Assembly (NCBI GenBank): GCA_004764695.1
Contig: SMSO01000032.1
Location: 5,798,483 to 5,862,482, forward strand
Origin: Schizochytrium sp. TIO01
Lineage: Eukaryota > Protista > Bigyra: Labyrinthulomycetes
DNA length: 64,000 bases
Direction of reading: 5' to 3'
Part shown: piece after piece, positions 1 to 64,000 of the stretch
Layout: every line of letters starts with the position of its first letter
How positions within the stretch are numbered: position 1 is the stretch's first letter
The notes under the pieces: model-generated
The model's database searches: none
The model's input: only the letters and a program-made list of their open reading frames with translations
What the model was told of the DNA's origin: nothing
Made by a program: the position numbers and the translations under genes

Positions 1-384
1 ATCGTGCACACTTAACGGTTTATCATTAGCCACTGTATAATGGACAAAGTTATTAATTGCAAAATTAATGACTGCCTTATCATCTTTGTTTTCAGTTAAA
101 TAAATATTATTCCAACGAGGTTCACTATGATTAAGTATGGTAACTTTAAGAACTTTCTTCCCATGTGGTGTCAATGAATCATTAATACAGTTAAGTTGAC
201 CTAGTGTATAAGCCATAAGTGCATTATGAATGTTATACACATCTATTGAAAAGTACATAGCAAACTCACCATAATCATCACGCATTTTTTTATAATCCGT
301 TTCATTAGGAATAACGATCTGACTATCACCTTGTGAGTTATTTCCCCTGAATTTATTATAAAATCCACTAAATGCCGCTTTCAT
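1..384 (-). CDS. hypothetical protein, partial (runs off window start)
   Basis: Manual translation from ATG at 384 (MKAAFSGFYNKFRGNNSQG...) is open to position 1; absent from ORF track because truncated. Confidence 0.6.
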   Translation of the reverse strand, partial: MKAAFSGFYNKFRGNNSQGDSQIVIPNETDYKKMRDDYGEFAMYFSIDVYNIHNALMAYTLGQLNCINDSLTPHGKKVLKVTILNHSEPRWNNIYLTENKDDKAVINFAINNFVHYTVANDKPLSVHD

Positions 385-489
385 ATCAGAATATCTATAT
401 AGCTACCACTCGAATTATGATAATAGATGGTCTTTTTTTATATATAGACGGGCTACCCATTTAATTATACTTTTGAAAAGGAAAGAAAG

Positions 490-1392
490 ATGGAGTGTTT
501 CCGCAGAAAACGAATGAATTCTGCTGGTAAGATTGAAACAGACATTTACACCTGTAGTATGGGTAAGTATACTCATATATTCTATGCATCAACCTACTGG
601 TGTTTGTTCGTATGCAGTTGGACATTGGTAGACGAACCGCTTGATGTCAATCTGTATAATACTAAGGCATACATGGACTGCTCAATAGATGGAGATGGTA
701 ACGCGAAGACATGCGTATCATCCTATGGTGTACAATTGGCATCATCAATCAAGGTGAGAACAGTCGTTAGTATGAATATAATGATTCTAGCTCTTTGTGA
801 GACCATACTGGGTATTCTTCACAATTTGGATAACTACCTAGTGGAAACATCTATAGAGTACATTAAAACCACATCTAGTAGTTTATTGTGGACCCTGAGT
901 ATTGGTGTGTTATGTGGCATCCAGGACATTAAGTTACTTTTCACATTAGGTATTATCGCATGTGAATCTCAATTTCTTCAATTCTTATTCGTCCAAGACG
1001 AAGATTCGTGGTACAGGTGGATATCATTCCTCGTTGGTTTTTTGAGTACCCTCACTTTGGTCTCAGTCATCCTTATAGCAAGTGTTATGTATAGTAGTGC
1101 CAGTGGTGACGTGACTGACTATTTTCACATTTATGTTAATTTATCAGTATTCAGTTTTTTCAAGATCATACAATGGGTACATCTTTTCTCTACTAACTTC
1201 TCTTCCTTTAGAGATCTGATATTCACTCACAAACCTGTCCCATCTATGGCATCTGGTATTGAAGATGATATAATGGAAGCATACCTGGACGCTCAGTATG
1301 TCATTTGGAGTTTACGTGATTGGTTCATGGAGGTTGCATTAGTCGTGAGTTTCATTGTATCTTCAAATTTACATAAGATTACTTATATTTAA
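490..1392 (+). CDS. divergent heliorhodopsin-like 7TM protein lacking retinal Lys
   Basis: IEYIKTTSSSLLWTLSIGVLCGIQDI resembles HeR TM3/4 (WVEYSLSSSVMIVLIA..GIxD); WISFLVG resembles TM5; YVIWSLRDW aligns to TM7 YIxLSLVAK. Confidence 0.6.
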   Translation: MECFRRKRMNSAGKIETDIYTCSMGKYTHIFYASTYWCLFVCSWTLVDEPLDVNLYNTKAYMDCSIDGDGNAKTCVSSYGVQLASSIKVRTVVSMNIMILALCETILGILHNLDNYLVETSIEYIKTTSSSLLWTLSIGVLCGIQDIKLLFTLGIIACESQFLQFLFVQDEDSWYRWISFLVGFLSTLTLVSVILIASVMYSSASGDVTDYFHIYVNLSVFSFFKIIQWVHLFSTNFSSFRDLIFTHKPVPSMASGIEDDIMEAYLDAQYVIWSLRDWFMEVALVVSFIVSSNLHKITYI

Positions 1393-1784
1393 GGACGTTC
1401 AAATTGTGTGGAAACGAGTTGAAGATGCCTTTTTTTTAGCCGCGGCTTTAACAACAACTCGTGGAGAAAATCGTCAAACATTATCGTATAATGTCCGGTA
1501 GATAAAAAGCGGTTTAGAATGGCCACAACAAATTTGTCCAGAACGGGATTATCTCTTTGTGGAACTGATATTTTTTGACGCATAGTAGCAAATCTGAGTG
1601 TTTTTTCAAAACGATCAGGGTCAATTTTATATTCATACATAAGCATCGGATAGACATAGTGGCGTTGTGTATTCAGTGCTATCCATAGAATAAGCTCACG
1701 TTTTATAAAAGGTAAGTTATTATTTATTGCGTAGGAAATAGCATTGTTCATTACAAGTAATGTTCTTTCACATGGCATAGTCAT
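1389..1784 (-). CDS. hypothetical protein
   Basis: ORF tiles between neighbours; first ATG at 1784 (track start 1853 is TTG). Confidence 0.55.
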   Translation of the reverse strand: MTMPCERTLLVMNNAISYAINNNLPFIKRELILWIALNTQRHYVYPMLMYEYKIDPDRFEKTLRFATMRQKISVPQRDNPVLDKFVVAILNRFLSTGHYTIMFDDFLHELLLKPRLKKRHLQLVSTQFERP

Positions 1785-1789
1785 AAAAG

Positions 1790-2089
1790 TTACCCTACAA
1801 CAATCTTCAGGAGTTCTGATCTGTCTTTCTGAGACAGTCGTTCCACAACCCAACTGTATCGCGTGAAGAGAGAAGATAGCTTAATAGCGAGATGCGGGAC
1901 TGCTGCCAATTCATGGTATGACATCAATGCAATGAGATCTTTCATACTTGCAACACGTGTAATTGTGATGGGTGTCCCGTCTGTTGATATTTTAGTTCTA
2001 ATATCATCCGATCCCGCAAAATACTTTGCATATGTTGAATAGTGCTCAGAGTTGGAAGGATGGAAGCCGTAAAACATATAATAAGTCAT
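1790..2089 (-). CDS. hypothetical protein
   Basis: 99-aa ATG ORF; ATGA overlap with upstream gene. Confidence 0.55.
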   Translation of the reverse strand: MTYYMFYGFHPSNSEHYSTYAKYFAGSDDIRTKISTDGTPITITRVASMKDLIALMSYHELAAVPHLAIKLSSLFTRYSWVVERLSQKDRSELLKIVVG

Positions 2090-2808
2090 GGTTCATTCAA
2101 TCTGGTTTTGCTTTTACTTTCCGTCAAATATGGGTTTATATCAATACATGCACCTATTTTAGATTGATTATTGAATACCCGTCTAATTAGGTTTTGCCCG
2201 TAGCGAATATCTGAGACTGAGAACTCATTGTATCGTCTCTTTTTATTAAGCGTGTTCAGCTCAAAATCTGGATGAGGACATACGACAAAATCCGCACGAT
2301 TGCAACAGAAGCCGTCGCGTAGCGAAAAGAGAATAGCTACTACAAAGGCTTGTCTGTCACGTCTATGCATATAGTGAGATGAGTTCTTGATTCTAAAAAT
2401 AAAGACTTCCCATAACCGCATGATTTGATACATTAGTTCCCTTGTCAAGGCGACATCTAATTTTGGTGATATAATGATTTCTGGACATTTAACAATGGGT
2501 AATATAAACTCCAGTGTTAGAAATCGGTTTTTAATTTGTTGGCACTTTTTCACCCGGGGCGTATACAAGGGACGGGACAAATTATTAATACCAATTCCCC
2601 CTGCACAAGCGCGTCTCTCGCAAATTAACGGTCCATGTACAAACCCTGTTAATGTACAAACTAAATTCTGATCAGAGTTGTAGAAAAGCTTATCACATGT
2701 GTACTCAGTGCAAACATGAACATCCCCGCAAAACTTGCATCGAAATGTATTCTGATCGGGTTGATCATCAATCATATGTGGCAGGTAACAATGTTTAATA
2801 CAAGTCAT
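2086..2808 (-). CDS. herpesvirus UL92/ORF31-like Cys-rich putative late transcription factor
   Basis: FRCKFCGDVHVCTEYTC...NLVCTLTGFV matches the UL92-family pattern CxxCxxxHxC...C...VCxxTG. Confidence 0.6.
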   Translation of the reverse strand: MTCIKHCYLPHMIDDQPDQNTFRCKFCGDVHVCTEYTCDKLFYNSDQNLVCTLTGFVHGPLICERRACAGGIGINNLSRPLYTPRVKKCQQIKNRFLTLEFILPIVKCPEIIISPKLDVALTRELMYQIMRLWEVFIFRIKNSSHYMHRRDRQAFVVAILFSLRDGFCCNRADFVVCPHPDFELNTLNKKRRYNEFSVSDIRYGQNLIRRVFNNQSKIGACIDINPYLTESKSKTRLNEP

Positions 2809-2887
2809 AATGTTAACATAACACTATTCGATTCACTTTCGTTCTTTTATATATTCCATTTAAATTGCAATCAAGAGAGACTCACAC

Positions 2888-3751
2888 ATGGAGGTGTTAT
2901 TGAAAACCTTTCAACTAGTTATTTCTATAGGACTCGCTGTAGCGGCGAAAGAGTGTCTAAGCTACGACGAAGACAATCTCTTTACTGACCTAGCATACAC
3001 GAGTGGGCAAAAGATTTGTGCATTCTCGTCTGAAAACTATACATTTCAGAATTGCTCAGTGTACTCACCTTTATTTGAGTCGTCAAGTCCCACCGTTCCT
3101 GAAAATATTACATGTGTAGCTGGTCAATCAAGTTCTGTCTTCATTGACACTGGATCCGATCAAGTTGAAGCGTGTTGGCGAGCATGTATTCTCCACTCAG
3201 AATTTGTCTGTTCATCTTTCACAGTTCAACCTCTTTCGGGTGACTCTATGCAATGCTTTCTCACATCCTGTATTGGGCCACTTCTTACTTCAGAAACACC
3301 TGACTATTATACCACGGCGTATTCGACTGGAGAGTTAGGTGATTCATACGATGACCAATCTAACAAAATACACACCGGCTATACTTACACAAACCGAACT
3401 TCTTCCAATACAACTCTCCAGGCTTTTTTCTTCCAAAATTCCGAGGAATGCTATACGGAGTATATAGAATATAACGCGTCAAGTCCAGCACCGACATACT
3501 CTCCGACATCCGTGCCAACATCAGAAGCACCAAGTGCTGCACCGACACACAGAGAATACTTCCATGATTCACTATCAACACATACAATAATCACAATGGT
3601 ATATACATGCCTAGGTGTTATAACCATGGCTATAGTTCTTGTGTATGCATGCTGTAAGAGGAAGCATCCCTATCATTCAGTTGGGGACAAAGGATCCCCT
3701 GATAACAAAGTAGAAAGTGTGAATTCGGCTGGCTCTAGGATTATTTTCTAA
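2888..3751 (+). CDS. type I membrane glycoprotein with PAN/apple-like domain and P/T stalk
   Basis: Signal peptide; EACWRACILHSEFVCSSFTV...QCFLTSC; APTYSPTSVPTSEAPSAAPT stalk; C-terminal TM helix. Confidence 0.7.
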   Translation: MEVLLKTFQLVISIGLAVAAKECLSYDEDNLFTDLAYTSGQKICAFSSENYTFQNCSVYSPLFESSSPTVPENITCVAGQSSSVFIDTGSDQVEACWRACILHSEFVCSSFTVQPLSGDSMQCFLTSCIGPLLTSETPDYYTTAYSTGELGDSYDDQSNKIHTGYTYTNRTSSNTTLQAFFFQNSEECYTEYIEYNASSPAPTYSPTSVPTSEAPSAAPTHREYFHDSLSTHTIITMVYTCLGVITMAIVLVYACCKRKHPYHSVGDKGSPDNKVESVNSAGSRIIF

Positions 3752-4104
3752 CATTGCAACACGTAGGTGAATTCATCATCAAGGTCAACCGGAATCATCT
3801 CCAGACTAAACTTATCATCTAATATGTTCTTGATTGTAAACAAAACAACATGTTTATAATGATGACAACTCTTATATTGCTTAAACCGTTTGTCTAAGCT
3901 TTGTATGTATTTTGTAAAACATACCAAAAGTGAGTCTGTCGAAATTCTACAATTGGAAGAACACATCGGACATTCATAAGTAGTCACACGCGCACATGGG
4001 CAAATTATACAATCCGATCGTACAATACATTCCATGCACAAATAGAAATAACAATTGACGCATTTAATCCCCACATGTTTGAAACAGAGGCAACACTTCC
4101 TCAT
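3748..4104 (-). CDS. RING-like zinc finger protein
   Basis: CCLC...CVNC...LCMEC...CPMC spacing. Confidence 0.6.
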   Translation of the reverse strand: MRKCCLCFKHVGIKCVNCYFYLCMECIVRSDCIICPCARVTTYECPMCSSNCRISTDSLLVCFTKYIQSLDKRFKQYKSCHHYKHVVLFTIKNILDDKFSLEMIPVDLDDEFTYVLQC

Positions 4105-4257
4105 AATTAAAGCTATACATTATCGAGAATAAAGAATAATTAATATAATATTGTATTATGAATGAGTATAGTAAGTCATTCGAGGAGAAACGGGGGTTGA
4201 TAGTTTCAATTACATTCTTCCTTTTAGGCATTACAGTGTGCATATTCACAAAATTAC

Positions 4258-5103
4258 TTAAAAATCAATTACCTCCCACATTCTTGATAAAAGTTTTACC
4301 CAATCATTATAAAAACCTCGTGGCGGCCGAGGTTTCTCAAAAAGGAACATCTGGCTAAATACACCATGTTTATTCACAATAGATCTCATTATTGAGAACA
4401 CATCATATGTTTGTCTATTTATCTTGTAACATCTCAACAGACCTACAATTGTGGCCTTAATGGCCATTCGATCTTGACAGAGAGCTTTTAATGCACCCTC
4501 AACAAATTCGTCTATCGATAGAATATCTGCCCTATTGACAAAACACGAAACAGCAATATCACGATGGTAAAGCCTTTGCATAATAAGAATCTTCATACAC
4601 CGTTCATCTCGTTGTGTGAATACTGTGGAGAAGATACTCGGCTCACCACGAAATATAAATCCGACCGGCCAACGTGAAGAGTAATTGTTCAGATAAAAAT
4701 CCACAAGCGCCAGATCTTCATCTTCAATAGCTTGTACAACGCAAGAATATGAAGCAAACATAGACTTGCGCTTCAACAATGCTAATACACTCATCCTATC
4801 AGGTCTACGCTGGAGATTGAGTATAATATCACTGGGGACCTCATGGGAGACTACCTCAAGCATCATAGTAAATGATTTTAGTGAATAGGCCGATATGAGT
4901 GGTTGGTAGTTAGCGTGACGAATTAGTCTTGAATGCCCTAACTTGATTATAGCACTTACAAACCAATCATTATTCATCACGAGCGCAATGCATAAGTGTA
5001 AGGGGGACAGATCATGACCAAGTCTGACAACATAGTCGATAGCTTCCTTTTCACTTCCTATAGTACCAATTGCCTTACCCAGTGGATCCGAGAACACACT
5101 CAT
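4258..5103 (-). CDS. hypothetical protein with degenerate ankyrin-like repeats
   Basis: SPLHLCIAL and VVQAIEDEDLALVDFYL helix-pair patterns. Confidence 0.45.
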   Translation of the reverse strand: MSVFSDPLGKAIGTIGSEKEAIDYVVRLGHDLSPLHLCIALVMNNDWFVSAIIKLGHSRLIRHANYQPLISAYSLKSFTMMLEVVSHEVPSDIILNLQRRPDRMSVLALLKRKSMFASYSCVVQAIEDEDLALVDFYLNNYSSRWPVGFIFRGEPSIFSTVFTQRDERCMKILIMQRLYHRDIAVSCFVNRADILSIDEFVEGALKALCQDRMAIKATIVGLLRCYKINRQTYDVFSIMRSIVNKHGVFSQMFLFEKPRPPRGFYNDWVKLLSRMWEVIDF

Positions 5104-5374
5104 TGCAATAGTATATTACGGGTTTGTTGCTAACATCTTGAAATTAACAATAAGATTCTACGGAACTACCACTTTTATTAGCTTTATTTACACAACTCTC
5201 CAGACTAGTGTTTTCCGTATAGGCTTCTACAGAACTGCCATTTTTAATTACACATAGAACGTTATGTGAAACTTCTAAACGCGGAGGGTCATTGGTATCA
5301 TTCATAACCAGTTACCAAACATCAACCCCGGAGTATCTATTGTGCGAAGACGTTGATAATATTGATAAGAGATC

Positions 5375-6244
5375 ATGACAGGGTTGGTTTTCGTATCCAT
5401 CGCGGTTGTGTTAGCGGCTTCCGTTATGTACTATCTCATCGACAATCAGTGGGAGATACCAGTGGAATATTTGTACTTCACACTAGGTTGTGTGGCTAAT
5501 ACCGTCATGACTTGGTTATTCAACTTATTTCAATGCGAGTCAATGAAGCACTTATATATTTACGCCTATACAACGGTGATAGGAATAAAACTTCACTTCA
5601 GTTGGCCGTGGTTTAAGAATTTTGAAAAACGTGCTTTAGAAGTTGGTGTTCATCAAACTGCAATTAATGCTATCCGCAATATGCAAAGTAGTAAGGACTT
5701 CGATTGTTCATCTTTCAAGTGGAACGGAGATCTTCTGTTTGATGTGAAAAAGTTCTTCAACAGTCCGATGATGGAGGTTTATATGGAAGTACAGAAAAAT
5801 GACAAATTATTACCATTTATCAGACAAAATATTTTTGTTAAAGTATTGTGGTTGTACATTCATTTTAACCAGAATATCTTGGACAACCCGACAGATGGTA
5901 TTAAAGCTATAATTCGCTTTATCACAATATATGTATGCCTGGATCTTAACGATCGCTATAAATATTTTGATGAGACAGTTATGGATAATTTTACAACTGT
6001 CAACGACTTCATGGTGAAATATAAAATCGATGATAATTTACAGATTGTATACAGTCATTTGAATAGCAGTGGTTTATTCTATATATACAGTAGTAATATG
6101 AATGTGCGCGTATATGATGATAGAATGGAAAAACTATTTGAAAAACTTGATGTACATCATAAAATTGTACATGGTTGTTATAATAAATGCCTCGGTGCTA
6201 ATATAAATCTTCACAAAGCATATAAGGGCATTAAATTTAATTAA
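5375..6244 (+). CDS. hypothetical membrane protein
   Basis: 289-aa ORF with hydrophobic N-terminal segments. Confidence 0.65.
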   Translation: MTGLVFVSIAVVLAASVMYYLIDNQWEIPVEYLYFTLGCVANTVMTWLFNLFQCESMKHLYIYAYTTVIGIKLHFSWPWFKNFEKRALEVGVHQTAINAIRNMQSSKDFDCSSFKWNGDLLFDVKKFFNSPMMEVYMEVQKNDKLLPFIRQNIFVKVLWLYIHFNQNILDNPTDGIKAIIRFITIYVCLDLNDRYKYFDETVMDNFTTVNDFMVKYKIDDNLQIVYSHLNSSGLFYIYSSNMNVRVYDDRMEKLFEKLDVHHKIVHGCYNKCLGANINLHKAYKGIKFN

Positions 6245-6568
6245 TAAATGTTACTATTTCTTCTACTAAGTTTTGACTTGATGAGTTTTTCGTTATAAAA
6301 TGTCGATTTTTTTGCAAAAATAAAATATAATTCAGCAACATTTGGTTTATCATTATTGTATGTACTTTTAAGATTCATGATACCAGTGGAGCTTCTCTGG
6401 AGTTGTTGTATGAGAAACGGAACATCCTCTCATGCACATTTTGATTATTCAGTAATGTTTGTTATTATGTGATTTATCTCTGAAGCACCATCTTTAAATT
6501 ATGTTTGTAAATTTATTTTCCTCTAGAGATAGGTGTGAGGTAGGATCAAAATTTTGATATTGGATCTG

Positions 6569-6582
6569 CAGCAAACCCCTAA
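6569..6582 (+). promoter_or_regulatory. class-E upstream motif CAGCAAACCCCTAA
   Basis: Recurrent motif, 11 nt before ATG 6594; repeated at 7067-7079 just before ATG 7081. Confidence 0.6.
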
Positions 6583-6593
6583 TTCACTCAACC

Positions 6594-7079
6594 ATGTCGC
6601 AAGTTCAGGAGTGCGACTGTTCATCATGCACCAACATGGTAATACGTGCCAAGTTCTTTATACTTATTCGCTCCCTTATATGTTTATCAGCAGTTAGTAT
6701 GGTGATTGCCTTATTTTATATGGTATTTGGTACCGATTATCTCCTTGAAATATATTCACACGGAACACTTCCTTTAACTGAATACATTGAGTTAGTGTCG
6801 TATCTTTTTGGCTGGTGCTTCTACACTATCAGTCTGATTGCATTAACCGCAACAAGTATCATAGGGATGATCATATTTACAGTTATTAGGTATACTGGAG
6901 GTGATGAAATTACACACCTCATGGAGTCCGCTGTAAGGTCCGCTCATGGCTCTTCTTGTATTCACAAAGTGTGGTTTTACTGCTCTTCTGGTTTGAGATA
7001 CACCTGGCTCCGTGAGATTAATATAATGATTCGTGAGTTTGACCACGTCTGCGAATACGACTATAAAGCAAACCCCTAA
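6594..7079 (+). CDS. hypothetical 2-TM protein
   Basis: Two long hydrophobic segments; class-E motif upstream. Confidence 0.65.
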   Translation: MSQVQECDCSSCTNMVIRAKFFILIRSLICLSAVSMVIALFYMVFGTDYLLEIYSHGTLPLTEYIELVSYLFGWCFYTISLIALTATSIIGMIIFTVIRYTGGDEITHLMESAVRSAHGSSCIHKVWFYCSSGLRYTWLREINIMIREFDHVCEYDYKANP

Positions 7080-7080
7080 C

Positions 7081-7587
7081 ATGGAAAATTATACTTCATT
7101 CTTTGATACTCTTTCTCTAAGCCTTGGATCAGCTACTCATCGGTCTAGGCGTCGCTATGGCATCACGATCACAAAATTGTCCAATATCAGTGGTCGTCTT
7201 TTGATTATTGGGAATCTGGTGTACGATTGCGAGCGAGTTTCGAGGAAACGCAAGCGAGCCCAAGAAGACGACATGACTACTGAATGTGAAGATGGAAGTG
7301 CAAATCATAACCCCGATGGTAAACCATTTATCATGGTTTTAGTTAGAGATCCGGACCTCTTAGATGAATTTGAAACTGTGCAGAACTTTTGGGTCAACAC
7401 AGTGCCGAATACAACAGGCGCGATTCTCTTTTACGGAGAGCCAACCAAAAAGTTAAGACTCCGGATTGGAAAAATGTTTACCATCAAGGCTCGAAACCTT
7501 GTTACAAAGTATCCTCACGGCAAAGAAGCAATTATCACTACCAATGCAACATTTCAATGTACTTTTGATAATTCAACAGTACGATAA
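7081..7587 (+). CDS. hypothetical protein (beta-rich, possible OB-like fold, NLS RKRKR)
   Basis: ATG at 7081 directly after class-E motif; the fold is a guess. Confidence 0.55.
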   Translation: MENYTSFFDTLSLSLGSATHRSRRRYGITITKLSNISGRLLIIGNLVYDCERVSRKRKRAQEDDMTTECEDGSANHNPDGKPFIMVLVRDPDLLDEFETVQNFWVNTVPNTTGAILFYGEPTKKLRLRIGKMFTIKARNLVTKYPHGKEAIITTNATFQCTFDNSTVR

Positions 7588-8038
7588 TGGATACCATAAT
7601 AAATAAGATAACCCATACTCCTACAAGTGAAATGATTTGTTTATTTTGTTTCTTCTTCACTTCATCATGTACAGAATGAGTTAATACCAATTGTCCGTCT
7701 TCAATTCTAAATAAAAAGCCTGGTTTTTCTTGGTGCACTAATTCACTCAGTGTGCCTGTAAAATTGAGCACCTTGCAAATGGTTTCTTGACTATCTGGGT
7801 CAACAAATTCATCTGCAAAAGCTAAATCAGACCATTGACTTTTCAACATTTTCTGAAATTCCCAAAAGGTTCCAGAACGACTTCCCCAAGAATTAGGCGG
7901 AACTGTTTGCACTTGCTCATTTGTCTGAACATCACCATCTTCCTCTTCGTGGGTTCCATCCGTAAAGGGTGCACGCAGAGCAACTGACTCCGTAGTCCTC
8001 GAACGCTTTCTGAGCATCACGCTGGCTTTCACAGGCAT
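7538..8038 (-). CDS. tail-anchored membrane protein
   Basis: Single C-terminal TM (IISLVGVWVILFIMVSIIVLL); first ATG at 8038. Confidence 0.6.
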   Translation of the reverse strand: MPVKASVMLRKRSRTTESVALRAPFTDGTHEEEDGDVQTNEQVQTVPPNSWGSRSGTFWEFQKMLKSQWSDLAFADEFVDPDSQETICKVLNFTGTLSELVHQEKPGFLFRIEDGQLVLTHSVHDEVKKKQNKQIISLVGVWVILFIMVSIIVLLNYQKYIEMLHW

Positions 8039-8103
8039 AACTTTCAATTCTTCGTATATTATATTACATCTTTCTCAATTAAAAGGAATAAGTTAATATC
8101 ATC

Positions 8104-9561
8104 ATGCCTGGTTTCGGTAGTGGTATTTTCAAGTTTGACTATAACGAGGATGTATATCCGCTTAATTTAATGGTCTATAGAGAAGTAGAGTACTTTCTGA
8201 ACTCCAATGCAACGGCTGCGCATTGTTTGAGTACATTAGAACGGTTCATTGTCCGTTCATTGAAAATCAGAGGAGCATCGCATCTCTTTGATGTTTATAT
8301 CACAAAGTATTACATTCCATTTTTCAGAAACCTACTAGAAGTCGTACTAATCATGGGATGGTGTCCTTATCATTTTGTGAAAATTTCAACAAATGTTGCA
8401 AATCGCAAAAAGAAAGAAACGATTGTGGTTCCCGCCATTTTCCCTCTTGATAATGCCAAGTTTGAAATGGTGGTTGATAAGAAGAAGCACACCTACACCA
8501 TGCGTGCCTTATCGAACGATGGAATGGATGAAATCAAAAATATCCACTATGTATTCATGCACGATAAATTCCGTTTTGCCAACAGATATCTTATGCACAG
8601 CCCTCTCATCGGTTTAGTCGGCGAATTCAGGTATCTAGAGAGCATAAAAAAGTTCACAATTCAAGCCGAGTTTGTTCGTTCACACCCGAGCATCTATCTG
8701 GAGTCTGCAGAGTCGAGTCAAACACAGCTTGGTAGTGCCAGGGGCGCAGACGCATTTAGCAACCCCAACGTATCTTCGAATGGGTTGCCGACGGATCCCC
8801 TCCGTTCAATTCGACGTATGCATGACGCCGGTGCTACACCTGTCGAGACCAAGGCAAAATGTTTGAATGAGGCGAGCAAGTCGATGCTTGAAAACATCAG
8901 ATTTCACGCGCAGCAGATGCAAGAGCTGGTTAGTAATCAGAATCAAAACTACTTTAATAAGGGTCTTAACTACCTCCCTATGCACACAAACTCACTATTC
9001 ATTGTGCCACCAGGTATGAAACTAGCTAGTCGTCCTGACATGCCTCAGTCACGTGTTGATCAAACAATCCTCGAAGCGAACTTGGCCAGCCAGGTGTTTA
9101 TTGCATTGGGGGTACCAGAGAGCATTTTCGGACCCAAATCGGGAAGTTTTTTGAAACGATTCGCTGAAGCCTCTGGAAGCAACGGAAGGGCCAAAAACAA
9201 TACTGAGACCAGTATTATGCAGATCAATGCTTTTGAAGCAACACTCGACCGCTTCCGTGACCTGTTCACTGATACTATGGTTGATATTTACTGGATTATT
9301 TTCCAAAAACACATTAGTACTAGACGAATTGAATTTCAATCTCCCCATCTATACAAGGAGTTTCTCAAGGCTGTAATGGCATCTTTTCACAAAGATGATA
9401 ATTCGGATACACAAGGTGATATGCAAAAGAAGACCCGTCAGAGAAGAAAGCGCGACTCATTAGAAGAAGAAGAAGAAGAGGAAGAGGAAGAAGAAGATGG
9501 TGATCTTGCAGACAATAAAACACCCGAAAGAAAACGTGCATCTAAACGACCAAGGAAGTAA
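8104..9561 (+). CDS. portal protein (Duplodnaviria/HK97-like)
   Basis: LLEVVLIMGWCPY, SPLIGLVGEF and QVFIALGVPESIFG...AFEATLDRF resemble conserved portal blocks (LxxxGNAY, SPL, IAxAxGVPxxxxG); acidic/basic NLS tail. Confidence 0.65.
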   Translation: MPGFGSGIFKFDYNEDVYPLNLMVYREVEYFLNSNATAAHCLSTLERFIVRSLKIRGASHLFDVYITKYYIPFFRNLLEVVLIMGWCPYHFVKISTNVANRKKKETIVVPAIFPLDNAKFEMVVDKKKHTYTMRALSNDGMDEIKNIHYVFMHDKFRFANRYLMHSPLIGLVGEFRYLESIKKFTIQAEFVRSHPSIYLESAESSQTQLGSARGADAFSNPNVSSNGLPTDPLRSIRRMHDAGATPVETKAKCLNEASKSMLENIRFHAQQMQELVSNQNQNYFNKGLNYLPMHTNSLFIVPPGMKLASRPDMPQSRVDQTILEANLASQVFIALGVPESIFGPKSGSFLKRFAEASGSNGRAKNNTETSIMQINAFEATLDRFRDLFTDTMVDIYWIIFQKHISTRRIEFQSPHLYKEFLKAVMASFHKDDNSDTQGDMQKKTRQRRKRDSLEEEEEEEEEEEDGDLADNKTPERKRASKRPRK

Positions 9562-9610
9562 AAGAATGTATTTGAATGAATAAATATCCTATAATCATTA
9601 TCCCTGCATC

Positions 9611-10435
9611 ATGGTGAGAGTTTACGAAAGTGTGTATACTTACCTTGCCTTTGTCTACTTGTTTCTAGTATCTGTCATCTACGCCACTATATATCACAAG
9701 TATACTGATCACCAGCCCTTCACAATCCTTAGCTTTGTAATTATCAATACGATTGCTCGCAACTCTTACCGAAGCAAGTATATCATTAGAAGTGTTGTCC
9801 ACAAACATATTTGGAAAACCATTACTATCGCATTTTATGGCATTCTTGTGAACAATGTGCATGATATTCTTTTTAGAGATTTCCATTCTCAGAATACCGC
9901 ACTCAACGGCATTGTTTCTGTCGGATACATTGGCGTTATATGGTTCATTACCTACTATTTGAAAAGGGATCATCTTGCTATTTATGTTCACATGCTCATG
10001 TTTTATGTCCCGATCGCACGTGACTGGGAAATCAATCTTTATCTGTATGTCATGTACATTACGGCTTCTATCATGGTGCTCTTTACAAAATGTTCGAGGA
10101 GTCTACTTTCTGATTCCTCCATCCATCAGAGATCAGTCATTAGGTTCTTTATGTACATCAGAGTATCAGACCCCTTTGTATTGTTTGGTCTCCTGAATCT
10201 ATATCTGGAGTACTATACCTTGAAATGGGAAGAAGTCGAGGCACTTCTTACAATTCGAGGTGCGCTTGATGAAGAGATTGCTCGAGTAGATCGTCACATT
10301 GAGCAACAATCCACATCAGCTGGTACGAATAAATTCATCCACTCAATTACCATTGATTCGGATTATGAAGACAAGAAAGTATATATGAAAACAGATGATC
10401 CCACAATCAGTAGCATAACACCTGATTCTCCATAA
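9611..10435 (+). CDS. multi-pass membrane protein
   Basis: About 6-7 hydrophobic segments. Confidence 0.65.
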   Translation: MVRVYESVYTYLAFVYLFLVSVIYATIYHKYTDHQPFTILSFVIINTIARNSYRSKYIIRSVVHKHIWKTITIAFYGILVNNVHDILFRDFHSQNTALNGIVSVGYIGVIWFITYYLKRDHLAIYVHMLMFYVPIARDWEINLYLYVMYITASIMVLFTKCSRSLLSDSSIHQRSVIRFFMYIRVSDPFVLFGLLNLYLEYYTLKWEEVEALLTIRGALDEEIARVDRHIEQQSTSAGTNKFIHSITIDSDYEDKKVYMKTDDPTISSITPDSP

Positions 10436-10443
10436 TATCAAAC

Positions 10444-11379
10444 ATGGCTTCCGAGAATGTTTCCACTGGTACTTCCGTAAACAGCAACATGGCGACTAAC
10501 AACGAGGCTGTGTCAAAGATGATGGCCGCGAATCTTCGAAAGCTGCAAGACGAACTCAAGGCTGAACGCGAGGCTCGTGCTAAGATTGAGAAGGAACGCA
10601 TGGAGCTTGAGGAGAAGTCGAAGGAAGAAATGGCAAACCGACAGAGAATTGAATCAGAGTTCAAGCTGGCTCAGGATCGTCTCGGTTCATACATTGACCG
10701 GGATCGAGAGATGTTGGAGTCCATTTACACGGGTGAGATGCGGCCTGTCATTGATTCTATTGTCAAGGCAGACGAAAAGCTAGCCCTACCTTTCCAGGAC
10801 TTTGACCAGCAGATTCATGAAGATATTGCATCTGCCTTCAACGAAAATAAGAGAAAGAAGTCAACATTCGATGTTGTCCGGGCGATGGCTTCAGCTCACG
10901 CCATGAAGAGTTCGGAACTGGAAAACCTGTTCCAAACAAATCGCAAGTGGGAAGAAGATATGCATCAGATGAAGGTTGAACATGAATCGTTAGCTAACAA
11001 GGCAAAGGAACTGGAGGAAGTAAAGAATAAGGAAATTGAGGATCTCAAGAGCCTACTTGCTGACCTCAAGAAGAAGTACGAGCATAGTCAGGAAAACATC
11101 AACAATACAGAGTCTCATTTTACAGATGATAATGCTATGTCATCTTCATCCTCTTCGTCAACTCCCATTGAGACAGGCATGCCACCCCCTGCTTTTCAGC
11201 AGAGTCAAACCATTATGGCAACTGCCTCTCGAAATCCTACAGCAAGAAGCCGTGGCTATGGCACTCTTTTTGATGTTACTCCAACGAGTGACTGGCGAAA
11301 GTATGCCAGTGGCGACGCCCAATTCAGGATGATGGGCGAGCCTATTGATACTCAACGTAACGATGTATATGAAGGTTAA
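10444..11379 (+). CDS. coiled-coil protein, candidate capsid scaffold
   Basis: Long E/K-rich heptad regions and disordered tail; preceded by the same ATATATGAAAA motif as the MCP. Function is inference. Confidence 0.45.
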   Translation: MASENVSTGTSVNSNMATNNEAVSKMMAANLRKLQDELKAEREARAKIEKERMELEEKSKEEMANRQRIESEFKLAQDRLGSYIDRDREMLESIYTGEMRPVIDSIVKADEKLALPFQDFDQQIHEDIASAFNENKRKKSTFDVVRAMASAHAMKSSELENLFQTNRKWEEDMHQMKVEHESLANKAKELEEVKNKEIEDLKSLLADLKKKYEHSQENINNTESHFTDDNAMSSSSSSSTPIETGMPPPAFQQSQTIMATASRNPTARSRGYGTLFDVTPTSDWRKYASGDAQFRMMGEPIDTQRNDVYEG

Positions 11380-11408
11380 GATATAAGAATAACTTCAATT
11401 TTAAACCG

Positions 11409-12377
11409 ATGGATAATAAACTTGTTTACAATGCAGCGATTGCAGCTTTTGTTGCTTTCTATTTCGCACTTTCTATTGCATCTTGCTTGGCGCTTCTCGG
11501 GAACTACCCAATACCAGCGTACTATTACGCACACTATGGTGATTTCATTGAATTTTCTGTAATGCCCATCTATCCGGTTTTCTTTATGAACGCTCTCGCT
11601 ACTTGCATCCTTTTATTTATTTTCAGTAAAAGAGAACACATAGTTGATATCAAGATTGGTCAATTCAATTGCAACCTTTATCGCTGGGCATTTCACTTCA
11701 TTTCAGACCCAAGCTGTACACTTGTTCTGTTTCTACTTCACGGCGCGTCAGACCTCATCACTATCATTATGAGTTATTTACTCGCATTAACCAAAACCGT
11801 TCTCATGTTTTACTATGAAGAGTATCTGAACCCGACGTACGAATTTAGCCCATATGTTTCACCACACTCCTTTGCGTTGATACTTCAGATTTGCATTACA
11901 TCACTCATGATTCTCAATTTGAGTGCCAATGTACCTGGTGGGCTAAGCAATAGACGTGCAGCACTTTCACTACTCTCTATCATTCCAGACTATTCGGCTG
12001 TGCTTTTACAAAAAATTCACATTCGATTTTCCAGAAAAGACTTGTCGCGACGATTGCAGATTAGTGCCGAGGAAGGTCAATCGTACGGTTTATCCGACGA
12101 TGATGATGACGTCGAATCAGAAAGAGCCAGACAAAAAGAGCCAGATACAGAATCGGACACTTATACGGATCAAGTGGATGAAAATGGACCCGTTAACGGC
12201 CAAGGTCTCGGGCAAAAGCGATTAATAGACCGAGCTCTGGAATCGGATTTTGCGGAAATTCAACGGCATATCATATTCGAAATCTTACGTATTTTCAATA
12301 GTAGTATCACCGTCTGTATTATTACTGGAATCGTTTGTCGTATCTCATCACAGAAATTAACCCTCGACACGATCTGA
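11409..12377 (+). CDS. divergent heliorhodopsin-like 7TM protein lacking retinal Lys
   Basis: NLYRWAFHFISDPSCTLVLFLLHGASDL matches HeR NxxRWxEYSxS...GxxD; long acidic loop before last helix; no SLVAK Lys. Confidence 0.6.
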   Translation: MDNKLVYNAAIAAFVAFYFALSIASCLALLGNYPIPAYYYAHYGDFIEFSVMPIYPVFFMNALATCILLFIFSKREHIVDIKIGQFNCNLYRWAFHFISDPSCTLVLFLLHGASDLITIIMSYLLALTKTVLMFYYEEYLNPTYEFSPYVSPHSFALILQICITSLMILNLSANVPGGLSNRRAALSLLSIIPDYSAVLLQKIHIRFSRKDLSRRLQISAEEGQSYGLSDDDDDVESERARQKEPDTESDTYTDQVDENGPVNGQGLGQKRLIDRALESDFAEIQRHIIFEILRIFNSSITVCIITGIVCRISSQKLTLDTI

Positions 12378-12420
12378 GGTCCAGCAGACCCGTAACTCAA
12401 CTCCGAAAAGAAAACTAAAC

Positions 12421-12882
12421 ATGTCGAACATTACTGAGGACAACGCCTGCACCAGCACCACTCCTGAATCGATGGAGGAACTAGGACGTAAGTTGTATGA
12501 GACCCGTGCTGCCCACCGCCAGTTCAAGCGCGAGAATCGTGATGTTTTTGAAACAAACAAGAATTTCAACACGACCGTGGCGGATCTTCGTGCTCGCCTT
12601 AAGGCACTCATGGTTGAACGTTGCGTTGATGAGTTTGCCGAAGAGGACTTTGAAGTCGAGCTCAAGAAGAAGACATCTGTAAAGCACAATATTGACCGTC
12701 TCAAAGAGCTACTCCAAGAAGGGTCTGACACTAACCAGGCATTTGATACCTATATGAATGATGTAGGAAAGGTGGTTGACGACATTGTTGTGCGCAAGCG
12801 TCGTCGCATCTCTGCCCCTGCCCCTGATACGACCTCTAGTTCTGACGAGGAAGAAGCCGTTGAGGGAAAAACCGAAGAGTAA
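12421..12882 (+). CDS. coiled-coil protein similar to a giant-virus conserved family (DUF5760-like)
   Basis: LRARLKALMVERCVDEF...VELKKKTSVK pattern; class-E-like motif CAGCAGACCCGTAA at 12382-12395. Confidence 0.5.
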   Translation: MSNITEDNACTSTTPESMEELGRKLYETRAAHRQFKRENRDVFETNKNFNTTVADLRARLKALMVERCVDEFAEEDFEVELKKKTSVKHNIDRLKELLQEGSDTNQAFDTYMNDVGKVVDDIVVRKRRRISAPAPDTTSSSDEEEAVEGKTEE

Positions 12883-13184
12883 TGAAACGTAAATTTTCTA
12901 AAATAGATTCAACATCTAGTCCCATACTTTATAAAAAACAATGTCACTTGAATGATCTATTTCCTCAACGTCACCCATCTGCGTGGAAGTGTGCTAAAAA
13001 AAAGATACCGATACGATTAGAATCGGTGAAAGAGACTATTATCATGGACGGGGGTACGCCCGAACTAGCACATCTGACAGGACTTTTCTATTACAACATC
13101 CATAATACTATTCTAAAAGGCAAGTCCATACAATTCAAAAATCAATTATACTCAGTCTGCTATAATATAAACGTGTTTACATAA
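12882..13184 (+). CDS. hypothetical protein (weak TFIIS central-domain resemblance)
   Basis: 100-aa ORF, TAATG-coupled to upstream gene; QFKNQLYSVCYNI resembles TFIIS_M YKxKxRSxxFNL. Confidence 0.4.
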   Translation: MKRKFSKIDSTSSPILYKKQCHLNDLFPQRHPSAWKCAKKKIPIRLESVKETIIMDGGTPELAHLTGLFYYNIHNTILKGKSIQFKNQLYSVCYNINVFT

Positions 13185-13355
13185 AGTACAGGTCACAAAT
13201 AAAGTCACAGTCTCATCCGCACTCCTCGTTGCCATCTCTGCAACGCGGACCTTGTGTGAACCGCATTTGGGGTTTTCGCATCGAACAACTGTTCGTGTGT
13301 CATGTTCTTTGTGGCCCATATAAAGAACCCTACTATAAATGTTATCTGGATCCAT
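13152..13355 (-). CDS. TFIIS/RPA12/RPC11-type C-terminal zinc ribbon (transcript cleavage factor)
   Basis: CENPKCG...MATRSADE.VTLFVTCTLC; acidic DE hairpin intact. Confidence 0.85.
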   Translation of the reverse strand: MDPDNIYSRVLYMGHKEHDTRTVVRCENPKCGSHKVRVAEMATRSADETVTLFVTCTLCKHVYIIAD

Positions 13356-13361
13356 ACTTTA

Positions 13362-13697
13362 TTAATTGATTCCAGGCTTGATTTTCTTAATATATTCAAA
13401 TACAGAATTGCAACAACGACAAAAGAGAACAAGGTCTGACCTCCCCTGAACAACTTCCTCTCCTAAGATATGAGAACATTCGGCAGGATTTGGTTGTCCC
13501 TCTATAAAGCTACCACTATATAATTCCTTACCATTTTCTAGAAAAAGTGTTCCGACTCCATGAGGAACAGGCTGGGCCGTGAGCGTTTGTCCAGTATAGA
13601 TAATAGCACCTGAAGTAGAATATACAACGGCGTAATTGGGATTCTGAAAGTGCCAGTCCAATTCGGCTAGATCAAAGTGCAAGTAGTTGATGCGCAT
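13362..13697 (-). CDS. MORN-repeat-like protein
   Basis: YTGQ...PHGVGTLFLENGKELYSGSFIEGQP. Confidence 0.65.
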   Translation of the reverse strand: MRINYLHFDLAELDWHFQNPNYAVVYSTSGAIIYTGQTLTAQPVPHGVGTLFLENGKELYSGSFIEGQPNPAECSHILGEEVVQGRSDLVLFCRCCNSVFEYIKKIKPGIN

Positions 13698-13746
13698 ACT
13701 CTTCTCATAGGATTATTCATAATTGAATGAAATTGATATATAACGT

Positions 13747-13760
13747 CAGCAAATCCCTAA
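13747..13760 (+). promoter_or_regulatory. class-E upstream motif CAGCAAATCCCTAA
   Basis: 21 nt before arginase ATG; identical 14-mer at 33391, 33419 and (minus strand) 36792-36805. Confidence 0.65.
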
Positions 13761-13781
13761 TTATTCGTGAGTCATCACATC

Positions 13782-14672
13782 ATGATTTCCACTTTCACGA
13801 AGCGTCTCGCGCTAAATTACGAACACCATTCTAATCATGTAAATGTCATTTTGAACAATTCCAATGCAGGACAGCATCACCATGAAGTGAAGCGCGGTGG
13901 AGAGCTACTTTTCGAAAAGCTCTCTCAAAAAATGCAAAAGGTTTCTTTCGTGGAGCAGGACAAGGTTTTTCACCCCAATGATCTCATTGCTACAACTCAG
14001 TACTTTGAAGAAAAGTTTTTTCAAAACACCAATAACACAAATCCACTTATTATTGCTGGTGGAGATCACTATTCTACAGTACCTCTTGTAGCTGGCTTTC
14101 TGAAATCGGGTATTTCCAAAAACCCGGGTGTGCTTTGGATCGATGCTCATCCGGACATGAACACCAAGAGCAGCTCTCCGAGCGGGAACCGCCATGGTAT
14201 GAGCGTTGCTTATCTCATGGGACTAGAACTTAGCCATAGTCTCCTCACTACAGGACAATTTCTCAAACCAGAGAATATCGCTTTCGTTGGTCTTCGGAGC
14301 ATTGATCCTTTCGAGCGTAGAGCACTGGACGACCTCGGGATAATGTACTTTGGACCCGAGGCAATCAACCCATTCAACTTCCAAAATACAATCCGACAAC
14401 TCTCCAGAAAGTTTTCGGACATTGATGGTTTACATGTCTCGTTCGACATCGATGTCCTTGATCCCACAATTATCAAGTCAACTGGAACACCTGTAGCAAA
14501 CGGGTGCGCAGCTAGTGATCTTTTTGCACTATCCGACTTTATCAATGGAGCTTTTCACCACAAACTGAAGAGTGTAGATATTGTGGAGTTCTTACCCGGT
14601 GATGATGGATACAAGACTTATCAAGAAGCCGACTTGGTCAGTAATATTTTAGTTAATATGGTTTATCAATAA
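13782..14672 (+). CDS. arginase (ureohydrolase family)
   Basis: GGDHYS, WIDAHPDMNT, SPSGNRHGM, SFDIDVLDP, TGTP and DIVE Mn-binding/catalytic motifs all present. Confidence 0.93.
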   Translation: MISTFTKRLALNYEHHSNHVNVILNNSNAGQHHHEVKRGGELLFEKLSQKMQKVSFVEQDKVFHPNDLIATTQYFEEKFFQNTNNTNPLIIAGGDHYSTVPLVAGFLKSGISKNPGVLWIDAHPDMNTKSSSPSGNRHGMSVAYLMGLELSHSLLTTGQFLKPENIAFVGLRSIDPFERRALDDLGIMYFGPEAINPFNFQNTIRQLSRKFSDIDGLHVSFDIDVLDPTIIKSTGTPVANGCAASDLFALSDFINGAFHHKLKSVDIVEFLPGDDGYKTYQEADLVSNILVNMVYQ

Positions 14673-14683
14673 ATTCATTTTAA

Positions 14684-17401
14684 TTATTGTCTCGTACTGT
14701 TAGAATAACTTACCTGCCTGACAGGCGCATAGTGACCTGCTGTACGACTCAAATGGATACCATCGTAACAATAGATACCCAAATGACCAGTATTAGGGCT
14801 GACGCGCGAAAAGTTAGGGCCATATTCATAGTGACCACGGAAACAGATACTGTTTGCACGGTAAGTCATTGCCTCATAATCGGCATATTGTGATAGGGGC
14901 GTTGAAAGGCTTGTCTCATCAATGCTCAGGAGCTGACTGTAATATTGATAAGTAGAGAAGAACGGTGAGAGTGGAGAGGCATCCACATTATTCTTTAGGT
15001 TATTATGCATACCACGAATATCAATCGTAGTATGACGAGACGGATTCTCGTTTGCAGGAATCATATAACAGAGGATTGAGTTCTTACTCTCAAAAAGCCC
15101 ACCTTGACCTTGAACCTCTTCGAGATCAGTTCGATTGATAAATGTACAATCATTACCCTTTACATATGAATTGATGAAAACATTTGGTGCAACAGTAACC
15201 AGCTTCTTGTTCTTTACGTAGCTCTTACCATGATACACAAAGGTACCCAGGATCATTCGATCTCCAGCTGTCTGAGAAAGATTAAATGAAGTGTTACCAA
15301 TAATAGTTTCTCCGAGTTCTGTTCCTCCCTTACAAAAGATGGTAGAACTCACGTTCATTGTAATATAGGGGCGACATAAAAGAAAGTTCACAGGAATAAA
15401 AATGTTACGGGAGTGCATGTTTACCAAAGTCTCTCGGTTGATAGGAGACAAAAGCCAAATGAAGGTAAGAATACGCTTAAATAGTGACATGCGTCTCATA
15501 ATACTACCCAACTCGATTGCACGTTCCCTGTTCATATTAAGATTGCGGGCAAATGCACTGGCCCACAAATTATTTTGAAATTGCTCAGAACGTGTTTCAT
15601 CATCACGTACAATATACATCACCATACGGAGGGGGTCAATTCTGATATTACCATTGTTACGCTGTTCAAGCGGTGCATAAAATCTATACATCATGTCAAC
15701 ATCATTCTGATTGGCATTGGCGGGTGGTTGATCTCGAAACGGAATACCGATATCATTCTGAAAACTATATTCGGTACTACCAGTAAGGATACAATCGTTA
15801 ACATCAAACACCCCGAGACCTTGAATGGTTCCTACAAGCTCATCTACGAACTTCATAAGGATCCTGTTATTCGACTTGATAACTCTATACTTGATATCGT
15901 CGTAACCTTGTTCATTATGAAGAATAGTAGCACCGGACTCAGCTACAATAGGTTCATTCGTAAAATAATAGCTATCCAAATGTTCCACAACAGAATTCAA
16001 ATCGTCAATGCTAGTTCCACAATTACCAATGTGTATCAACGAGTTACTTACACGAATTAAAAGGTCACGTGTTAGCACATCACGGCGGACATTGCACCAT
16101 CGATGGGCAACTGCTTGCTGTACGCCACCACCTTGAGTGGGGTACGAGTACTTGAACATATCATTACGCACAGCCATATGTTTGTCCTCATTTAGATGAC
16201 CAACACCATTGATATCATCTTCCCACCGGAGGCAGTTCCTGATCATGTCCTTAAATTGAACAGTAGCCATAACACCATGTTTTTCATTGAAAATGCGAAT
16301 ATTTCTACTGTTACCGCGATACTTGTCAAAGTCACAAGCGTCGTCATAAACACTGTCAATTTCAGCCGGGTAAAATTCTCCAATCATCTTCGGAACTGTA
16401 AGGAGATCAACCGTTTCCTCACCAGAGTTACCCGTGGTGGGCCGATAAAGGTGCATGTCTACGACCTTCATTCCCTGAATCTCACGTTCGCGATAGGCAC
16501 TACTAGTGGGACCGATCTCCGCTGCACTTGCGCGATTCTGGAGAGCCTCTCCTCCAGCACTTGAATAATTCCAGAGATCGGGGTTACGGGAGTAGTAGTA
16601 ATTCATCATCATCGGAGGTACAATCAAGTAGTCCGGTGCGCTACCGTTGCGTTGCATCATGGTGCGCACATTGGTAACCATGCTTGAGAAACCGATCGAA
16701 CCCTCTGATTTATTGACAAGTCCAAAGAAAAACACCTCGTTCCTCAAACGTTCATCGAATGATGCACCAGTCTGGTTGTAGTTACCATAAAGATTATACG
16801 GCGCATTCATTCCATCTGCATCACGATCGGTCCTGGTTGAAGTTTGAAGGAGAGTAATCATCGCATCAAACTCACATGTCCTCTGAACAATGGCAGCTAG
16901 ATGCATAATCTTTTGCCTGAACTCCTCCTTACCAGCGTCTGTGTTGTAAAACCCAGCCTCAATGCGAAGTCCTGCACCACGGCGTTCTGCAGTAGCACTT
17001 CCCTTACTACGATTGTGGGTGAAAATGGGGGGCACACCTTCCATTGCGAGACGGGGTGCTACACCAGGACTGAAAGAAAGCTGCATCCACTCTACACGAA
17101 TAGACTCGTGAGGGCCGAGCTCTCGAACTGGGAGAATATCATTCAATAAGACTGACCGATAGCCTTCCAAGAGAAGGCCTCGAATCTGTGTGTCAACAAC
17201 TCTAGGTGCCTTACTCAACAAATACTCTGTCAAATCAGAGTACGCACGACTTTGATTATACACCAGATCATTCTTCACAACGTCAGGAATCTTTCCGAAC
17301 AACTGCTCAATGTTGTTGATCTCGTCGTCCAACTGACGTGAGAAGAACTCCTCGCGGTTCCTCACTTGAACAGGGTCACCTGCAACTCGCACTCCAGCCA
17401 T
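14684..17401 (-). CDS. HK97-fold major capsid protein (mirusvirus-type, with tower-like insertion)
   Basis: 905 aa; E-loop-like region (RVEWMQLSF...MEGVPP...ERRGAGLRIE) followed by a long spine helix; A-domain-like PDYLIVPP; large central insertion; portal and triplex genes nearby. Confidence 0.8.
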   Translation of the reverse strand: MAGVRVAGDPVQVRNREEFFSRQLDDEINNIEQLFGKIPDVVKNDLVYNQSRAYSDLTEYLLSKAPRVVDTQIRGLLLEGYRSVLLNDILPVRELGPHESIRVEWMQLSFSPGVAPRLAMEGVPPIFTHNRSKGSATAERRGAGLRIEAGFYNTDAGKEEFRQKIMHLAAIVQRTCEFDAMITLLQTSTRTDRDADGMNAPYNLYGNYNQTGASFDERLRNEVFFFGLVNKSEGSIGFSSMVTNVRTMMQRNGSAPDYLIVPPMMMNYYYSRNPDLWNYSSAGGEALQNRASAAEIGPTSSAYREREIQGMKVVDMHLYRPTTGNSGEETVDLLTVPKMIGEFYPAEIDSVYDDACDFDKYRGNSRNIRIFNEKHGVMATVQFKDMIRNCLRWEDDINGVGHLNEDKHMAVRNDMFKYSYPTQGGGVQQAVAHRWCNVRRDVLTRDLLIRVSNSLIHIGNCGTSIDDLNSVVEHLDSYYFTNEPIVAESGATILHNEQGYDDIKYRVIKSNNRILMKFVDELVGTIQGLGVFDVNDCILTGSTEYSFQNDIGIPFRDQPPANANQNDVDMMYRFYAPLEQRNNGNIRIDPLRMVMYIVRDDETRSEQFQNNLWASAFARNLNMNRERAIELGSIMRRMSLFKRILTFIWLLSPINRETLVNMHSRNIFIPVNFLLCRPYITMNVSSTIFCKGGTELGETIIGNTSFNLSQTAGDRMILGTFVYHGKSYVKNKKLVTVAPNVFINSYVKGNDCTFINRTDLEEVQGQGGLFESKNSILCYMIPANENPSRHTTIDIRGMHNNLKNNVDASPLSPFFSTYQYYSQLLSIDETSLSTPLSQYADYEAMTYRANSICFRGHYEYGPNFSRVSPNTGHLGIYCYDGIHLSRTAGHYAPVRQVSYSNSTRQ

Positions 17402-17449
17402 TGGTGTTGTTAATTACTATCTCTCGACAATTCGTACCTGGAACATCTA

Positions 17450-17461
17450 TTTTCATATATG
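17450..17461 (-). promoter_or_regulatory. class-L (putative late) motif CATATATGAAAA
   Basis: 48 nt upstream of MCP ATG; 11/12 identical to the motif before both triplex genes. Confidence 0.6.
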
Positions 17462-17466
17462 CTTTT

Positions 17467-17862
17467 TCAAACAAATACGACCTTACCGGACCGTTTGATT
17501 CTAATCTGACTACGGACAATCTCACCACTGGTGAGTTTCTCACAGACTTCACACCAGTTACGAGAGGATCCATCTCCAGAGCAACTATATACCGGAAGCC
17601 TCCAGAACTCCAAGTTGGGATAAAATATTTCTAGGAATTCAACGAAGAGACACGCTTCATTCATACACTTGAGTTCACTACCATCTTGAACCAAAGACTG
17701 AGCACTTTCAGTCATCTGCACATCATCGTCGTCATCAGTAGATTTACTTAGACATACTGTGCTCTTTTGTTGAATCAATGCATCAAGTTTATGTAGAAAA
17801 TCTCTGATCAAAGCAGGCTTGGCATTTGCACGATTTGGTGGTTTCTTAGGTACAAGAATCAT
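17467..17862 (-). CDS. hypothetical protein with Cys pairs
   Basis: 131-aa ATG ORF, CMNEAC...CEVC. Confidence 0.55.
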   Translation of the reverse strand: MILVPKKPPNRANAKPALIRDFLHKLDALIQQKSTVCLSKSTDDDDDVQMTESAQSLVQDGSELKCMNEACLFVEFLEIFYPNLEFWRLPVYSCSGDGSSRNWCEVCEKLTSGEIVRSQIRIKRSGKVVFV

Positions 17863-17913
17863 GGATTGGTAGCCATATGTTTTTTAAAATTTATTTTATA
17901 TTCATATAATATT

Positions 17914-18315
17914 CTAGTAATCTTTATTTGCTCGTTTAGATGCTTTCGCTTTCGCTTCCTTATATTCTTCCGTCTTTGAAACAATTATTCCTAACATACT
18001 AAGGTAAAGATGATAAGACGGCATGTGCCGGTTCGGAAGCGTGAGAACACCCTGTGCTAGGTACCTATCGAAAAACTTGACACGTAAGAATGGAGCAAAT
18101 ATCTCAGTATCAAGCGGACCCAAACCAGCTTTACGAATCAACTCAATGTCATTCATGTCCCAGTCACTAACAAAATAACTGTGCGGTACCAGTTCATCAT
18201 AGTAGATACGCTGCAGCGTGGATTTTTGTTCATCTGACACGGCCGATATGTAGTCTTGGAGATACCGCACCACAACTTGTACCTGCTCAATACCTAATTC
18301 GAACCTATCATTCAT
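17914..18315 (-). CDS. hypothetical protein
   Basis: 133-aa ATG ORF with no competing frame. Confidence 0.6.
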   Translation of the reverse strand: MNDRFELGIEQVQVVVRYLQDYISAVSDEQKSTLQRIYYDELVPHSYFVSDWDMNDIELIRKAGLGPLDTEIFAPFLRVKFFDRYLAQGVLTLPNRHMPSYHLYLSMLGIIVSKTEEYKEAKAKASKRANKDY

Positions 18316-18368
18316 AGTGGTGCAATTGATGAACTCTCAATTATGATTTGATGGGCCTCCACGAATAA

Positions 18369-18380
18369 CATATATTAAAA
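18369..18380 (+). promoter_or_regulatory. class-L motif CATATATTAAAA
   Basis: 43 nt upstream of ATG 18424; identical 12-mer upstream of the other triplex gene. Confidence 0.65.
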
Positions 18381-18423
18381 AAGAAGAGACATGGAGAGTT
18401 GAAAAAAAGTTAACAAAAGAAAG

Positions 18424-19368
18424 ATGCCGAACCTTCTTTTTAATCATACTAATGCGATCAACCTCAATTCCCCCGAACTCGTCCCCTATGGGTTCAACCC
18501 TCTACCTCCTGATTCGAAGCGCTTGCGTTCAGATATGGGACCGTATCCCGGTGATACACCGTATCTCACTGATCGTATCCCATCTAGCTTTGATCAGGTT
18601 AACATGTATGATTATGATAGGGTCAATGGACGTGTTCAGATTACACTACAATCCAGAACCCGTGATCAAAAGTATGTCAATAAGTATCAGTTCGCTTTCA
18701 TTGATGCAACAAATGAAAACAAGGCTCAACTTATCTCACTGTCCCAACTCAATCAGAAACTGGCAACCAGCGTTGAGTGTGTGAATATGGACCTGAATAG
18801 TGTTTTACATAATTTTCGCTTATTTGGATTAATCTCTAACAATGACACTGATATCCAAGATGAAGCAACCATGGATCGTGGACCTAGAGCTACCACTGTA
18901 ACAACTTGGGGGTCGGGACATGTATATGACTACTGGTCCTCAAATGAGCGTATGCTCAGACCATATGATGCCTGTTACTTCATCCTAAAGCGTGTGAAAC
19001 TTGATCCTACATTCAGTTATCAAACTGATTTGACAGTCACCACCCACAATACAGGCAAGATGATTCCAGCGGATGCACACAATGCATTTGTTTGGCAGGT
19101 GGTTCCTTATTCCACGAACAAGGAGGTATTGGACAGTAGTCTATACACTACCACCCACAAGACACCGACTAGTACCGTTACCTACGTAGGTACTTATTGG
19201 AAACTTGGTCATGCTCACGAGTATGCGGAAATCGCTCGAAAGGATGCCATGTCCATTCGCAAGACTCCAATGGATGTTGCCAGAGACGTTTCCTTCCTCC
19301 ATATGAGTGGCCTCTCACGCCCCTTGCAATTCTACATGCGCATTGAGCAACCTAAGTTTCTCCCTTAA
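18424..19368 (+). CDS. putative capsid triplex subunit
   Basis: Beta-rich TVTTWGSGHVYDYW...PYDACYFILK...YWKLGHA, reminiscent of beta-tulip/triplex folds; size, position near MCP and shared promoter motif. Confidence 0.5.
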   Translation: MPNLLFNHTNAINLNSPELVPYGFNPLPPDSKRLRSDMGPYPGDTPYLTDRIPSSFDQVNMYDYDRVNGRVQITLQSRTRDQKYVNKYQFAFIDATNENKAQLISLSQLNQKLATSVECVNMDLNSVLHNFRLFGLISNNDTDIQDEATMDRGPRATTVTTWGSGHVYDYWSSNERMLRPYDACYFILKRVKLDPTFSYQTDLTVTTHNTGKMIPADAHNAFVWQVVPYSTNKEVLDSSLYTTTHKTPTSTVTYVGTYWKLGHAHEYAEIARKDAMSIRKTPMDVARDVSFLHMSGLSRPLQFYMRIEQPKFLP

Positions 19369-19387
19369 TTTGTTTAAACGATTAATT

Positions 19388-19762
19388 TTATCCAAATACA
19401 CTTTCTTCTACAATTTCAATATGCAAGAAACCATCAGCACACGCATATTGACTAGCTAGGGTCTCAAACGTACTTGATGCAGGCGCCAAGATAGACGCGT
19501 TCGTATCAAGTTTAATCATACATAACAACCCAGACGAGGCTGTGAATCGTTTTTTCGCACGAAATCGAACCATGAAAGTTGCGATTGTTGCATTCTTGTG
19601 CACGATTAGATTTCGACGCTCTCCCCCATGCCGTGCCAGAACAGGTACATGGTTGGGTTTTGTTGCCCTCAAGTACTTTCCAGCACGTAAGAGTAATTCT
19701 TCATTGTCTTGGTCAAACATTTCGAGTTTGCTTCTATACTCATTATAACTATATGATAACAT
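19388..19762 (-). CDS. ATG8: ATG8/LC3/GABARAP-like ubiquitin-fold protein
   Basis: KPNHVPVL (cf. YPDRIPVI), LIVHKNATIATF (cf. YLVPxDLTVGQF), DGFLHI...ESVFG-stop. Confidence 0.85.
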   Translation of the reverse strand: MLSYSYNEYRSKLEMFDQDNEELLLRAGKYLRATKPNHVPVLARHGGERRNLIVHKNATIATFMVRFRAKKRFTASSGLLCMIKLDTNASILAPASSTFETLASQYACADGFLHIEIVEESVFG

Positions 19763-19797
19763 ATAATATTATAATTATCGCATATTACTCAATATTC

Positions 19798-20976
19798 ATG
19801 CCCTTAAACGCGGATATATTTGTTATCCAAGGAGCTCCCATTAGTGAGGAAATTTGGAAGTGGTTTAATGAAGCCGACCAACATTTTTATATCAATGAAT
19901 ATAACTATATGGCACAAGAATTATTACCCAGATTTGTACAAAACCTGTTTAAAGACCTTGATCCATCACTCTCTGCCACAGGAAAGAACGACGAATCGCC
20001 AATTAATGGATTCAGCGCGTTAGATGTGAATGATGATCCTCAACCAAAGTATGACTATGGTGGTAGTGAGGAATTTAACAGTTCCGATAATAACAGCCTA
20101 CTAAATACCAAGGATCATCACCAGTTGAGACCTATCAGAAGAAGATTTAATGAATTTACTGCATATGATTTCATGACTATGATGGAGGCTTTCATGGACC
20201 TTGCATCGGGTATTTCAAAAAACCCCGAACACTGGCTTGATCCGATAACAGAACCTCCAAGTGTCATTTTGGAATTTATCCAGAATAATCTGAAGAATGC
20301 TTTGCTGTATTGGTGTCTCACACGAGGACATGAAGAAAGAATGTTCAGGGAACTTGACGTCGATCTATACGACTCAGCACAGGGTGCAACGAACAGATGT
20401 TATCATTATAAATGCTATTACATGTACAAAGAAATCAATGAACGTTTCCGTTCCTTAGAGAAAGACTTCCGCAAAATTGTTTTCAATAACAATGAGCCAT
20501 ACTCTCGCTGGACAGAACTCACAGGACTTGGATGCACAATTGATGAAATCAAAACTTATATCCGCAAAGTGTACACAGGTGACCTTGATGGCTTCATACT
20601 GGATACTATCGCAATGATTCAGGACAAAGCAGTAACATCCAATCATGAAAAACTAGCACAACTCCTCCGGCTACAGAAACTCAATGTAATTGATTTCAAG
20701 AGCAGCTCTTTGGGTCCATATGAAGCATGGCGCTATCTCTATCCAACATACTTTGACTCTGTAGAGGACCGATTTGATGATTTCTTCAAAGCCTTTCCCA
20801 CCCAGTGTATAATGTTTTTCCTTGATAATTACTTACACACATCATTTGATATTGCTTCATACACAATGTACAACCTGGTTGTACGGAGAGACTCTTTGAA
20901 AAGTGATAAAATTGTTTCACTATTATCAATGAAACAAATTCAAAGACGTGCGTATAAATGGTATAATGAATCATAG
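19798..20976 (+). CDS. hypothetical protein
   Basis: Long ORF; likely ATG at 19798 because the upstream extension overlaps ATG8 antisense. Confidence 0.7.
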   Translation: MPLNADIFVIQGAPISEEIWKWFNEADQHFYINEYNYMAQELLPRFVQNLFKDLDPSLSATGKNDESPINGFSALDVNDDPQPKYDYGGSEEFNSSDNNSLLNTKDHHQLRPIRRRFNEFTAYDFMTMMEAFMDLASGISKNPEHWLDPITEPPSVILEFIQNNLKNALLYWCLTRGHEERMFRELDVDLYDSAQGATNRCYHYKCYYMYKEINERFRSLEKDFRKIVFNNNEPYSRWTELTGLGCTIDEIKTYIRKVYTGDLDGFILDTIAMIQDKAVTSNHEKLAQLLRLQKLNVIDFKSSSLGPYEAWRYLYPTYFDSVEDRFDDFFKAFPTQCIMFFLDNYLHTSFDIASYTMYNLVVRRDSLKSDKIVSLLSMKQIQRRAYKWYNES

Positions 20977-20981
20977 TAAAT

Positions 20982-22718
20982 TTATTCTTCCATATAGTTG
21001 CCATCATCACTGCTATAGTATTCTACCGATTCTGTGTCAGTCATGATTTCATCATTTTGAAGGAAGGAGACAACTTTCCGATGGCCTTGACAATCTCTGC
21101 TTACACAACATGCGTTACACAGATTAAGTTTACAATTTGACACCGTACGGCTACCACAAACACAAGTGTACCGGCTATTTAACTGACAAGTTGCCTTAAT
21201 GTGCAATTGAATAGTATCAGCAAGATACAAACGAGAGCTCTCACTCTGAGCCTTCATACGCACATATGCTCTGTATAAATCAACGATAGAGAACCGTTCC
21301 ATGAGCATTGCAAGAGACTTGCATCTTCTGCGCAGCATATCTTGGTCAAACGGATAAGAGATAGGCAGAACTACTCCTTGTAGTAATTCCCGAAAGTACA
21401 CTCGAAATTGAGCAATACTTTGACCCGGACACACACCACCTCTATCAAAATCAAGATACAATGCTAACGTATCATAGACCTGGTCTATTGCCCTTTGATA
21501 CTCATGAATAACCTTCTGGTTATTCTCTGAATTGGGGTTGACTAACATACATTGTAACTCACTACTGGATTGCAAATGTAGCTTACACTCTGTCATTGAA
21601 AATGAGGAATATACTACCGAGCACCTATAACATTCACAGCATTCAAGAACGGTCCTGCGCATTTGCCTGTTTAACTCTGCAGACGCAAAGTTGATACCAT
21701 TCACGTATGGAATACATGCCTTCATGTTATTCATAAACTGATCAATGTCAAAAGAACCCATCTTGGTTTTGTATTTATTTAAAATCATCTTCCAATATTC
21801 TGTACCCGAGCAACGCTTAGCATTACTACCATGAGCTGGTATGCATAATCCATGATACCAGAAACACTCCCATGTTAGAAAGTTATCCTCACTTTTATAA
21901 ACATAAGGAAGGATTTCTTTCACATACCGATCGGCAAGTCGTGCTGTGATGTCGCCTACCCAACTCTGCATTTCTGTAATGAATGAAATAACAGACTGCT
22001 CTGCCTCTGTCACATCATAATCATAGTTACTCAGAATACTATCAATTTCCTCACAATACAATTCACCAATATCAATACGACGAAATGAAGTGTTAAAGTT
22101 GAACTTAATAAATGCATTCTCAAAGAATGCCTTTCCAATCCGTTCCCTCGATGCAACTATGCGGAAATATTGTAAATGCAAACGACTGGCTTGGCTCTCT
22201 ATTTCATCGGCTTGAAGCATTGTAGTGAGGGTAGGGTGCTGCCGTGGAACCAACAACCCACCGTTGGCCAGGAATCCTACCAAGCTTAATTTACCAGGTT
22301 TTATGATATACCTCATTTGAGAAGGACAGTACTGTCCCATATCTTTGTACCCATCATTCATACTATAGATGAAAATACGTAACTTTGACTTTACGCAAGC
22401 GTTGTGGGCATAGATACCAAACATCTTATCAAATGTACCATTCACATAACGTTTTTGACAAAGTGCACACACATTATTACAAGCATACTCAAATGACAAA
22501 ACAGTTGTTAATCCTTCATTAAAACAAAATGAGTATGGGTTTTTCAAAAAGTTAAATGGGTTCACTGGTGGGATCTCGTTGAAAGCTTCCTTACTTGTCA
22601 TACGTAAATGGTGAATAGTCAACGCATTTAAATAAGGTGCTATGTTTTCGCGAAGAATGGTTAAAGGTAGCACCGGGTTTACTCTCATGACGTTCATTAC
22701 TACATCAGGCTCAAACAT
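20982..22718 (-). CDS. F-box protein with C-terminal Cys/His zinc cluster
   Basis: LPLTILRENIAPYLNALTIHHLRMTSKE fits the F-box consensus; CVCG...CKLNLCNACC...CQGH; GGCAAACCCGTAA 8 nt before ATG 22718. Confidence 0.6.
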   Translation of the reverse strand: MFEPDVVMNVMRVNPVLPLTILRENIAPYLNALTIHHLRMTSKEAFNEIPPVNPFNFLKNPYSFCFNEGLTTVLSFEYACNNVCALCQKRYVNGTFDKMFGIYAHNACVKSKLRIFIYSMNDGYKDMGQYCPSQMRYIIKPGKLSLVGFLANGGLLVPRQHPTLTTMLQADEIESQASRLHLQYFRIVASRERIGKAFFENAFIKFNFNTSFRRIDIGELYCEEIDSILSNYDYDVTEAEQSVISFITEMQSWVGDITARLADRYVKEILPYVYKSEDNFLTWECFWYHGLCIPAHGSNAKRCSGTEYWKMILNKYKTKMGSFDIDQFMNNMKACIPYVNGINFASAELNRQMRRTVLECCECYRCSVVYSSFSMTECKLHLQSSSELQCMLVNPNSENNQKVIHEYQRAIDQVYDTLALYLDFDRGGVCPGQSIAQFRVYFRELLQGVVLPISYPFDQDMLRRRCKSLAMLMERFSIVDLYRAYVRMKAQSESSRLYLADTIQLHIKATCQLNSRYTCVCGSRTVSNCKLNLCNACCVSRDCQGHRKVVSFLQNDEIMTDTESVEYYSSDDGNYMEE

Positions 22719-22811
22719 ACTTCCTGTTACGGGTTTGCCTTTGTATATCGTCAACCTATTTTATTTTATATTGAAACGCTTAATCAATGCTAATAAATAA
22801 TGTTCTAGGTT

Positions 22812-23330
22812 TTACGGAAGTAACTGGCTTTTTATGTTGAGTATTTCGCATAGACAATCATAGTCGCTTATGAGAGTTTAGTGAAAAAAGCCGACACGGT
22901 GATACTGGCCGGTTTAATCGACTAGCACACTCTAGTCTCGATTATAAATAAAAAACTTGTAGTATTCGAAAAATCACAAGTAGCACTGGGTCCCTACCCT
23001 CGGGTGCCGCGAAATTGATGAATCTTTGATAGGAGTTAATATGGTGGGGGTAGAATAGACATGCAATTATCGATTTTGAAATCCCAAATATTCAAATTCT
23101 CAACCCAAAACTCCAACTCTCCCATAGTAAAGTGACTTTTCGCTGCAGAAAATCTAGATAGAGACCCATGCACTTTTCAAAAAGGTATCGCTTTTATCGC
23201 TTTTATCACTTTTATCGCTTTTATTAGGGGTCATCGTATAAGTTACAAATGATACTAGGAGGTATTAACAAGTTTGTAATAACCGGGGACGTTCATAGTC
23301 AACAAGAGTGCTATAATTATTACTATAAAA
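22812..23330 (+). repeat. dispersed structured repeat, copy A (4x ATCGCTTTT-type 9-mer at 23187-23222)
   Basis: Near-identical to copy B (direct) and copies C-E (inverted); boundaries approximate. Confidence 0.95.
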
Positions 23331-23409
23331 TAACTGACCTATTTTAAATGGTTTATTTTAGCCTTAAAATAATACACTCATTATCAATCACCAAACACCA
23401 AACTCCAAG

Positions 23410-24666
23410 ATGCAATGTATGAATGAATGCGAACTGAAGGCACGTGAATATTATCATTTCCGCGCCTTGAAGTATGCTATATGCGATGGATCAAACACGG
23501 CTCACATTCAGAAGTGCTTTCAATCACTCAAGGACTATCGCGCACGCATTGCACACACCAAGAGCATGGAGCTTCGTAAATTATTCGAGTGCTTACCTCA
23601 AGAAGTAAAGCGACAAAGATATAATTGTCGTATGATATTTGCTGAGTTTGATCGTCAGATTGATGGTGAAACATTTAGTCGCACCACGTTTTGTGTTGGT
23701 TTCGGTAGGGATTTTGACATGTTTACACCGATTACATTGGAGGCCTTTCATATTGGAATGCAGAGACTCCCGCGCGTTACCTCCAAATTTCATTTTACTA
23801 CCAATGAACCTATAGAATACGTAGCTATTTCATTTACCTGTATAAAAAACCACCACTCTCTTATACCCAACACATTACTTCCCTTCCTTTTTCCAGCGTT
23901 CGTTCCACTGATGGAAGTAGTGTCTTTCCCGGAAGATTATCAGACAATCGATAGGTACTCATCGTTTCAAGCATCAGAATTTTGCACACGAGCACACGCG
24001 GTTAATGCATTTGATTTATCTTTCTATAGCAACGAACTATACAAATGTACGTATGAATGGATAGAGAGGAAACTTACACACCCCGTCAGGATCCTTCGAT
24101 TATCCTTTTACAAAAAGGAATTATACGATAAAGACATAGATAGAATTATTGAACACTGTGTACACATCACAAAACCTCGATTTCTACGAATTAAGTTATC
24201 ACTATATAGGTATAAGAATGATACTGTGAATATCATACCTTTACTTCACGTTTTGATGCGAATCATCACAAACTGGCCATGTGACGTTCAACTAATAGTT
24301 GAATCGTGCTTTGATCTCGATTCAGTGTGGCTCGCTTCATGTATAAACTTAAGCCCACATTACCCTTTTCGAATCACGCTAAAGCATATTCACCCCACTT
24401 TGCTGCATAGCGAACAACACTACACACGTAAACTAGTTGTTGTCAACATGGCCAATGAATGTTTGAAGAGGGAAATTAAGCTACATTCCTTGCGACTACA
24501 TTGTGCGTCTAAGTTCTTCACATTTGGCCAGCTCCCATATGATGGACCTATGGAGACTATCACGCAATGCTTTAGCGCATGTGCGTACTATAACCGCCAC
24601 TTCCCAGAAGTGTCTGCGTATCTCGGAGGCGAGTTTCCTCAACGTCCAATTTCAATACAATCTTAA
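23410..24666 (+). CDS. hypothetical protein (cargo between repeats A and B)
   Basis: 418-aa ATG ORF with no recognisable motif. Confidence 0.7.
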   Translation: MQCMNECELKAREYYHFRALKYAICDGSNTAHIQKCFQSLKDYRARIAHTKSMELRKLFECLPQEVKRQRYNCRMIFAEFDRQIDGETFSRTTFCVGFGRDFDMFTPITLEAFHIGMQRLPRVTSKFHFTTNEPIEYVAISFTCIKNHHSLIPNTLLPFLFPAFVPLMEVVSFPEDYQTIDRYSSFQASEFCTRAHAVNAFDLSFYSNELYKCTYEWIERKLTHPVRILRLSFYKKELYDKDIDRIIEHCVHITKPRFLRIKLSLYRYKNDTVNIIPLLHVLMRIITNWPCDVQLIVESCFDLDSVWLASCINLSPHYPFRITLKHIHPTLLHSEQHYTRKLVVVNMANECLKREIKLHSLRLHCASKFFTFGQLPYDGPMETITQCFSACAYYNRHFPEVSAYLGGEFPQRPISIQS

Positions 24667-24749
24667 CCACTCAATTATGATATTTTAAAAAGTGATTCTT
24701 TAGAGTGCTATTAGCAAAGGGTTTATTTTTTTTACAAATTGTACCTTTA

Positions 24750-25290
24750 AATGTAATATTATATTTTTTTGTCTTTTGAAGAAACGCCATTCTCTTAATG
24801 ATAATCTCCACTATCGGAAGACGTTTTTAGTCGGAAGTATCTGGCTTTTTCCGTTTCAATACTCATTACATAAAACTCCGAGAAGACTTGCTCTGGAGAG
24901 TTAAAAGAAAAAGCCGACACGGTGATACTGGCCGGTTTAACCGACTAGCACACTCTAGTCTCGATTATAAATAAAAAACTTGTAGTATTCGAAAAATCAC
25001 AAGTAGCCCTGGGTCCCTACCCTCGGGTGCCGCGAAATTGATGAATCATTGATAGGAGTTTATATGGCGGGGGTAGAATAGACATGCAATTATCGATTTT
25101 GAAATCCCAAAAATTCAAATTCTCAACCCAAAACTCCAACTCCCCCATATTAAAGTGACTTTTCTCTGCAGAAAATCTAGATAGAGGCCCCTGTACCAAA
25201 AAATTAGGTATCGCTTTTATCGCTTTTATCGCTTTTATCGCTTTTATTAGGGGGGTATTGTCCAAGTCTGTTATTAAACGGAATTCCGAT
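24750..25290 (+). repeat. dispersed structured repeat, copy B (4x ATCGCTTTT at 25210-25245)
   Basis: Direct repeat of copy A; boundaries approximate. Confidence 0.95.
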
Positions 25291-25413
25291 AGGGGGTTTT
25301 GATTACACTCGAAGCAAGCAAAACCCGAACTACACACACTCGAGTGGCTTTTAGTGGCATCAAGTTATATACATTAGCTTTACGTGATAAGGAATATACT
25401 CTACTGACATAGC

Positions 25414-28400
25414 ATGAATAGCTTTCATTTCCCTACAGATGAGGTGTTCAACTCATCGAACATCCAATCAATTGAACCATCCAGTGATGGCACGCTACCC
25501 ACGTACTACTTCATTACGTTTCCGATGAAATGTTTTGTGCCGTGCCCGTCAACACTGCAAGAGCTCAAGGGCAATGGTGACTTGACCCAAAATGGCCTAG
25601 GTAACTGGGTTATGGCATTCTTCCTCATGTTCGTGGGGTTTGTGGAAAATGACTTTTATATACCTGAGAAAAAAAAGAACTGCGACAACAGCTCCAACGC
25701 AAACCCTCCTCCAGAGAACAACCTGGAGAATGAAGATGATGAGGACGTTGATAAGTCTTTTACAGCAACACTGGGTCGTTCTCGAGTTTACATGGAATAC
25801 ATTATCAATGATGCTTCTACGCCAGGAAACAACTTTGATGAGGTTTCTCTCATTGATTGCGTGGGTATCCGGTTTTGCTTTGCGTTTTACGGCGATGAGA
25901 CTGACCCGCGTAGAGCGTTGGAGAGACTTTTTCGCCATATAGCTGCTGAACGGACAAAGAGAAGAAGTCGTGGATCAAACCAAAAGCCTGCTGCTACCGC
26001 TCGCGCAGGAAGCAGCCACCCAAGTATCCTCCGCCATGACCAGGCTATCCAAGACTGGATGTCTTATGGTCAGACCGCCCTTGGGTATCTCGAATGTTTC
26101 AATCCGGATATATTAGAACAGGTTTTGCCCAACGGATGTCCTCTCTTTGGAAGTTTGGTAGATTTCGACCAAGTATTTGGCCACGATGCATCAATCGATA
26201 TCCTTGAGCGTCAGCCTGACGATGGTGTCAAAGTGGATGTGCGTCAGCGTTCAAACCCGATAAGCAACACCGGAACGCTTTGTTTTGGCATTCCTGCATT
26301 GGTGTACAGGTTCAATAGTCCGTGGGTGAACCGAGTGGCTATGCTTTATACAAACCTGCCACGTTCGCTTGCTTGGGAAAGCAAGCCACGAGAGATTCAG
26401 GTTGCCCAAGGAGCACTCATGTCCTCCTTCCGCTCATTGAATTCTCCCAATACAGAGACTTTCTTTAGAAACATGCTAATGATGCAGGAAAATAAGAATG
26501 ATCTACTAGACATTAGTAAAATGATGCAAAAACGCATCAGATCACTGAACTGTATTGAAGATAGCGCAGAACGCGTACGACTCAAGCAGCTCTATAGGCA
26601 TGATGCTGTGAAGCGTGCCCAGCGTATTTGGAATGAGAATGCCAATATCTCAAAGTCCATAAAGAAGATCGTCAAATGGACAGAAGAGAATGAGACGTGG
26701 ACCACACCACCGAAATATCAACGCATGGTTGATAATCATTCTCTGACCAGTTTTGGAAACATGGTTGCTCGTACTTTTTACTGTTACGAGTTTGACTTTG
26801 ATGTTCTTTCCAATCATGATATTTTGTTTTTTGTCATGGTTTGTGCACACAATGCTTATCAGTACAAACTCGAAAGTCTCCATCTCAATCCAATTTTACT
26901 CGGAGCGGGTACTATTGGAAAATCATTTATTTTGAACAAAATTAGTAAGATGTTCATTGACGGGACGGTAGAAGCCAACACCAACGTCACGGAGAAGGCA
27001 TTTGCGTTAGGAGAAAACAAGAATGATCACATTACATTGTATCACGAACTTCCCCAACGCATGCTTACCACAAAGGGTCGCGCTGGAGCGGGTGACACGG
27101 GAGATACCATTTTTAAGGACCTACTCACTAACGGTTTTGTCACAACTGTGCAACCGATGGTAACTGATGATAATCAACGCATTGAGCTGACATTCAAGTC
27201 CGAACGTGTAGGTTGTTTTATCTCAGCTACAAACGAAAGAGAAGACAACATGCATGAGTCATTACATTCTCGCTTTGTGTGTATTACAGTGAACGAGCGC
27301 CAGCGCCACGGTGTCACTATGTTGGATAAACAAATCTCATCGATTGAAATTGAAGAGGCCAGTAATTCGGCGCGAGCAGAGTTACACCGAGCCGGTTTGC
27401 TTCACCGTACCAGAGCGCGTCAAGCTATGGTTGCCATGGTAGAGCGTGCGATCGTCATTGGATTATTGGACGAACCTGATCTTTCTATTGCACAACACGG
27501 CGTGTCAAAGGCTGTTCAAGTTATCACAACAAAAGTTATGAAAGGCGCCGAGTACAATAATCGTGAAATCACAAACATTATTCTGTTTGCACGAACATTA
27601 ACAATTATGCACGCATGCGAACGCTTTGCCAATGACACAACATCACCTGGATACAACAAGCCCTTTTCCTACAAAAACCTCTTACCTATTCAGGATTATT
27701 TGGTCTGTACGGAGGAAATTGCAGTTTTTACATTATCATATTTTTTTGAACGCTTGCTTCAAGGAAACGCCATCAAAACAATGGTTTTACTGCTTAACAG
27801 CGTCAAGTCTGATCTTCAGCGCCACCCCGATAATAACAACCTTATGGTGAATGATACGTGCTACTATTATACCCCACCCAACTACAGGACTAGACACGCC
27901 ATCTACAGTAAGATGATGGCGACATCCTCTATCCTAGGTAGGTCCGGAGAAGAAAAGTTGAGTAAGGAAAATATCATGGTGTGCTTTAATAAATTGATGA
28001 AGATGTCACACAATGGTGAGTCCATTCTGAGGTACGAAGATCACAACGGAACCATCTATTTGAACAGGCATTATGTTGATGCTAACTTTGTTGTGGATAA
28101 AGAAACGGGGTTTTTCAAGAGTAAACGAAATTTCTTCGAGACCTTCAAATATGTTGTTAAACACGCATTCTCCCATAAGCATCAAAAGCCAACCAAGAAC
28201 GCCATCCTAGCTTTTGTGCGTGACCACGATTATCCATTTGTGTTGGAAACCATGGACCTAGGGGTGGACAAACTTGACAGTTATATAACCACCAAAAACT
28301 TTAGCTGTGAACTGGATGTAAACACAGAGGATCACTTTGTCAGAGGAGACCAAGTTTTTGTTAGTGGATCATCCTTTCAGTTTAGAGTGGACTTGCAAGA

Positions 28401-28668
28401 CCTCACCTATACAGAATACTACAACAGGCACCACGATCATGATCCGACCGACTATTCTCTGATTGATAGTCATGAAAAATTGTCAACCATGCACAACCCT
28501 AGTTCATGTGAACCTATTATTCCCACAACTCACGACGGAGATTACGCCAAATACCCAGAGTCTATGCTTTCTGCTTACAAACGGGTACACAAAAGAAAGT
28601 ATCAGGGTGATGAGGAACATAACAAAAGAGCCAGACTCGAAGATGATTCAGATGATGAACTTGAGTAA
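25414..28668 (+). CDS. large AAA+ ATPase, putative replicative helicase (MCM/SF3-like)
   Basis: Walker A GAGTIGKS, Walker B ITLYHE, sensor-1 FISATN, arginine finger SRF; 1084 aa. Confidence 0.75.
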   Translation: MNSFHFPTDEVFNSSNIQSIEPSSDGTLPTYYFITFPMKCFVPCPSTLQELKGNGDLTQNGLGNWVMAFFLMFVGFVENDFYIPEKKKNCDNSSNANPPPENNLENEDDEDVDKSFTATLGRSRVYMEYIINDASTPGNNFDEVSLIDCVGIRFCFAFYGDETDPRRALERLFRHIAAERTKRRSRGSNQKPAATARAGSSHPSILRHDQAIQDWMSYGQTALGYLECFNPDILEQVLPNGCPLFGSLVDFDQVFGHDASIDILERQPDDGVKVDVRQRSNPISNTGTLCFGIPALVYRFNSPWVNRVAMLYTNLPRSLAWESKPREIQVAQGALMSSFRSLNSPNTETFFRNMLMMQENKNDLLDISKMMQKRIRSLNCIEDSAERVRLKQLYRHDAVKRAQRIWNENANISKSIKKIVKWTEENETWTTPPKYQRMVDNHSLTSFGNMVARTFYCYEFDFDVLSNHDILFFVMVCAHNAYQYKLESLHLNPILLGAGTIGKSFILNKISKMFIDGTVEANTNVTEKAFALGENKNDHITLYHELPQRMLTTKGRAGAGDTGDTIFKDLLTNGFVTTVQPMVTDDNQRIELTFKSERVGCFISATNEREDNMHESLHSRFVCITVNERQRHGVTMLDKQISSIEIEEASNSARAELHRAGLLHRTRARQAMVAMVERAIVIGLLDEPDLSIAQHGVSKAVQVITTKVMKGAEYNNREITNIILFARTLTIMHACERFANDTTSPGYNKPFSYKNLLPIQDYLVCTEEIAVFTLSYFFERLLQGNAIKTMVLLLNSVKSDLQRHPDNNNLMVNDTCYYYTPPNYRTRHAIYSKMMATSSILGRSGEEKLSKENIMVCFNKLMKMSHNGESILRYEDHNGTIYLNRHYVDANFVVDKETGFFKSKRNFFETFKYVVKHAFSHKHQKPTKNAILAFVRDHDYPFVLETMDLGVDKLDSYITTKNFSCELDVNTEDHFVRGDQVFVSGSSFQFRVDLQDLTYTEYYNRHHDHDPTDYSLIDSHEKLSTMHNPSSCEPIIPTTHDGDYAKYPESMLSAYKRVHKRKYQGDEEHNKRARLEDDSDDELE

Positions 28669-28756
28669 GTGAATGAAGGGGACACTTGCTTTCTTATATG
28701 GAAATACAATCTTAGAAATATACCAATAAACAACATTCTACTTTCTCAATTTAAAC

Positions 28757-29467
28757 ATGTCAGTTAATTACGCGTCTCTACTCCGTACGAACCACCACGA
28801 GAAGTTACATACAGCAGGCCTCTCTCTTGGATTGGGATATGCCAAGCACTTTCATCAACCCACAAATGTGGTAGATAAGCGTAGCGTATACTTTTTGCGA
28901 GCAGACAACGCCCATATTTATTATATCGATCGGTCATTCACCTTTCCTATGGGGAAGAAGAAGGTGGAATGTAAAGTAAAGTGGCCCATCTTCAAGGTAG
29001 ATAAAATTGATCAATTGAATGATTCTGAACGGCATGTCCTGGAAACTCGCGTCAAGCGTATTGCTGAGAAGAGTCCTATTACTATCGACGAATTGTTTCG
29101 TAAGAATGATGTTTTCCTCTGTCTTTATCTCAAGGAGGAGCAGACTCTAAATCCCCCAACAGAAGTGGTAGCAAGTCGGGTCCAATCAAAGGACCCCAAC
29201 CCTTACATTAACTTTTATATTGTCAATAGTGCCGACTCACACGGGATTAATTCACTTACCTATGATTTGTGCTACACGTACTACCAGGAACTCAACGGAA
29301 AAATTCAAAAGCTAGAATCACAGACTAAGCTTAGTGATATAGACAAACTTGTACTATCCGTCAATAAGCTTGCTACAAGTGCATTCAACATCACCAAGAA
29401 TCATATGGTCCCGCCGCCCACTATCAATAATACGACTACTGATAACAATAATAGTCATGAGCCTACC

Positions 29468-29499
<32 letters not shown>

Positions 29500-29851
29500 A
29501 GAAAACTTTGTTCCTACCGCTTCTCCTATTGCTTCTGACATGATTTCAATTCCCAGTACTCAGACCTTTAGCCGTAAGGATCTTATCGGTATTCTAAGGG
29601 GAGCAACGGAACTAGGCGCTCTACCTCCGCCTCCCAAAGATTCGACGGTAGTTATGTATATCCCTAAGACTCTACCATTCATGCAGCCTCAGGATGAACA
29701 ATCTGTGCAATTGGCGCAAGCTTATGAAAATTGGACGCCACAGGTGCAGAATGAATCACACAATGCACCTGAGTCAGCAAACCCCAAACTCTCTGTAGAG
29801 ACAGCACCACCTCCTGTGCCGAGGGTGCAGGTCATCCCAGCAGGTCTGTAA
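28757..29851 (+). CDS. hypothetical protein with polyQ and Pro-rich tail
   Basis: 364-aa ORF; class-L-like CTTATATGGAAA at 28693-28704. Confidence 0.7.
29468..29500 (+). repeat. (CAG)9(CAA)2 microsatellite encoding Q11
   Basis: Read directly. Confidence 0.95.
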
Positions 29852-29852
29852 T

Positions 29853-30428
29853 ATGGCAACGACTACTGCAGAGATCTTATTTTACAAAGGTCAACTTGTC
29901 CAAATTGGACAAGGTTTTTATGAATACCCTGTTATAACAACATCAAAGGCTTCTTATAAAACAATAGAGGGCACTATTCGATGGGCAAGGAACATTGTAG
30001 CCTACAGACTTCAACGGGTTGGCATTGCTTGTCCCGAGGTTGTCAATGCAAGTACCTTCGAAGAATTGAGTTCGGCTCTTTTGAAAATATCCACTCCACA
30101 GATTAAGTTTCGATTTTGGTTCTCCAAGTGTCAAAAGGAGTTCTCTTCAGAAACTATATTCATTGGCTCATTTTTCAAGAATAGAGTTATTGAAATCTAT
30201 TTCACACCCATTATATCCGACAAAGACACAATCGAAGGCATCAGGAAAATACTTATACCACATCAAATCGACAAGGCAAAGAGTTTCTTAGAAGAGAACA
30301 ACATCAAGTTTGAAATTAATGATGACTACAAAGTACCTGAGACTGCATCAACACTCAAGAGACTTCAGGCGTGGATGGACGGTTTGTCCAATGATGGTTT
30401 GTGGTTTGCTATTGCGTACCAAAGCTAG
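29853..30428 (+). CDS. hypothetical protein
   Basis: 191-aa ATG ORF. Confidence 0.65.
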   Translation: MATTTAEILFYKGQLVQIGQGFYEYPVITTSKASYKTIEGTIRWARNIVAYRLQRVGIACPEVVNASTFEELSSALLKISTPQIKFRFWFSKCQKEFSSETIFIGSFFKNRVIEIYFTPIISDKDTIEGIRKILIPHQIDKAKSFLEENNIKFEINDDYKVPETASTLKRLQAWMDGLSNDGLWFAIAYQS

Positions 30429-30488
30429 CAAATGCATATATGACAAATTTAAGACAAGAGATGAAATTAAAAGTGAAAAAGAATTTCG

Positions 30489-32348
30489 ATGCTATATTAT
30501 TTGTATCTATTACTACTACAACTTTTACTTGCCCACTCACCTGTAAGCGGTTTACCAGCTTCTTTTGTGGAACCTGCACGGCACTTAACAGACGAAAGTA
30601 ATCAAGATGCTCCTATTTACATTATCCAGGTAGAGAAAGACAAGGCCTGTGATGATGCACTTGATGAAATTGAATCCTTCTATGCAGGTACAGGAGAGCT
30701 GTCCATCATGGAGCAATTGAAGTCACACAGGAATTGTTTCATCAAATACTCGTCCAAAACAGTTATGAAGAGTGAGATATTTGAGTTTTTTGACTGGGCC
30801 GTTAGCGTAGAGCCAGACAACGAGGTTATTTCGCTCAGCAATTACTGTTGGAATTTAGACCGAATCGATCAATTAACTCTCCCCCTCGATAAGAAAACTT
30901 TTACGCCACGTTACAACGGTTCAGGGGTGACTGTTTATGTTCTCGATACAGGTATTAGACGGTCACATGCTGAGTTTGAAACCAACCGAGCACTTTTTGG
31001 CACAAGTATCATCAAAACCGAATCAGGTGATGCGGATTTGCATGGCCACGGTACGCATGTCGCTTCAACTGTTGTGGGGAAAACGGTTGGTGTTGCGCCA
31101 GGTGCGCAAGTTGTGTCCGTTAAAGTTCTCGGGCAATCGGGCTCTGGAAGTACATCAGGTGTAATTTCAGGAATTCAATATGTAATCAATGCTACCATTG
31201 ATAACCCGGCTATTTTATCACTCTCTCTGGGTGGAGCCAAAAGTACTGCCATGAATCGTGCAATCAGTGATGCCTACAATCAGGGGAACATTGCTGTGGT
31301 AGCTGCAGGAAATAGCGCTGCTGATGCATGCAATTATAGTCCGTCTTCAGAGGCATCAGCCATCACAGTAGGTGCAACTACAATTCAAGACAACCGTGCA
31401 GGTTATAGCAACTATGGCGAATGTGTTGATCTATGGGCCCCAGGATCATCCATTGTTGGAGCCTCCTATCTGGGAGACTCCTCTTACAGACGCTTATCAG
31501 GAACATCAATGGCAACCCCTGCTGTAGCAGGGGCCCTCGCTGGTCTATTCCAAAAGCACAATCATAGCAGAGACGCAGCAATCCTAGAGCTGCTCACTTA
31601 TACCTCGCAAAATGTAGTGTCAGGTACTACAAATGACGAAGAGGCCTACCTTCTCAACATTGATTCAATTGCGAGTGAGCCTAGGTACCCTACCCCTCAA
31701 CCGACCAAAAGGCCAACTTTTATGCCAGTTGTACTTTGTGTCAATCCCTCCACATGCTTCGATTTTGTCACTTCGAGGTTTGGTGCCCTCTTGACAATTA
31801 ACAGTGACGTGTTACGTACTAAGTTAGTAGACCCACCTTCGGATGATCCAGAGTTCTGTGCTCCGACCGATGATCAAAATGAAGATGCACGCATAGCAGG
31901 TAATATTGTTATCATTGAGCGCGGATCTTGTCTTTTTTATGATAAAGTGATCAACGCACAAAACGCAGGGGCAATTGGTGTGATCCATCGCATCATGGAC
32001 CCTTCTAACGAGCCCTTTGAAACAACATACTACGGAAATGAAGACGTACCCACAATCCCTGCCGTCATGGTGAATTATGATGCAGGAATCCTCCTCTCAA
32101 ATGGGTATTTGAATAGAGAAATATTTTGGGGCCACGGACCGGTACCTGATGATTTGAATAGTGCGAACATTACTCAGGCACCTACATCAAATCCCACGAC
32201 TAGTCCCACAGGCGACGACGAAGATACGATCTTTGATTGCAGCACGTTCGACAATAGAAGAGTGAAATGTAGGCGCAACAAATACTGCTCTTGGAAAAAG
32301 CAAACAAAGACATGTGTTTTGAAACAAAAGTATGATCTAGATGGATAA
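30489..32348 (+). CDS. secreted subtilisin (S8) protease with PA domain
   Basis: Signal peptide, prodomain, VLDTG / HGHGTHVA / SGTSMATP catalytic triad, PA domain (IVIIERGSCLFYDKVINAQNAGA), P/T linkers. Confidence 0.95.
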   Translation: MLYYLYLLLLQLLLAHSPVSGLPASFVEPARHLTDESNQDAPIYIIQVEKDKACDDALDEIESFYAGTGELSIMEQLKSHRNCFIKYSSKTVMKSEIFEFFDWAVSVEPDNEVISLSNYCWNLDRIDQLTLPLDKKTFTPRYNGSGVTVYVLDTGIRRSHAEFETNRALFGTSIIKTESGDADLHGHGTHVASTVVGKTVGVAPGAQVVSVKVLGQSGSGSTSGVISGIQYVINATIDNPAILSLSLGGAKSTAMNRAISDAYNQGNIAVVAAGNSAADACNYSPSSEASAITVGATTIQDNRAGYSNYGECVDLWAPGSSIVGASYLGDSSYRRLSGTSMATPAVAGALAGLFQKHNHSRDAAILELLTYTSQNVVSGTTNDEEAYLLNIDSIASEPRYPTPQPTKRPTFMPVVLCVNPSTCFDFVTSRFGALLTINSDVLRTKLVDPPSDDPEFCAPTDDQNEDARIAGNIVIIERGSCLFYDKVINAQNAGAIGVIHRIMDPSNEPFETTYYGNEDVPTIPAVMVNYDAGILLSNGYLNREIFWGHGPVPDDLNSANITQAPTSNPTTSPTGDDEDTIFDCSTFDNRRVKCRRNKYCSWKKQTKTCVLKQKYDLDG

Positions 32349-32354
32349 ATTCGG

Positions 32355-33335
32355 TTACTGCTTCCTAAGCTTCTTGCGTGACTTTTGGTTGGTTGAACTC
32401 TTCCGCTTCGACGGTGATTTGGATGTATCTTTGGCACAAGCACCTTTAGCACTTTGTATAACCAGGTCAGACACATCTTGCGATCTGATGAAAGTTTCAA
32501 ACTCACCACCAAAAAGGGCATGCATCTTTTGTTCGTCTCCCACGATGGATGAAATTATTCTTGAGACGCTGCTTGTCTTACTTGCAGCATTGCCAAGGTT
32601 GACCTGCAGAAGGGCAAAGCTGGGTTTTAAATCAGTTAAGCCCCGCTTTATATGGCTAGGTAAATCTTTATGACAAGTGGCAAGAGTCAGTAAAATGACC
32701 AAAAATGCCTCCTGCCTTGCACTCGGGGGTGTACATGCATCATTTAGCTGTTTTGCCATTTCCAGAACAATCGGTTGCAGTTTAACGTCAGTGTCTTCAA
32801 TAGTTGCATTTGTCAAATATTTATCAACGACTGAGTCTCGCAACTCGTCCAATTCAGAGGACTCAGTCGCCGTGTGAGACTCCTTACCTTTACTGAGGTC
32901 CAGAGCAGTCACAGGCGCCGTCTCAGAGCCATTGGACGCACCTGCCTTGGGTGCCTTCTTAGCGCTTTGTAACTGCATGAAGGTTTGTAAATCCTCCTCG
33001 TTGAGACCCTGCGTCTTCATGAACTCGGCCAAAGCAGCTAGCTTCCGCTTCCGATCAGCTTCCTTTTCACGGATGTTGGTACTTGCTGTACAAACCGCAT
33101 CCATACTCGCTTTCAGATCTTTTTCAAATCGGGTGTGGAGCGTCTTGCACATGATGTTTAAACGCCCAAGCAGCTTTGAAGAATCATCAATGAACTTCTT
33201 GGTTTCTTCATTGCACTGCGACGGGTTTGCCTTCAACTCTTCATCCACACGCTTAATGCCCTCAATGATGTTCTTCAGCGCGAAGGACTCCACCGCACCG
33301 GTCAAGTGGACGTGTAGGTCCCGTGCAGACTGCAT
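32355..33335 (-). CDS. hypothetical coiled-coil protein with basic C-terminal NLS
   Basis: 326-aa ATG ORF. Confidence 0.7.
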   Translation of the reverse strand: MQSARDLHVHLTGAVESFALKNIIEGIKRVDEELKANPSQCNEETKKFIDDSSKLLGRLNIMCKTLHTRFEKDLKASMDAVCTASTNIREKEADRKRKLAALAEFMKTQGLNEEDLQTFMQLQSAKKAPKAGASNGSETAPVTALDLSKGKESHTATESSELDELRDSVVDKYLTNATIEDTDVKLQPIVLEMAKQLNDACTPPSARQEAFLVILLTLATCHKDLPSHIKRGLTDLKPSFALLQVNLGNAASKTSSVSRIISSIVGDEQKMHALFGGEFETFIRSQDVSDLVIQSAKGACAKDTSKSPSKRKSSTNQKSRKKLRKQ

Positions 33336-33383
33336 GATGAGATTGATTATTTACTCTTGTCAACTTGACCGTGTAGACTCGCC

Positions 33384-33432
33384 TTCGAGTCAGCAAATCC
33401 CTAATGTCGCGTTCGAGTCAGCAAATCCCTAA
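33384..33432 (+). promoter_or_regulatory. tandem duplicate of TTCGAGTCAGCAAATCCCTAA (class-E motif x2)
   Basis: Exact 21-mer at 33384-33404 and 33412-33432, in the divergent intergenic region upstream of the RNAP subunit. Confidence 0.7.
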
Positions 33433-33605
33433 CGCAGCTTTCGGGTAATGCTATTCAGTAGGCACCTGTTTGCTTCTCGCTTTCAGTTTTGGTTTTGCTT
33501 GCTACTTTTGGCTGCGAGTTTGGTTTTCTGAGTTACCTTAATGATATATTAGGCCATTTAATACCACCTTAATAAGTGCCCTATCAATGTTTAAAGCTGT
33601 GCAAG

Positions 33606-35225
33606 ATGGAGACCAAGTTCTCATTGAAAGGGAAATGGAGTATAGATTCATTCTTGCTCTCCTTGCAGAACAGAGAGCTTCTAGAAGAAGCACTCCAGCA
33701 ATGCCGAGAGGAACTTTCCGGGAAGCAACTATTGTTCCTACGGCCGGTGACACTCTCCTTAAAGAGGAAGAGGGTGCACGAGGAATTCCTCAAGAACATA
33801 AAGCCAACATCAATAACGATACTAGAATACTTGCAATGTATCCTACAGACCCTCAAGGAAAGTGATCAGTTTGTTGAAATTACTAACATTTTCTGTAAGC
33901 AAGTATTACTTGCTTCTCGAATATTGCAATGTTTTGATGCGCAAATTTCACTCACAGAATTCAAGTCCACTATAGATGCTATTGTAAGTCAGTATGAGAA
34001 GAGCTTAATTGCTCCAGGTGAAATGGTAGGAGTCATTGCTGCGCAGTCTATATCAGAGCGCTTTACACAGAGTACGTTAAACACATTTCATCTCAGTGGT
34101 AGTCAAGAGTCGGCCGCTCAGCGGGGTATTAATCGAATTGTTGAAATATTAAATGTATCGAAACGAATAGGAATGCCTTATTTACGACCTGTGGCCGCTC
34201 TACGTGGTGATAAACTCATCGGACGAACGCTTGCCATGCTATCAGAATCCTACGGTATAGTCTATGAAAGGAATGAGTGTGGATACTGCCCTTGGGTTAT
34301 TTTTTTCAAGTTAGATAGTCAATTCGACTATAATACTTACATCAAACCTAACTTGTACAGGTTGCCAGATAAACTTCATAGAACATTCCTGGAAGATCTT
34401 GGAGAGTTGCGTATTTATTCACACAAGGACGCTTCGTTGAATGATGTCAAAATGTTACAATCAGAACTCTCCAGTCTTCATTTCTCCGGAGTCAAGCGTG
34501 CTACTATGTATAATGCTGAAGATGAAGTCTTGTACTTTGAACCAGGAACGAACTGTTTGGAAAACTTTGGACCCCACTTCCAGCTAGATGACCTTCTCGA
34601 AGCTTCTGATTACCAAGTCAATTTGCTTACTTTACAGTCCAATGATAGCCGCTTCATGCTACATTTAGTAGGCATAGAAGCAACTAGAAACTACTTATTA
34701 AATGAAATTAAAGAAGTTCTTTCGCGGGAGGGTATCCGACTAAACGTCCGTCACATCATGCTACTAGTAGACTACATGACGCGTGAGGGGGACGTCTTAC
34801 CCAACCATTATCACGGAATGGGTGTAGAAGCGCCCATTCTTAAAGCTACATTTCAACAAGCAACTGACTCATTTGCCTTGGCTGCAGCAAATGGTGTTAC
34901 AGATAATATAGAGGATGTCAGTAGTCAGATCATGCTAGGACTTACTCCTAACATTGGTACTCGTAGAAGTCATGTTATTGCTCAGCCATTTGAGCCTATC
35001 AAAGAGAGAGAAAAGAAGCTAGACCTTAGACCACAACCCCTCCCTCTATTACTTAGTAATACAAAGTATAATACTGATAGTGGTAATGCAAATGTGGGAT
35101 ACTTTTCCTACAAAGAACATGAGTATGTTCCAGCATCACCTGAATTAGAAAGTATGACCATGGAGGAAGAAGAAGAAGAAGAAGAAGATGATGATGATTT
35201 TATTATGCCATCACTGACATGTTAA
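33606..35225 (+). CDS. DNA-directed RNA polymerase largest subunit, C-terminal half (RPB1-C / RpoA''-like)
   Basis: PGEMVGVIAAQSISERFTQSTLNTFH (trigger loop), GIEATR, RHIMLLVDYMT, KATFQ, VSSQIMLG.TP.IGT; no NADFDGD half. Confidence 0.93.
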   Translation: METKFSLKGKWSIDSFLLSLQNRELLEEALQQCREELSGKQLLFLRPVTLSLKRKRVHEEFLKNIKPTSITILEYLQCILQTLKESDQFVEITNIFCKQVLLASRILQCFDAQISLTEFKSTIDAIVSQYEKSLIAPGEMVGVIAAQSISERFTQSTLNTFHLSGSQESAAQRGINRIVEILNVSKRIGMPYLRPVAALRGDKLIGRTLAMLSESYGIVYERNECGYCPWVIFFKLDSQFDYNTYIKPNLYRLPDKLHRTFLEDLGELRIYSHKDASLNDVKMLQSELSSLHFSGVKRATMYNAEDEVLYFEPGTNCLENFGPHFQLDDLLEASDYQVNLLTLQSNDSRFMLHLVGIEATRNYLLNEIKEVLSREGIRLNVRHIMLLVDYMTREGDVLPNHYHGMGVEAPILKATFQQATDSFALAAANGVTDNIEDVSSQIMLGLTPNIGTRRSHVIAQPFEPIKEREKKLDLRPQPLPLLLSNTKYNTDSGNANVGYFSYKEHEYVPASPELESMTMEEEEEEEEDDDDFIMPSLTC

Positions 35226-35268
35226 GAATGTATAGTATTTAGTATTTTATTCATTGATTGATATCCTT

Positions 35269-36753
35269 TTACTCGAGGATGGCGTAGATGACGCTAGGTT
35301 TGATTTCCTCCTTCTTCTCCTTCAAAAGACTTACAGCAGCCTCTTGGTTCTCGCATTCATAGGGGGCATTCGTACCCGTTGCAAAGATAGCATAAAACTT
35401 GACTTTCTTACCCTTCAAAAGGCTAAGAGTGTTAGGGATAATCATATCCTGCATCTCAGTCAAGTTGAGAATGGTTCCTGTCACTTCACGAGTAATCTTC
35501 ACCTTGTAGCCCATATTGATGGGGTGATTAGTCACTACAGCATCGTACGTGTAGGAACCAAAGAACTCCTCAACGTAATCGTGGGGTACCTCAATTCCGG
35601 CCTCACGAATAGTTGCTTGAAGGTTGAGACCCATCTTGGTCATAACACCCGTTGTAACAATGTCTTCATCTACATCTGTGATCTTATCACTAGGTACATC
35701 ATTGGTATCATGCTCAGCACCATAGTCACCATAATCATTGCCTGCAGCTGATTCATCAGCACCACCACTAGTGCCACCCATGACGCGAAGTACGTGAGAC
35801 CTGGAGCTGAACCCGAAGGTAAACCACTCCTTGGCACTAGCGGCAAGGCGGATTCCAACATTGGCCCACATGTCAAGGTCGGTAATGCCGAAAACCGAGT
35901 AAATGGAAAGTTGGTTTTCTTCGGGCATAAGAGCCGTAAAGTTCATGATAACAGCAGGCTTTGAAGTGTCAAGAGGCTCATACACCACCTGGAGCTGATT
36001 CATGAAGCGCGACTCAGACCCCTCGCCAACACAACGGTTAAATCCAATAGCCTGACCCTTCTTTTCACTAGTCAGGCACATATTGGCCTTCTTGGTAACT
36101 TCCTCATCTACTGAGAGGAGAAGAATGTCGCTAAACATCTTCATATCATTGCTCAAAGGAAGTACAAATGGACGACGCATCCATTCTACATCGGCTCCCT
36201 CAGGAAACATCTCGGGAAGGATGTTGAACTTGGTGGGAATCTCAGCAGCGAAGCTTCCTTTAATGAAACGTTCATAAACGCTCTTGCACAGGACAGAGGA
36301 GTCCCCAATTTCAGGCATGATCTTATCAGCCTTGAACGTGGGACGATCATTCCACATACTTGCTGAGATAGCCAGGGTCACAATATGGCCCACCTTGACT
36401 TGACCAATGTCATTGGAAAAAGAGCTGACAAAGTACTCCTTACCGTACTCCATTGACACACCAACGGTCGGGTTGTTGGTTGGGTCAGAGACATGAGAGG
36501 AAGTCTCATCGGCAATCTCCATTGAGCCATCTTCATCTTCACTCTTTTTCTTCTTGGCAAAAAGAATGAAGGCTCCATCCTTTTGCATTACATTACAGAC
36601 AATGCGATGCGGGCCTTTGGGGGAGGCAGGCTTGATCACGCGCGAGACGAGGACCTTGACAGCAGTCTGCCCAGGAGAGAGCATCGTGCCCGAATTACCA
36701 TAGGCCTGGCGATACTTACGTTTCTTATCGATAGAAGATACTGAGCGAGCCAT
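35269..36753 (-). CDS. putative OB-fold ssDNA-binding protein
   Basis: N-terminal beta pattern (VKVLVSRV...VKVGHIVTLAISASMWNDRPTFKADKI) resembles an OB fold; class-E motif upstream; lies among replication/transcription genes. Confidence 0.4.
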   Translation of the reverse strand: MARSVSSIDKKRKYRQAYGNSGTMLSPGQTAVKVLVSRVIKPASPKGPHRIVCNVMQKDGAFILFAKKKKSEDEDGSMEIADETSSHVSDPTNNPTVGVSMEYGKEYFVSSFSNDIGQVKVGHIVTLAISASMWNDRPTFKADKIMPEIGDSSVLCKSVYERFIKGSFAAEIPTKFNILPEMFPEGADVEWMRRPFVLPLSNDMKMFSDILLLSVDEEVTKKANMCLTSEKKGQAIGFNRCVGEGSESRFMNQLQVVYEPLDTSKPAVIMNFTALMPEENQLSIYSVFGITDLDMWANVGIRLAASAKEWFTFGFSSRSHVLRVMGGTSGGADESAAGNDYGDYGAEHDTNDVPSDKITDVDEDIVTTGVMTKMGLNLQATIREAGIEVPHDYVEEFFGSYTYDAVVTNHPINMGYKVKITREVTGTILNLTEMQDMIIPNTLSLLKGKKVKFYAIFATGTNAPYECENQEAAVSLLKEKKEEIKPSVIYAILE

Positions 36754-36815
36754 GGTGTTCTATTCAAAGGGAGCGTCCGACCAAATCGGAGTTAGGGATT
36801 TGCTGCTCAACAAAA

Positions 36816-37574
36816 TCAGAGAAATTTATCATTGCCATCAAATGACATATAAATCTGCGTAAGTCGATAGGCACAGTAGTACATGAATAGCAAATCAATA
36901 GGAGGCCGAGTAAACTCTCCGTAAATAAAATGTAATATGACAAAACTTCCAACGAGGAACATTCGAGAAACTTGCAATGCTACTCGCTTACTCTTTACCC
37001 AGACAATTAATCCAGTTGTTTTGGGGTAGCACTCTGGGCCGTATGTCTGAACTGTTTGTGACAAATTTACATGCAAATGTTGCAACCAGATGTCAATATC
37101 AAACAGATCATCTATGATTTGAATAATTGACGGTAGTAAAGCAGTAGCATGTTTAAACTGTACAATTAAAAATAAAAACTGAAGGTAAGTGGCTGCATCA
37201 GATAGGCCCCCATGATGAAATGTGTGTGAAACCGGATCGAAACGAGTTATAATTTTCAAGTAGATCATGATAAAGATAAGTCGGTTAATCTCAGTCACAT
37301 GAACAAATGAATGAAACAGATAGATCGTAGACCGAACCATTGGATTTATCGAGAGGAGGCACATGACGATCGAGGCCGCAAAGAAACTCAAAATGTCATG
37401 TTGAGACTTCGCACTTGATTCTCTCGCATAGTAGTGTAGTCTAATGTCAATGTCTAAAAGCAGCTTCAAAACCTGCTCCTGTTTTGTAATGAGGTAGCGG
37501 ATAAAGTAGTAGACGCCAAAATAAATGAGGCTTACCCACACAATTTCATAAAGCGCGTCAAGTAACAAGAGCAT
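36816..37574 (-). CDS. multi-pass membrane protein, weak TLC (LAG1/CLN8)-like
   Basis: Several TMs; IIQIIDDLFDI and SRMFL resemble TLC LLHDxSD and FxxxR motifs. Confidence 0.4.
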   Translation of the reverse strand: MLLLLDALYEIVWVSLIYFGVYYFIRYLITKQEQVLKLLLDIDIRLHYYARESSAKSQHDILSFFAASIVMCLLSINPMVRSTIYLFHSFVHVTEINRLIFIMIYLKIITRFDPVSHTFHHGGLSDAATYLQFLFLIVQFKHATALLPSIIQIIDDLFDIDIWLQHLHVNLSQTVQTYGPECYPKTTGLIVWVKSKRVALQVSRMFLVGSFVILHFIYGEFTRPPIDLLFMYYCAYRLTQIYMSFDGNDKFL

Positions 37575-37655
37575 CGTGGACAATTAATCAGTCGATTTTT
37601 TTTCATCGTATAGAGTATACTTATTAATATTATGTTTATGATGATTACTTTTTTA

Positions 37656-38708
37656 TTAGCCCTGTCCAAGAAGCACTGTGAACTTCTGCCCAGGCTTGCC
37701 ATACTGCATGCTGGTACCAACGGTCCTAGCACGAAGACTGTCTTGCAGCTCAGTGATACCAACATAAAGTTCACGAATGTACTTGTCCAACAAACGACCC
37801 CTCTCCAAATTATCAATAGCTTGTCTTGCATTATCAATAAACGGTGAACGACCCGGAGAGTTCTTGATGAGAATCGATTCAATAACAGCCTCAATTTCAT
37901 TTTCGGGTTTATTTTGCATCTCTTGTGCACCCAAAATCATGGGAAGAGCAATAAGCTTAATTAGAGACTCGGAAATCCTACTCAAACGGTCATTAGTCAT
38001 ACCTTCTGGAAGGGGAGTTTCTTTACCTTGACTAATAAGGTGCTTGACATGCGGCGTGAAGCTGTACTTGTTCCGGGAATGCCGCAAAGGCTCGATCATA
38101 AGGGGAACCTTATTATCAGAGTAACCATACCTGTTCTTCATCTTTTCCAGATCACTAGAACTTGGTACTGTCCAGAGAACAATATCACCAGGGACAAAGT
38201 TCACGCTACAATTATTGAAAACGTCGATTGTTCCAGCAACACGCACAGTAATTTGCTCCTTTTGAGAAGATTCATCCTCGGGGTTAGGGTTGGTTCCACC
38301 GAGAGAAACACCAATATACCTAATACAATTCGTCAGTAGCTCATTAACCTCTGCCTCGGTCAGTGTTCGATTGAAATACCATGGCTTCAACTTGGCGTAA
38401 GCACCATTCAAATTACTTACTACAGGAATAGCGTTTTTCATAATTGTACCACGCTGCATCATGCCTCTTCCAATCTGGAACACCAAATCGCCTCGGTCAA
38501 TTCGACTCGCGGCATTATCAAGTGTCGCCGTGTGTTTATAGAAGGCATACTCAGGGTTAACATTTTCAATATTATCACGGACACGACGAGCCTCGCGTTC
38601 CATCATAGCATAGCGTGCCACTAGCTCTTCCTTATCATGGCGGGCCTGGATGACCACTGTCGCCTGAGCCGCGTCCTCACCAAACAAGTGCTTGAAGTTA
38701 GTCGCCAT
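37656..38708 (-). CDS. putative capsid triplex subunit (beta-tulip)
   Basis: ITVRVAGTIDVFN...FVPGDIVLW and RTVGTSMQYGKPGQKFTVLL are beta-tulip-like, interrupted by a helical insert as in triplex proteins. Confidence 0.65.
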   Translation of the reverse strand: MATNFKHLFGEDAAQATVVIQARHDKEELVARYAMMEREARRVRDNIENVNPEYAFYKHTATLDNAASRIDRGDLVFQIGRGMMQRGTIMKNAIPVVSNLNGAYAKLKPWYFNRTLTEAEVNELLTNCIRYIGVSLGGTNPNPEDESSQKEQITVRVAGTIDVFNNCSVNFVPGDIVLWTVPSSSDLEKMKNRYGYSDNKVPLMIEPLRHSRNKYSFTPHVKHLISQGKETPLPEGMTNDRLSRISESLIKLIALPMILGAQEMQNKPENEIEAVIESILIKNSPGRSPFIDNARQAIDNLERGRLLDKYIRELYVGITELQDSLRARTVGTSMQYGKPGQKFTVLLGQG

Positions 38709-38754
38709 GTTGATAAAGTTGTCAAGTTATTTTCAAGTGTTTCTAGAAGCCTAA

Positions 38755-38766
38755 TTTTAATATATG
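38755..38766 (-). promoter_or_regulatory. class-L motif CATATATTAAAA
   Basis: 46 nt upstream of ATG 38708; identical to 18369-18380. Confidence 0.65.
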
Positions 38767-38798
38767 GAAAAATGAGTTCTTATTTTTGTTTCAAGTAT

Positions 38799-39404
38799 CT
38801 AACTATCCTTTTTCAAAACGGGAAGAATTGACTGAAGGTGATCCATGAAGTTCTGATGAGGAATATACATTGCATTATCATATGACGGGACAATCGGACG
38901 GAGAGTGAATTCTACGTCGAAGCGCAGCGGAACTTCCCGATCAAACGACCCCGCGAAACACATGCCTGAATTTAGAAAGTTCGTGACCCGTCGGTTATAC
39001 ATCCTGCACATAAATCGGTAAGCACTAGACGAATAGTCTTCAATAGGTACCTCCACGCCGTGGTCTGAACGAAAGCTCTTTGATCCGGGAAACCAACTAG
39101 CTGGATACATAGAATCCTGTAGAACAACATTATACTTGGGCTGCATACACAAATAATTATCAGACGCAATCATATGCTTAAGAAGACTTGGGGCCTGCCA
39201 CTTTGGATCTTCAAAGAAAGTATTTCTGGAAATCGAGGCACCATATAGCATAGGACTAGCATCAACCATAGGCTCGCGAGTACCCGGGAAAATCACCGGT
39301 GGAATCGTGTTGCTTCCTTCGTGAAGAAGGTTATACTCATAATCCATTGAATCGTGCTTCAACGCATGTGAAAAGCTATGATGCTGACCCATTGAGAAAA
39401 TCAT
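38799..39404 (-). CDS. hypothetical protein
   Basis: About 200-aa ORF, first ATG 39404. Confidence 0.65.
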   Translation of the reverse strand: MIFSMGQHHSFSHALKHDSMDYEYNLLHEGSNTIPPVIFPGTREPMVDASPMLYGASISRNTFFEDPKWQAPSLLKHMIASDNYLCMQPKYNVVLQDSMYPASWFPGSKSFRSDHGVEVPIEDYSSSAYRFMCRMYNRRVTNFLNSGMCFAGSFDREVPLRFDVEFTLRPIVPSYDNAMYIPHQNFMDHLQSILPVLKKDS

Positions 39405-39425
39405 AGGTCTCTCCAAGTCGATAAC

Positions 39426-39833
39426 CTAACGCCATTCATTATTATCACCCACCAAGTCATCAATAGGAGTAGTCATAGATTGAATATGAGGCATGATAAG
39501 AGATCCAGCAATGCTACTTCCATCATTCGTGCGCGGCGTTCGGAAATTCTTGACGGTAAGCCCGTGCAGTGCGAATTTCAGAGAGTAGTCGTCCCCAATA
39601 GGCATCTGATAGTACTTGATAACATTAACAATACGATCTTGCACGGATGAATAATTATCTAATAATGAAGAAAAAGGAATTGCAACAGACTTTCCAGCCA
39701 GGGTTGCTGAATTGATATTACTCACAGTGCCAGAGTTAATAGTAGCAGACGATTGAATACGGAGAGGGGCGTTCGTCAAGGAGAGTTCCTCAGCCTGCTC
39801 TCGTTTCTTACTCAGACCGTGCTGATATACCAT
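39426..39833 (-). CDS. hypothetical protein
   Basis: 135-aa ATG ORF. Confidence 0.6.
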   Translation of the reverse strand: MVYQHGLSKKREQAEELSLTNAPLRIQSSATINSGTVSNINSATLAGKSVAIPFSSLLDNYSSVQDRIVNVIKYYQMPIGDDYSLKFALHGLTVKNFRTPRTNDGSSIAGSLIMPHIQSMTTPIDDLVGDNNEWR

Positions 39834-39876
39834 TGACCAACTACTATCACATATAATAATTATTTCAACTTATACA

Positions 39877-40251
39877 CTATAGATTCTTTAAAATTTCTAT
39901 TCTCATCATTTCACTAGTATCTTCTATAAATTGATCACGGCTAAATGTTTCTTCCAAAGCCACTAAATCAAAGTCGCCATTTGAAAGTTTTTTGATCAAA
40001 CTCGTATTGACCCTTGAGGCTAAGTAGTTATGAATAGGCTGCAAAAGCCAGTGGATACTTTCGACAGTATCATGGCCATCGGCTATACTATGCATTGTGG
40101 CCGAGCAATTCTTATGCGTAAACGCTATGGATACAGCTTCATCAATAGACGTGCGTTGAAATACTTTCAACAGTTTCTTACGTATAAACGGAGCATCACA
40201 GGCTGCTCTGACACTCTCTTCAATGACGCTCTCGATTTTATGATTTACCAT
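39877..40251 (-). CDS. hypothetical protein
   Basis: ATG 40251 preceded by CAGCAAACCCCTAT; the track's N-terminal extension is repeat-derived. Confidence 0.6.
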   Translation of the reverse strand: MVNHKIESVIEESVRAACDAPFIRKKLLKVFQRTSIDEAVSIAFTHKNCSATMHSIADGHDTVESIHWLLQPIHNYLASRVNTSLIKKLSNGDFDLVALEETFSRDQFIEDTSEMMRIEILKNL

Positions 40252-40299
40252 GGTGTTGATAGGGGTTTGCTGACTTAACTTGCTCAGAATATTGATATC

Positions 40300-40611
40300 C
40301 CGGAATTCCGTCAAATAAATGACTTGGGAAATACCCCCCGAATAAAAGCGATAAAAGCGATAAAAGCGATAAAAGCGATACCTAATTTTTTTGTGCAAGG
40401 GTCACTATCTAGATTTTCTGCGGAGAAAAGTCACTTTAATATGGGAGAGTTGGAGTTTTGGGTTGAGAATTTGAATTTTTGGGATTTCAAAATCAATAAT
40501 CGCATGTATATTCTACCCCCACCATATTAACTCCTATCAAGGAATCCTCAATTTCGCGGTACCCGAGGGTAGGGACCCGGGGCTACTTGTGATTTTCAAA
40601 CTACTACAAGA
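40300..40611 (-). repeat. dispersed structured repeat, copy C (inverted; 4x AAAAGCGAT at 40344-40379)
   Basis: Reverse complement of A/B core; shares the CGGAATTCCG flank with copy B. Confidence 0.95.
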
Positions 40612-40743
40612 ATTAGTTAATCAAAACAATAAGAATGATAACATATAAGGAAGAGAGCGGAAAGTCGCTCAGTTCATGTCTCAGCAAAACCGAAACTCGA
40701 CTCAACTAAAAAAGAATAAGTAAAACAAGAGAAGAACATCACC

Positions 40744-41625
40744 ATGCAAGGAGAACGATTGTCAGAGAAGGAGATTTCCATAGTAAGGTTTCTTTACAAA
40801 AGACGCAAGGCCCTATTCACCGGTGAACAATCGCCCAATAAGCGCTTGTGCAGGGACTTTGAGCCAGAAGACGATGAACCGGAAGCAATGGAATCTCCTC
40901 CTCAAGAGGAGGTTGCTAAAAAGGCAATTGTGAAATTCAAATCCCCACCACCTCATATCGTGTACGAGGTCGATCAGCAATCAATTGATTTGCGCAGCCT
41001 CGAACTCGTACGGGATTCGATCATCTGTTGTAACTACACAAAATACCCTGCAAAACCTCAATTTGTCTCAACATCTGCGAATCTAGGCATATCTTATTCC
41101 TATGGTGACATGCGTACACTATATGTGTTGATTCAAAAACCTGCCGATGAAAAACACATCACCAAGTTTCACTTCCGCGTGAATTTTAGTGGAAAATACC
41201 CAGATACACGTCAATACTTCAGCTCACACGACGCTATCACTCTTAACCGCCACGATAAAGTATTCCATGTAGCAGCAGACTCTCACGTTACGGATACGAA
41301 GCCCAGTGTACTCAAACGCGAAGGTTCCAAGGCGAGTAAGGTGTACGATTCGAAATACTTTTTCATCTTTGCACTTCGAATGTGGCCAAAGAAGTACTAT
41401 CTCTTCACCTCAAAAGACCCAGGAATGACAAACGTGTATAACTTTCATATCGAGTACTCTGTCAAGGACTCGTGTGAGCGTCAGGTAGTTGAAATCCCAG
41501 AGACTCACAACTCATTTACAATGTTTTCCAAGCCACATGGTCGCAAGTCTGCTGTTCATGAAAATCGCCGTGCAAAATTTATCAAGATGGCAGAACTCTA
41601 TAAAACCATCGAATCAATGCAATAA
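40744..41625 (+). CDS. hypothetical protein, possible Ig-fold DNA-binding domain
   Basis: 293 aa, beta-rich, ending SFTMFSKP plus basic tail; the fold is speculative. Confidence 0.55.
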   Translation: MQGERLSEKEISIVRFLYKRRKALFTGEQSPNKRLCRDFEPEDDEPEAMESPPQEEVAKKAIVKFKSPPPHIVYEVDQQSIDLRSLELVRDSIICCNYTKYPAKPQFVSTSANLGISYSYGDMRTLYVLIQKPADEKHITKFHFRVNFSGKYPDTRQYFSSHDAITLNRHDKVFHVAADSHVTDTKPSVLKREGSKASKVYDSKYFFIFALRMWPKKYYLFTSKDPGMTNVYNFHIEYSVKDSCERQVVEIPETHNSFTMFSKPHGRKSAVHENRRAKFIKMAELYKTIESMQ

Positions 41626-41666
41626 ATTGCACCTAAACAATAACAATATCCCAAACTTCGAATTGA

Positions 41667-42856
41667 TTAGTTAAGCGTACTATGAAAGTAGTTCGTCATC
41701 GTATTTTCAGGGGCGGAGTCAAAATGATTACCACATACTTGTGAAATCAAGGGAAGGTGTTTAATCCTATACATTCGACAGTGAATGGGATGCCCATTCC
41801 CGGCGCGCTTGCTGTAGGTAGGAGGTTTCTCACCATACTCTTCCTCATACGCCTTGCACAACGCCTTCCCGAAACTCGTCTTTTCTCCATCTTTTAACTT
41901 GCGCCCAAGAATCTTCTCAACTTCACTAATGTGGTCAATGATTTCATCATTAGTGTCTTGAATGGCCAATTGTTGGTTGGTAGTGTTGATATTGAATTGA
42001 TTAATAACCAGAGCTCGGAGCTCAATCGAGTCACGCTCGTCAACGGCACTCGAAGCTCGAGAGTACATGTCCATCATAAACGCTACATGCTTTTGTTGAC
42101 CCTCTTGCAAAAGAAGTTGTGTCTCCACCTCGTACCGATCAAGCTCTAGATTAAGTCGACGCTTCTTCACGATGCGAAGATCGTCATCCTCATCCTTCAC
42201 TTGACCAAGTACCTTCTCCCCGATCTGGACCTGGCCACCATCATGGATTATCTGCACGGCCTGGCCCATCGCGATAAAACAATCAACATACTTCCCTTGA
42301 CGCTTGCTATGCATTTTCATCAGAAGTCGAAGTGCAAACAAGGGGGTTACGAAGTAAAACTTCGAAGAAGGGCCGCAGTCGGGACGGAACATAACAGGAC
42401 CTTCCTCCAGGCAATCATAATCAAACACAATAGGTTTTTCAAGGTCTTCACGTGGAGTTACAAGGTTATCATTCCCGATAACCTTTCTATACTCGTCGAA
42501 TGCCCCCCGAAGACTTCAGATTTGGGGAGGGAGGCCCAATCTTGACCCTCTTGGCCCATCTCTTTGAGAATACGAGAGAGAAAGTTAGCTTGGTCAATCT
42601 TGTTTTGATACTTGCGACCGGCAACAGCAGCGACCAGCATGGCGGGGATGCAGAATGCACCCTTGGTCTTCGAGTCGGTGCTTTTGCGAAGGATGTCTAG
42701 GACTACGGGTACGATATCGCCAAAGTTCTCGAGCTTGGTGCTCACTTGTGAGACTTGTTGCGTAGAAAGAGCACCAAAGCGACTCGTGATGTCAAGAATT
42801 TGATCATCGTTGATCGTCTTGGTAGAGAGGTTGTCTTGGTTGTTGGTGGTGGGCAT
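41667..42856 (-). pseudogene. antirepressor/KilA-Bro-type DNA-binding family gene, copy 1, frameshifted in a G6 tract
   Basis: Track ORFs 42458-42856 and 41667-42428 join into one 396-aa ORF if the C6 run at 42503-42508 is C7, as in the paralog (43744-43750). Confidence 0.75.
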
Positions 42857-43123
42857 CTTGGTTGACTTGAATGACTTGGCTTGGGCGGTGGCGTCTCGTG
42901 CTTAAATGCTTACCTAGCTAGAAGATCTTGAGTTGCGGGTTTGCTTTCGCCACCACATCAAAAAATGTTACTTTTGTTCGTAATATAAGTTACATAGTAG
43001 AATCGCTAATAGTGGAAAAGTGCTAATTGATTCATAAACATGTTTATATATAGTCAAAACTATAGTATTTATAAATTGTTTATTGTTACTTTATAATAAT
43101 TTACATAGTCATAACTATAATAG

Positions 43124-44074
43124 TTATACTGTAACATAATTGACTTCAACTTTATAACGTTTGCAAGTATCAAAGCATTCACCTGCTGGCTTTTTTTCAC
43201 CAAACAATACAAGCCGACGACGTTTATTGGTTGCGCAACCATATGCAAGTACTTGTCCCAATCCATGCATCCATTGAGAAACGGGTTTAACCTCGATAAC
43301 TTCATCGTGGGTCTCCACGTCCGCGAACCCACACTTGTTCTTTGATTCGATCTTACCATGTTTTTGTAGAGCAAATAAGTCGCGAACTCTATTGTGAGTT
43401 GTTTCTATGGGTATGAGCCTTTGTGGCATTTGGAGGATAGCGTATTCAGCTTGACAAATTGCAAGTTGCATTGTGTTTTCACTAGAATGGTCTATGAGAA
43501 CTTTTGATATTTCTAAAAGAATGGTAATAATAATATCTTGACGCCTACTCTGCATTTTCATCAGAAGTTGAAGTGCAAACAGGGGGGTTACGAAGTAAAA
43601 CTTCGAATTATGTCCACAGTCGGGACGGAACATAACAGGACCTTCCTCCAGACAATCATAATCAAATACAAGAGGTTTTTCAAGATCGACACTTGTCTTG
43701 GTGACTCCGACAGTAGTGACCATCTTTCTATACTCGTCGAATGCCCCCCCGAAGACTTCAGATTTGGGGAGGGAGGCCCAATCTTGACCCTCTTGGCCCA
43801 TCTCTTTGAGAATACGAGAGACGAAATTGGTTTGATCAAACCTGCTAGTATACTTGCGACCGGCAACGCCGGCGACCAACATCGCAGGGATGTGGAATGC
43901 GTCCTTTGTTTCAGGGTTGGTGCTCTTACGTAGAATGTCTAGGACGGCTGGTACGATATCGCCGAATTTCTCGAGCTTGGTGCTCACTTGTGAGACTTGA
44001 TGCGTAGAAAGAGCACTAAAGCGGCTGGTGATGTCAAGAATTTGATCATCGTTGATCGTCTTGGTTTCGGGCAT
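43124..44074 (-). CDS. same N-terminal domain fused to a PD-(D/E)XK nuclease, copy 2
   Basis: N-terminal ~175 aa near-identical to copy 1; C-terminal GFADVETHDEVIEVK...WMHGLGQVLAY; ATG 44074 with AGCAAACCCGTAA upstream. Confidence 0.8.
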   Translation of the reverse strand: MPETKTINDDQILDITSRFSALSTHQVSQVSTKLEKFGDIVPAVLDILRKSTNPETKDAFHIPAMLVAGVAGRKYTSRFDQTNFVSRILKEMGQEGQDWASLPKSEVFGGAFDEYRKMVTTVGVTKTSVDLEKPLVFDYDCLEEGPVMFRPDCGHNSKFYFVTPLFALQLLMKMQSRRQDIIITILLEISKVLIDHSSENTMQLAICQAEYAILQMPQRLIPIETTHNRVRDLFALQKHGKIESKNKCGFADVETHDEVIEVKPVSQWMHGLGQVLAYGCATNKRRRLVLFGEKKPAGECFDTCKRYKVEVNYVTV

Positions 44075-44289
44075 TGTCTTGACTGGTGACGTCTCGTGTT
44101 TGAAATTACGGGTTTGCTTTCGCGTCCGTATCAAAAAGTACTCGTCACGGAATTTATATAGTAAAACACTAATAGTAAAAACGGACTAATTGAATCATGA
44201 ACCTAATTATATATAGTTGAAACTATAGTATGTGCAAATTGTTAAATTGTTACTTTATACTATTTTATATAGGCATAATTATAATAGTT

Positions 44290-44520
44290 ATATTGTAGCG
44301 ACCAACATCGCAGGGATGCAGAAGGTGCCCTTGGTCTTCGAGTCAGTGTAGCGACCGGTGGTGTCAAGAATTCGATCATCGTTGATAGTCTTGGTAGAGA
44401 GGTTGTCCTGGTTGTTGGTGGTGGGCATCTTGGTTGGCTTGGGTGGCGACGTCTCGTGCTTGAATGCTTACCTAGCGAGGAGATTTCGAGTTACAGGTTT
44501 GTTTTCGCCACCACAAAAAA
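44290..44520 (-). pseudogene. deleted remnant of the same family, copy 3
   Basis: Retains promoter and the MPTTNNQDNLSTKT start plus a patch encoding KTKGTFCIPAMLV, with internal deletions. Confidence 0.75.
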
Positions 44521-44701
44521 ATATTCGTAATGAAAGTTATATAGTTAAATTATTAATATTGAAATCTAACTAATTGATTCGCAAACCGATTCTTATCTAG
44601 TCAAACCTAAAGTATTTATAAATTGTTATATTGTTACTTTATATAAATTTATATAGCCATAATTATATTAATTATGGCGTTTGCAAGTATCAAAACAAGA
44701 G

Positions 44702-45220
44702 CTATTGAATTGTATTTCTACTTCTTTTACTAACAAATGCATATGGGGCAAATGTTAAGGAAATTCCCATCATGCGATCAAATGTGTCCAGTTTACACTT
44801 ATCATCCTTAGCCGACACGTAACCTTTTTTGAGTTTGTAATCGTTAATTGACTTAAACGAGTCGTGATATTTCATCATCTTCTTGTACATATCATTATCT
44901 CTAACATTGCCTTTTGGTGTCCCTTCAATGTTAGACCCTCTCAAAAGATGCATAAAGTCATAATTTAAATCACACCAATATTGCCTTCTATATAACTTCA
45001 TCTTACTTAGTCGCTTGATCTCATGTAGAAATAGAATGTCTTTCTCTAAATGATCTTCTTGGCCTTTGTATATTTCGAGTAGCCTCTCTCGTGGTACATT
45101 ATCAATGAATCTAAGTATAAAATTTATAAATCCCTGATACATTCGGTTCGAAACGAGCATGTCGAATTCCTCAGCATTACTCCGATCTACTAGGTAGTTC
45201 ATGATCCCACGAGGCATCAT
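44702..45220 (-). CDS. hypothetical protein
   Basis: 172-aa ATG ORF. Confidence 0.6.
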   Translation of the reverse strand: MMPRGIMNYLVDRSNAEEFDMLVSNRMYQGFINFILRFIDNVPRERLLEIYKGQEDHLEKDILFLHEIKRLSKMKLYRRQYWCDLNYDFMHLLRGSNIEGTPKGNVRDNDMYKKMMKYHDSFKSINDYKLKKGYVSAKDDKCKLDTFDRMMGISLTFAPYAFVSKRSRNTIQ

Positions 45221-45316
45221 ATTTTGCTTTGGAAACTCCTCTCGGTGTATGCATTGTTCCCTTTGTTCATTGTATCTTAATTGTAATATAGTATATATTG
45301 TATATCTATAACTTCT

Positions 45317-45960
45317 ACAATACCCCCCTAATAAAAGCGATAAAAGTGATAAAAGCGATAAAAGCGATACCTATTTTTTTGTGCAAGGGTCGCTATCTAG
45401 ATTTTCTGCAGATGAAAGTCACTTTACTATGGGAGAGTTGGAGTTTTGGGTTGAGAATTTGAATATTTGGGATTTCAAAATCGATAATAACATGTATATT
45501 CTACCCCCACCATATTAACTCCTATCAAGGAATCCTCAATTTCGCGGCACCCCAGGGTAGGGACCCAGGGCTACTTGTGATTTTTCAAATACTACAAGTT
45601 TTTGAATTCTAATCGAGACAAGAGTATGTTAGTCGGTTAAACCAGCCAGTGTACCCGTATCAGCTTTTTCTTTAAACTACACAGAGCAAGTCTTCTCGGA
45701 GTTCTATGTAATGCGTAATTATTTTCTAACTACCGGAGTTCCGTGTAAATACTTGAGTCGGTTAGTCGGTTAAACCAGCCAGTGTACCCGTGTCGGCTTT
45801 TTCTTTAAACTACCCAGAGCAAGTCTTCTCGAAGTTTTACGCAATGTGTATTGACACAAAAAGCCAGACACTTCCACCAAAACTCTCCCGGTAGCGAAGA
45901 TCAAGAGTAAGAGAAAGGCGTTTATTCAAAAGACAACTTAATAATATTAACACTTTTTAC
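45317..45960 (-). repeat. dispersed structured repeat, copy D (inverted; longest; internal ~90-bp duplication 45628-45720/45760-45850)
   Basis: 9-mers at 45333-45368; tail matches copy B left flank. Confidence 0.95.
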
Positions 45961-45961
45961 A

Positions 45962-46333
45962 GCAATAATTATAGCACTCTCGTTGACTATGAACGTCCAC
46001 ATATTATTACAAACTTGTTAGTATATCATCGTAGTGTCTGGAACTTAGACAATACCCCCTTAATAAAAGCGATAAAAGTGATAAAAGCGATAAAAGCGAT
46101 ACCTTTTTGAAAAGTACATGGGTCTCTATCTAGATTTTCTGCAGAGAAAAGTCACTTTAATATGGGGGAGTTGGAGTTTTGGGTTGAGAATTTGAATTTT
46201 TGGGATTTTGAAATCGATAATCGCATGTCTATTCTACCCCCACCATATTAACTCCTATCAAAGAATCCTCAAAATGGCGACACCCGAGGGTAGGGACCCA
46301 GGGCTACTTGTGATTTTCCAAGTACTACAAGAA
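45962..46333 (-). repeat. dispersed structured repeat, copy E (inverted, tandem with D)
   Basis: 9-mers at 46065-46100; head matches copy A right flank. Confidence 0.95.
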
Positions 46334-46528
46334 ATATATAGTATAAACACTACAATTAATGTTGAATATACTATCTTCAACGTATGTTATCTTTTTGATG
46401 AATGTATTCGTCTTAGAGACAAACTTCACGGTTATGTATATGAAGGATAGTTTTTTTTTGAAGTATGACTAGTTGAACTTGTTTCGTTCTATATGTTATA
46501 AAGACTTGAGTGTTTAAACTATAGAGAA

Positions 46529-47125
46529 ATGGAAAGAAATACATTTAGATTGGACATAAAAGATCGAGTTGAAAATTATGTTTCACATGGAATTGAAGAA
46601 GAAATTCTAAACCAACTTTTCACTACTATTCCATCTATTCATGTGATGCATGCACCCAAAGGGAGTGGAAAGAGTAGTTTAATTACGCATGTTGCGAAAA
46701 TTGCTTGTGAACGAAATCAAACGAGTGGAGTTTTCATAGTGGACGATTATCAAGGGGTAAACAAAAGATGCTCTTTTAATGGTTGGTTTCTTATAGATAA
46801 ATTTGGCCTTCATGAAGACACAAACAAAATGTGCTTATCAGATTGCCTACCTATAGCCGATAGACCCTATCTTCTCATACTCGATCAATTTGATGAAGTC
46901 GTAGATTATCCAAGTGTAAAACGTTTTGTAAAGCCTCTCGCCCAAGAATTGCGCATGAAGGGTAATTTGGTGTGTTTGATTTGCGTGAATTGCCGTGAAC
47001 ATTATAAATCGATCATAGAATGGAATGGTGGAGAAAAGATAGTTCCACTCGGTGTAAGTCTCAAAGGAACGTCATTGGAAGAGTCTATATGGAACCCGCT
47101 GGCTTTTTTAAATTGTTTTAAATAA
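46529..47125 (+). CDS. P-loop ATPase (AAA/STAND-like)
   Basis: Walker A APKGSGKS, Walker B LLILDQFDE. Confidence 0.8.
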   Translation: MERNTFRLDIKDRVENYVSHGIEEEILNQLFTTIPSIHVMHAPKGSGKSSLITHVAKIACERNQTSGVFIVDDYQGVNKRCSFNGWFLIDKFGLHEDTNKMCLSDCLPIADRPYLLILDQFDEVVDYPSVKRFVKPLAQELRMKGNLVCLICVNCREHYKSIIEWNGGEKIVPLGVSLKGTSLEESIWNPLAFLNCFK

Positions 47126-47180
47126 GTAAATATAATAACGATTAGTATCATTGAAGGAAGATAGAGTTGTGTGTGTCCCC

Positions 47181-47408
47181 ATGAGTGGAGGGTTTTTCTC
47201 TATACTTTCAAGCATTGTGAGTGCCAATTCAACTTTTTCGGATGAAGTGACTAGTTCGACCGATGACTATGGTGAACTAATGATTATTATTGTAATTGTT
47301 CTTGCCTCAATCTTTGTAATGTTATGTTTTTGTGGATTGCTATATATCAAGTGCTATCGAATGGGGAATGCCGACGAACGTAGCCATAGTAATATACAAT
47401 TACTATGA
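47181..47408 (+). CDS. small single-pass membrane protein
   Basis: Signal-like N-terminus and strong TM helix. Confidence 0.55.
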   Translation: MSGGFFSILSSIVSANSTFSDEVTSSTDDYGELMIIIVIVLASIFVMLCFCGLLYIKCYRMGNADERSHSNIQLL

Positions 47409-48305
47409 TAGCCCCTTGTATAGACAAATCGTTAGACCAATACGGTGTCCGAGTAGTAAGAGACTCAGAATGCCTGTACAAATATACCTAGTATCCGTAT
47501 CTAGCTTTACTTGATACCACAATCCAATATTTTCAATGATTATTAAGGATGTGTAAAGTAATAGATAGCCTAATACAAAAGAACTTTTATTACCATGCTG
47601 TGAGTGATTTATCCAGAGAAGAAATAAAAGAATAAGAGTTGAAAGTGTTGCTATAATAGGTTGAAAGATCATTGACAAATGTATTTTCTTTGTCGTCATA
47701 CGAAATGTTTCTCCACTCGCCATGAGTGCTAGAATTGGAATACTAGCCAAAATGATAGTATGAATATCACAGAAGCTGCATAAAAGTAAGGTGATTATGG
47801 TAATCGAGTAGTATGTTATAGAGTTCTCAATCCACCGGCCCCACGATGACCAATCATTCGCGGGTAGTGAAAGTGTTGAATGTTTGTAGAATGAATAGGC
47901 TAAATTTGCAAATGCTGCCCAGATGTATGCCACGCCGTCGCAGTAAAAAAGATTCACTCCCCCCACGATATTTAATGAAACATTGTCTGTGGAGTTTGAA
48001 GTCGAGTAACTATTGTTGAAGCTAAAACTATACAAAGGATAAGTTGAGTTATTAAATGAAGTGTCCTGGTCAACATCGTTAGTACCACCTAAAGTAGCTC
48101 CTTTAAATATCATAAATATTCCTAGTGCAGTATAAATACAACATAAAACCCGCTTGATATTTACTCCTGTGTACCAATGGCCTTGAAAATTATCACTTGG
48201 TCTAGTTGCATCTAGTTGACCCATAATTGAACCCATTAACGGGTCTTCTTCGTCTCGTGCCGACGAACTATTGCTACGACCTTTTCTCGTGGCTTGCGTT
48301 TTCAT
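47403..48305 (-). CDS. divergent heliorhodopsin-like 7TM protein lacking retinal Lys
   Basis: GRWIENSITYYSITIITLLLCSFCDI matches HeR TM3/4; last helix ILSLLLLGHR in place of LSLVAK. Confidence 0.7.
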   Translation of the reverse strand: MKTQATRKGRSNSSSARDEEDPLMGSIMGQLDATRPSDNFQGHWYTGVNIKRVLCCIYTALGIFMIFKGATLGGTNDVDQDTSFNNSTYPLYSFSFNNSYSTSNSTDNVSLNIVGGVNLFYCDGVAYIWAAFANLAYSFYKHSTLSLPANDWSSWGRWIENSITYYSITIITLLLCSFCDIHTIILASIPILALMASGETFRMTTKKIHLSMIFQPIIATLSTLILLFLLWINHSQHGNKSSFVLGYLLLYTSLIIIENIGLWYQVKLDTDTRYICTGILSLLLLGHRIGLTICLYKGLS

Positions 48306-48403
48306 TATTATATGCTTATAGCTACTTCGCATTGAGTAGTGTATCAAGGACTGTTGTTAGACTATAATCATGAAACATCAATTCATTTATATGGATTAAA
48401 TTA

Positions 48404-48955
48404 TTAAACACGGATAAAGAGTGATTCTCCGAACTCACTATGGTTTGAGTCACGATGACTCGGTGAATTTATTGAGTGTAACCGGAGTCTCGAGTTTTTG
48501 ATAGCGTTTAAAAGATTATCCTCTGAAGAAAGCTTTCGTTTAGATCTGTGGTGTTCTTGGGGAAAGGGCATATTGTTCCTTTCATCATTAGAGTCATCAA
48601 TATCACTATTATAACCACTCTCGATGTCAGAATCATAGTCTGTTCTTCGTTGGAATAAATCCCGTGTGTCATTTGAACCTTCAATATTGAAGGGTTTATC
48701 ATAAGACTCCGGTGTATCTAGGTTGGAAAAGTCAGCACCACAAACTTCAATATCTTCTCATGTGATATCTGTAGAGCTAAAGTCCAACATGTCTTTACGG
48801 AAATCGCCAAAGCCTAATTGATATGCCTCTTCAGGTGTAGTTATAAAGTACTGATGATCCGAGTCAGCGTATTCGTCGAACGCAGTGAAAGATTCAGGGT
48901 TGCTTAGAATAGAATCGATATCACCTGTTAGGTCAAGGTCCATTAGGAGGTCCAT
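48404..48955 (-). pseudogene. acidic low-complexity ORF with one in-frame TGA (48758-48760)
   Basis: Frame stays open for 117 more codons of similar D/S-rich composition after the TGA. Confidence 0.55.
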
Positions 48956-48986
48956 GGTCTCCAGTCTATGTTGGTTGTTCTACTTG

Positions 48987-49014
48987 TTTGGTGTTTGGTG
49001 TTTGGTGTTTGGTG
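48987..49014. repeat. (TTTGGTG)4 tandem heptamer
   Basis: Read directly; upstream of 48955(-). Confidence 0.9.
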
Positions 49015-49171
49015 AATGCAATGATGGAAAAGTGGACTATTTAATGGACCATATACAAGTTGTGAATGTTGGGTTCCTCTCGTTTCCTTTTTGTGAGGAT
49101 AAAGAAAAAATATTTTAATTTTTAAAAAGATATATTAGAATATTAAAAAATAAGATTAAAAGGAACTGACT

Positions 49172-50800
49172 ATGTCTATGGAAACTAAACTGAAAATAAT
49201 AATTTTATTCAGCATATTCATACATTATATACGGGCCGAGAAACTCCATCGCTTCGATCTAGGTTATGGTAGTAGTTCGACTGCGGGAGACGTCGCCTCA
49301 ACTCGTGAAACAAAGGCGGAAGATATCGTCAATGTATTTACAAGTGAGTATTCTACAGGATTGCACAACGGAATGCTTGTAGAAAATGTAGGAGGAGATA
49401 TAACTGGGTACGGAATTTTCTATGGGATAGACTCGACTAGTAATGATGTTTCTAAATGGTACTTCACAGAGAAGGTGGCCCTGGGATGGAACAGTGCTAC
49501 GGGATTGATTAAATGTTTGCGTTCAAAATTTGTTACATACTATGATGATGAATACTCTACCATTGAGGCTGCAGAAGTGAATGATACTGATGGGATCCTG
49601 GAATTAAAAGATCAGGGCGGTGCTTGTCCTGTAGATATAAAATGCAGTAGAGTGATAAGTGGTCGCACGTGGTTCGCGTGTGTGCACGATGAAACACACG
49701 TTATTGCGTGGGGTTCTGCTAGTTTTATTAATACCACCTTAGGAGTGTCAAATTTCACGGCAGATAGTAGTATTGTTCTTCTCGAAAGTCTAGGCGGAGA
49801 AATGTTATTTATAAAGAGTAACTTAGGGCAATTAACTATACTAGGTTGCACAGAGGAGCAACCCTCTACGTTTAATGGTGTCCTTACACTTATGACAAGT
49901 AACAACTTTTGGACTATTCAGATGATTAGTGGTGGAGTTAGTGTATATGGGATAGGAAGCTGCACAGATCCCTATATTTCTCTTTTAAATACAGAGACAG
50001 CTACCTTAAAAACATTTTCAGCTTCCGAAGAAAATGGTATATTGTTAATGACTAATGACACTGCATACACTTTTGGAAGTTTTGACCAAAGTGTGAGTGA
50101 ATCATACACCAATGTCGGTAACATAGATGCTGGTGGTTCCTCCCCTTGCGTCTATTTGTTTTATAATGATAACTCAATGGACGCTATCTGTGCTGAGTCG
50201 AGCCTTGATGAGTCATCCATAGTGCCACCGTCTACTAGACAATACATGGTAAACAATGTTTTTGACAGTGAGATTATTAAATGCCCAAATATTGACATCG
50301 TCCGGGATTCATTTAATAAGGCGTGGCTATTTCTTCCATTTTCATCATCCAGGTCGAATGCTGAAACACTTTCATTACAAACATCATTCAGTGAAAGGAT
50401 TGGAGAGGGCAAAGCATCCAAGGCATATGTTCTTTCTGAAAACTGCATTTTCGTCGATGAATCAGGGTATATAGTCTCTCTTTTTTCAACCTCCGGTCCC
50501 ACTAAACTGTTTGAAGATGATTACATAGCAGATGTTAAAAGCATTGATATGGTGCACCAGTTCGGGTATATATTCACCACATACGAAAAGACAGCTTCAC
50601 CTACACTTCAGCCGACTCAGCTCCCTACAACTGCCCCTACAATTTCGTTTGGAAATTCGACTATAGGAACTGAGATTGAATCATTGTACAACTTATACGC
50701 CATAGTCATAGGAAGTGGTTCTGTTAGTTTTGGTGAAATAATACTTTTATTGTTTAGTATTATTATCACATTTGTTGTTTTTTTTGAAGAAAATATTTAA
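49172..50800 (+). CDS. type I membrane glycoprotein, beta-propeller (RCC1-like) candidate with P/T stalk
   Basis: Signal peptide; VIAWGS/AYTFGS blades; SPTLQPTQLPTTAPT; C-terminal TM. Confidence 0.6.
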   Translation: MSMETKLKIIILFSIFIHYIRAEKLHRFDLGYGSSSTAGDVASTRETKAEDIVNVFTSEYSTGLHNGMLVENVGGDITGYGIFYGIDSTSNDVSKWYFTEKVALGWNSATGLIKCLRSKFVTYYDDEYSTIEAAEVNDTDGILELKDQGGACPVDIKCSRVISGRTWFACVHDETHVIAWGSASFINTTLGVSNFTADSSIVLLESLGGEMLFIKSNLGQLTILGCTEEQPSTFNGVLTLMTSNNFWTIQMISGGVSVYGIGSCTDPYISLLNTETATLKTFSASEENGILLMTNDTAYTFGSFDQSVSESYTNVGNIDAGGSSPCVYLFYNDNSMDAICAESSLDESSIVPPSTRQYMVNNVFDSEIIKCPNIDIVRDSFNKAWLFLPFSSSRSNAETLSLQTSFSERIGEGKASKAYVLSENCIFVDESGYIVSLFSTSGPTKLFEDDYIADVKSIDMVHQFGYIFTTYEKTASPTLQPTQLPTTAPTISFGNSTIGTEIESLYNLYAIVIGSGSVSFGEIILLLFSIIITFVVFFEENI

Positions 50801-50876
50801 AATGTAGAGAATACTAAACACTTTTTTAAGACTTATTTTAACGACCTTTGAAAATAAAAATATAAAATAATTTCAA

Positions 50877-52508
50877 TTAGTTTGGTGAAATATATTTTTG
50901 AACGTCGACCACATTTACAAAACGCTTTGTTACTGTCTTAGGACAGGTTTTATAGAAGTCGCATTTCCGTTTAAGTTTAGGAGTAAAGTTCATCTCGACG
51001 TATCGACAAGACGATGTCGCTAGACATTTCTGAACACATTCGTCTAGGGTAAGAATGTCACGAGTTGACTGGCTTCTCATAGTGGAACCAACCTTTGATT
51101 TTTTACCAGCACATGCTTCTCCACCACCCATGCTATCATAAGTTTGTGTGAGGTTTTGGAAGGGTCTCGATGATGTTCTATAGAACGTCAAATTATACAG
51201 TTCGGTACCAATGTCGAGTAAAGTCTCGCCCCATACTTTGATAAATTTGTCTTGCATTGTAGTGTCTGTGAAAATGGGTTTAAATCCTTCTACGATTGCA
51301 TTATTGAAATTGCCAACGTACCAGTCTTGGGTAGGTCGATTGATAACTTCTTCATTATCAAAATACTGTCCTCTCGATTGAGCAATTGTAATATTAGGCA
51401 TACCAATTCTATTTGTAAATGATGATCCCAAGCAGAAACAATCTTCTTTCCTAGGTACGTATTGATGTGCACGTGATGGTGCTGCACCAATTCCTCGTAA
51501 GCTAAGTATTTCTCCTATGGCATATTTCCCAAAGATACTTTCGTAAGGTGTTAGACCTCGCGCTTCGTAATCCCACATTTTTAGAAACTCTCCACCGCGC
51601 AGGCTCTTGGCGTTCTCGATATCAGAACGTTTAAGATTGGGATTATTAAATAGTTTCTTTAAAGATGTTTCCCACCCAACACCAACATCGCATCGATTTC
51701 CAACGCTACCTTGAGAGTGAAAATTAAAAGTCCACCCGTAGCCAAACCTAGAAGCGATTAAATTTTTAGCTTCTCGTACAAATCCAAGAACATCATGATA
51801 ACTTGCAATGACCTCGGGGCTTGGATTTAATAAGCCGGCCTTTCGAATCGTTCCGCGCGGTTTCAACCAGTGGGATGGACCAGGGTGGCGGTTGAGGTCG
51901 GCGTACATTTTGGGAATGCTTGTATACACAACATGTGGTCGAAACGAGTTATCTGACGCATTGGCCATGTAATCTCCAATACTCTCACACGCAAACCCGG
52001 ACTCGTCTCCAAGTGGAAGTTTAGGTGCCGATCTTTTCGGAAGCCCGTTCAGAACTTTCTTAGAAATCTCTGCATTTGTTAGCGTATCAAAATCTTCGTC
52101 GGGTATTCCCTGGAGATTCTTCAAAGCTTCTAAAGTTTTACAATTCCCTCCGCTACAGGCGCGACGGGATAAAGGCCAGTTTTTCATAAAGGGACGCCAC
52201 CCCAATGTTTCTGTGTGAATGCAGAATAGAAGAAAAGGAGCGTTACCAACTTTATACCACACAAGCGGGTTGCCTTCTTTAATAACACGGCCTGGAATGA
52301 TAGTTCCTGGTGTAGCATTCGCTGCAATAACCGTGGACGCTTCCCCGACATCATTTGCTGCTCGGCTATAGTTTAAGAAAACGCCGTTCGATTCAAAGCT
52401 TTCTGGAAGACCAGAGAATGGATCGTTGCCTGTAGTTGCTATGCCATCAGCGTTTGCCCATAGGATGCATGTAAATAATACCAGTGAATGGCTAAGAAAG
52501 TTCCACAT
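50877..52508 (-). CDS. secreted N-formylglutamate amidohydrolase-like protein with C-terminal PAN domain
   Basis: Signal peptide; PHVVY...YADLNR...YHDVL...FNFHSQG; LDECVQKCLATSSCRYVE...CDFY. Confidence 0.5.
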   Translation of the reverse strand: MWNFLSHSLVLFTCILWANADGIATTGNDPFSGLPESFESNGVFLNYSRAANDVGEASTVIAANATPGTIIPGRVIKEGNPLVWYKVGNAPFLLFCIHTETLGWRPFMKNWPLSRRACSGGNCKTLEALKNLQGIPDEDFDTLTNAEISKKVLNGLPKRSAPKLPLGDESGFACESIGDYMANASDNSFRPHVVYTSIPKMYADLNRHPGPSHWLKPRGTIRKAGLLNPSPEVIASYHDVLGFVREAKNLIASRFGYGWTFNFHSQGSVGNRCDVGVGWETSLKKLFNNPNLKRSDIENAKSLRGGEFLKMWDYEARGLTPYESIFGKYAIGEILSLRGIGAAPSRAHQYVPRKEDCFCLGSSFTNRIGMPNITIAQSRGQYFDNEEVINRPTQDWYVGNFNNAIVEGFKPIFTDTTMQDKFIKVWGETLLDIGTELYNLTFYRTSSRPFQNLTQTYDSMGGGEACAGKKSKVGSTMRSQSTRDILTLDECVQKCLATSSCRYVEMNFTPKLKRKCDFYKTCPKTVTKRFVNVVDVQKYISPN

Positions 52509-52613
52509 TCTGTTCTGTTGTTCTAGAAGCTTTTCGAAAGTGTCATATATTGAGTATGTTCCATAAATGTATATCTAATTTACCAAAGAGATAGAAGGAA
52601 GTTGCCTGTGATC

Positions 52614-53672
52614 ATGCGTGTAAGTTATCACCAGGCTTGTTTGATCGGAGGAACGTTGCTACTATGTTCCCTTTTTGGTATAACTCGTGCCACATTATAT
52701 ACAATGCCTTCTTCTTGTGTTTCATCTGGTTCTACTGCAAGAATCAATGGTAATACTGTAGATATAATGACTTGTTTGCTGGACGACTCTTACCCTTCAA
52801 CATGTGCTGTTGAAATGCCAGATTACGATGCATATTCAAGCTCAATCCAGAAGCAAATCAATAAAGGTAGATGTACAACGGAAGTAGATGTAAATTTCCC
52901 GAGTGGGTATGATGATGTATATCAAGGATGTTGGGCACTATGTCTTACAAATACAGCAATTGAATGTCAATCTGTTTTGGTTATCACAGATGGGTCTAAT
53001 GAAGGAAAATGTAGGTTAATGACATGTACGGATCCTACGGATTCTAGCTCAGGGGATCCTTTGAGTATTGCCTCTAGTCAAACTTACGCTGATTTTAGAA
53101 CGTTTTGGATCGCTGATAGAACACAATGTTTGTATGATATGGAGCATACCAGTGCGCCCACGATGCCCCCTTCCACCGCCCCTACCTACGAACCGGGAAC
53201 TGAGACTGGAATCCTGGCGTCCTCATTTGGTAACGCCATGTCAGGTGCGTCCCTAGGAACGGCTTATGTATTGATGCGTTTAGAGGATAGATCATTGGAT
53301 GATTGTGCCACAACCTGTGCTGCAATGAGCACATGTAAGGCTATCAGCTTCGACGCCTCCTCTACGGGCGTTTGTTACATTCACAGTGGGTTTGCAGAAA
53401 GTTTATTGCAGAGTGACAGCTCCTATGTAACATATGAATATACCGGAGGGAGTAGTACCATCACGACTTCGGCACCAACATCAGATTCGACCGATGTTAC
53501 CAATAGCAGTAGTAGTATAAACTCTTCAACTACGATCATTATCATTGTGATCGTTGTGATTGCTTTAATCGCCATAGGACTTGGTGTATACTTGATTGCA
53601 AGTAGCCATAGTTGCTCATGCTTGAACGGTGTTGGTTCAAACGAAGCTGATGTTAAGGTAAGATTAGTATAA
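52614..53672 (+). CDS. type I membrane glycoprotein with two PAN/apple-like domains (probable paralog of 2888-3751)
   Basis: GCWALCL...ECQSV...KCRLMTC and DDCATTCAAMSTCKAISF...CYIH; P/T stalks; TM. Confidence 0.7.
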   Translation: MRVSYHQACLIGGTLLLCSLFGITRATLYTMPSSCVSSGSTARINGNTVDIMTCLLDDSYPSTCAVEMPDYDAYSSSIQKQINKGRCTTEVDVNFPSGYDDVYQGCWALCLTNTAIECQSVLVITDGSNEGKCRLMTCTDPTDSSSGDPLSIASSQTYADFRTFWIADRTQCLYDMEHTSAPTMPPSTAPTYEPGTETGILASSFGNAMSGASLGTAYVLMRLEDRSLDDCATTCAAMSTCKAISFDASSTGVCYIHSGFAESLLQSDSSYVTYEYTGGSSTITTSAPTSDSTDVTNSSSSINSSTTIIIIVIVVIALIAIGLGVYLIASSHSCSCLNGVGSNEADVKVRLV

Positions 53673-53719
53673 TCGCAAGAACGTATATTGATTCAATATT
53701 GCACTAATTACAAGAAAAG

Positions 53720-55486
53720 ATGAGTGAGGAGAGTGAGTCATTCTTTGATAACCCCCAAATCCAACCTTCTGGAAAACGCAAGCGGATTATCCTAGTTATC
53801 ATTACTCTAGTTGTTGTACTAGCAGTTACACTAAGTGTTGTTGTAGTTCAAACGTCTCGTTCTGACTCTGAACAAAACTCCGGTAGTGGTGGTAGTCCTA
53901 TTTCGTCACCAACACCTTGGCCTACTTCACTAGTCACTGGATATCCAACAGCGGCACCTACAGTTCAACCCACATCACCATGCCAATATGGGCTAAAGCC
54001 AAATGTTGTCATTATATTGGCTGATGACCAGGGCTTCGGTGATCGCCAAAGATATAACAGTGATATTCTTGATATGCCCAATATCGAGAAACTTGCTGCA
54101 GGTGGCGTCGATTTCAATGATGGACATTCTGAATCAGGTGTCTGTTCGCCAAGTCGATATTCGATTCTTACTGGCGAATACTACTTTCGTGCACATTCCA
54201 GTGGTAGTGCTCTTGGCGCAGCAGCGACTCCTCTTATTACAGAGACAACCTACACAATCCCGCGAATGCTAAAGGATGCAGGGTATAAATCTTACATGAG
54301 TGGAAAGTGGCACATTGGTATGGATATGCCTAGCGACCTTGCCACTGGAGAGATTTATGGTGGACCCATTGAAGCTGGTTTTGATCGATATTTTGGCCTC
54401 CCTGCTTCCCTCAACTACGGCTATTTATCTTACATTCACAACAATACTTTTTCAAAGGTACCTACACATCGAACTGATAAATCGTCAAGCGGATCTACTG
54501 CTATTACAAGCTGTCCCTCCGGAAATAGCGACTGTCAGACCTACGGATTCATGACTTGTTCAGAAAGTGATTGTTCAGCTCTAGGCTGGTATGGTGGGTC
54601 TGGTAAATCGGGATGGTCTATCACTATTGCGCCAGATCTTGACATTCACTGGGTGATGCGCAACTACACTCATGCTGGATTGGGATTTATTGATGATCAT
54701 ATTGGTAACTATGGTACAGAAACACCTTTCTATCTTCATCTAACCCTTAACTCACCACATTTACCTCACGTCCCACACCCTGACTTTGCAAACAAAAACA
54801 AAGCACTCTATGGTGCTTACGCTGACTTCCTCGAGGAAACTGACTATCGTGTAGGTGAAGTTGTCGATAAGCTAGAGGAGCATGGTATTTTAAATAATAC
54901 ACTACTGATTTACACGAGTGATAATGGTCCGGAAGGAGCCAGCAAATTCCAAAAGACGGGCCTTGACTCCACAAACGGGTTTCTTGGACAGAAAAGAACA
55001 ATCAAGGAGGGAGGAAATCGTGTCCCTTTTATTGCACATTGGCCCGATGGAATTCCTGCCGGGAAACAGTTCGACCATTATGTGAGTCAAACTGATCTAA
55101 TCGCCACTCTTGCTGAGATTACAGGTGTATCGATCCCTTCTGGCAGTGCACCCGATAGTTTCAGTTTTTGGAAAGCGATGTGCGACCCGGAGGGGACCGG
55201 ACCCATGGACATCCGTGAGAAACAACCCATGATTAATGAGGTTCCAATTGGTAATAATGGTGGTAAGATCCCCCAAAGTATTCGATGTGGTCATTTCAAA
55301 GTGTATAATGATCATGGATCATGGAAATTATTCAACATGACAGCCGATCCATTAGAGTCTACAACTCTCCATAAAAAGGAAACTAAAATATTTTCAGAGC
55401 TTCAGACATTATTGTATCATATTGTGCAAACGAGTCCCAAGCAACATGATTCCACAACTGCTGTCTGTGATAAATTTCTAATTTAA
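53720..55486 (+). CDS. arylsulfatase (formylglycine-dependent), type II membrane-anchored
   Basis: ILADDQG, CSPSRYSILTG, GKWHIG, SPHLPH, SDNG; N-terminal TM plus P/T stalk. Confidence 0.95.
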   Translation: MSEESESFFDNPQIQPSGKRKRIILVIITLVVVLAVTLSVVVVQTSRSDSEQNSGSGGSPISSPTPWPTSLVTGYPTAAPTVQPTSPCQYGLKPNVVIILADDQGFGDRQRYNSDILDMPNIEKLAAGGVDFNDGHSESGVCSPSRYSILTGEYYFRAHSSGSALGAAATPLITETTYTIPRMLKDAGYKSYMSGKWHIGMDMPSDLATGEIYGGPIEAGFDRYFGLPASLNYGYLSYIHNNTFSKVPTHRTDKSSSGSTAITSCPSGNSDCQTYGFMTCSESDCSALGWYGGSGKSGWSITIAPDLDIHWVMRNYTHAGLGFIDDHIGNYGTETPFYLHLTLNSPHLPHVPHPDFANKNKALYGAYADFLEETDYRVGEVVDKLEEHGILNNTLLIYTSDNGPEGASKFQKTGLDSTNGFLGQKRTIKEGGNRVPFIAHWPDGIPAGKQFDHYVSQTDLIATLAEITGVSIPSGSAPDSFSFWKAMCDPEGTGPMDIREKQPMINEVPIGNNGGKIPQSIRCGHFKVYNDHGSWKLFNMTADPLESTTLHKKETKIFSELQTLLYHIVQTSPKQHDSTTAVCDKFLI

Positions 55487-55533
55487 TTCATAAATATTAT
55501 ACTATATGTTGAAGTATACTCGATGATAGTAAA

Positions 55534-57315
55534 ATGTATCACCTTTCCCCAACGGAACGTCACCACCATCCAGCGCCTGCTCTTGGAACCAGGGTGTCAG
55601 GTCTACTGCGAAAGCATAAGGTTGTCCTAGGTGTCTTGGTGTTCGTTGTTCTTGTTGTAGTATTGACCACGAGTATTGTTGTAGGTACAAATGGTAATGA
55701 TAATTCTGGTTCAGCTAGCAGTGGCACTAAAACGCCATCCCCAACTGGCGTTCCTACAATTTATCACCCACCCACAACAGCACCAACGGTGAAACCTACC
55801 ACGCTTTGTAGCGCTGGGCTAAAACCTAACATCATAACAATCTTAAGTGATGATCAAGGATATGGTGATCGACAGCGTTACAATGGGCACATTTTGGACA
55901 TGCCAAATCTTGAAAGGTTGTCTAGTAATGGTATGGAGTTCATGGATGGTCACTCCATGTCAGGAGTCTGTTCCCCTAGCCGGTATGCATTACTCACAGG
56001 ACAATATGCATTTCGTAAGTGGAGGGGTGGTGGTGCATTGGGTGCGGCTGCCTCACCCAAAATCACCGAGACTACGTACACTATACCACGATTGTTAAAA
56101 AATGCTGGATACAAGTCCTACATGAGTGGTAAATGGCATATTGGTATGGATATGCCATCTGACCTTGAGACAGGAGAGATTTACGGTGGACCCATAGATG
56201 CTGGTTTTGATCGTTTTTTTGGTATTCCGGCTTCACTAGACTACGGCTGGCTTTCATACATTCATAATAAAACTTTTTCTGTACCCCCTACTTACAGAAC
56301 AGATAGATCAACGAGTAGTGCGTATCGGATTCAAAGTTGTCCCACCACAGTTGATGGATGCTCCACCTGGGGTATGAAATATTGTAGTAATGCTAAAATG
56401 CGGCAGACCTATACATGTTCTTCACTGGGGTGGTACTGGAAGGAAGGGATTAGTGGTGGAGAGAGAATCGCTCCTGACTTCGATCTTCATTGGATTCTTA
56501 GAAATATTACACATGCAGGTCTTGGGTTTATTGATGATCACATCGGAAATTATGGAAAGGATACTCCGTTTTACCTACATATGACACTCAACTCACCACA
56601 CCTACCTCATGTTCCACACCCAGATTTTGCAGGAAAAAATAAAGCATCATATGGTGCTTACGCAGATTTTCTCGAAGAAACAGACTATAGAGTAGGCGAA
56701 GTCTTAGATAAGCTTGAGGAACATGGAATTCTTAATAACACATTACTAATCTACACCAGCGACAATGGACCTGAGGGTAAAAGTAAATTTGTAAATACAG
56801 GTCTTGATTCCACGGCGAATTATAAAGGAGACAAACGTTCATTGTACGAAGGAGGGAACCGAGTCCCCTTTCTAGTGCACTGGCCAGATGTCATTGCGCC
56901 TGGTACAGAATCAAGTTTCTATGTAAGCCAAGTTGATCTACTTGCAACCTTTGCTGACATGCTCGGCCTAGAAAAGCCATCCGACGAAGCGAAGGATAGC
57001 TTTAGTTTTTGGAAGGGAATTTGTGATGCGGATGGTGCTACTTTTGACGATATAAGAGATAAACAACCTATGATCAACGAAAAACCTAATAAGGGTATAC
57101 TACCGTATAGTATCCGTTGCGGTCATTTCAAGTTGTACGAATACTCTAGTTGGTTTCTCTATAATATCACAGCGGATCCTTACGAGACAACAAATCTAGT
57201 CAAAACAGAGAGTAAAATTTTTGAAGATCTAAAGACTCTACTATATTATATTACAACAAAGAGTCCCGAAGAACACGATTCGTCAACTGCAATTTGTGAC
57301 CAATACTTATACTAA
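55534..57315 (+). CDS. arylsulfatase paralog, type II membrane-anchored
   Basis: ILSDDQG, CSPSRYALLTG, GKWHIG, SDNG; tandem duplicate of upstream gene. Confidence 0.95.
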   Translation: MYHLSPTERHHHPAPALGTRVSGLLRKHKVVLGVLVFVVLVVVLTTSIVVGTNGNDNSGSASSGTKTPSPTGVPTIYHPPTTAPTVKPTTLCSAGLKPNIITILSDDQGYGDRQRYNGHILDMPNLERLSSNGMEFMDGHSMSGVCSPSRYALLTGQYAFRKWRGGGALGAAASPKITETTYTIPRLLKNAGYKSYMSGKWHIGMDMPSDLETGEIYGGPIDAGFDRFFGIPASLDYGWLSYIHNKTFSVPPTYRTDRSTSSAYRIQSCPTTVDGCSTWGMKYCSNAKMRQTYTCSSLGWYWKEGISGGERIAPDFDLHWILRNITHAGLGFIDDHIGNYGKDTPFYLHMTLNSPHLPHVPHPDFAGKNKASYGAYADFLEETDYRVGEVLDKLEEHGILNNTLLIYTSDNGPEGKSKFVNTGLDSTANYKGDKRSLYEGGNRVPFLVHWPDVIAPGTESSFYVSQVDLLATFADMLGLEKPSDEAKDSFSFWKGICDADGATFDDIRDKQPMINEKPNKGILPYSIRCGHFKLYEYSSWFLYNITADPYETTNLVKTESKIFEDLKTLLYYITTKSPEEHDSSTAICDQYLY

Positions 57316-57323
57316 TTTATAAT

Positions 57324-57590
57324 TTATTCTTCATAATTAATATCATCATTATCGATACACTGTTCAAACGAGTCGTCTTCACTTGAATAATCTAATTCGT
57401 CATAATAATGAAAAGGGTCTTTTTGCAGTAGAGATGATACCATGGAACGGTATTCATCAGCATCTCTGGTCGGAGCATTACATTCCCCTACACTGATGAG
57501 TAAGTGCATCGATGACTCGATCGATTGCCAACAGCACTCGTCAAACTCGAAGCGCTTGAAAGTCGTCCATAGGTGATCAAGTTCACTCAT
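57324..57590 (-). CDS. small acidic hypothetical protein
   Basis: 88-aa ATG ORF. Confidence 0.55.
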   Translation of the reverse strand: MSELDHLWTTFKRFEFDECCWQSIESSMHLLISVGECNAPTRDADEYRSMVSSLLQKDPFHYYDELDYSSEDDSFEQCIDNDDINYEE

Positions 57591-57677
57591 TGTGTAATGT
57601 AGTTTGCAGAAAAAAATGTTTTAGCAAAACCCTAATAGGTTTACCACTCTGCAGATCATATATTGATTAGTGTGAAG

Positions 57678-58955
57678 ATGCGAGGGCCTTCCATGTTTTT
57701 CTATGCTGTGGGTATTTACTTACTATTTACCTTTTTTTTCTTTTGGAAGTTGTTTTATCAAACAAATTATTGTGAACAGAGTATTCAATCTAAACCATCG
57801 GTTCACGGGACCCCACCATTTTTACACAACAAGATACTGATACGCAATAGAACAATAAGACCCCTCGATGAAAACCGTGAAAAAATATTTTTTATTAGAA
57901 TACAAAAGACCGGATCTAAGAGCCTAGAGTATTCCTTAAGACGGAATATTCACTTTCTTTCCGGTGTGTGTGGATCAAAGTTTAATAACAAACATAAATG
58001 GTTAGGTGCACATACTGCCACGTGTGTTGAACATGGCTTGGAAGTGGTCCGTAGTGATGTTAAATGTTTGACTGCCCATCATTGTGACTTCGTTAGTGCT
58101 AAAAAGGCATCTATGGAAAGTGGTACGAAAACGAGGTACGTGGCGTTGATTCGTCATCCTGTTGCGCGAACACTGAGTGAAGCACGTGTTGGTTGTGGAT
58201 CAGTTTATCACAAGAATGCTCGAAAGAGGAAAGTGACCAACCGTGGTACTAATAATAGTCCACGTGCGTGGGATTATGCATATGATAGACTCTCGGTGGA
58301 CCATCCTGTTCTCGATTGTGGAGACGATGATTTCATGGTTCATTTTATTACAAGACCAGAGCATTCTAAAGGGATGGTCATGAGACAAACAAAAATGTTG
58401 ACAGGATGGAACGTGCCCAGTAACATGAATCAGTCCATCGAGAATTATACGTTCCATGCAATGAAGTCGCTAGACAATGAGGAGCGAAACCATGCTGCGA
58501 ATATTGCTATTAGAGTCATAGATTCTGAGTTGGACATAGTCATGGTCACCGAGCTATACCAGCTCTCCATAGCAGTTCTCCATCGCCAATTGGGATACGG
58601 CATTCCATCATACTACGAAGAAGTACGTGAAAGAAATGAAGAGGGGAGTATTCGATTTGGAAAGAAATCTAAGTCATGGAAAGTTGCAGAGTATATGAAT
58701 CGAGAAGAACTTTTGGTGTATAAAGCTGCTATAATACGACTCGTAAGTGACGCTATTCAGTTGAAGCTGACCCCCTCTCAAGAGGAGGTAAAATACATAT
58801 TATCACAAGTTCCTTCTCGGCTCGTGCCAGATGAGTGGACGAGACGGCGTGCGCCCAGTTACCGCTACATGTGTAGGATGCACCCTAAACGTACCTATAA
58901 CAGACTAGGGTATTATGTTGACCGCATTTGCACTTTACATACACCGGTTGTGTAA
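57678..58955 (+). CDS. Golgi-type carbohydrate sulfotransferase (HS6ST/Sulfotransfer_2-like)
   Basis: N-terminal TM; 5'-PSB loop FFIRIQKTGSKS; 3'-PB LIRHPVARTLSE. Confidence 0.85.
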   Translation: MRGPSMFFYAVGIYLLFTFFFFWKLFYQTNYCEQSIQSKPSVHGTPPFLHNKILIRNRTIRPLDENREKIFFIRIQKTGSKSLEYSLRRNIHFLSGVCGSKFNNKHKWLGAHTATCVEHGLEVVRSDVKCLTAHHCDFVSAKKASMESGTKTRYVALIRHPVARTLSEARVGCGSVYHKNARKRKVTNRGTNNSPRAWDYAYDRLSVDHPVLDCGDDDFMVHFITRPEHSKGMVMRQTKMLTGWNVPSNMNQSIENYTFHAMKSLDNEERNHAANIAIRVIDSELDIVMVTELYQLSIAVLHRQLGYGIPSYYEEVRERNEEGSIRFGKKSKSWKVAEYMNREELLVYKAAIIRLVSDAIQLKLTPSQEEVKYILSQVPSRLVPDEWTRRRAPSYRYMCRMHPKRTYNRLGYYVDRICTLHTPVV

Positions 58956-59027
58956 TAATAAATATGCTTCCCCTTCACAAGTTCCTCCAGTACTATTTTT
59001 TTCTAATAATTTAATTAAAAAAATGAT

Positions 59028-59858
59028 TTATTGATTAAGCTTCTTACGGCGACCATTCCGGGCTCGTTGCCAGTGAACCGTTTGACCTTTGCTTATAACA
59101 GATATGGTGTCGGGTCCAATCAATGTAAAGTTTTCCTTGTGGGCTTTCGAATCCTTAAAGCATTCGAAGCAAAATTTAAGAGGCACTGTAAAAGTCTTAG
59201 TGATGGGGTTCATATGAAGTTGACAAGCAGAACAAATTTGACACGTTTTACCGATTTTGCCATGACTGCAGCACGCTTTTTCTTTGCCCGATGGTGTGCA
59301 CCTGTAGTACTCTGATTTAGGTCTACCAGCGACACTCTCATCACTTCGTGACCGCTTGAATATACTTGTCCCGTTGAGACATGCAATCTCTTCATCATCA
59401 CCTCTCTTGCGTTTTTCGCGACCTTGGATGATTGAGTTCTCTTGCTGACGAGCTTTACGCTCAGTAACAAGCTCGTTGTAAAGTTTACGTGCCTCCTGTG
59501 TGTTGAAAGTACTGGAGTATATATGCTTCCAAAGTCGCTGTGGAGTGGTTTTTGATTCCTTTATGAAGTCCACCATTTTCGTGTTCGGATCTTCGATCGT
59601 CTTGTGTAGAAACACCCAAGCTATTCTCCACGAGTCATCCTCATTCAGAAGACCTGTTTCGAGCTCTTTCATGTAATCAGCACTGTCTGGTCTGAACATG
59701 CGCCAATGTTTGATCCACCAGTAGACAAAATGGGCGATTGTGAAACCATTATCTATACAAAACTTGATTGATTCATCGGGACTTAAAACTTTATCAGGGT
59801 AGGGAGGTAGCTGCGCATAAGCTTCCCTTATCGTATTGATATCGGGTACAGATGTCAT
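59028..59858 (-). CDS. hypothetical protein with C-terminal Cys cluster and NLS
   Basis: 276-aa ORF; CAGCAAACCCCAA upstream at 59906-59918. Confidence 0.65.
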   Translation of the reverse strand: MTSVPDINTIREAYAQLPPYPDKVLSPDESIKFCIDNGFTIAHFVYWWIKHWRMFRPDSADYMKELETGLLNEDDSWRIAWVFLHKTIEDPNTKMVDFIKESKTTPQRLWKHIYSSTFNTQEARKLYNELVTERKARQQENSIIQGREKRKRGDDEEIACLNGTSIFKRSRSDESVAGRPKSEYYRCTPSGKEKACCSHGKIGKTCQICSACQLHMNPITKTFTVPLKFCFECFKDSKAHKENFTLIGPDTISVISKGQTVHWQRARNGRRKKLNQ

Positions 59859-59975
59859 GGTTTATGATTGTGTAGTAGTCGTGTTTTGCTGTGTGATTTA
59901 TATGTTTGGGGTTTGCTGGTATGTGATTTGATTTTTTATATGACTAATTAAAAGTAAATATTGTGATAAATAAAT

Positions 59976-60155
59976 ATGAAATCACTTGTTCTTTTTAGTT
60001 CGTTATTACTATTATGTATTACCTTAGTGTCTGGTGAGAGAAACTTTATCATTGAAGGAGATATGATAATTACTGAAACACAATTACGTTCCACTTACGG
60101 TGATGAAATTGCTGAGAAAATTATTAATAGTAATCGCACAACCATACTACCATAA
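59976..60155 (+). CDS. 59-aa secreted peptide resembling an astacin propeptide (IEGDM)
   Basis: Manual translation MKSLVLFSSLLLLCITLVSG-ERNFIIEGDMIITETQLRSTYGDEIAEKIINSNRTTILP; below the ORF-track cutoff. Confidence 0.65.
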   Translation: MKSLVLFSSLLLLCITLVSGERNFIIEGDMIITETQLRSTYGDEIAEKIINSNRTTILP

Positions 60156-60272
60156 AAAATAAAATTTTAAATATTATTAATTTAAAGTAAAATTTATTAT
60201 TTACTCTTGTTTAAAAATAATTGATAAAAAGATGTATGAAAAATAAATTAAATTAACAAAAATGTTTTAATA

Positions 60273-60920
60273 ATGAAACATCTTGCTAGTACTTTAATCT
60301 GTGCTCTTGTTGGGTCATATAATTGTCAACATTTTTATAATGACGTTTTTATTGTAGGTACAGAGTCATCGGGGACAAGGTTTATTTCACGCGAGGTTCA
60401 CCGCTACTTAAATCAGGATAGCGTTGTCGACACAAGTCGATGGGATGGAGAGCGCCCAGCATGTATTGAAACTGACATAAGAATTCACCATGTTTCTCTG
60501 CCGTGGGCTGGTTCTTGTCAAAAAGATATAGTTACTCTACCAGATGTAAACATGTGCAAACAGAGCCAACTCCGCGGAAAAGGAAGGTGGTTCTTAAATG
60601 TAACTAATATGATGCAACTGCGCCCGCGAGCTATCGTAATTATCATTCATAGGGATAGAGAGTTTTCTATTCGATCCATTAAAAAACATCATTGTGGAAA
60701 GAAATTCCATAACACCTATCTTCTTCCAGAATACGAATATGCTAAGAACATTCTTGCAGAAATACCGCGCGGCCCGCGAGTCATTGATATCCGATATGAA
60801 TCGCTGTCCGAAACTTCCAGTTGGATTCGGCTTTTTGAATTTCTCCGCCAGACAATCCGTCCAAACAAGAACTTAACCATAGCTATTCCTACTTTTAAGA
60901 ATGGTAATATACCTATGTAA
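60273..60920 (+). CDS. sulfotransferase-fold protein (Sulfotransfer_3-like), secreted
   Basis: VFIVGTESSGTRF PSB loop, IIIHRD, IRYESL. Confidence 0.7.
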   Translation: MKHLASTLICALVGSYNCQHFYNDVFIVGTESSGTRFISREVHRYLNQDSVVDTSRWDGERPACIETDIRIHHVSLPWAGSCQKDIVTLPDVNMCKQSQLRGKGRWFLNVTNMMQLRPRAIVIIIHRDREFSIRSIKKHHCGKKFHNTYLLPEYEYAKNILAEIPRGPRVIDIRYESLSETSSWIRLFEFLRQTIRPNKNLTIAIPTFKNGNIPM

Positions 60921-60932
60921 AAACTCTATCAA

Positions 60933-62213
60933 ATGTTTCATAATGAATGGCACATGAAACTACTCTATTTACTCACCTATATAAGTTACACCACAGGAAT
61001 GATGCGTGGAAGTCTATTGCGAGAGCCAGATGAACAACGCTCGCTTCAGATTACTACATCCAGTAGCGCATATTGGCCATATCGTGTGAGTGATGATGAA
61101 AACAAAATATACGTCCCCGTCACTTTTGATACAGCACTTTCAGCTAGTCGCCGGGCCTTTGTGGAAACTAATTTAAATGATTTATCTGAAAAGGTGAAGT
61201 ATATTGATGTTATATTTTATGATAGTGTAGATGATATACTAAGTGGGGCCTATGTGATTTATCAAGATACAAATAGTGGATGTTATGCTGGTGTAGGATA
61301 TCCTGGAGATTCGCAGTCTGTAACGGTGAACTTAGGCTCAGGTTGCTGGACTACACGCACAGTCCAACATGAGTTTATGCATACCTTGGGTGTATTTCAT
61401 GAACATTCCAGGTCGGACAGGGACAACTTTATCAGTGTGTTAACGGAGAATATTGCTAGTGGTTATGAGTACAACTTTTACAAACGAACAACGAACGACT
61501 TAGAGAGTCCGTTTGATTTTAATTCTATTATGATTTATAGCAAAAAGGCTTTTAGTAAGAATGGAAGCCCGACGCTCCAAAAAATAAACGATACGGACTA
61601 CGATTGGGGCACCCCGTCCCAAATGTCGACACAGGATATTAGACAGCTTCAATTAATGTATCGATGTCCTGATGGGCCTAGAAATGAGTCGCAGTTTTGC
61701 GACCCAAGTTGTAGATGCCCAGAAGACGAAGGACCATGTTATGACGATACAGCTTGTAATGATGGTCTTGTTTGTGACTCATCAGATAACCTCTGCAAAC
61801 TTAGTGATAACACCAACCCACCAGTATCGACACCAGTCTCATCGCCAACAATTCAACCAACACATTATCCGACTAAGGAACCTACCACATCCGGGCCTAC
61901 TACAAATACTCCTACTTCGGCGAATCCGACAGCTAACCCGACATCATTTCCTACATTTGGTGGTACTCTCCCTGGCTCGAATGCTGGAGTTAGTCATACC
62001 ACCCAAACTACCATAATTATCGTGCTGACCTGCTTTCTCTGTTTGCCGCTGTTCTGCATTTTGATGTTATGTTTAATTCGATGTTATAAGCAACGCTCCC
62101 ATAAGACCAGGAGTATAATAAGTAATACCAAACAAGTAGTGTACACAGAAATTCCAAAAGAAAAGGAAAAAATCAATTTGAATCGCTTAAACACTAAAGA
62201 TATGCCGATTTAA
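60933..62213 (+). CDS. astacin (M12A) zinc metalloprotease, membrane-anchored
   Basis: HEFMHTLGVFHEHSRSDRD, Met-turn SIMIY, Cys-rich module, P/T stalk, TM. Confidence 0.95.
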   Translation: MFHNEWHMKLLYLLTYISYTTGMMRGSLLREPDEQRSLQITTSSSAYWPYRVSDDENKIYVPVTFDTALSASRRAFVETNLNDLSEKVKYIDVIFYDSVDDILSGAYVIYQDTNSGCYAGVGYPGDSQSVTVNLGSGCWTTRTVQHEFMHTLGVFHEHSRSDRDNFISVLTENIASGYEYNFYKRTTNDLESPFDFNSIMIYSKKAFSKNGSPTLQKINDTDYDWGTPSQMSTQDIRQLQLMYRCPDGPRNESQFCDPSCRCPEDEGPCYDDTACNDGLVCDSSDNLCKLSDNTNPPVSTPVSSPTIQPTHYPTKEPTTSGPTTNTPTSANPTANPTSFPTFGGTLPGSNAGVSHTTQTTIIIVLTCFLCLPLFCILMLCLIRCYKQRSHKTRSIISNTKQVVYTEIPKEKEKINLNRLNTKDMPI

Positions 62214-63109
62214 GGAATGAGTGGCATAGAGACTTTATCATGGTACTGGTAGTTTTCGATAATAAAATCTTCAAATTTCATACATTCTAGATCATTGATA
62301 GAAGTAGGTTTTCTTTTGAATCGAAGGGTAGGAAATTCGAGCGGAGTACGTGCAATTTGCTTCCGCAATGGTTCTACGTGTTCTTCATAGATATGAGCAT
62401 CCCCGATTACATGAATGAATTCATGCGCACGTGCATTAATGCAGCTCGCGATAAGCCGGGTTAACACAGCGTATGATGCGATGTTAAAGGGGAGTCCAAG
62501 TCCGATATCGGCCGATCGCTGGAACAATAAACATGATAGATTATTGGACTCATCGAGATACATTTGAAATGTACAATGGCAAGGTGAGAGATTCATTTTG
62601 TGGAGATCTTGGGGATTCCAAAATGAAACGACATGGCGCCGCGACGCACGGTCGTTACGAAGACCTTGAATAAGTCGGGACAGTTGATCTACTCCTTGGC
62701 CTCTGTAGTCGCAATGCATACCTTTATACTCAGCTCCAGAGTGACGTAGTTGGAATCCATACATAGGTCCAATATCACCTCCTCGATAGTGTCCAAGGCC
62801 TACGGAATCGAGGTGTGATTTGGAAGCATGAGCATCCCAAATCTTCACTTGTTTTCGGCTCAGTTCATTTGTATCTGTTGAACCCCTAATAAACCACAGT
62901 AGTTCTTCTATAACACCTCTAAAGAAAACTTTTTTAGTTGTGAGTAATGGAATTCGCTGCTCTTCGTCAAGTTTAAACCGGAGTGTTTTACCAAACAAAG
63001 ATCGTGTTTTTGCTCCATTACGCCCGGCCCTCACATGCCCATTGTCGATACAATCCCGGACAAGAGCAAGATATGCCTCCTCGCCGTACTCGTTGTTATT
63101 AGACGTCAT
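62210..63109 (-). CDS. thyA: thymidylate synthase
   Basis: PLLTTKKV, GPMYGFQLR, catalytic PCH, QRSADIGLGLPFNIASY, GDAHIY. Confidence 0.97.
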   Translation of the reverse strand: MTSNNNEYGEEAYLALVRDCIDNGHVRAGRNGAKTRSLFGKTLRFKLDEEQRIPLLTTKKVFFRGVIEELLWFIRGSTDTNELSRKQVKIWDAHASKSHLDSVGLGHYRGGDIGPMYGFQLRHSGAEYKGMHCDYRGQGVDQLSRLIQGLRNDRASRRHVVSFWNPQDLHKMNLSPCHCTFQMYLDESNNLSCLLFQRSADIGLGLPFNIASYAVLTRLIASCINARAHEFIHVIGDAHIYEEHVEPLRKQIARTPLEFPTLRFKRKPTSINDLECMKFEDFIIENYQYHDKVSMPLIP

Positions 63110-63233
63110 CGTCTCTTTTCGGTGTTTGCTGCATTTGAAAGATAAGTATATTAAAAAATGATACCAAACCCCTAACTCAGGATAGGTTTTACATTATTCA
63201 TGGTTATACATCTTGTTCAGTTGATTTCGTACT

Positions 63234-64000
63234 ATGTGTGTCAATACCAATAAATTTAGATTCGTCTGGCCCATGTCCGTAAAAGACTCTAAGAGAATCA
63301 TGATCAGTATGTTAAATGAACTTCCGAAAGGAATATTATTTGATACTCCCAGATTTGAAAGAATGTGGACTTCTGCATATCATAAAAAGTACATGCGGTG
63401 GTTTCAATATGTACTAACGGACTTGTGTCACCTATCTAACGTACGGTTTTGTCCTGATTGTGAAAAGTATAAATTTGTGTATGAATTCAGACTTGCGCAC
63501 AACTCCCCTGACGGTCTACGCAAACATTGTAGTCGATGCATATACAACAGACGTAGTGAAGTGACGGTAAGAATTAACACAGCATCTGCGCGGTTTAATG
63601 ATGAGAACTTTGACCCACGGGAGTTTCGAGAAGATATAGAAAGAAAGTTAGTGAAACAGAATTACTCATGTTGTTATACAATGGTACCATTTTCGCGAGG
63701 AAACGCAAGGCATCCGTTCGCTATGAGTATAGAACGCATTGATAGAACCATTCAGCGTTATTCGGATACAAAAAATACTGTTCTCACATTGAAGATTTTA
63801 AATGTTGGTGGACGGTTAAATTGGACATCAAAACTCACCTTACAGATACTTTTCCCTGAACTTGTTACAGTACGTACACTGAGTAATTACTCAAGACGAT
63901 CACAGGAAAGTTTTTTAAAATCGGTGTTATCCCGATGTAGAGATTCTTGTAAAACAAGAAACAAACGGCGTTTCTTAGAAAACCATGTGATGGAACTTAC
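63234..64000 (+). CDS. HNH/His-Me finger endonuclease with Zn finger, partial (runs off window end)
   Basis: Manual translation: CPDCEKYK..EF...DGLRKHCSRC and KQNYSCCYT...SIERID...KNTVLTLKILN. Confidence 0.75.
   Translation, partial: MCVNTNKFRFVWPMSVKDSKRIMISMLNELPKGILFDTPRFERMWTSAYHKKYMRWFQYVLTDLCHLSNVRFCPDCEKYKFVYEFRLAHNSPDGLRKHCSRCIYNRRSEVTVRINTASARFNDENFDPREFREDIERKLVKQNYSCCYTMVPFSRGNARHPFAMSIERIDRTIQRYSDTKNTVLTLKILNVGGRLNWTSKLTLQILFPELVTVRTLSNYSRRSQESFLKSVLSRCRDSCKTRNKRRFLENHVMEL

What the first reader, a model, noticed from the sequence alone, without database searches (positions are those of the whole stretch)
22812..46333. Five-copy structured repeat family with iterons, arranged as two inverted clusters around the replication/transcription block
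Seen: copies A and B (+) and C, D and E (-) share a ~280-bp near-identical core. The core has four tandem 9-mers (ATCGCTTTT) next to a G5-6 run, several palindromes or hairpins (ATCTAGAT, near-palindromic TTTTC(TC)TGCAGAAAA, ACTTGT...ACAAGT, and GACTAG-N6-CTAGTC in A and B) and a GC-rich CCCTACCCTCGGG block. Copy B ends about 120 bp before the helicase ATG. B and C face each other across ~15 kb holding the helicase, RNAP, SSB and triplex genes. Known: baculovirus hrs and herpesvirus ori/a-sequences are dispersed, palindrome- or iteron-rich repeats used as origins, enhancers and recombination or packaging sites. Inference: this is a mirusvirus origin/enhancer family that could also invert the 25.3-40.3 kb segment, giving herpes-like genome isomers.
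Basis: partly seen in the sequence, partly recalled or inferred. Interest (0 to 1): 0.85.

Follow-up and report, generated by a model that had tools for sequence, protein, structure and literature searches.

The report
Dispersed recombining repeats in a mirusvirus
A herpes-related virus of a culturable marine protist carries a roughly 290-base repeat scattered between its genes; the copies swap sequence and bracket a gene whose copy number differs between strains, and they likely serve as protein-docking sites for starting DNA copying or boosting genes, but there is no sign that they flip the segment between them.

Summary
The five copies are real: 88.6-93.2% identical over 281 columns, all intergenic, and recovered in contigs of four separate public studies. 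The window is a strain of AurliV-2, the chromosomally integrated mirusvirus of Aurantiochytrium limacinum. The 'five copies around a replication block' picture comes from the window's limits. The published AurliV-2 table holds a sixth copy about 120 kb away, and contigs show further flanks (roughly 9-12 copies by summed depth, a rough figure). The 25.3-40.3 kb segment has the same orientation in the published nanopore assembly, so isomers are unsupported. Recombination is supported: copies are mosaics (32 of 55 site pairs incompatible), and the gene between A and B has one copy here but three diverged tandem paralogues in the published strain. The fixed word is the heptamer ATC(G/A)CTT at a 9-bp period. 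Whole-core folding is unremarkable, there are no target duplications, and skew shows no single origin. Best reading: a polar, direct-repeat analogue of baculovirus hrs (function inferred, 0.5). This scan noted hr-like arrays in other mirusviruses before (unchecked); my searches found none in print. Its value is a culturable host in which to test it.

The parts
22956..23243 (+). Copy A core (5' hairpin arms to 3' terminal motif); 9-mer array 23186-23224, G4 run 23227-23230
22875..22955 (+). Upstream arm shared by A, B and D (holds GACTAG-N6-CTAGTC in A and B)
23244..23330 (+). Downstream arm shared by A and E, ending in a TATA-like word 80-86 bp before the cassette gene's ATG
   Evidence: (I11, I13)
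23410..24666 (+). 418-aa orphan gene between direct copies A and B; one copy here, three diverged tandem paralogues in published AurliV-2; diverged version in run X8
24754..24978 (+). Long upstream arm of B, shared with D and with the partial copy D'
24979..25267 (+). Copy B core; 9-mer array 25209-25247, G6 run 25250-25255; homology with C runs on to 25288
25414..28668 (+). 1084-aa conserved mirusvirus protein with MCM-like AAA+ fold (predicted replicative helicase), first gene downstream of B
40322..40610 (-). Copy C core; array 40342-40380; points at the start of the 124-aa ORF (40251)
45311..45598 (-). Copy D core; array 45331-45369; upstream arm to 45717; points at the start of the 172-aa ORF (45220)
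45751..45949 (-). D': partial extra copy of the upstream arm only (133-bp tandem offset from D's arm)
   Evidence: (D13)
45955..46042 (-). Downstream arm of E, homologous to A's; joins D' directly with no cassette gene
46043..46331 (-). Copy E core; array 46063-46101. E-D'-D is an inverted, gene-less counterpart of A-gene-B

Best explanation
This is a genome-wide family of roughly 290-bp intergenic repeats of an AurliV-2-type mirusvirus whose copies exchange sequence and bracket a gene cassette present once here and three times in another strain, and which likely act as protein-docking platforms for starting DNA replication and boosting nearby genes, as baculovirus hr regions do. Shown: dispersal, fixed unit ends, patchwork ancestry of the copies, cassette number difference between strains. 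Inferred: a viral or host protein would bind the four head-to-tail ATC(G/A)CTT heptamers cooperatively; the polar platform would recruit the viral MCM-like helicase or the transcription machinery towards the downstream gene; many such sites would give multi-origin or recombination-primed replication; unequal crossing-over between direct copies would expand and contract the cassette; and conversion between all copies, inverted ones included, would keep the family near 90% identical.
For: All 5 copies are intergenic in an 84% coding window. Further copies: one in the published AurliV-2 table at about 266.3-266.5 kb; at least four long downstream flanks in contigs match none of A-E, compared by eye; summed contig depth inside the core is about 9-12 times the flank in X1 and 5-10 times in X2 (the tool warns this is no copy number, and X1 may be the window's source). 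The heptamer and 9-bp period persist while the 2-nt spacer changes (TT to AA) in the 266-kb copy and in a 3'-only copy, which fits a bound word, not a fresh slippage tract. The 5' hairpin arms are invariant while its centre varies. 4 of 4 window copies that have an ORF downstream point at its start 85-180 bp away, and the 266-kb copy does too at about 650 bp. Mosaicism: 11 collapsed informative sites against about 2 expected on a star tree; 32 of 55 pairs incompatible; best single tree explains 4 of 11; neighbour-compatibility p about 0.01. Cassette: three paralogues at about 1.97-1.99 kb spacing in the published strain, gaps 692, 722, 604 and 840 bp against 691 and 747 here; X8 has 101 differences in 786 nt of this gene against 35 in 5778 nt of the helicase block. 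Genes between baculovirus hrs are likewise the most variable (PMC4758234 passages).
Against: No function was tested. Fourfold-site skew shows no replication breakpoint once gene strand is controlled (permutation p 0.18 for GC, 0.32 for AT, 56 genes); the raw cumulative minimum at 42.5 kb is not at a copy. The core is 60% A+T, no richer than the window, and lacks the repeated 28-30 bp palindrome that defines hrs. ATCTAGAT is lost in the 266-kb copy. Genes next to the repeats are not highly expressed in the published table (9-74 read units in the richer medium for the four with values, against 1188 for a gene with no repeat), although AurliV-2 is largely quiet there. The co-orientation count is small (chance 1 in 16 for four) and large gaps are mostly promoter-side anyway (12 of 13). 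The core is absent from 22 of 22 loci around distant helicase relatives (24-29% identity in all but one short match) and from IMG/VR and JGI pattern scans, so there is no deep conservation to show constraint. Repeat cores in the published strain's cassette gaps are inferred from gap size and one matching flank, not read.
Confidence: 0.5

Rival explanations
1. A non-autonomous mobile element, for example an IS607-type miniature moved by a serine transposase, that spread through the viral genome and only secondarily recombines.
For: Sharp shared ends with unique flanks. No target duplication, as in IS607. Four 9-bp direct repeats 20-58 bp from the 3' terminal motif resemble the four 9-bp motifs 20-60 bp from the IS1535 left end (PMC6188088 passages). 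AurliV-2 holds a recombinase/transposase-related plus TnpB-domain locus at 48-50 kb.
Against: No GG at the 5' boundary in 5 of 5 copies; the 9-mers are head-to-tail at 9 bp, not helically phased; sequence beyond the G-run is conserved (TA, six free bases, then AAGT in B-E and the 266-kb copy; AAGT at the matching place in A), whereas IS607 targets share only GG; no terminal inverted repeats or duplications for a MITE; orthologous gaps keep their size between strains (C 492/492, D-E 1308/1301), so no empty sites were seen.
Confidence: 0.15
2. A neutral by-product: one promoter-side stretch was copied by segmental duplications and is kept alike by gene conversion, with no function of its own.
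For: A-gene-B and E-D'-D are inverted counterparts sharing flanking arms. A second paralogue cluster lies at 41.7-44.7 kb. No distant conservation.
Against: Copies with unrelated flanks stop at the same two ends; the heptamer and period persist while spacers change; a gene-dense genome keeps about ten copies.
Confidence: 0.12
3. A maintenance or partition site: the array would tether viral episomes or mark chromatin during persistent infection (EBV FR, KSHV TR or parS-like; these comparisons are recalled).
For: These viruses persist as episomes or integrants by an unknown mechanism (10.64898/2026.07.28.741200 section 7). The sister episome AurliV-1 encodes a ParA-domain protein (Collier preprint passage). 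Direct-repeat arrays are typical of such sites (recalled).
Against: Many dispersed four-unit arrays inside a longer conserved unit fit poorly with a single large tethering array; I did not check AurliV-2 for ParA; no core word was found in the AurliV-1 ORF table, which covers coding sequence only.
Confidence: 0.1
4. Herpes-like junction repeats that flip the 25.3-40.3 kb segment into isomers or mark cleavage and packaging sites.
For: B and C are inverted, 91% alike over 310 bp and share a downstream arm. Mosaic sites link inverted copies, so they do meet.
Against: Same order and strand for all ORFs between B and C in the published nanopore assembly. No strand-changing joint among 8 joints listed for four runs, though contigs break in the cores and cannot phase. 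Copies are short and dispersed, with other pairs elsewhere. 'Integrase' has 0 hits and 'recombinase' only the transposon locus in the AurliV-2 table.
Confidence: 0.08
5. A structured non-coding RNA gene family.
For: Contigs from two runs guessed to be RNA cover parts of some copies.
Against: Folding z-scores +0.24 (DNA), -0.38 and +0.92 (RNA, both strands); 0 Rfam matches; only the 5' hairpin reaches z -1.7 to -2.7, one of 13 windows per copy. Cover can be read-through or DNA.
Confidence: 0.05

Closest known systems
Baculovirus homologous regions (hrs; AcMNPV, AgMNPV) - PMC6669502 and PMC4758234, passages read
   Same: Several dispersed intergenic copies (3-17 per genome in baculoviruses); lineage-specific sequence; genes between copies are the most variable, attributed to homologous recombination; nuclear large dsDNA virus.
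   Different: hrs are arrays of 28-30 bp imperfect palindromes that vary in unit number and are AT-rich. This is one polar 290-bp unit with a fixed four-heptamer direct array, average A+T, and shown function is lacking.
AurliV-2, integrated mirusvirus of Aurantiochytrium limacinum (PMC12606086, Supplementary Data 2)
   Same: Collinear ORFs of the same lengths (MCP 905 aa, helicase 1084 aa) with few differences, for example 2 of 133 residues in one ORF by eye; same gaps at C and D-E; a copy of the repeat at 266 kb.
   Different: One cassette gene against three; two ORFs that are whole there are split here. The paper does not describe the repeat in the passages, sections and supplement searches I made.
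IS607-family transposon ends (IS1535 left end; PMC6188088, passages read)
   Same: Four 9-bp direct motifs about 20-60 bp from an end; no terminal inverted repeats or target duplication; G-run near one end.
   Different: No GG at the other end; 9-bp period, not helically phased; conserved bases beyond the G-run; no empty sites seen.
Herpesvirus inverted repeats and a-sequence (recalled)
   Same: Inverted copies bracket a unique segment in a duplodnavirus; G/C runs beside A/T runs.
   Different: Short, many and dispersed; no second orientation seen in the one independent long-read assembly.

Membership tests
Mirusviricota, AurliV-2 type (Soporavirales) | HK97-type MCP, triplex, split RNAP largest subunit, collinearity with AurliV-2 | tested here: met
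Baculovirus hr | Several dispersed intergenic copies per genome | tested here: met
Baculovirus hr | Built from repeated 28-30 bp imperfect palindromes | tested here: not met
   One 27-bp imperfect hairpin per unit; the repeated word is a direct heptamer
Baculovirus hr | High A+T content | tested here: not met
   Core 60% A+T, same as window
Baculovirus hr | Flanked genes vary by recombination | tested here: met
   One against three cassette genes; diverged allele in X8; mosaic copies
Baculovirus hr | Infection-dependent plasmid replication; transactivator-bound enhancer | not testable with these tools
   Needs bench assays; skew test gave no single origin
Herpesvirus isomer-forming repeats | Both orientations of the bracketed segment exist | tested here: inconclusive
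   Same orientation in one nanopore consensus; contigs cannot phase; no raw long reads offered
Herpesvirus isomer-forming repeats | Few long repeats at termini and segment junctions (recalled) | tested here: not met
   About ten short dispersed copies
Herpesvirus a-sequence | pac1/pac2 motifs at virion DNA ends (recalled) | not tested
   No terminal reads available
IS607-family end | Four helically phased 9-bp direct motifs 20-60 bp from the end | tested here: inconclusive
   Four 9-bp units at that distance, but 9-bp period
IS607-family end | GG at both termini, no other target conservation | tested here: not met
IS607-family end | Ends shared with a cognate transposase-bearing element | not testable with these tools
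   The ends of the 48-50 kb locus are not in the ORF table
MITE | Terminal inverted repeats and target-site duplication | tested here: not met
   Only chance 3-mers in 5 of 5 copies

The most novel reading that the evidence does not exclude
The repeats are the long-missing cis elements of persistent mirusviruses: polar heptamer arrays that load a viral MCM-like helicase at about ten origins, and at the same time drive a gene accordion that diversifies an orphan gene family and could loop the subtelomeric provirus out as a circle.
Probability: 0.2. Interest if true: 0.8.

Novelty: new variant of a known kind. Interest (0 to 1): 0.48.

Why it matters
How mirusvirus genomes replicate and persist in thraustochytrids is stated as unclear in a 2026 preprint, and my searches found no described mirusvirus origin or enhancer. 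Other hr-like mirusvirus arrays noted by this scan are in viruses those notes describe as uncultured or environmental. This one sits in a published virus of a culturable host, so replication, enhancer and binding assays can be done directly. It also marks where the viral genome gains and loses genes between strains.

Tried and rejected
Whole-genome search: no genome is held for this window. IMG/VR scan for the 9-mer array gave 12 loci; none matches the rest of the core, and those whose frames I read encode Ser-Asp-Lys or Leu-Leu-Ser repeats in unrelated viruses. A 17-mer scan gave 21 loci with no match beyond 20 bp. Hairpin pattern in IMG/VR: 0. Gapped pattern in JGI metagenomes: 0. Helicase alone and MCP alignment found no IMG/VR loci. 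Single-sequence MCP model was unusable (pLDDT 31). GATA-factor reading of the 9-mer (recalled HGATAR consensus) was dropped because spacer changes in two outside copies break GATAA but keep the heptamer. Joints 23330>24856 and 24947>24860 are the E-D'-D cluster laid onto A and B, not deletions. No RNA holder listed; runs guessed as RNA leave parts of the B gap uncovered, which I do not use. Covariation was not run: five copies at 90% identity that recombine give no independent changes. The bacterial promoter scan is irrelevant here and was at chance level. The cassette protein has no homologue among 735 candidates, no Pfam or PHROG family and only weak F-box-family leads under 0.9.
Full report
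Observation. Repeat search, tandem search, alignment and self-BLAST confirm five copies at the stated places. The shared core runs from a 5' hairpin (invariant arms, variable centre) to a four-unit 9-mer array, a G4-6 run and a short terminal motif. Identity is 88.6-93.2% over 281 columns. The array pattern has 15 matches, all within the five copies, against none in 100 shuffles. Flanking arms are shared in combinations: upstream by A, B, D and a partial copy D'; downstream by A with E and by B with C. E-D'-D is therefore an inverted counterpart of A-gene-B that lacks the gene. All copies are intergenic.

Identity of the virus. The 905-aa ORF scores 0.95 to HK97-type capsid clusters and is 41% identical to a Hondaea protein. 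The RNAP ORF holds only the C-terminal Rpb1 domain, as described for Soporavirales. Supplementary Data 2 of PMC12606086 lists collinear ORFs of the same lengths and nearly the same sequence, so the window is a strain of AurliV-2, the chromosomal integrant of A. limacinum. The gene after B folds with pLDDT 77 on a 20-sequence alignment, and its best PDB matches are MCM helicases (E 4.5e-6, TM-score by query only about 0.2, so the match covers the ATPase part).

Not an artefact, and not five copies. Twenty of 24 listed runs hold part of the region, 14 of them at least half of its words. I laid seven. In X2, X4, X8 and X10 (four studies) contigs cover all 30 bins of 22.4-42.4 kb and break inside each core. 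Loose ends show flanks that match none of A-E by eye, a copy holding only the 3' 90 bp (seen in 5 of 7 runs), another convergent pair in X2 and another direct pair in X1. Both loose-end tables were cut (40 and 17 rows not shown). Summed depth at variable interior sites is 3782-4782 against 405 in X1, and 657-1279 against about 130 in X2. The tool states this is no copy number, so 'about ten' is rough. The published table independently contains part of a copy at 266.3-266.5 kb, about 120 kb from the cluster.

Inversion. In the published nanopore assembly all 11 ORFs between B and C keep the order and strand seen here, with coordinate offsets of 103,078-103,089 across the segment and beyond C, and a C gap of 492 bp in both. 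None of the 8 joints listed changes strand, but contigs cannot phase across the cores and no raw long reads were offered. Isomers are unsupported, not excluded.

Recombination that is visible. After collapsing adjacent sites, 11 informative positions remain, against about 2 expected from chance on a star tree. Of 55 pairs, 32 are incompatible, the best tree explains 4 of 11, and neighbouring sites are more compatible than shuffled ones (p about 0.01). Copies of opposite orientation share patches. Between strains, the A-B interval has one 418-aa gene here and three paralogues there, with conserved ends and divergent middles, spaced about 1.97-1.99 kb, with gaps of repeat size. The first bases of the third paralogue's long frame match A's downstream arm. 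I infer, but did not read, cores in those gaps. X8 carries a version with 101 differences in 786 nt plus two replaced stretches, while its helicase block has 35 in 5778 nt.

What is conserved. The 266-kb copy and the 3'-only copy change the two spacer bases but keep ATCGCTT and the 9-bp period; the 266-kb copy loses ATCTAGAT. The whole core folds no better than shuffles, has no Rfam match and no target duplication. Four of four window copies with a downstream ORF point at its start, as does the 266-kb copy, but the count is small. A separate promoter-like word sits closer to many ATGs. Fourfold-site skew gives no breakpoint (p 0.18 and 0.32), which argues against one dominant bidirectional origin and is neutral for many weak origins. 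No relative outside this virus shares the core; the 22 loci examined are too distant to test conservation.

Mechanism and comparison. The best reading is an hr-like docking platform: dispersed, intergenic, lineage-specific, recombining, with variable genes between copies, as described for baculovirus hrs. It is not a member of that family, since the palindrome array and A+T richness tests fail. Binding, origin and enhancer steps are all inferred. The strongest rival is a non-autonomous IS607-type element, because four 9-bp repeats near a G-run recall IS1535 and AurliV-2 holds a transposase-related locus; terminal GG and target tests fail and no empty site was seen.

Literature. Searches. 'AurliV' occurs in 2 papers of the library. 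What I saw: PMC12606086 passages, sections 6 and 9 (first part), parts 3, 13, 14, 15 and 26 of 30 of supplementary file 4, and six term searches of its supplements; 10.64898/2026.07.28.741200 passages and section 7; passages only of PMC12768974, PMC10132985, PMC10827195, 10.1101/2023.06.15.545109, PMC6669502, PMC4758234 and PMC6188088. None of these describes this repeat: 'inverted' has 0 hits in five mirusvirus main texts and in the PMC12606086 supplements. Subscription versions and bioRxiv supplements could not be seen and might mention it. Seven earlier notes of this scan report hr-like, mostly palindromic arrays in other mirusviruses (unchecked); none matches this sequence.

Verdict. Real, genome-wide, recombining repeat family; origin or enhancer role plausible and untested; isomer claim unsupported. 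New variant of a known kind, interest 0.48, mainly because the host can be cultured.

Noticed in passing
window, 17 sites, e.g. 6571+, 13749+, 22738-, 36803-, 40270-: A separate promoter-like word, about GCAAAYCCSTAA: 13 of 17 matches lie within 150 bp upstream of a co-oriented ATG against 6.6% background. The motif was picked by eye from the same upstream sequences, so the p-value is post hoc. It resembles the plant telo-box (recalled). It suggests the genes have their own core promoters apart from the repeat.
   Followed up: partly
window 38799-39833 and 41667-42856: Two genes that are single ORFs (344 aa and 418 aa) in published AurliV-2 are each split into two ORFs here; decay or assembly error.
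   Followed up: partly
window 41667-44675: Second paralogue cluster with a shared N-terminal part and different C-terminal parts, plus a partial third copy at 44297-44675; the interval is about 300 bp shorter in the published strain.
   Followed up: partly
window 53720-57315: Tandem pair of sulfatase genes, followed by weak sulfotransferase-like genes and an astacin gene.
   Followed up: no
window 24594-24635: A 42-bp match to another contig at depth about 351 in X1 and 93 in X2, against 405 and 130 for the virus. If that contig is host DNA, the virus is near host depth, as for an integrant. Its identity is unknown.
   Followed up: no
AurliV-1 table of PMC12606086, ORF 420 at 285729-285959: A different tandem repeat of about 114 bp in the sister episome; AurliV-1 may have its own repeat family.
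   Followed up: no
window 33379-33443: A 28-bp tandem repeat in a divergent gap that duplicates the promoter-like word.
   Followed up: no
L038 3127-3838 and L039 1090-1801: A 143-bp inverted repeat pair right after the helicase match in two distant loci, possibly a small inserted element.
   Followed up: no
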